A stretch of 20,000 bases of DNA, from contig PS015421.1 of NCBI GenBank assembly GCA_048213135.1, positions 57,669 through 77,668 on the forward strand, in the 5' to 3' direction. This DNA comes from Reclinomonas americana ATCC 50394. Taxonomy: Eukaryota. Made by a program: the position numbers and the translations under genes. Position 1 is the stretch's first letter, and each line of letters begins with the position of its first letter. The notes below the pieces were generated by a model, which had not been told where the DNA came from, ran no database searches, and saw only the letters and a list, made by a program, of their open reading frames with translations. This document shows, in pieces, positions 1-20,000 of the stretch.

Positions 1-131
1 CTCCCTCTTCCCTTCTCTTCTTGTCTCCTCCTTCTCCCTTGTCTCCTCCTTCTCCCCTCCTCTCCCCCCTTTCTCTCCTTCGCCCTCCCCCTTTCCCTTC
101 TCCCCCCTCTGACGCCCTCTCCTTTTCCCAG
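1..131 (+). repeat. Intronic CT-rich polypyrimidine low-complexity tract ending in the CAG acceptor
   Basis: Almost entirely C/T; CTGAC branch-like motif at ~108 and cccAG at 127-131. Confidence 0.85.
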
Positions 132-3000
132 CGACACCGAGTATCGCAAGATCATTGCGGAGAAGGACCAGATGGTGTCGGCGTTGCACCAGTCGGTGGT
201 CGACTTGACGTCGGTGTTGCAGGATAAGGAGAGCACGATTGCGGAGCTGAAGAGCGGCTATCGCTCCATGCAGGACCTCATGTCACGACTCATGGTCTCT
301 TGTCATCGTCATACCCTCTCCTCCTGTGCTGTCGCTCACTCCTCTCTCTCTTTGTGTTGTGCCAGACCGAGTCACAATCACAGGCACTGGCTGTGGCGCA
401 TCTGCAGGCCGCCGTGCACGGATCGGCAGTGGCGACAGCAGCGTCGGCGTCTGCGGCACCGGCATCACCACGCAAGCAGCAATCGCCGGCTCGATCGCAG
501 AGTTTTGTAAATGTGCGCTCGTTGACGCCGGCGGCCGCGGCCGCGGCGACGCCACCACCGACAGGAAGCCTGTCTCCACGGTTGCGTTCGTCGAGCCGTG
601 GTGGTGCGGACACGCCAGAGTCGCCGCGGGTCGGCAGCTTGCGGGATCTGTCGGCCGCCGGTATGGCACCGGCGGCGGCGGCGGCACCGACAGCGCTCTC
701 GCCCGTCTCGGGAGCCATTGCGATTGCGCCTGCGGCGAATCGGCGCAGCAGCTTGGCCGAGGTGGCACCGCGCACGGCGTCTCCGAAAAAGGATCACGCC
801 CGCGCCGAGGTATAGAGTGTGCTGTGTGTAGACTCATTTGCAATCGCTGTTGCTGACCACTCATTGCATTCAACAGGCCCAATACCCACCTCGCAAAGCG
901 CCCACCGCCGAAGCTCTCGTGCCCGCTGCTCCCTCCCCGTCACCTGGCGTTGGTGCCGAGGCCGCCACAGTGTCGTCGTTGCCGAGTCCGCGCCGACGTG
1001 GCAGTGGCGTTGCGGTGGCTGTTTCACCGACTGCGGCCGCCGCACTCAGTGCCTCGCAGTCGGCACCGCCGTCCATGGCTCTGGGTGCAGTTGTTGCGGC
1101 TGCCCCCGCAAGTGCCGCGCCGGTGCCACATCCAATCGTACCGACTCTGTCGCTGGCGTCGGCCGGTCTGTCGAGCCCCGTGAGCAACGCCAAGCATTCG
1201 CCTCGCATGTCACCACGCAGCATCTCGTCGGGCCGGCCACCAGTCGGTCTCACGGGCGGCAGTTCACCCCGCCACTTTGCCACTCAGTCGTCGTCGGTGG
1301 CGGTGGCGGTGGCAGTGGCGCCCGGCTCACCCGCTCCCGAGGTGACGGAGACCGTGTCGGACAGCGAGGCCCCGTTGAGTGCTGGCCGCCGACCACCACT
1401 CGGCACCTCGGCCGACCGTCCACGCACACCACCTGCACAGCCGTCTGCGTCGCCCACGGTTTCCCCATTACGGCCGCGCACCGGCACTCCCATGCGTTCC
1501 AATCCCGAAACTCGTCGCAATATCATTAATCAGCTACACTCCAAAATCCCCCGCAAGACCGGCAGTCCGGTGCCGCCTGCAAGTGGCGACAGCGGCAGTG
1601 GCCTGACCAGTGTTCACACCGCCCCTCCAGGCCTGCTGCTGGCACAAATAAGAGAGGCGCAGGCGCAGGATGAGTCGCTGGCGGCGTCACCAGGTGAGCG
1701 GGTACTCTCGAAAGGTCCCACATATCCAGTTGTGTGGTCTCACGCGCCTTTCTTTTCCCCCGCGACAGACTTGCTACGTGTGAGTCGAATAAGTGGTGGA
1801 GGTGGTGCTGATGACGATGCGTCGGCGGGTGGCTCCGATCGGAGAGCATCGCTCAATTCGTCGTTTGAGAGCTCACTGGCAGACGATGGGCGGTCCTCGG
1901 CGCTCATGTCACTGCACTCTCCTCGGAGGAATTCAGCGCGCGACATTGTGGCCAGCTCCATGGAGGAGCGGCGCGATCCGTCGCCTGAACTCGCCATTCC
2001 GCAAGTGTCGAGCCTGTTGCCACCGTCGGCCGAGCTGCAGCGTCGCTTGTCACATCAGAAATCGTTGCGTGCTGTGCGCACTTGTTGTGTTGTCGCTCAC
2101 ATGTCTCCTCACTTGTGACACACCAGACCAACGAGCGCCGACTATACGGTTTTGTGCCCGACGTGTGGCCGCAAGGTTCCACTCGAGCGTTTTGAGAAGC
2201 ACGAGCAAATGTGCCAGAAGAACGATTCAGCGGTGCGTGTGTGCTATTGGGGTGATGCGCAATAAGTGGTAATGGCGTCATCCTCAATCATCGTGCAGAA
2301 ACGTGCCGTGTACGGCTCGGTAAGTTCGATTCCTAGTCCGGGCTCGGCCACCGGACCCGCCACCCCGCAGTCCAGCAGTGCGGCGAGCAGCGCCAGCAGT
2401 TCATCGTCAACAACACCAAGTGGCAATCCACCTGGGCCCACCTCCGCGTCCAGTCAGCCAGCCACATTACCGCGGCCCAAGGCGCACAGCAATGGTCGAA
2501 CGGCGTCTGTGGGTGGCGCGGCTGCTACGGGCGACGGTCGCTCACCGCGCGCCTCACCACCCAGTAGTCCACCCACCACAGCATCGAGGCAGGCAAGGCA
2601 GAGCCCGCCACCTGCCAACGGGCGTGCTTCGGCGCGACCATTGTCGTTTAGTGGCAGCTCGCTGGCGGCCAGCAAGAACATGCCTGCGGATTCTGTTGTG
2701 CGGAGCAGCGGGTCAACCTCACCCACTGGATTTACACGTGCTGCTGGTGCCTCTGCATCGGCACTGCCGATGCCGGCCTCCTCAGCTCGTTCACCAACAC
2801 GGCAACCCTCGTCGGCGACCGGCATTCCTTCACTGTTGCGCTTTGGGAGTCTGTGTGTTTGATCCTCTCTGCCTTGTTTTTGCTGACGAGGACGCCGACA
2901 TTGCAGCAGATCGGCCCAACAACGACTCGTCCGGTCATCGCGCCCCGTAAGTGCGTCGGGCAGCGGTGCGCCAGCCACCAACGGTAGCAGTAGCCGGTAG
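132..3000 (+). CDS. 5'-truncated protein with an N-terminal coiled coil, long Ser/Pro/Ala-rich disordered regions and one C2HC zinc finger
   Basis: GT-AG spliced exons 132-294, 366-809, 877-1693, 1769-2063, 2127-2232, 2299-2834, 2907-3000 (TAG). The first exon reads DTEYRKIIAEKDQMVSALHQSVVDLTSVLQDKESTIAELKSG (heptad-like). Exon 2127-2232 reads TVLCPTCGRKVPLERFEKHEQMC, matching the CxxC-x11-H-x3-C pattern of zf-C2HC_2. The last intron is less certain; unspliced, the stop is at 2862. Confidence 0.75.
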
Positions 3001-3122
3001 CAGTGGGTGGTGGTGGTGGAGGAGGCGGATGTACGAAAAATACCCAAATGAGAATCGCGCACGATAGGCTCCACGAATGCAAGCTGAATCCAGTCATTTA
3101 TGATAGATTTCGGTTCCAGCCG

Positions 3123-5218
3123 TCACACCTTGTAGTACGCTCCCATTCCCTGCGTATCGTCGTGATCTACCTTGGCTTGGGCCATGGACCGCTTACTGCC
3201 CGACCGTCGCCGACGCCGGCACCACCACTTATCCCAACATGATGCCGAGATCTGCTGCACGTCGCCGCTGTCGCCGCGGTGCAACAGGGAGGTGGCCGAG
3301 TGCGTGCGACCCGAGGCCGTGTCGTCAAACGGGTCGCCGCCCGACTCGCCGTCATCGTCTCGCGTGAAGCTGTGCGGGCAGATGCGACGGCCGATTCCAC
3401 GCACCAAATCGGTGAAGAGAGTGCGGCCGACTCGTCGCACACCGCGTCGGCTGCGATGCAAACCGCGACCCTCGCTCTTCAGCTGGTACACCAAGCGGTT
3501 GCAGTGTTGCGAGAGGCGGAAGCGCGGATACAGATCGCTCTGCATGCTCACGTAGACGTGCCGCTGAGCCTCGTCAAACGTGCGCGCATGTGTCCGTTTC
3601 TGCGCAAAGTCTTCCACAATGGCCGATCGCAGCACGTCTGCCCATGGGACGCCAGTGAGCAACTCGAGTCGCTGGTGACAGATGATGTGGTGTGCACACG
3701 CGTACCTGAAATGTTGATCTCTCGCATCGACCCGTCGGCAATGAACCTGTCGAAAATGCTCTGCGCCAGCCCCTCCCACGCCGGTGTGCCCTCTCTTCGG
3801 TGTAATTCGTCGACCTGCACATACACACACTCCCAGCATGAATCGACGAGCTGCAATGTGGGTGTGCGGCACCGCAGACGCAACAGCCAAGTAAAACATC
3901 AAGTTCTCCTCGGCATACGACTCCTCGAGGTAGGCCTCTGTGGACGCACACCCCGTGGTGAGAGAACACACATGAGAGAGAGAGAGAGAGAGTGAAAAGG
4001 AGAGAGAGAGCTAGAGGGAGAGAGACGAATGGAGAGAGAGAGAGGAGGGGTGCTCGTGTCGTGGAGGGAGAAAACACGCACCGAAATAAAAGAGACCGAG
4101 TGGGTCGCGAATGAGGTCCTTGACTTGCTTTGGTAATACCTGCACGGAGATGAGTGAGTGTGTTACTTGCAGGCGAGAAAGCCATGCAGCAGACCGTGGT
4201 CTCTGTGAGCCCAAACACCAGAGCAATTGCCAGACCTGCGACAATCGGAGGGTGAGGACAAGGACCTGAGCTTACCCTTCTTGTCTCTTTCTACTCCTCC
4301 TCCCTTCCATGTCCCCTCCTCTTTCTCTCCTTGTGCTATCCCCTCTTATCGTCCTTCTTCCGCTTTTCTCTCCCCTCTGTCACAATACGAAGGACATATA
4401 GCACTCACCGCTGAGGCCCTTCGAGACAACGGCAAACCACACCAACACGTTGGTGGCCGACGTGGCATCGACCGAGTCCATCAGGCGGTACGCCAGTGGG
4501 AACACCCAAAACGCCACAAAGAGCACAATGTACCTGTTCCACAGGTGAGCACCACGACACGGACAAACGTGACTGGCCACCACGCCGCCACGCAACACAA
4601 TGGTCTGCTTCTTGGCGCGGATGGTGGCCAGGTACACGGATGGCGGAATGGAGCCGAGATTGGGTGAGCCGCGGAGAATCATGGACATGCGCATGGCCGG
4701 CTGATCGCCGTTGCGTCGCGAGGCCACTGCAGCAGAATGATTGTGAAAATAAGCAACACAAGGCAATAAGGAATAGATACACTGCTGGAGCACGCAACGT
4801 GAGGTGCGGTTCGCGGCGCCATCGAGAATGTGCTGCTCAAAACCGTCAGAAGCAAGAACAAGGGAGATGAGTCGAAGAGGGCGGCTTTTGATACTCACCG
4901 AGCGGACCATCATCCACGACGCTTCGGTGGAGTTGCGCGGTTGTTCGGTTCGGGCTGCAGTGGTGGCGGGGGCTCGAGACGCCTCGCCTCGCGGCGTCGT
5001 GACCATCTCGGACATCTCCACTGAGCGGTCGACGGCCAAGCGTGGCGTTGCGACAGGTGTCGCCGGCGCCGTCGGCGGCAGCAGCACCACGGTTGGGGGC
5101 GCAAATGTCACGGTGGCCTCGCGCCTCGGCGCCGCCGGTGATGTGGGGATGGAGGAGCTGGGATCGGTGGGACGCGGTGACATCATGGGCGACTCTGCCA
5201 CGGCTCCAGTCGACAGTG
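3123..5218 (-). CDS. C-terminal half of a 7TM-RGS protein (end of ICL3, TM6, TM7, RGS domain, C-tail)
   Basis: Exons 5218-4899, 4832-4799, 4726-4597, 4533-4409, 4235-4195, 4139-4082, 3937-3885, 3814-3706, 3637-3123. TM6 is AKKQTIVYIVLFVAFWVFPLAYRL and TM7 is VLVWFAVVSKGLSGLAIALVFGLT. RGS motifs: LIRDPLGLFYFEAYLEESYAEENLMFYLAVDE, AQSIFDRFIADGSMREINIS, FDEAQRHVYVSMQSDLYPRF. Confidence 0.88.
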
Positions 5219-5224
5219 CTGCGG

Positions 5225-5416
5225 GTGAGAGGGGGAAGGAGAAAGAGAGGGGGAAGGAGAGGGAGAGGGAGAGGGAGAGGGAGAGAAGAAGGGGAGGGGG
5301 AGGGAGGGGGAGAGGGAGAGGGAGAGGGAGAGGGAGAGGGAGAGGGAGAGGGAGAGGAGAGGAGAGGAGAGGAGAGGAGATGAGAGGAGAGGAGAGGAGA
5401 GGAGATGAGAGGAGAG
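5225..5416. repeat. (GAGAGG)n/(GGAGA)n polypurine microsatellite abutting an assembly gap
   Basis: Seen directly; intronic polypyrimidine tract on the minus strand. Confidence 0.95.
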
Positions 5417-5436
5417 NNNNNNNNNNNNNNNNNNNN
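5417..5436. other. Assembly gap (20 N)
   Basis: N run. Confidence 1.
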
Positions 5437-7183
5437 ATGGTCGCGACTTGTGTTCCTCGCCTCCTTTGCATACACTCTGCAAGCGGTGTTTGCTGTGTGG
5501 CGAGGCGCAGGAGGGTAATGAGCACCTCCTCCTCTCTCATTTACTCACAAGCTCTCTCTCACACACATATGTCTGCGCAGGCAAAGTGGATGCGCGGAGG
5601 CTGGTGCGCTCGACCACTACTCGAGCTTGGCGGTCATCACGTGGCAGATTACGATGGTCATTGCGGTGTACATGAATGTCATTCGACAGGTCCGCTATCA
5701 CGACTCCTCCTTGTCTTCGGATCTGTGCTCATTGCGCCTTTCGTGTGCCTTGGTGTGTGTGTATGTGTGTGTGTGTGTGTGTGTGTGTTTGTAGGATAAG
5801 CGCGTGTCGTCGTTCCGCTGGCACATGTACTTCACGGTGCTGTGCTATGGCCTCCCGCTGGTGGTGGTCGTGGTGCTGTACATTGTGCAGCGGACGACTG
5901 GAATCCTTGTGTATGGCTCGCCGGCCTCGGTCGATGACTGGTGTGTGTGTGTGCCATCTGTTGCTGATCATGCGTGTCTATGCGCTCTCTCACGTGTGAC
6001 ATGACGTAGGTGTTCCATTGGCAACGACAGCGCTGTGTTGCACATTTTCGGCGTGCTTATCTACACTGGCGTTGGCGAGGTCTTTACGCATTCCTCCGCC
6101 ATGCGTTTGTGGATGCTTGTCTATCTCACGGTGCGCTCTTCTTTGCGCACGCAGGTTGTCTACGTTGTCGTGTGGATTGCTCTGGCTCGCTCGGCGTCAC
6201 GCGCCAAGTCCATGATTATGAAGGTGAGTGAGTGAGAGAGAGAGAGAGAAAGAGAGTGTGTGTGTGTGTGTGTGAAGACGTGCCCATCAGCCTTCTTCTC
6301 ACCGCACCAACTCACCCACGCTGACAACACGCAGTTTGTGACCCGTAATCGCGAGTCCATGGACGCCATTGAAACTCGCAGCGATCTCGAAATGCTCCGA
6401 GTACGTCGCTCCTCCTCCCTCTCTCTCTCTCTCCTCCCCCTTACTCTCATCATCCCTCTCCACCGCAGAACGACGACACGGGAAGTCTCTTTAGCGGCGC
6501 GCAAGATGGCGACGAGGACGAGGAGGAGGGGGGCGGGGAGGAGGACGTGGGTGCAGGGAAAGGTGCACCGTCCGCTGCCGGCTACGTCGGGGCACCGCGC
6601 GGAGGCTCCATTGCGTCGGGTGCCTTGCCCATGACACCTGTGGCGGCGGGTTTCGGCTTGGCCACCTCCGACGTCCCTCGAGATTTCCTCACCGTGCCCG
6701 GCAATCGCCTGAGCTCGACACCGATTGCGATCCCACAGACGGCGCCCGGTGGACGGGCCAATTCGTTTGATCACGCACTCGCTGCGGACTCTGCGTCGGT
6801 CAACAGCCACGCACTCCAGATGCCGGCGGCGTCACTCCCACACGATGCACCCGTGCGCCCCATGTCGACCCGCCGTATTCTACGATCGCCGGAGCAAATC
6901 ATGCAAGAGAAACGCGCCTCGCATCGACGCAGCCGTGCCGTTCGCATCGACGAGCGGCGCATGACGTTGCGACAGGAGACAGTGGAGTTTCTGCGTGCCC
7001 TCCAGCCGCAAGATGACACGCTGTTCGAGGACATGCTGTGGAGGCAGTTGCGATCGCTCGTGTTGAGGGATGCAGTGTGATCAGCCGCATTCGTCGCTCA
7101 TACTCTTGGTGCATGCAGATCTCGCTACTTTCGCCCGGCTGACACCATGCAAGCGCTCCTGGTTGCCGCACTGGAACCTGTTG
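5437..7183 (+). CDS. N-terminal/middle part of a cAMP-receptor-like GPCR (TM2-TM5 and start of a long ICL3); probably the same gene as 3123-5218
   Basis: Exons 5437-5514, 5581-5689, 5795-5940, 6010-6079, 6155-6223, 6335-6400, 6469-7046, 7119-7183. Translation: WSRLVFLASFAYTLQAVFAVW..GCAEAGALDHYSSLAVITWQITMVIAVYMNV..MYFTVLCYGLPLVVVVVLYIV..VYG..DWCSIG..LHIFGVLIYTGVGEVVYVVVWIAL. The TM3 Cys, the TM4 GLP and the ECL2 WC are typical of CAR/secretin-like receptors. Confidence 0.82.
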
Positions 7184-7287
7184 GTGCGTCCATGTCTAGT
7201 GTCCAATCCTGTCGATCATGCCCTCACGCCCCCCTCTCGTATCTTTTTCCTCTCCTCTCCCTCTCTTCCTCCTTTCACCCTCTCGTT

Positions 7288-7431
7288 TCTCCTCTCGTCT
7301 CCTCTCCTCTCGTCTCCTCTCCTCTCCTCTCCTCTCCTCTCCTCTCCTCTCCTCTCGTCTCGTCTCGTCTCCTCTCCTCTCCTCTCCTCTCCTCTCCTCT
7401 CCTCTCCTCTCCTCTCCTCTCCTCTCCTCTC
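7288..7431. repeat. (CCTCT)n pentanucleotide microsatellite abutting an assembly gap
   Basis: Seen directly; reverse complement of the repeat unit at ~5350-5416. Confidence 0.95.
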
Positions 7432-7740
7432 NNNNNNNNNNNNNNNNNNNNNNNNNNNNNNNNNNNNNNNNNNNNNNNNNNNNNNNNNNNNNNNNNNNNN
7501 NNNNNNNNNNNNNNNNNNNNNNNNNNNNNNNNNNNNNNNNNNNNNNNNNNNNNNNNNNNNNNNNNNNNNNNNNNNNNNNNNNNNNNNNNNNNNNNNNNNN
7601 NNNNNNNNNNNNNNNNNNNNNNNNNNNNNNNNNNNNNNNNNNNNNNNNNNNNNNNNNNNNNNNNNNNNNNNNNNNNNNNNNNNNNNNNNNNNNNNNNNNN
7701 NNNNNNNNNNNNNNNNNNNNNNNNNNNNNNNNNNNNNNNN
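7432..7740. other. Assembly gap (309 N)
   Basis: N run. Confidence 1.
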
Positions 7741-7810
7741 TGCACACACAGACGCACTTTCTCTCTCTCCTGTCACTCTTTGTGAATTTTTGTCAGTCTC
7801 ACTCTTACAA

Positions 7811-8028
7811 ATGCCGAGAGGAGCACTTGTTGTTGTGTTGCTCGTTCTTGTGGTTGTGCAGTGTGTGTGTGCGCGGTCGTTGTTGCGCGGTGGTGTGGAG
7901 GAGCAGGAGGGTGAGTGCACACGTGAAGGAGAGTGAGAGAGAAAGTCCGAACATGTGAAGGAGAGGGAGGGAGAAGAGAGAGAGAGAGAGAGAGCGACTC
8001 GCAGGAGAAATAGGTGATACTTAACCTT

Positions 8029-8069
<41 letters not shown>

Positions 8070-8153
8070 CATACACATATACACTTGCACAGAGAGAGAG
8101 AAAGGAAGAGTCAAGACTACTCTCACTGTGAGAAAGCAGCTTGCAGGTCTATC

Positions 8154-8190
<37 letters not shown>

Positions 8191-11100
8191 GCACGCGCAC
8201 ACACACACAGAGAATCGGAGCAATCATGCATGCGTTCATCACGATCATTCTCAGTCTCTCCTCATTCTCTCCTTATACCTTGACTCTCACTCCCTCCTTC
8301 TCCCCTTAGCTCTCCCTTCTCTCTCTCGTTCACCTCTTCCGTGCTTCTCTCCCTCCCATTGCCTCTCCCTTCTCCCCGCTCCCTCCTTCCACCCTTTCCC
8401 CTCACCTGTCTCTCGTTCACCTCATCCTTGCTTCTCTCTCTCCCTCTCCCTCCATCGCTTCTCCCCTCACCTCCCTCCCCTTTCCCTTTCCCATTTAGCA
8501 TTCCTCGACGACCACTACCTGCACCACACTGAGGGCGCTGACGTGCGCGAGGCCAGTGTGTACGTGAGCGACAATGGACGCGGCTTTGTGGTCCGCGAGG
8601 GTCTCAATCAGAGCGCGCTGGCGTGGGGCTCGTTCCGCGACGAGATCCACAGCACTGGATGGGGCCGTCTGAGTGTCAGCACCAATGGAGACTTTTCGTG
8701 AGTCTCGTCGCGCACTCTCTCTCTCTCTTTGCCCTCTGGCCTGACGACTGCTTCTCCGTCGTGCTGCAGCAACGTGCAGCAAGCCGAGGGCGCCGGCTTC
8801 CTGGAGTCGTACTTCACGTCGCACCTCATGTACCTCATGCACCGCAACTACATGCGCGGTGCCTTCCCCAAGGGCATTCCCGACTACGTGCACAAGTTCC
8901 TGGAGAAGAACTTGGCGTGGTACGACTCGCAGGTCGCCGCCTCTCATTCACAAGCCGGTGAGCAAGCAGCTGTAGAGCGAGTGGCATCGTCCTTGCCCTT
9001 GTTTCATGATTTCTTTGCAGATGAGGCGGCGTTCTGGAAGGCTGCTGGCGTCGTGCGCGCGCAGATTCACGGTCTGGCGCTGGGCTACGCGGCCTATCAC
9101 GCTGCTGGACAGGTATCGTCTGCATGAATACGCATCGTGAGGTCATCATCTCTGCTGTTTGACACGAGGCTTCGCAGGCAATGACCGAGGCGGAGATCTA
9201 CGCCCTCTCGGCGCAATCCGACATTGAGGACATTGACAGCTACCTGGGTCCGCAGTCGGCTGGTCGCCGGCGGTCGCCCTTCCGCTCCAATGTTCCCGAG
9301 AACCTGCGCCTCACAGACTGCTCCGGCCTCGTGCGGGTACGCGGAGAGCAGGCGATCGGTGTACTTGTGTCCTTGCTCACTTTTTTTGTGCATCCACCCA
9401 GCTGCTGCCCGGCAACTCGAATGTGTTCATCGGGCACGCTACGTGGTGGTCGTATTACGGGATGCTTCGTATCTGGAAGTCGTACTCGTTTAACTTTGAC
9501 AAGCAACCGACGCGAGTGTTGCGTGCATTGCTCTGCCCCCTTTCGTGTGTGTGTGTGTGTGTGTGTATGTGTCTGCGGCATGTTGTTCATCGCTGCTTGT
9601 GTCACAGCGCATTCAGCTCGTACCCCGGATTTGTAATCTCCACGGACGACTTTTACACCACGGCCAAGTTGCGCAAACTCCTTGCCTCACNNNNNNNNNN
9701 NNNNNNNNNNNNNNNNNNNNNNNNNNNNNNNNNNNNNNNNNNNNNNNNNNNNNNNNNNNNNNNNNNNNNNNNNNNNNNNNNNNNNNNNNNNNNNNNNNNN
9801 NNNNNNNNNNNNNNNNNNNNNNNNNNNNNNNNNNNNNNNNNNNNNNNNNNNNNNNNNNNNNNNNNNNNNNNNNNNNNNNNNNNNNNNNNNNNNNNNNNNN
9901 NNNNNNNNNNNNNNNNNNNNNNNNNNNNNNNNNNNNNNNNNNNNNNNNNNNNNNNNNNNNNNNNNNNNNNNNNNNNNNNNNNNNNNNNNNNNNNNNNNNN
10001 NNNNNNNNNNNNNNNNNNNNNNNNNNNNNNNNNNNGCAAACAGACTGGTGCTGATCTTCACTGTGTCGTGCTATACAGCAAGCTCACCATCATCGAGACC
10101 ACCAATGACCTCTTCAACGACACGCTGATTCAGTACATTCAGCCGACCACCGTGCTCTGCTTTGCGCGCATGTACATTGCGAACCTGGTGGCCACGTTGC
10201 GTCCGTGGTGTCGTGTCGTGTGTCGTGTCGCACGCAGTTCTCGACAATTAACCGCTGGCTATCCTGCACGACAGCAATGGACAAGAGTGGGCACACTATT
10301 TTGGCATGCACAACTCGTTGCGTATCTTTCTTGGTCGTCCTCACACGCACCGGCAATACCTGACGCTGCCTTTCTTGACTATTTCATGTCGCTCCCTCTC
10401 CTTGCCTCTTTCCTCTCGTAGTGGAACCTACAACAACCAGGTGAGGTCGTTTTTCCTCGACAATCTCCCTGTTTTGCTATCGTCCTCTCTCACACACACA
10501 CGCACGCCTCGCTTCTGTTCTTCTCCGCAGTATATTGTGATGGATGGCAAGCGATTCCAGGCAGGCAGCCCACCCTCCAGTGGCTTCCTGTGGGTCCTCG
10601 AGCAGATTCCGGGCAAGGTGGTGCAGTTGCGTTGCAGGAGGAGGGGGCATGTCTGTATCTCCCTTGTTTTTGACTGCGTTCCTCTGACCGTCGCCCACTT
10701 TGCAGGCAAGATATGACGCCGTTCTTGGTGCAGCACGGCTACTTCCCCTCGTACAATGTTGCGGTCAGCGCAGAGATGCCCTTTTCGCGAGGTGATATTC
10801 TCAAACACACACACCACCCCCCCCCCCCCCTTCGTTCCTCTTTGTGCCTGCAGATCCCCTACTTCCAGGAGATTTACGATGACAGCGGGTGAGTCCATTG
10901 TTGGTGGAGAGCGCACGGATACAGAAGGAATCGTGCACAAAAGAGAAAGGAGAAATCAAATCACCACTTTCGTAGGTAGGTTACAAGTACTTTCTCCCTC
11001 CTTATGCCTCGTTCCTCGCCACCTTGGGTTAATGAGGGAAAGCGGGTAGAGCGACTACTTCATTCCTCGGGACTGCCTATTGGTGCCTCACTATCTCCGA

Positions 11101-12385
11101 TGCGCTGCTCGCTTCCCCCGCCGGTGTGTGTCTCTTCTCGCTGGATGCCCTTTCGGCCACTTCTATCCTTCTCCGGCTCTAATTCCGCACCACTCATGTC
11201 GCCACACACTCCCCCTCTCTGCCTCCTCTCTTTTCTCCCATGCTCCTCAATGCTCTTTTCGATGCCTGTTTGGCGAAAGCTGGCAACAGTAGTGGAGACT
11301 AGTTTACCAACAAACAGTCGCACTTCATGTCGGGCGTGCCCCGCCACTGCACGTACGAGCAGGAGCGTCGCGTGGAGAGTGCAGAAGTGGGAGGCGCACT
11401 CGCGCTACATGTGGTGACGCAGTAGAAGGAAGAGGAGATCATGCATCTCTTCATGAGAGAGAGAGAGACGGTTGTTCTCTTTGAGAAGGAGACTGTCTTG
11501 TGAGATAGAGTGATTCTCAGGTGAGAGATGTGACACGCATCTCTTTGTCAACAAGAGTGAATAGTGCTCTCAGAAAGAGACTCTTTTGCGCCAGTAGAAA
11601 AGTGAGATACCGGCAATGACCGGCAATGCCGCACTTTTTTTCTTTTCGTTGTTGTTTTCAGTCCCTCGTGGGAAGAATGGCGATCGAGTGGGTGATTGCC
11701 ATGGCTGACCACACTCTCGGTGTTGCTTGCGTGCAGGTACCCGGCCATGAAGGCCAAGTACGGCGACGAGTTTAGCTACGAGAAATGTCCGCGGGCACTT
11801 ATTTTTGCGCGCGACCACGCGGCCGTCGTCGACCGCCAGAGCTTCCGCGCCATCATGCGGTACAATGACTACACCAAGGTTTTGTGGAGGGGCACAGATG
11901 AAGGAGGGCCTCCAAGTGTTGTTGGTCCAAACTGAAAATAGTATTATCATCATTGTAGGATCCGCTGTCGGGCAACGATCCGCTGAATGCGGTGGCCTCG
12001 CGCGGTGACCTGATTGTGCGCTCCAAGGACGACAAGCCCGTGGCCTTTGGAGCGATTGACGCCAAGAGTTACGTTTCGCGTGGGAGGGTACGAGAGAAAC
12101 AGCAAAAGCCAGCCCGCAGAGATCGCCTTTCGGCAGTTTCAATTTGCTGTCGTTTGGTCGCTGGCTGCCACACTCACTGCCTGCACTCCTGCGTGTGTTG
12201 CGTTAGTTAACGACGCCGTAAGTTTGGCCTCGGGGCATCCGGTTGTGGACGTTATATCAGGGCCGACGCACGAGTCGCTGCCGGCATTTGCCTGGAAGGA
12301 ACGCGACGGCATTTTTATGGAGGTGCCGCATGAGGGGCAGCCGGAGGTGTTCAATTTTGACTGGGTGCAGGGTGTGATGGAGTGA
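7811..12385 (+). CDS. PLBD: Phospholipase B-like protein (PLBD1/PLBD2 family, Ntn hydrolase) with signal peptide
   Basis: 16 exons: 7811-7910, 8499-8697, 8770-8957, 9021-9112, 9178-9336, 9402-9517, 9608-9667, 10079-10195, 10275-10316, 10422-10440, 10531-10625, 10706-10757, 10854-10888, 11737-11878, 11959-12067, 12207-12385. Signal peptide MPRGALVVVLLVLVVVQCVCA. Family motifs: TGWGRL, AGFLES, DCSGLVR (nucleophile Cys), GHATW, FSSYPG..STDDFY, IETTN, NSGTYNNQY, EQIPG, SYNIPY, PRALIFARD, MRYNDY..DP, SRGDL, FGAIDAK, ISGPT, HEGQPEVFNF. Confidence 0.95.
7965..8497. repeat. Compound (GA)n/(CA)n/(CT)n microsatellites and polypyrimidine tract in PLBD intron 1
   Basis: Seen directly. Confidence 0.9.
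9691..10035. other. Assembly gap (345 N) inside a PLBD intron
   Basis: N run. Flanking exons join in frame as DDFYTTAN-KLTIIETTN, so no coding sequence appears to be missing. Confidence 0.95.
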
Positions 12386-14324
12386 GTGAAGGAGAAGGAG
12401 ACGAGGACGGCGATGCCCAAATGCGTAGCCGCGGGAATTGGTCGTCTTTCGCCAAGGTCCTCTGCAAACGTCAATATCAACGGCGGCGCCTGTATGCGCG
12501 CTGTGCACATATTCGAAACCGTTACCACACAGCAGCGCGAGAGAAGGGTGAGAAGCATCGCCTGCAGCGTCGATGTCCGTAGATGATGTTCGAACCGAAC
12601 AAGAGACGCACTCATTCTTCTTTGTTTCTAGCACCTCGCGCAAAGAAAAGATCCCTTCTCACCCCCCTCGGTGACGAGGCACGCACGACGCACACATGCG
12701 CCCACTGCTCAATCAAAACGCATCTGCGGTGCGTGTGAGAGAATTTCTCTTTTTTTCACTCCGCATCTCAACCAGTCATTGACAAATATGGGCAATGTGC
12801 ACGAATCACACACGCAACAGAGCGAAACACTATCCGCATATACGCTTGCCGCTATGCCTCCATGCTCCTCTCCGCATCTGCGCGCACGTGTGTGTCTTTG
12901 TGGTCGCAATTATTGTCCGAACATTCATTGAGGTAATTTATTTTCAAAGTGTGTCGGAGAGAGCAAGCAAACACCACTCGCTTCGCCGAGTGCCTTTTTG
13001 CGCAAAAACACAAACAAACAGAGGTGAGTGTGTGTTTGAAACGAAGAGGAGGCAGAGGCAGTGTGTGAGAGAGAGAGAGAGTGAGTGAGTGAGAGTGCAT
13101 GTAGATATAATCACCACATGCTGTTCTCGTGTTTGATTGCTGTGCGATATGTGCGATCGGTGTTGTGTGTGAGCGGCAAAGAGAGAGTTAATTACCAGAG
13201 CGCGCTCTCTCTCTCTCGCTCGCTCTTGTGCGGTGTGTGTGTGTGAGTGGGGGGTTGTGTGCATGCGCGCGTGTCAGGAAACAATGAGTGATTATCATCT
13301 CCGTGTCGCACAAGACGGTTTTTGTATCTCTCTCGTATCGTCCTTGCTATGTGTGTGTGTGTGTGAGAGTGTGTGTGCGTGTGTGTGTTGAAAGGGAGAA
13401 TGTAGGAGGTTACTTTTTTGTGCCCTCTCGAGAAACATCGGCGAAAACACGTACACGCGCAGAAACGACAGCGAATCCTGCATTTCAATCTTCTCTGCTC
13501 TCTCGTCGGCTCTCATGTGCGTGTGTGGCAGTGTGCACAGTGGTGTTAGAACATTCCGTCCGTTCCTCTCTACATGTTTGCATGTTTGTGTGGAAAGGGG
13601 AAGAGGCGCGTCGATTGCAAATTTGCCTTTTTTGGCAGCGCTGGTCTTTGAGTTGAAAGTTGAAATCTGTGTTTTGATTTTGTTTTTTCTTCAGCACACA
13701 CACGCGCACACACATCTATACACTTTCGCCTGTTTGCACGTTTCATTGCATTCTCGCGCGCTGCTGCCAGTGATTGCCAGCGCCCTTTTCGTTGATTATT
13801 TATTAGGACATACCGTTGAGGCTTGAGGGGCGCTGGTGCTTGCAATTGTCTTTGTAGTAGTCGTGCTGGGTGTGTGTGTGTGTATGTGTGAGTGAGTGAG
13901 TGGAGGCAGTTAGTGACTGATTTACGTCGTGTCCACTAGAAACCGCTAGATTCTTTTTTTCCTCTGTCGGCGACGATGGTGGTGTGAAAGCGAAAACAGT
14001 TGTAAATACACAATGAGGCGTCGCACTTGGCACATATGTGTGCACGAGCTTAATCGTTTGTGTGGAGGGGGAGGTATGGAGAGCGCAGAGTGTAAGCAGC
14101 AGCAGCGCGGAGTCGCCTGCAGCCCGTTGGGGACACGCCTCATTGGCATTTGTTCGCTCCTTTTTCTCTCTTTCCTTTTTTCTTTTCTTTCCTTCTGCGT
14201 GAGAGCACGCAGTGCCTGACAGAAAGAGTTGCCGCGACATGCATGCAATGTACAGTGTGTGTATGCATGACTGACACTCTCTCTATGCGCGCTGTGTGCA
14301 GTCCTTCTGGCCTGCAACACACAC

Positions 14325-16152
14325 ATGCAACACGTGGCGATGATGCCCCAACACCGCCACCTGTCTTCGTCGTCGACCACTTCGCTGACGTCGGTGGTCG
14401 TCTCCTCGCCTGTCTCCGCCTCCACCACTCCCACTCCACCTGCAACTGCGCCAGCGGCCGCCGGCAGTGGTGCAGAAGACGGCGCATCACCCTCATTGAC
14501 ATTTGTGCAAGAAACAGGTCGCCATCGGCGGACCAAGATTCGTTTCACCCCCGCGGAGCTGCAATACCTGACCCATTTCTACGACAATGTTGCGTAACAC
14601 CACCACTACACATCCTGCATCTTGCCTGTTGCATCGCGGGGATGACACGTGCTGTGCGCAACGTCTCTTCTGCTGCTGCTGCTGCACTTCATCTTGTCTC
14701 GAGATTCTCACAAATGCGAACACACCAGGTTTCACGCAAGCCAACTGTGCAGCAACTTGAGCAAGTGGCCAGTCGCCTTCCGCGCCAAATACCTGTACAC
14801 AACCTGCGCATCTACTTTCAGAACAAGCGGTAACTTTTTTTCGTGTCGCTGCTCTCCCCAGGACCTTGTTTCATACTAATTGAATATTCCCACACATCAG
14901 TGCGCAAGAGCAACGGATGTTGAGGCAATTGGCCGCCGAGACCGGCGGCAACTGTGTGGTTGCGAGCAGAAAGGCCGCAGCACCGTCCCGCTCCATGTCG
15001 CCGGCGTCGCCGAACGATGCAGCCGCCGACCACGACTGCTGCATTTCGTCGTCGCGGTCTTCGCCGGATTTGTTTCGCCTGGCTCCCACTGCAGCTGCAG
15101 CGGCGGCAGCAGCCGCGGCGGCCGCATTATTGTCACCGCCTCCACCACCACCGCCACCATCGTCGTCTACGAAAACGACCGTGAAGCAGCAGCAGCAACG
15201 ACAACCATTCCATCGGCTGCAGCAGTCGCCGCCGACTGCATCGCAGCCACCACTGGTGCTGAGTGGCGGCAAACTGAAACAGCAACAGCCGCAACGACAG
15301 CACCGGCCAGGCGATGTGGCTGCCGCCTCCGCTGCACCGAAGCGCGTAGACCCGAAACCCGTCGTCGATCTCTCCGACCTGGACGTGCTGGCCGGCGCCG
15401 CCATGTACATGTCCCCGAAACCGTCGCCGGCGATGACACCGACAGTGGCAGCGGTGACGAGGACAACGACACCACCAACAATAACGACGCCGACTGCGAC
15501 GCGCGCGCCAGTGCCCCTGCCTGTTCCCGCTCTCGCCCTCACCAAGCCAGCCCTCGCTGCCACCGCTGCCACTGCGGCGGCGCCAGTGGTCGACTCCATC
15601 GCCAAGACGTTGCTGGCGGCGACCAGCAAGCCGGCACCACCAGTAGCACTGACACGACGAGAGTCGCCGTTCTCGCTGCTCAACTTCCCACCAGTCGACG
15701 TGATGCCAGTTGTGCCAACCGCGCGTCACGTGTCGCTCCACGACGTAATCAACCCGCCATCGCCACTCCGACTGGCACCTCCTCCACCACTGTCGGCATC
15801 ATCGGCACCACCGCAGTCGGCAGCCGCGGCCCCTCGCGATCGGTTACCGCAAATTCGTGAGCGCGACGATCAGAGTCCGCCCACCAAGCGCCAAAAGACG
15901 GCGGCGAACCAGGTGCTGCGTGGTGGCATTGCGTGGATGCTGGACAATGACGATGAGGAGGAGAACAATGACGACAAGGGCGATGCCAGCGAGGAGTACG
16001 TGAGCGAGGGCAGCGACAGCCACAGTGCACCTGCACAGAGCGATCATCGATGTGCGCCTGTAAGAGCCTCGTGGTCCCCGCTCTCTCGAGCGCAGGCCGA
16101 GCGCGACCAGCTGCTGGTGCGCAAGCGGCTGCGCGATCAGATGGAAAGGTGA
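14325..16152 (+). CDS. Atypical homeodomain transcription factor with long Ala/Pro/Gln-rich C-terminal region
   Basis: Exons 14325-14588, 14729-14829, 14901-16152 give RRTKIRFTPAELQYLTHFYDNVSRKPTVQQLEQVASRLPRQIPVHNLRIYFQNKRAQEQR, with homeodomain residues F8, L13, L16, P26 and FQNKR. The start codon is uncertain (14325 or 14340, or an upstream exon). Confidence 0.85.
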
Positions 16153-16372
16153 CGAGCGCGTAGATCGATCGCCTCTTCCTCCCCCTAAACGGCTGCCCCT
16201 ACTTTCTTTGTCTCGCCACCATAACCTCAAAGTCTCCCCCAATCTCTGTATCTTACGATCTGTATACCACAATGTCTGTCGCTCGCTGTCTACCGCCAAT
16301 AATAAATCGCTGGGTGGCGATACTGTCTTGCCAAACTACGTCATGTGTGTGTACACAAAGTGTTGTACATTC

Positions 16373-17982
16373 TCACGACGACGACGACGACGACGCCCCT
16401 TCCTCGCTGCCACCGAAATTGAGAAGGCGAGGCTGGAAAATGCGCAGAAACTCTTCGGTGTTGACGCGCTGCCGACAACGAGTGAGCAACGCAGCGAGAG
16501 CCACTTGCCAATGCAGTGAAGGCACTCACCATCTTGAGATCGACCTCGCCGGCACCGAGGTAGAAGAACGGCAACGCGGCCACTGCCTCCGACAGGATGA
16601 CCGGAATGCGACTGCGCAAGCCGACAGGGCACACTGCGACAAGCAGCAATGATCAACACGAGCTCTGGGGAGGAAGAATACATGACTGCTCTGCAGCACA
16701 CCTGCGTTGCGAATGTATCCCGAAAGCGTGGCTGCAGTCTGTGCAAGTCGTGATGAGGAGACAAGTCGCGCGACGGTAAAAAAACAGCTGTCTCTTGCTC
16801 TTGTATTCTCTTCTGCTTGCTCTCTACTTTAATCTCCGTCGCTTTCTCAGTCTCACGCATCTCTCTTCCTTTCTTTCTCTTGTACTCGCTCTTGCTCTCA
16901 TTATCATGTACATCCCGTGCCTCTTGTGCATTGCTCTCGTTCTCTTCTGCTTGCTCTCTACTCTCATGTCCGTTGCTTTCTCACTCTCGCACATCTCTCT
17001 TCCTTTCTTCGTTCTCTTGTTCTCGCCCTCGCTCTCGTTTCTCTTGTGCATCGCCCTGTACTTTCTTGTCCATCGTTTTCTCACTCTCTCGCTCTCTCTC
17101 TCTCTCGCACATCTCTCTTCCCTTCCTCTTTCTCGCAGTCTCTCTCATCGTGCATCGCTGTCTCTTGCGCTGCCAACCTCCTCCGCCACCAGCCGGAAGG
17201 TGAAGCCACTCTTGCCGCGATTGTTGAGCTGCCCAAAGTGCCGCGCCATCCTATCCGTGTCCATCTGTCGAGCACAGTGAGCGCACAATGACCGTGCTGC
17301 GGGCGGAACAACAACAGCACACCTTGCCACTGTACTGCACCACAACCAAAATGAACGGCGGATCACGCTCCTCGTCGTCGGACTTGCGCAGCACATTGCC
17401 ACTGCTGTCGACCAATCGCGTGTTGTGCATCACCACCGACTTGCACAAATAGTGCACCGTGGGAGCGCCTGCGGGGCGATCGATCAGCGTAAGGAACAAG
17501 CACAGAAACTGACAGCGAAACGCACCGAGCAAACGAGCTCGTTCCTCCAATGGTCGATCGTAATAGTCGGCAGGCACACGATAGAACGCCAGACTACGCA
17601 CTCACGCCCGTGCATATGAGCACGCGCGATTAACAAGAAGACAGACTCTGTCGAGCATGATGCAACTGTCGACGCAATCCGCATGCCTCGCACGCAGCGA
17701 CCAGATCGCCTCCGCATCCATCGCGCACCGATCCGCGGACGACACTCAGTGACACAAACGAAGGCGCCACGTGTGCTCCCTCATCGTCTTCAGCATGCAC
17801 AACAACCTCTTTCTTCTCTTCCTCTTCCTCGTTGGTGTGCACAATGTCATCAGCAATCACGGAGGCCTGCAGTCGCCGAGCGCGCGCAAGTAACGCGTCC
17901 ACACTGTGTATGAGTGCTGAGTGAGACAAGGCGTGAGGCACCACGGAGCAGTGAGCAAAGACCGATGCTCCAAGTCGTGCAT
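16373..17982 (-). CDS. YbaK/prolyl-tRNA synthetase-associated (tRNA editing) domain protein, eukaryotic plant/protist type
   Basis: Exons 17982-17963, 17903-17667, 17593-17526, 17468-17323, 17264-17178, 16738-16702, 16633-16530, 16468-16373. Motifs: FYRVPADYYDRPLEERARLLGAPTVHYLCKSVVMHNT, FILVVVQY, FTFRLVAEETAATLSGYIRNAVCPVGL, IPVILSEAV, FFYLGAGEVDLKM. Confidence 0.88.
16790..17150. repeat. Degenerate ~120-135 bp tandem repeat (about 3 copies) in a YbaK intron
   Basis: CATCTCTCTTCC recurs at ~16858, ~16992 and ~17110; CTTCTGCTTGCTCTCTACT at ~16810 and ~16944; CTCTTGTGCAT at 16921 and 17041. Confidence 0.7.
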
Positions 17983-18018
17983 GTGAGAACGAATGTCCTT
18001 CTATGTCCTCCAACGAGA
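17983..18018. promoter_or_regulatory. Putative minimal bidirectional promoter between the YbaK and SDR start codons
   Basis: 36 bp between divergent ATGs; contains ATGTCCT twice (17993, 18003), 10 bp apart. Confidence 0.5.
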
Positions 18019-19034
18019 ATGGCTGCAGCTGCGGGTGCCAGTGCTGCTCTCGCACTCGATCAAGGCGTTGTGCTGGTCACTGGTGCAGCATCGGGCATTG
18101 GTCGCGCACTGGCCGCACATGCTGCCACTGGTCTGCTCTTGCCTCTCTCTCTCTTCCGCCCTCTCTCTCACTCACTGACTCCACAGTGGAGCACTGCAAG
18201 GCACTGGTGCTTGCCGATCGCGACAGCGAGGGAGTGGCCGCCGTGCAACGCGAGCTGAGTGAGAGCAGCACGACGATTGTCAGCAGTGTAGTGTGCGACC
18301 TGTGCGTGTCCGACGATGTGCGTCGCATGGCGGAGCACGTGCAGCACGTGTGCAGTGAGCACAGTGATGGAGCGCTGTCGGCCATGTTCCTCAATGCCGG
18401 CATTGCGGGTCGATCGGCCGGCACTGCGCCGACGTGGATGACCAGTGAGGAGGAGTGGGCGGGGGTGCTGGGCGTGAATCTGTTGGCAGCCACGCGTTGT
18501 GTGCGACTGCTGTTGCCGGCGATGCTGCAGGCGAAACGGCGAGCGCATGTGGTGTGCACGTGTTCGCATTCGTCCGTGTCGACTGGCTTGCCCCTGGCCG
18601 CGCCTTACTCGGCCTCCAAGCACGCCATTCTGTCGTTTGTGGAGTCGCTGTCGCGCGAGTTGGAGCTGACGGGCCATGGGGCGCTGGTGGGCGTGTCGGC
18701 GTTGATGCCCGACTGGGTGGCCAGCACGGCGCTGTTGCGCGATCAGCTGCAGAATCCGCGGTTTCCGCCCGACATGGCCGCCGCCATTCAGAGTGGCTCC
18801 ATTCCGGCTGCCGAGTGTGCCCGGCTCGCCTTTGAGGGCATGCACGAGCGACGCGTGTACATTTTCACGCAGCCGGCCACCACACGGCGCGAGTTGCGCG
18901 CGCGGGTCGATGCGCTGCTGCAAGCGCTCGACGAGGCCGCCAACAAGTCCGCGCCGACACCGCCAGACAAGCCCCGTGATCGAGGAGACGGTGGCGGCGA
19001 CGATCAAGGCCCCACCACAACAGTCGAGGAGTGA
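18019..19034 (+). CDS. Short-chain dehydrogenase/reductase (classical SDR)
   Basis: Exons 18019-18130 and 18187-19034. It has the Rossmann motif VLVTGAASGIG, the NAG motif (FLNAGI), WAGVLGVNL and the catalytic YSASK. Confidence 0.92.
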
Positions 19035-19098
19035 ACGCAAGGAGTTACTAAACAAAGTCACTTCTGTACTACTAAAACAATAGGAGTCTCTTTTTTTT

Positions 19099-19973
19099 CT
19101 ACTTGTCACGCCGACCGACTCGCCGGTACGACGGCCCTGCACGACCACTACGAGAGCCACCATCACCACCACCACCACCACCGGCAGTCATGTCAATCAC
19201 TGCCGTCGGCTCCTGCGGCCATTGCACCTCGGCAGTGGACAAAGACGCCTTTGCCTTCCCCTTTGCACCCTCGTCACCGTCGTCGTCGTCGTCATCGGAA
19301 AAGTCATTGGTTTCCAAGCGCGCCAGGTACGACTTGGGCGGCGCCACCAGCGTCGGCTGCAGCGACGTCGGGAAGCGTTCCTCGACTACGCGACACCAGT
19401 GAGTCACACACACACACGCACGCAGCAACACGGGGGGAGTGCGCACGAAACATGTCTCCGATCGCTTGGCAGCTGTCGCATCGACGCGATTGCAGCGAAT
19501 GATAAACAGCACCGTCTCCATGAGCAGACCGAGCACTGCACCAGCCAAGCCGACCATGGCCGACTGCGATGACTGAGTGTCACCAGTCGTCGCGCATGTA
19601 TGTAAAGGAATAACTCGTTACCTTGGTGCTATCGCCTCCAAAGATGCCGCTAAACGCCACCGAAAAGGCAATGTAGAGGCCGCCCATCATCACAATGGTG
19701 TTGAGGCCGACGCCCACCTGCTCTCGCGTCTGCACGTAGCCCTCGCGCTCGCGCTCCACCTTCTCCTCGTGCGTCGTCACATTGGAGACCAGTCGGTTGT
19801 ACTCTCGCTGCTCCACCAGTCGTCGCAGCTTGTCTGTGCGCTGGGCATAGTCTGGCGACTGTGCACGCGAGTGAGAGAGAGAGGAGAAGAGAGAGGAAAG
19901 AGAAGAGAGAGAGAGAGCGCGCAACTGGTGTGTACTGTGCGCGCACTGGGCGACGCACAAGCAGTGTTGTTCC
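19099..19973 (-). CDS. VMA12: VMA12/TMEM199-like ER V-ATPase assembly factor (5' part outside the window)
   Basis: Exons 19973-19926, 19858-19622, 19563-19452, 19385-19099. Translation GTTLLVRRP..SPDYAQRTDKLRRLVEQREYNRLVSNV..EQVGVGLNTIVMMGGLYIAF..MVGLAGAVLGLLMETVLFIIR shows the EY motif, two TM helices and the E-x-x-L-F-I-I-R pattern recognised from Vma12. Confidence 0.8.
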
Positions 19974-20000
19974 CTGCAACAGCACATGCAGTGGAAGGCA

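Follow-up and report, generated by a model that had tools for sequence, protein, structure and literature searches.

The closest precedent for the introns described here is the co-evolution of U1 snRNA and donor sites in Archamoebae. According to the preprint by Roy and Bowser (bioRxiv 10.1101/2022.06.08.495308), as far as its text goes, Entamoeba introns start with GUUUGUU and are matched by a U1 5' end of AACAAAC, and Mastigamoeba balamuthi combines GUGCGC donors with a U1 carrying ACGUAC; in these genomes, one near-universal consensus (87.9-89.5% GUUUGU) is read in the normal register, with +5G kept. The same preprint mentions a modified U1 of Physarum polycephalum that matches GUAUGU, also in the normal register, and gives the details as unpublished. 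In human cells, a shifted register of U1 binding has been experimentally established (Roca and Krainer 2009, as described in Tan et al. 2016, PMC4856993); that account puts the share of human donors served by any validated non-canonical register at an estimated 1.5%.

We examined donor sites in one gene-dense, GC-rich stretch of protist DNA of 20 kb (hereafter the window), to which all counts below refer. Gene models were rebuilt independently, from three-frame views followed by fixing of exon ends by coordinates, and single exons were searched against Pfam. This gave eight genes with no in-frame stops and 50 donors, corresponding to 49 complete introns plus the donor at 7184, with its acceptor missing because of an N gap:

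132-2999, plus strand: C2HC zinc-finger protein of low complexity, 6 introns; 5' end beyond the edge of the window
3123-5186, minus strand: RGS-domain protein that spans the membrane, 8 introns (gene model and Pfam)
5438-7183, plus strand: multi-pass membrane protein, 8 donors; N gaps cut both ends
7811-12385, plus strand: phospholipase B-like (PLB-like) protein, 16 exons, 567 aa; 8 exons match PF04916 collinearly
14325-16152, plus strand: homeobox protein, 2 introns (gene model and Pfam)
16373-17982, minus strand: 264-aa protein, 7 introns (gene model)
18019-19034, plus strand: short-chain dehydrogenase, 1 intron (GTCTGC donor at 18131); adh_short, E = 2e-22
19100-19973, minus strand: Vma12-like membrane protein with 3 introns in its gene; 5' end beyond the edge of the window; Pfam match

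The best full-length match of the PLB-like protein was a PLB-like protein of Cavenderia fasciculata (351 bits). The homeodomain has what we take to be a TALE-type three-residue extension, counted against the canonical numbering. Single-exon searches returned no Pfam match for the multi-pass membrane protein, putatively cAMP-receptor-like in our own reading, and none for the 264-aa protein, which may be YbaK-like.

The commonest donor hexamer in the window was GTTGCG (14/50, or 28%; 17/50, or 34%, with one-letter variants), followed by GTGAGT (7) and GTGCGT (4), with every other hexamer present at most twice. The three one-letter variants are GTTACG (12068, plus strand), GTTGCA (17666, minus strand) and GTTTCG (19451, minus strand). 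The initial annotation had presented GTTGCG as a major donor class lacking the conserved +5G, and our independent models returned the same total of 50 donors, all 14 GTTGCG donors at the same coordinates and strands, and the same three variants; its count of six genes with an exact GTTGCG donor also held, although the window contains eight genes rather than the seven it had assumed. Both strands together carry 32 copies of GTTGCG, vs 17.37 ± 4.00 expected, a number reached in 0/200 shuffles. Of these copies, 14 are donors; 8 lie in exons in sense and 7 in antisense orientation, 1 in an intron in each orientation, and 1 between genes. The 18 non-donor copies are close to the 17.4 expected, so that the excess is due to the donor copies. 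GTTGCG starts 18/2444 non-donor GT dinucleotides (0.74%), and 14/50 at such a rate has a binomial p of 1e-18. Eight sense-exon copies are unused as donors, and the hexamer alone is therefore insufficient. The GTTGCG donor class is very probably real.

We grouped the 14 GTTGCG donors and the 3 variants as class II (n = 17) and compared them with the 33 other donors. The class II sites are as follows (a slash marks the exon-intron boundary):

2064-2070, plus strand: class II donor atc/GTTGCGT, zinc-finger gene, phase 2; 63-nt intron with in-frame stop; next exon is the zf-C2HC_2 finger (PF13913, E = 4e-6)
2835-2841, plus strand: class II donor act/GTTGCGC, last intron of the zinc-finger gene, 72 nt, in-frame stop; alternative is ORF end
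3878-3884, minus strand: class II donor gct/GTTGCGT, RGS gene, phase 0; 70-nt intron required for frame, joining FYLA to VDE in the RGS domain; RGS Pfam match, last exon
4590-4596, minus strand: class II donor tgt/GTTGCGT, RGS gene; 63-nt stop-free intron, signals only
4792-4798, minus strand: class II donor cac/GTTGCGT, RGS gene; 72-nt stop-free intron, signals only
7047-7053, plus strand: class II donor gca/GTTGCGA, multi-pass membrane protein gene; in-frame stop in intron; alternative is ORF end at 7078
9518-9524, plus strand: class II donor agt/GTTGCGT, PLB-like gene; adjoins a variable indel, gap-free in 0/21 homologues
9668-9674, plus strand: class II donor caa/GTTGCGC, PLB-like gene, N gap inside intron; gap-free in 20/21; joins DDFYTTA(N)/KLTIIETT
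10196-10202, plus strand: class II donor cac/GTTGCGT, PLB-like gene; gap-free in 21/21; exact Pfam residue count
10317-10323, plus strand: class II donor ctc/GTTGCGT, PLB-like gene, precedes a 19-nt micro-exon (10422-10440); gap-free in 19/21; joins HNS/GTYNNQ
10626-10632, plus strand: class II donor gca/GTTGCGT, PLB-like gene; gap-free in 19/21
10758-10764, plus strand: class II donor aat/GTTGCGG, PLB-like gene; gap-free in 20/21; joins PSYN/IPYF
12068-12074, plus strand: variant donor aga/GTTACGT, PLB-like gene; gap-free in 21/21
14589-14595, plus strand: class II donor aat/GTTGCGT, homeobox gene; in-frame TAA directly after the hexamer; next exon matches Homeodomain profile 22-51
17660-17666, minus strand: variant donor aca/GTTGCAT, gene of the 264-aa protein; in-frame stop and frameshift
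19445-19451, minus strand: variant donor cat/GTTTCGT, Vma12-like gene; 66-nt stop-free intron, signals only
19919-19925, minus strand: class II donor cca/GTTGCGC, Vma12-like gene; 67-nt intron required for frame; next exon matches Vma12

A frame-compatible alternative, GTCACA, lies 15 nt upstream of the donor at 2064, and a second GTTGCA lies 5 nt downstream of that at 10626, where its use would drop a conserved D.

The strongest feature of the class is that GTTGCG and an exon-final G exclude one another: -1 is G in 0/17 class II donors vs 31/33 of the others (Fisher p = 1.7e-11). Position +5 is C, and never G, in 17/17, in agreement with the annotated loss of +5G, and +7 is T in 12/17 (9/14 for exact GTTGCG, the count given before). 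Phase 2 was found for 9/14 GTTGCG donors vs 6/33 others; in phase-2 introns -1 is the second codon position, and is not freely G. Read from +1, class II agrees with the modal ordinary letter at slots -1, +2, +3, +5 and +6. There was a weak hint of -1A/+7T compensation within the class (p = 0.095). Judged by these features, class II is a second, discrete donor class, H/GUUGCG(U), apparently used where -1 is not G. The exclusion between GTTGCG and -1G does not figure in the initial annotation.

We then considered how well each junction is supported. In the PLB-like gene, 5/6 GTTGCG junctions (9668, 10196, 10317, 10626 and 10758) show no alignment gap within ±5 aa in 19-21 of the 21 full-length homologues, one of which is a 561-aa ORF that runs without interruption on metagenome contig L001. 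The residue counts are exact against the Pfam profile: positions 273-293 correspond to 21 residues and positions 324-354 to 31, with two GTTGCG junctions in each span. For four of the 14 exact donors (2064, 3884, 14589 and 19925), reading through would shift the frame or meet an in-frame stop, and a recognisable domain carries on beyond the intron. For the last-intron cases at 2835 and 7047, the ORF could instead simply end at a stop that lies 10-12 codons into the proposed intron, and the introns at 4798, 4596 and 9518 (3/14) are stop-free multiples of three, supported by intron-like signals only. A donor-blind gene finder, given 'GT' only, chose 9518, 9668, 10626 and 12068; a length-preserving alternative GT/GC-AG pair is absent for 11/14 exact donors, and retention breaks the ORF for 10/16 testable class II introns.

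All 49 complete introns have GT...AG ends. A YTSAY/YTAAY motif 8-60 nt from the 3' end was found in 15/16 class II and 25/29 other introns, at a median distance of 18 nt in each, the pyrimidine fraction was 0.61 in class II vs 0.65 in other introns, and class II has the same CAG acceptors and CTSAC-type branch-site-like motifs as ordinary introns. By these signals, class II introns are genuine major-spliceosome (U2-type) introns, with a 3' machinery that appears common to their neighbours. U12-type introns have an RTATCCTT donor and a TCCTTRAY branch site near the 3' end; such an identity was rejected, as the donor is GTTGCG and the branch-site-like motifs follow the ordinary CTSAC pattern.

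Pairing with U1 was calculated using the canonical 5' end AUACUUACCUG, as printed in PMC4856993. The mean helix energy was -6.83 kcal/mol for the 33 ordinary donors vs -1.13 kcal/mol for the 17 class II donors, and on this U1 class II is stable in no register (shifted helix +0.3 kcal/mol, bulged helix +1.0 kcal/mol). When ACGUAC replaced ACUUAC, class II reached -5.01 kcal/mol and the best helix was a +1 shift, with pairs G+1:C9, U+3:A7, G+4.U6, C+5:G5, G+6:C4 and U+7:A3 and a range of -4.5 to -5.3 kcal/mol. Since canonical U1 is unstable on class II, a shifted register would require a U1 G opposite +5C. The suggestion in the initial annotation of a shifted or bulged U1 register therefore finds no stable form with canonical U1, and the shift would form only if that G is assumed. 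An Rfam search of the window for snRNA genes gave no matches. At +4, 19/33 ordinary donors carry C or T, as a U1 with G at position 5 would allow; just 8/33 carry C, which counts against the shift. The variant GTTACG would suit a U1 with U at position 6.

We tentatively favour, at a likelihood just short of even, a reading in which U1 snRNA binds class II donors one nucleotide out of register. The first G of the intron would pair with U1 C9, in the slot held by -1G in the ordinary class, U+2 would be the sole mismatch, and slots +2 to +6 would be taken by U+3, G+4, C+5, G+6 and U+7. Both classes would then have a recognition heptamer in common, G-(G/U)-U-G-C-G-U, represented by G/GUGCGU as the ordinary optimum and by /GUUGCGU in class II; the earlier description of the motif as GTGCGT plus an extra T holds in that it equals the ordinary optimum one position along, but fits less well as a bulge, given -1G in 0/17. 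Cleavage would be set later by U6 and Prp8, before the sole GU available. With one central pair lost, all others must pair, and the proposed helix would therefore account for a letter-perfect class II beside a loose ordinary class. We infer both the register and the G opposite C+5 that U1 would carry (an ACGUAC/ACGCAC-type 5' end), the latter from the precedent of M. balamuthi, whose U1, in the preprint's account (bioRxiv 10.1101/2022.06.08.495308), has a changed 5' end with the G that would pair C+5. As in the human shifted-register sites summarised in PMC4856993, canonical-register complementarity is poor and +5G is absent, and here, too, a helix displaced by one nucleotide with cleavage at GU is proposed. 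Unlike those sites, the class seen here consists of one exact GC-rich heptamer that makes up 28% of donors (34% with variants), and its helix would be stable only with an altered U1.

Among the considerations against the shift, U6 ACAGA would, we infer, pair poorly with +5C and +6G in the true register, and a dedicated U1 matched to GUUGCGU would form a much stronger helix and explain the letter-perfect consensus at least equally. Among 4096 hexamers scanned at U1 positions 3-8, the best class II binders were GCGCAA (-11.2 kcal/mol) and ACGCAA (-10.6 kcal/mol), vs -1.1 kcal/mol for the canonical sequence. It is therefore possible that an ordinary U1 is accompanied by a second U1-type snRNA with the 5' end ACGCAAC, pairing with GUUGCGU in the normal register and serving introns without -1G, and we regard this dedicated second U1 as nearly as likely as the shifted register. 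A fully complementary guide would give seven fixed intron positions without an exonic consensus. The Entamoeba pattern described in the preprint (bioRxiv 10.1101/2022.06.08.495308) is alike, with GUUUGUU donors, U1 AACAAAC and a low -1G of 18.6-30.7%; class II likewise starts with GUU and has a seven-letter intronic consensus, U at +7 and little or no -1G preference. P. polycephalum is said in the same text to carry standard and modified U1 variants, a possible precedent for two U1 types in one genome. A second U1 of this kind would, however, need five changes in the most conserved part of U1, vs one under the shift; the variant GTTACG would mismatch the guide at +4, and it would be coincidence that class II looks like the ordinary optimum moved along by one base.

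An unlikely reading is the bulged register, in which G+1 and U+2 pair with U1 C8 and A7, U+3 bulges, and GCGU pairs as +3 to +6. GUUGCGU can indeed be written as GU-U-GCGU, in the manner of the bulge-register sites for which PMC4856993 cites Roca et al. 2012, and the same summary lists bulge registers at +2/+3 as validated in human cells. The canonical U1 helix is unstable here (+1.0 kcal/mol), but an ACGUAC-type U1 gives -3.8 kcal/mol, vs -4.5 kcal/mol for the shifted helix; the gap is just 0.7 kcal/mol, so that the choice between the registers rests on the -1 statistics alone. A bulge leaves U1 C9 free for -1G, which should then be favoured or neutral, yet -1G is absent from class II and present in 31/33 ordinary donors; the +1 shift therefore fits better.

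Recognition without U1, by a diverged minor-spliceosome-like snRNP or a sequence-specific protein reading UUGCGU, is quite improbable. Canonical U1 is unable to pair with class II, and, as in U12-type introns, the motif is rigid, extended and intronic, has no exonic consensus such as -1G, and marks a minority beside ordinary introns; but it is unlike RTATCCTT, and the branch-site-like motifs, their 3' distance, the pyrimidine content and the CAG acceptors match those of ordinary introns. U12-type introns have their own branch-site consensus.

It is very improbable that the class is a gene-model artefact or chance, with true junctions elsewhere and GTTGCG merely a frequent word in GC-rich DNA: 3/14 exact donors do head in-frame stop-free introns, two more are terminal cases, and exonic copies go unused, but five junctions are fixed by homologues and exact Pfam residue counts, and the donor enrichment, the non-donor copies at their expected number and the -1G exclusion all speak against it. 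Mobile intron ('introner') copies bringing their own GTTGCG end are hardly credible. Many short introns with the same first 6-7 nt would be expected of a young introner family, but class II introns have no 3' end in common, and in pairwise local alignment their bodies resembled each other no more than they did other introns, with a median score of 14 in 120 class II, 406 ordinary and 464 mixed pairs and the top score in a mixed pair.

We found no published description of a GTTGCG-like dominant donor class in literature text searches, in line with the initial annotation, which had nevertheless missed the Entamoeba and Mastigamoeba precedent. Unlike Entamoeba-type genomes, the window holds two exclusive classes, with 14-17 of 50 donors atypical and carrying +5C, and the rest ordinary and G/GTNNGY-like. 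GTTGCG introns point to an unusual, apparently undescribed recognition of intron starts. We consider it doubtful, though worth stating, that the major spliceosome here operates two parallel donor codes, in which an ordinary U1 reads G/GUNNGY and a second U1 (5'-ACGCAAC) reads H/GUUGCGU. If so, GUUGCG introns would form a third intron class, defined by the 5' end only, with U2 and 3' signals in common with ordinary introns, and the tolerance of the coding sequence for -1G would dictate the class of an intron.

We built gene models for the window by hand, independently of the initial annotation, from three-frame views with junctions set by coordinates. GC content is approximately 0.55–0.65 outside the three N gaps, many short introns break up closely spaced genes across the 20 kb, and no Rfam family was found in the window at gathering thresholds. 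The eight gene models contained no in-frame stops and gave 50 donors (49 complete GT-AG introns and donor 7184, for which an N gap removes the acceptor; donors are named by the window coordinate of their first intron base), reproducing the total of 50 reported by the initial annotation. The 14 GTTGCG hexamers it had proposed as an atypical class of 5′ splice site, together with three variants (GTTACG 12068 +; GTTGCA 17666 −; GTTTCG 19451 −), were found at the same positions; these 17 donors are referred to as class II, and the other 33 as ordinary donors. Automatic modelling with a donor-blind dynamic programme joined separate genes into chains and, when acceptor and length scores were included, read through most short introns; it served as an unbiased spot check only.

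Long microsatellites of the (GA)n/(CT)n, (CA)n and GAGAGG types (5200–5416, 7240–7431, 7960–8490 and 16780–17140) occupy long introns and spacers and border the first and second of the three N gaps, where they probably caused the assembly to break. The approximately 1.9 kb between the phospholipase B (PLB)-like gene and the homeobox gene (12400–14300) held no convincing reading frame and was rich in GT/GA repeats, and GC content was lower (0.49) at 13001–14000. The start codons of the genes for a 264-aa protein (17982, −) and a short-chain dehydrogenase (18019, +) are divergent and lie 36 bases apart; a promoter common to both, if any, must be tiny or intragenic.

Counting GTTGCG on both strands of the window revealed 32 copies against 17.37 ± 4.00 expected, with at least 32 reached in 0 of 200 shuffles. 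The 18 copies that are not donors (eight sense-exon, seven antisense-exon, two intronic, one intergenic) match the chance expectation, and the entire excess therefore consists of donors. Among the 50 donor hexamers, GTTGCG occurred 14 times, GTGAGT seven times and GTGCGT four times, with every other hexamer present at most twice; at the rate observed for non-donor GT (18 of 2444), 14 of 50 has a probability of 1e-18. Furthermore, H|GTTGCGT (H, non-G base) in exon context on the sense strand was a donor in nine of nine instances. These counts confirm and sharpen GTTGCG as a putative donor class at the level of one 20-kb window.

Pairing between U1 and the donor is among the most conserved RNA–RNA contacts in eukaryotes, and its main anchors are +5G and −1G, the latter being the last exon base. 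We observed −1G in none of the 17 class II donors, whereas 31 of the 33 ordinary donors carried it (Fisher p = 1.7e-11); only five donors outside the exact GTTGCG class follow a non-G base, and three of these are the three variants. Class II had C at +5 in 17 of 17 and T at +7 in 12 of 17. Ordinary donors were loose inside the intron (+3G in 17; +4 A/T/C in 13/11/8; +5G in 24; +6T in 17 of 33), and their look-alikes in exons were unused where the preceding base was not G, as for GTGAGC, with a non-G base in front in all six exonic copies. Phase 2 accounted for 9 of the 14 exact GTTGCG introns versus 6 of the 33 ordinary ones; an exon ending in this phase stops on the second base of a codon, which the coding sequence cannot freely set to G.

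In the other features compared, the introns were alike. A branch-site-like motif was present in 15 of 16 class II and 25 of 29 other introns, its median distance to the 3′ end being 18 nt in each group, with similar pyrimidine content and CAG/TAG acceptors, and intron bodies of class II resembled one another no more than any other pair (median local score 14 in all comparisons), which excludes introner copies. The shared branch site, pyrimidines and acceptors, together with unrelated bodies, also argue against a separate U12-like system.

We investigated the junctions in most detail in the PLB-like gene (7811–12385, +), whose 16 exons encode 567 aa; six of its donors are GTTGCG and one is the variant GTTACG. 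The spliced model aligned along its whole length with full-length members of the family (best 351 bits, residues 5–562), and was 39.8% identical to an uninterrupted 561-aa PLB-like reading frame (13–1698, +) on L001, a 1913-base contig from a metagenome scan. That complete frame represents a transcript or else a gene lacking introns, and L001, the only contig returned, held no orthologous introns for comparison. The best full-length named match was from the dictyostelid Cavenderia fasciculata (34%). In the collections searched, no relative of a PLB exon exceeded 67% identity, none exceeded 64% in an exhaustive search, and none of the whole model exceeded 60% over 62 aa. Junctions were scored against 21 full-length homologues as having no gap within ±5 residues, and those in other genes were assessed by reading frame.

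Support for individual class II junctions.
9668 (+), PLB-like gene: gap-free in 20 of 21 homologues
10196 (+), PLB-like gene: gap-free in 21 of 21
10317 (+), PLB-like gene: gap-free in 19 of 21
10626 (+), PLB-like gene: gap-free in 19 of 21
10758 (+), PLB-like gene: gap-free in 20 of 21
12068 (+), PLB-like gene, GTTACG variant: gap-free in 21 of 21
14589 (+), homeobox gene: in-frame TAA directly after the donor; the homeodomain resumes in a different frame
3884 and 19925: intron removal required for the reading frame
2064: in-frame stop inside the intron; the zf-C2HC exon follows
2835 and 7047: last introns; alternatively the reading frame simply ends
4798, 4596 and 9518: in-frame, stop-free introns with intron-like signals as their basis

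Junction 9518, which adjoins a variable indel, was gap-free in 0 of 21 homologues. Independently of this alignment, the Phospholip_B profile (Pfam) placed single exons of the gene collinearly, and the number of model residues between scanned exons equalled the profile count exactly: positions 273–293 correspond to 21 residues spanning junctions 10196, 10317 and 10441, and positions 324–354 to 31 residues spanning 10626, 10758 and 10889. The only same-length alternative in this gene lies 5 nt downstream of 10626, is itself GTTGCA, and would cost a conserved aspartate. Across the window, 11 of the 14 exact donors had no alternative GT/GC-AG pair of equal spliced length, and displacement of a junction by one base was ruled out, as it would break frames and the homologue alignment. 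A donor-blind gene finder, given "GT", codon usage and acceptors, picked 9518, 9668, 10626 and 12068. Judged from the sequence, we grade nine of the 14 exact donors as solid, two as probable and three as plausible.

Several further features were observed in these genes. The sequence GTTGCGTTGCAGG (10626–10636, +) contains a pair of class II-like donors that overlap at an offset of 5 nt, and GTTGCGTT (12197–12204, +) lies within the 12068 intron, 10 nt upstream of the acceptor. A GTTGCG intron precedes and a GTGAGG intron follows a 19-nt micro-exon (10422–10440, +), which codes for the PLB-like protein's conserved (S)GTYNNQ motif and is supported by the Pfam residue counts. The homeobox gene (14325–16152, +) encodes a TALE-like homeodomain of 63 residues by count, in which helices 1 and 2 are separated by three additional residues; this homeodomain is split by a GTTGCG intron, and the remainder of the protein is low-complexity. 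The 281-aa exon of the dehydrogenase gave a best match of 38% identity over 44% of the exon, and only generic SDR clusters in the Atlas.

We computed duplex energies for each donor, from −3 to +9, against the U1 5′ end. With the canonical end (AUACUUACCUG, as printed in PMC4856993), the mean was −6.83 kcal/mol for ordinary donors versus −1.13 kcal/mol for class II, which had no stable register. Unlike the human cases, class II is therefore not explained by a shifted or bulged helix on standard U1; the +5C is a mismatch opposite canonical U1, so that either arrangement leaves this invariant base unexplained. With a U1 of the ACGUAC type, class II reached a mean of −5.01 kcal/mol, and the optimal helix was shifted by +1 (G+1:C9, U+2 mismatched, U+3:A7, G+4·U6, C+5:G5, G+6:C4, U+7:A3). 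When its first base is set in the place of the last exon base, GUUGCGU differs from the ordinary optimum G|GUGCGU in the second letter only. These statistics and energies suggest, at a likelihood we place slightly short of even, that class II is read in a +1-shifted register by a U1 carrying G at position 5. Because the shifted helix lacks the C8 pair, all its remaining positions would then have to be perfect; class II would be retained only where the exon has no G to offer, and introns having −1G would drift to the loose, ordinary class.

A second, dedicated U1 reading class II is a less likely but serious candidate, as a guide fully complementary to GUUGCGU (ACGCAA or GCGCAA at positions 3–8) gave −10.6 to −11.2 kcal/mol, against −1.13 kcal/mol for canonical U1. 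The bulged-U helix, only 0.7 kcal/mol weaker than the shifted one, would leave C9 free for −1G, yet −1G is never present, and we consider this register improbable. Recognition by some other factor is marginally less probable still. The mechanisms offered by the initial annotation (a shifted or bulged register, or a variant snRNA) are partly supported: the shift is favoured over the bulge, a variant snRNA is still a candidate, and whichever applies, U1 would have to be non-canonical.

Other donors were also unusual. A third odd group, G|GTCT (295, 6080 and 18131, +; 4194 and 17962, −), comprises one GTCTCT, two GTCTTT and two GTCTGC, all with −1G, and pairs very weakly with canonical U1 (−2.6 to −4.2 kcal/mol); without donor 18131, the dehydrogenase gene would lose its TGxxxGxG motif and its reading frame. 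The textbook donor GTAAGT was used by 0 of 50 introns, yet three copies lie inside coding exons (2320, 2947 and 12218, +). The G|GTAAGT at 2320, with an in-frame CAG 51 nt downstream, may be an optional extra intron in the C2HC zinc finger gene.

To our knowledge, non-canonical registers are limited to rare human exceptions and changed U1 guides to a few amoebae, and class II relates to both kinds. Human non-canonical registers are real and rare, the validated ones being estimated at 1.5% of donors (PMC4856993). In Archamoebae, the U1 guide is reported to co-evolve with an atypical donor: Entamoeba has U1 AACAAAC with GUUUGUU donors, and Mastigamoeba balamuthi has U1 ACGUAC with a preference for GUGCGC; Thecamonas and Mamiellales prefer +4C with a standard U1 (Roy and Bowser, bioRxiv 10.1101/2022.06.08.495308). 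The Archamoebae, as described there, have one near-universal consensus that keeps +5G; the window, in contrast, has a +5C class beside ordinary donors. Mastigamoeba resembles the window in GC content and coding density, but its reported GUGCGC donor occurred at 0 of 50 donors; genes and introns are reported to be similarly dense in Pelomyxa schiedti. A literature search covering the full texts of papers returned no description of GTTGCG/GUUGCG donors (only unrelated primer, siRNA and aptamer matches among the papers listed), nor of a pair of donor classes that exclude each other according to the base ending the exon. We consider it rather unlikely, though well within reason, that some existing genome paper describes class II.

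In practical terms, genomes of this kind will be mis-annotated by gene finders whose training relied on ordinary donor models. Class II, based here on the sequence of one window, is of real interest to splicing specialists. If true, a letter-perfect class that comprises a third of introns, lacks +5G and excludes −1G would offer a natural setting in which to ask how the cleavage site is selected where the U1 helix and the GU point to different positions. It would also help to reveal how coding demands on exon ends mould splice signals, and whether a single spliceosome can be served by one U1 species or by two.

Follow-up and report, generated by a model that had tools for sequence, protein, structure and literature searches.

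The introns of this locus raise the question of whether a single mode of donor recognition can account for all of them. The initial annotation of the window (the whole 20-kb stretch of DNA analysed here) had listed 50 donors and proposed two near-exclusive modes, told apart by the presence or absence of G at the last exonic base (position −1). The existence of two sharply separated donor classes in this DNA is confirmed as a real observation, and the explanation for it is considered below.

Intron set of the window

Gene models were rebuilt on both strands of the window without the use of donor motifs, by reading-frame closure and, for the phospholipase-B-like gene, by homology ranking as well. 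The curated set comprises 45 GT-AG introns in 8 genes of one 20-kb window; 14 of the 45 were validated by homology, and the other 31 are supported by reading-frame closure. The −1G donor at 5515 (G/GTAATG), which adjoins a sequence gap, and the 5′ intron of the minus-strand gene at ~17600 were left out. Class 1 consists of 30 introns (28 with −1G and the exceptions at 6401 and 8698), and class 2 of 15 introns with GTTNCG donors. The features are listed below with a slash at the exon–intron boundary.

Gene A, plus strand, open reading frame (ORF) closure with 6 introns:
295..365, +, intron atg/GTCTCT, −1G class, phase 0
581..587, +, exonic G/GTTGCGT, apparently unspliced; the frame closes without an intron here
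810..876, +, intron gag/GTATAG, −1G class, phase 0
1694..1768, +, intron cag/GTGAGC, −1G class, phase 1
2064..2126, +, intron atc/GTTGCGT, GTTNCG class, phase 2; zinc finger intact once spliced (Pfam zf-C2HC_2)
2233..2298, +, intron gcg/GTGCGT, −1G class, phase 0
2835..2906, +, intron act/GTTGCGC, GTTNCG class, phase 2

Gene B (RGS), minus strand, ATG-to-stop ORF of 451 aa with 8 introns:
4836..4898, −, intron tcg/GTGAGT, −1G class, phase 0
4727..4798, −, intron cac/GTTGCGT, GTTNCG class, phase 1
4534..4596, −, intron tgt/GTTGCGT, GTTNCG class, phase 2
4236..4408, −, intron gcg/GTGAGT, −1G class, phase 1
4140..4194, −, intron acg/GTCTGC, −1G class, phase 0
3938..4081, −, intron tcg/GTGCGT, −1G class, phase 1
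3815..3884, −, intron gct/GTTGCGT, GTTNCG class, phase 0, within the RGS domain
3638..3705, −, intron cag/GTACGC, −1G class, phase 1

Gene C, plus strand:
5690..5794, +, intron cag/GTCCGC, −1G class
5941..6009, +, intron ctg/GTGTGT, −1G class
6080..6154, +, candidate intron gag/GTCTTT; ORF open with or without it
6224..6334, +, intron aag/GTGAGT; alternative 6228-6290 (tga/GTGAGT) also frame-compatible
6401..6468, +, intron cga/GTACGT, exception (no −1G, not GTTNCG); content-only parser

Phospholipase-B-like gene, plus strand, with homology ranks:
7911..8498, +, intron 1, agg/GTGAGT, 3′ of the signal-peptide exon; ORF closure from ATG 7811
8698..8769, +, intron ttc/GTGAGT, exception (lacks −1G; strong intron part of the canonical kind); rank 1/9
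8958..9020, +, intron ccg/GTGAGC, −1G class; rank 1/16, margin 1.6 bits
9113..9177, +, intron cag/GTATCG, −1G class; rank 1/16, acceptor ties with 9168, donor the same
9337..9401, +, intron cgg/GTACGC, −1G class; rank 1/8
9518..9607, +, intron agt/GTTGCGT, GTTNCG class, phase 2; rank 1/26
9668..10078, +, intron caa/GTTGCGC across an N gap, GTTNCG class, phase 2; rank 1/5 frame-compatible pairs
10196..10274, +, intron cac/GTTGCGT, GTTNCG class, phase 2; rank 1/15
10317..10421, +, intron ctc/GTTGCGT, GTTNCG class, phase 2; rank 1/2
10441..10530, +, intron cag/GTGAGG, −1G class; rank 1/21
10626..10705, +, intron gca/GTTGCGT, GTTNCG class, phase 2; rank 1/13
10758..10853, +, intron aat/GTTGCGG, GTTNCG class, phase 0; rank 1/14
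10889..11736, +, intron of 848 nt, cgg/GTGAGT, −1G class; rank 1/2
11879..11958, +, intron aag/GTTTTG, −1G class; rank 1/15
12068..12206, +, last intron, aga/GTTACGT, GTTNCG class; best of 397 one- or two-intron paths, rank 1/29

Homeobox gene, plus strand, ATG-to-stop ORF:
14589..14728, +, intron aat/GTTGCGT, GTTNCG class, phase 0; homeodomain continuity
14830..14900, +, intron gcg/GTAACT, −1G class

Gene F, minus strand, ORF closure to stop:
17469..17525, −, intron tcg/GTGCGT, −1G class
17265..17322, −, intron aag/GTGTGC, −1G class
16739..17177, −, intron of 439 nt, gag/GTTGGC, −1G class
16634..16701, −, intron cag/GTGTGC, −1G class
16469..16529, −, intron atg/GTGAGT, −1G class

Short-chain dehydrogenase gene, plus strand:
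18131..18186, +, intron ctg/GTCTGC, −1G class; ATG-to-stop ORF, Pfam adh_short continuity

Vma12-like gene, minus strand:
19859..19925, −, intron cca/GTTGCGC, GTTNCG class, phase 0
19573..19621, −, intron aag/GTAACG, −1G class; acceptor 19564 an in-frame alternative
19386..19451, −, intron cat/GTTTCGT, GTTNCG class, phase 1

The segment 6080..6154 of gene C is in frame and stop-free, and its status as an intron is therefore uncertain. Acceptor 3936 as an alternative for the gene B intron 3938..4081 broke the frame, as did acceptor 16732 for the gene F intron 16739..17177. Homology sets the last phospholipase-B-like intron at 12068-12206; hence GTTGCGTT at 12197, probably counted as a donor in the initial annotation, is no donor and belongs to the 3′ end of this intron. 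A second site probably counted there, G/GTACGA at 12088, is unused, with homology again favouring 12068-12206. The sense strand of the curated exons contains GTTGCGT only once, at 581..587, where it is preceded by G.

Division of the donors by the last exonic base

Among the 45 curated introns, 28 donors carry −1G and none of them is GTTNCG (0/28), which agrees with the original claim based on 31 such donors. GTTNCG is found in 15 of the 17 donors without −1G (17/19 were originally counted as GTTGCG-like), comprising 13 GTTGCG sites, GTTACG at 12068 and GTTTCG at 19451. Neither feature is present in A/GTACGT at 6401 and C/GTGAGT at 8698, the same exceptions as those first noted, and the degenerate hexamers reported after −1G were all recovered (GTCTCT at 295, GTATAG at 810, GTCTTT at 6080, GTCTGC at 4194 and 18131, GTCCGC at 5690, GTGTGT at 5941 and GTTTTG at 11879). 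Two −1G donors begin with GTT, namely 11879 (GTTTTG) and 17177 (GTTGGC), and both lack C at +5 and G at +6. The −1 base and the GTTNCG motif thus show a dependency of the Burge–Karlin type, with a Fisher exact p = 3.9e-10 across the whole set of 45; the 14 introns validated by homology give p = 0.0047, with GTTNCG in 0/6 donors with −1G vs. 7/8 with another base.

In class 1, −1G is present in 28/30 donors, whereas G precedes 25% of the non-donor GT sites in exons (binomial p = 4e-15). Exonic GTT is preceded by G in 14/103 cases (13.6%), so the absence of −1G from class 2 (0/15) is compatible with background composition (p = 0.11 at 13.6%; p = 0.013 if 25% is assumed). The proposal of two near-exclusive modes is therefore supported as regards the sharp classes and the −1G of class 1, but not as regards an exclusion acting from both sides. 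The data support −1G as near-obligatory in class 1 and dispensable in class 2, the latter as the initial annotation had suggested.

It is very improbable that this association is an artefact of intron calling, with donors chosen for their resemblance to G/GT or GTTGCG. There was room for such a choice: 31 of the 45 introns are based solely on frame closure, the number of frame-compatible donors averaged 3.7 per intron over the whole set and just 3 introns had a single candidate; in addition, intron 6080 is optional and its neighbour's donor is ambiguous between 6224 and 6228. However, the 14 phospholipase-B-like introns whose donor and acceptor were ranked, blind to motif, against all frame-compatible GT-AG pairs using a profile of 21 homologues split in the same way. 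The curated pair ranked first in 14/14 cases with margins of 1.6 to 47 bits, with one acceptor tie that leaves the donor the same. A content-only parser, blind to donor sequence beyond GT, called 34 introns, of which 20 had the curated donor (13 −1G, 5 GTTNCG and the 2 exceptions) and 1 further had donor 5515; the 13 remaining donors carried −1G at the background rate (3/13). Two-class EM over all frame-compatible donors found the motifs G/GTG.G and GTTGCGT unsupervised, chose the curated donor in 35/45 introns and recovered all 15 GTTNCG donors. Moreover, six genes run open from the start or window edge to the stop after splicing, with zero internal stop codons.

Make-up of the classes and pairing with U1

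Class 1, about two-thirds of the introns, is exon-anchored and combines −1G with a loose form of the usual consensus (+3 G/A, +5 G, +6 T). The commonest base at +3 is G (16/30), GTGAG-type donors form the largest group (10/30) and CG occurs at +4/+5 in 7/30. Class 2, about one-third of the introns, is intron-anchored on G1 T2 T3 G4 C5 G6 T7 (T3 15/15, G4 13/15, C5 15/15, G6 15/15, T7 11/15), and its −1 base follows coding composition.

The branch and acceptor signals are common to both classes and resemble those of U2-type introns. GT-AG boundaries were found in 45/45 introns, and YTNAY lies 10–40 nt upstream of the 3′ end in 14/15 class 2 and 26/30 class 1 introns. CT[CG]AC is present in 8/15 vs. 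19/30, at a median distance to the 3′ end of 17.5 vs. 21; the pyrimidine content of the 3′ region is 0.63 vs. 0.66, and CAG acceptors number 12/15 vs. 25/30. No separate branch motif, which a minor-type spliceosome would normally need, was found in the 15 class 2 introns.

Pairing was calculated with RNAduplex, all registers being allowed and pseudouridines and proteins ignored, and with the human U1 5′ end (PMC4856993), which may not be that of the host; the mean energies were −7.19 kcal/mol for class 1, −1.29 for class 2 and −2.74 for 631 decoys (exonic non-donor GT sites). Complementarity to the textbook U1 5′ end, as in U2-type introns, is thus seen in class 1 and not in class 2, which pairs worse than the decoys (Mann–Whitney p = 0.0009). 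The separation from decoys (AUC) was also obtained for the 16 possible dinucleotides at U1 positions 5-6. Among them, UU as in textbook U1 was the best for class 1 (AUC 0.907) and almost the worst for class 2 (0.25), and none of the 16 served both. Class 1 is best explained by the textbook U1 5′ end among these variants.

A compensation between −1G and the intronic part of the donor is described in the available text of PMC8283771: donors with a weak intronic part nearly always carry −1G, and those that lack −1G have a strong intronic part. The dependency found here has the same direction. However, the known compensation is, as far as that text describes it, a graded tendency around one consensus with +5G, whereas the present distribution is bimodal and the compensating motif is another heptamer with C, never G, at +5. 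The split seen here is much more pronounced than this recognised compensation, and textbook U1 gives no explanation for it.

The alternative that survives best, although it seems unlikely, is that one canonical U1 (together with U6) reads class 2 donors shifted by 1 nt or with an extra U at +2/+3 bulged. The +1G (shifted) or GU (bulged) would keep its contacts, G6 and T7 would replace +5G and +6U, and −1G would be unneeded. Such registers are known (Roca and Krainer 2009; Roca et al. 2012; Tan et al. 2016, PMC4856993), and the available text of the last source reports both as proven by experiment in human cells. Class 2 resembles the sites described there in its GUU start, in the usual G-U pair lying one position inward, in the dispensable −1G and in the greater number of possible pairs, the mean rising from 4.3 in the canonical register to 6.2 when shifted and 6.6 with +3U bulged. 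In the shifted register, T3, G4, G6 and T7 each gain a partner. The absence of −1G would favour shifting over bulging, since the bulged register would still gain a pair from it; the −1 distribution of class 2 fits the background, however, and hence does not discriminate between the models.

The stability of the helix argues against both registers, because two mismatches split the pairs and the class 2 energy given above, the best in any register, is weaker than that of random GT sites. The invariant C5 is mismatched opposite U1 position 5 and goes unexplained. At the corresponding position, class 1 favours A or T (+4: A 12/30, C 7/30), whereas C5 occurs in 15/15 class 2 donors and GTTGAGT-type donors in 0/15; class 2 is therefore no shifted copy of class 1. 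In humans, as far as the available text of PMC4856993 goes, these sites form a long unbroken helix and are rare (tens of sites, with 68 predicted for the +2/+3 bulge), compared to one-third of the introns here. The shifted register with +1G in place of −1G, as put forward in the initial annotation, is thus poorly supported; in view of the higher raw pair count, a non-canonical U1 register stabilised by protein may still serve class 2.

A single U1 with a lineage-diverged 5′ end, for example at positions 5-6, is an improbable explanation, according to which G/GTGCGT would be the perfect site and GTTGCGT its shifted version. With GC at these positions, the class 2 energy improves to −6.8 kcal/mol with a predicted contiguous T3–T7 helix plus G1, and the frequencies of +3G and of CG at +4/+5 in class 1 are in line with such a site. 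However, the class 1 AUC falls to 0.70 from 0.91 with textbook UU, class 2 is only weakly separated from decoys (0.66) and the large GTGAG-type group mismatches the GC variant. Eukaryotes in general show hardly any variation in the U1 5′ end, which also counts against divergence.

A putative second partner and related intron systems

The explanation of the two donor classes that we consider best, with a probability of roughly 40%, is that a second partner reads class 2 and that coding constraint sets the placement of the classes. No register of the textbook U1 5′ end would read class 2, and a putative second partner would recognise the heptamer GUUGCGU. This partner would most likely be the 5′ region of an snRNA with complementarity to the heptamer, either a U1 variant or a U11/U6atac-like pair that has diverged, and the branch site and acceptor would then be handled by the machinery that class 1 uses. 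An Rfam search of the window gave no match.

Physarum polycephalum, in which U12-type introns are expanded and transformed according to the available text of the source (bioRxiv 10.1101/2020.10.12.336362), offers a precedent for the co-evolution of snRNA and motif and for a large second intron class. Phase 0 accounts for 26% of the U12-type introns there vs. 39%. Class 2 is similar to U12-type introns, as far as these are described there, in its extended, nearly invariant donor motif, in needing no exonic G (−1G 0/15) and in its bias away from phase 0 (4/15, compared to 17/30 in class 1). On the other hand, its donor GTTGCGT differs from the U12-type [GA]TATCCTT, the 15 introns show neither a branch motif of their own nor a fixed branch distance, and all 15/15 are GT-AG; the share of class 2 (about one-third) exceeds any U12-type share reported in that text.

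The role of an snRNA could instead be played by a protein that binds UUGCGU sequence-specifically just within the intron and either recruits U1 or bypasses it, in keeping with a short and invariant motif that shows no complementarity to textbook U1. This is doubtful, with no candidate protein at hand, and the fixed distance to the cleavage site and the five near-invariant positions are more typical of RNA–RNA pairing.

Introner-like elements are mobile intron families found in some algae and fungi. Descent of class 2 from one such family, with GTTGCGT as the conserved terminus and a −1 base other than G inherited from the insertion site, would fit the many introns with a uniform 5′ end and the phase and −1 distributions unlike those of class 1, but is most improbable, since the 15 introns show no shared internal sequence (mean local alignment score 9.25 within class 2, 8.86 between classes, 8.21 within class 1) and no terminal inverted or direct repeats, carry the reverse complement of their own hexamer in 1/15 cases, and resemble class 1 in length and composition.

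Returning to recognition by a second partner, coding constraint would decide where each class is placed. Where the codon leaves no room for −1G (phase 2, with codon position 2 last in the exon), only an intron with the self-sufficient heptamer would survive. Such a constraint would explain the excess of phase 2 in class 2 (8/15 vs. 4/30 in class 1, p = 0.0099), a post hoc result from 12 phase-2 introns, of which a single gene supplies 7. The frequency of G at codon positions 1, 2 and 3 is 0.36, 0.20 and 0.38, respectively.

Gene Models and Intron Placement

The window lies on a nuclear eukaryotic scaffold, has a GC-content of about 58% and contains three N gaps (5417-5436, 7432-7740 and 9691-10035). 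An Rfam search over the window gave no matches. Eight genes were modelled from Pfam matches on stop-free frames and our own parsing.

Table. Genes of the window (coordinates, strand, description)
Gene A: 132-3000, + strand, C2HC zinc finger
Gene B: 5186-3123, - strand, RGS domain
Gene C: 5581-7080, + strand, membrane-protein-like, 5' end lost in a gap
Gene D: 7811-12385, + strand, phospholipase-B-like
Gene E: 14325-16152, + strand, homeodomain
Gene F: ~17600-16373, - strand, YbaK-like (weak match)
Gene G: 18019-19034, + strand, short-chain dehydrogenase
Gene H: 20000-19099, - strand, Vma12-like

Since the finding concerns donor motifs, introns were placed without them. In gene D, every frame-open GT-AG pair was scored for each intron against a profile of 21 full-length homologues obtained by a search of protein representatives. 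The best phospholipase-B-like relatives share just 34-42% identity and come from widely different lineages, including Cavenderia, Ploeotia, Nematostelium, a choanoflagellate and animals. A homologous-protein search with two exons of this gene as queries found no match, and a metagenome scan with the dehydrogenase exon returned a single distant locus (L001, 41% identity). The model pair ranked first for all 14 gene D introns tested, among 8-26 alternatives in five introns, 2-29 in eight and five in the gap-spanning intron. The margins were 1.6-47 bits, with one acceptor tie that leaves the donor unaffected. The spliced product of 567 aa aligns with its homologues end to end (residues 5-562, E = 1e-116). 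One intron of this gene, 10889-11736 (+), is 848 nt long, ten times as long as usual (median about 70), and its segment 11303-11421 appeared coding-like to the composition parser described below.

Homology also placed the last intron of gene D at 12068-12206 (A/GTTACG, the slash marking the exon end), which corrects the 3' end of the gene. This intron begins A/GTTACGTT and ends in ...GTTGCGTTAG. The homologues rule out two other donors here, G/GTACGA at 12088 and, at 12197, T/GTTGCGTT. The latter sits just before the acceptor, where a near-copy of the donor heptamer occupies 12197-12204, so that gene calling guided by motifs would place a false donor at this point.

For the other genes, and for the first intron of gene D counted from its ATG, the criterion was frame closure. 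Gene B closes from ATG to stop over eight introns and gene A over six; genes E, G and H close over two, one and three, respectively, gene F over five from 17598 onward, and gene C is compatible with either four or five. In-frame alternatives survive frame closure, the mean being 3.7 frame-compatible donors per intron. In gene C, the donors 6224 and 6228 are alternatives, and a candidate intron at 6080-6154 (+; G/GTCTTT, CTCAC branch, CAG end) is 75 nt long, in frame and stop-free; it is uncertain, both the spliced and the retained form encoding an open membrane-like segment. At the 5' end of gene F (17530-17730, -), an in-frame TGA at about 17603 lies within C/GTGAGT, and the more than 60 frame-compatible start/intron combinations there offer no convincing donor, whether of class 1 or class 2. 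The 5' intron of gene F and the donor at 5515, which adjoins a gap, were left out of the counts.

Two Donor Classes and the Last Exonic Base

The counts cover one 20-kb window with 45 introns in gene models built by homology ranking and frame closure. GTTNCG is found in none of the 28 donors that have G as the last exonic base (-1G; intron bases are numbered from +1) and in 15 of the 17 that lack it (Fisher p = 3.9e-10). The two remaining donors are A/GTACGT at 6401 and C/GTGAGT at 8698. The initial annotation had proposed a near-perfect split of donor class by the -1 base with these two exceptions; the split is upheld, and the exceptions recur at exactly the same positions. In the 14 homology-ranked introns alone, GTTNCG occurs in 0/6 donors with -1G vs 7/8 without (p = 0.0047). 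The existence of two donor classes split by -1G can be regarded as solid.

Class 1 (the -1G donors and the two exceptions, 30 introns) is a loose canonical site with G at -1 in 28/30. Position +3 is G in 16, A in 7, C in 5 and T in 2; position +4 is A in 12, T in 10, C in 7 and G in 1; +5 is G in 23, and +6 is T in 15 and C in 10. Class 2 (15 introns) has the motif GTTGCGT, in which T3, C5 and G6 are invariant, G at +4 is present in 13/15 and T at +7 in 11/15. Over its two strands, the window contains 32 copies of GTTGCG, including 13 sense-strand donors and 9 sense-strand exonic sites. Just one of these nine carries T at +7, the G/GTTGCGTT at 581-588 (+) in a coding exon of gene A, and it is the sole sense GTTGCGT of the curated exons. 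The frame of gene A closes with no intron at this site, which has -1G; the site may hint at a disabling effect of -1G on the motif, or be chance (n = 1).

Two controls address hand-picking of donors. A composition parser using codon and intron composition alone, with the first six intron bases skipped, gave 34 introns. The curated donor was chosen in 20 (13 with -1G, five of class 2 and both exceptions) and the 5515 donor in one more; among the other 13, -1G occurred in three, the background rate, and several are contradicted by homology. As a gene finder this parser was wrong by homology in five cases in the phospholipase-B-like gene and was kept as a motif-blind control only, while a parser using codon bias alone ran genes together or lost most introns. 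In the second control, a two-class EM run on every frame-compatible donor arrived at the motifs G/GTG.G and GTTGCGT. It chose the curated donor in 35/45 introns and recovered all 15 class 2 donors; of the ten introns in which it chose otherwise, homology contradicts it in two. That the classes are an artefact of donor calling is very improbable.

The meaning of the missing -1G depends on the background. In the curated exons, G precedes 25% of non-donor GT and 14/103 (13.6%) of GTT. The 28/30 of class 1 departs from background at p = 4e-15, and the class is strongly selected for -1G. The 0/15 of class 2 gives p = 0.11 at 13.6% and fits no selection; its -1 bases (T 7, C 4, A 4) are similar to the NGTT background, against which active avoidance of G is non-significant. 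Of what had been claimed for -1G, its dispensability in class 2 thus holds, while its exclusion from the class 2 side does not follow: the counts show that class 2 can do without -1G but fall short of avoidance.

Phase 2 introns are over-represented in class 2 (8/15 vs 4/30 in class 1, p = 0.0099; a post hoc comparison in which 7 of the 12 phase 2 introns lie in one gene), and phase 0 accounts for 4/15 GTTNCG introns vs 17/30 others. The exon before a phase 2 intron ends on the second base of a codon, the position with the lowest G frequency (0.20; position 1 has 0.36 and position 3 has 0.38). The excess fits the view that where the codon supplies no G, the intron needs a self-sufficient intronic signal. 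A similar phase bias has been reported for minor-type introns.

Pairing with U1 and Recognition of Class 2

Few RNA-RNA contacts in eukaryotes are as conserved as that of the U1 5' end with the donor. Pairing was computed with the human U1 5' end printed in PMC4856993, and with an RNAduplex energy model that ignores pseudouridine and proteins. In class 2, mean pair counts rise from 4.3 in the canonical register to 6.2 in the shifted and 6.6 in the bulged register, the pairs in the latter two being interrupted. With any register allowed, mean duplex energies were -1.29 kcal/mol for class 2, -7.19 for class 1 and -2.74 for 631 exonic non-donor GT sites; class 2 pairs more weakly than these decoys (p = 0.0009). 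C5 is invariant in class 2, although it would face a mismatch in the shifted register (C occurs in 7/30 at the equivalent class 1 position), and no GTTGAGT-type donor is present in the class. Among the 16 dinucleotides at U1 positions 5-6, the textbook UU is best for class 1 (AUC 0.907 vs decoys) and nearly worst for class 2 (0.25). On these grounds, class 1 looks matched to ordinary U1; for class 2, no register and no single U1 altered in this way seems to give such a match.

As to the mechanism of class 2 recognition, we infer that a second donor reader is the best explanation, with a probability of about 0.4. In its simplest form, an snRNA stretch complementary to GUUGCGU would read the donor; candidates would be a U1 variant or a U11/U6atac-like pair that has diverged. 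The fuller version is more tentative. It would have a third of the introns read by such a variant U1, or by a massively expanded and transformed minor-type (U11/U6atac-like) system, beside canonical U1 and with the same branch and acceptor machinery, the class of an intron being set by the ability of the codon to supply the exon-end G.

Reading by canonical U1 in a shifted register, as suggested in the initial annotation, or in a bulged one is somewhat doubtful. The increase in pairs from 4.3 to 6.2 speaks for it, and such registers are proven in human cells, though rare there (PMC4856993); the duplex energy below that of decoys and the mismatched C5 speak against it, and it would need stabilisation by proteins. 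Recognition by one diverged U1 is unlikely: GC at positions 5-6 serves class 2 moderately (AUC 0.66) at the expense of class 1 (0.70), and no variant at these positions fits both. A protein that reads the donor is just as unlikely.

Both classes have common branch-like motifs, branch distances, pyrimidine content, acceptors, lengths and composition. No distinct class 2 branch motif was found in the 15 introns, and class 2 introns show no mutual similarity beyond the donor. These features point to a single 3' machinery and argue against a recent mobile family; an introner family was rejected on the same dissimilarity, and it is very improbable that class 2 is the relic of a mobile family.

That -1G and intronic positions depend on each other is a classical finding (Burge and Karlin; Carmel et al., as summarised in PMC8283771), but as described there the dependency is graded and centred on +5G. 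For an abundant second donor class with high information, the minor-intron expansion of Physarum is the nearest parallel (bioRxiv 10.1101/2020.10.12.336362); its motifs differ from those of class 2, which is without a branch motif of its own. A search of the literature by motif text returned primers and unrelated items, with no GTTGCGT donor class described in print; cases shown only in logos or supplements would escape such a search.

A third of GT-AG introns with an invariant heptamer that pairs below random GT sites would imply either a second reader or a non-canonical register stabilised to an unprecedented degree. A second reader, if true, would constitute a parallel donor code at major scale. 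Class 2 would also let the role of -1G (with U1, U5 or both) be tested in nature, and it would make the spread of a second intron class a testable question, as the phase 2 excess would for coding constraint on splice signals. In this genome, gene finders trained on a single donor model would overlook or misplace roughly one intron in three; how easily introns are misplaced is shown by the last intron of gene D.

Sequences Upstream of Start Codons and Around the Gaps

In three genes, an AG preceded by a long run of pyrimidines lies 15-35 nt before the start codon.

Table. Pyrimidine tracts with AG upstream of start codons
5416-5187, - strand, gene B
7741-7810, + strand, gene D
14140-14324, + strand, gene E

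These AGs are either acceptors of 5'UTR introns, with donors in gaps or upstream, or trans-splicing acceptors. Purine/pyrimidine microsatellites, among them a GAGAGG-type array, (TCCTC)36 and (CA)24, are located at 5227-5416, 7248-7431, 8030-8077 and 3974-4044. They fill long introns and upstream regions and abut the assembly gaps, which the long microsatellites probably caused.
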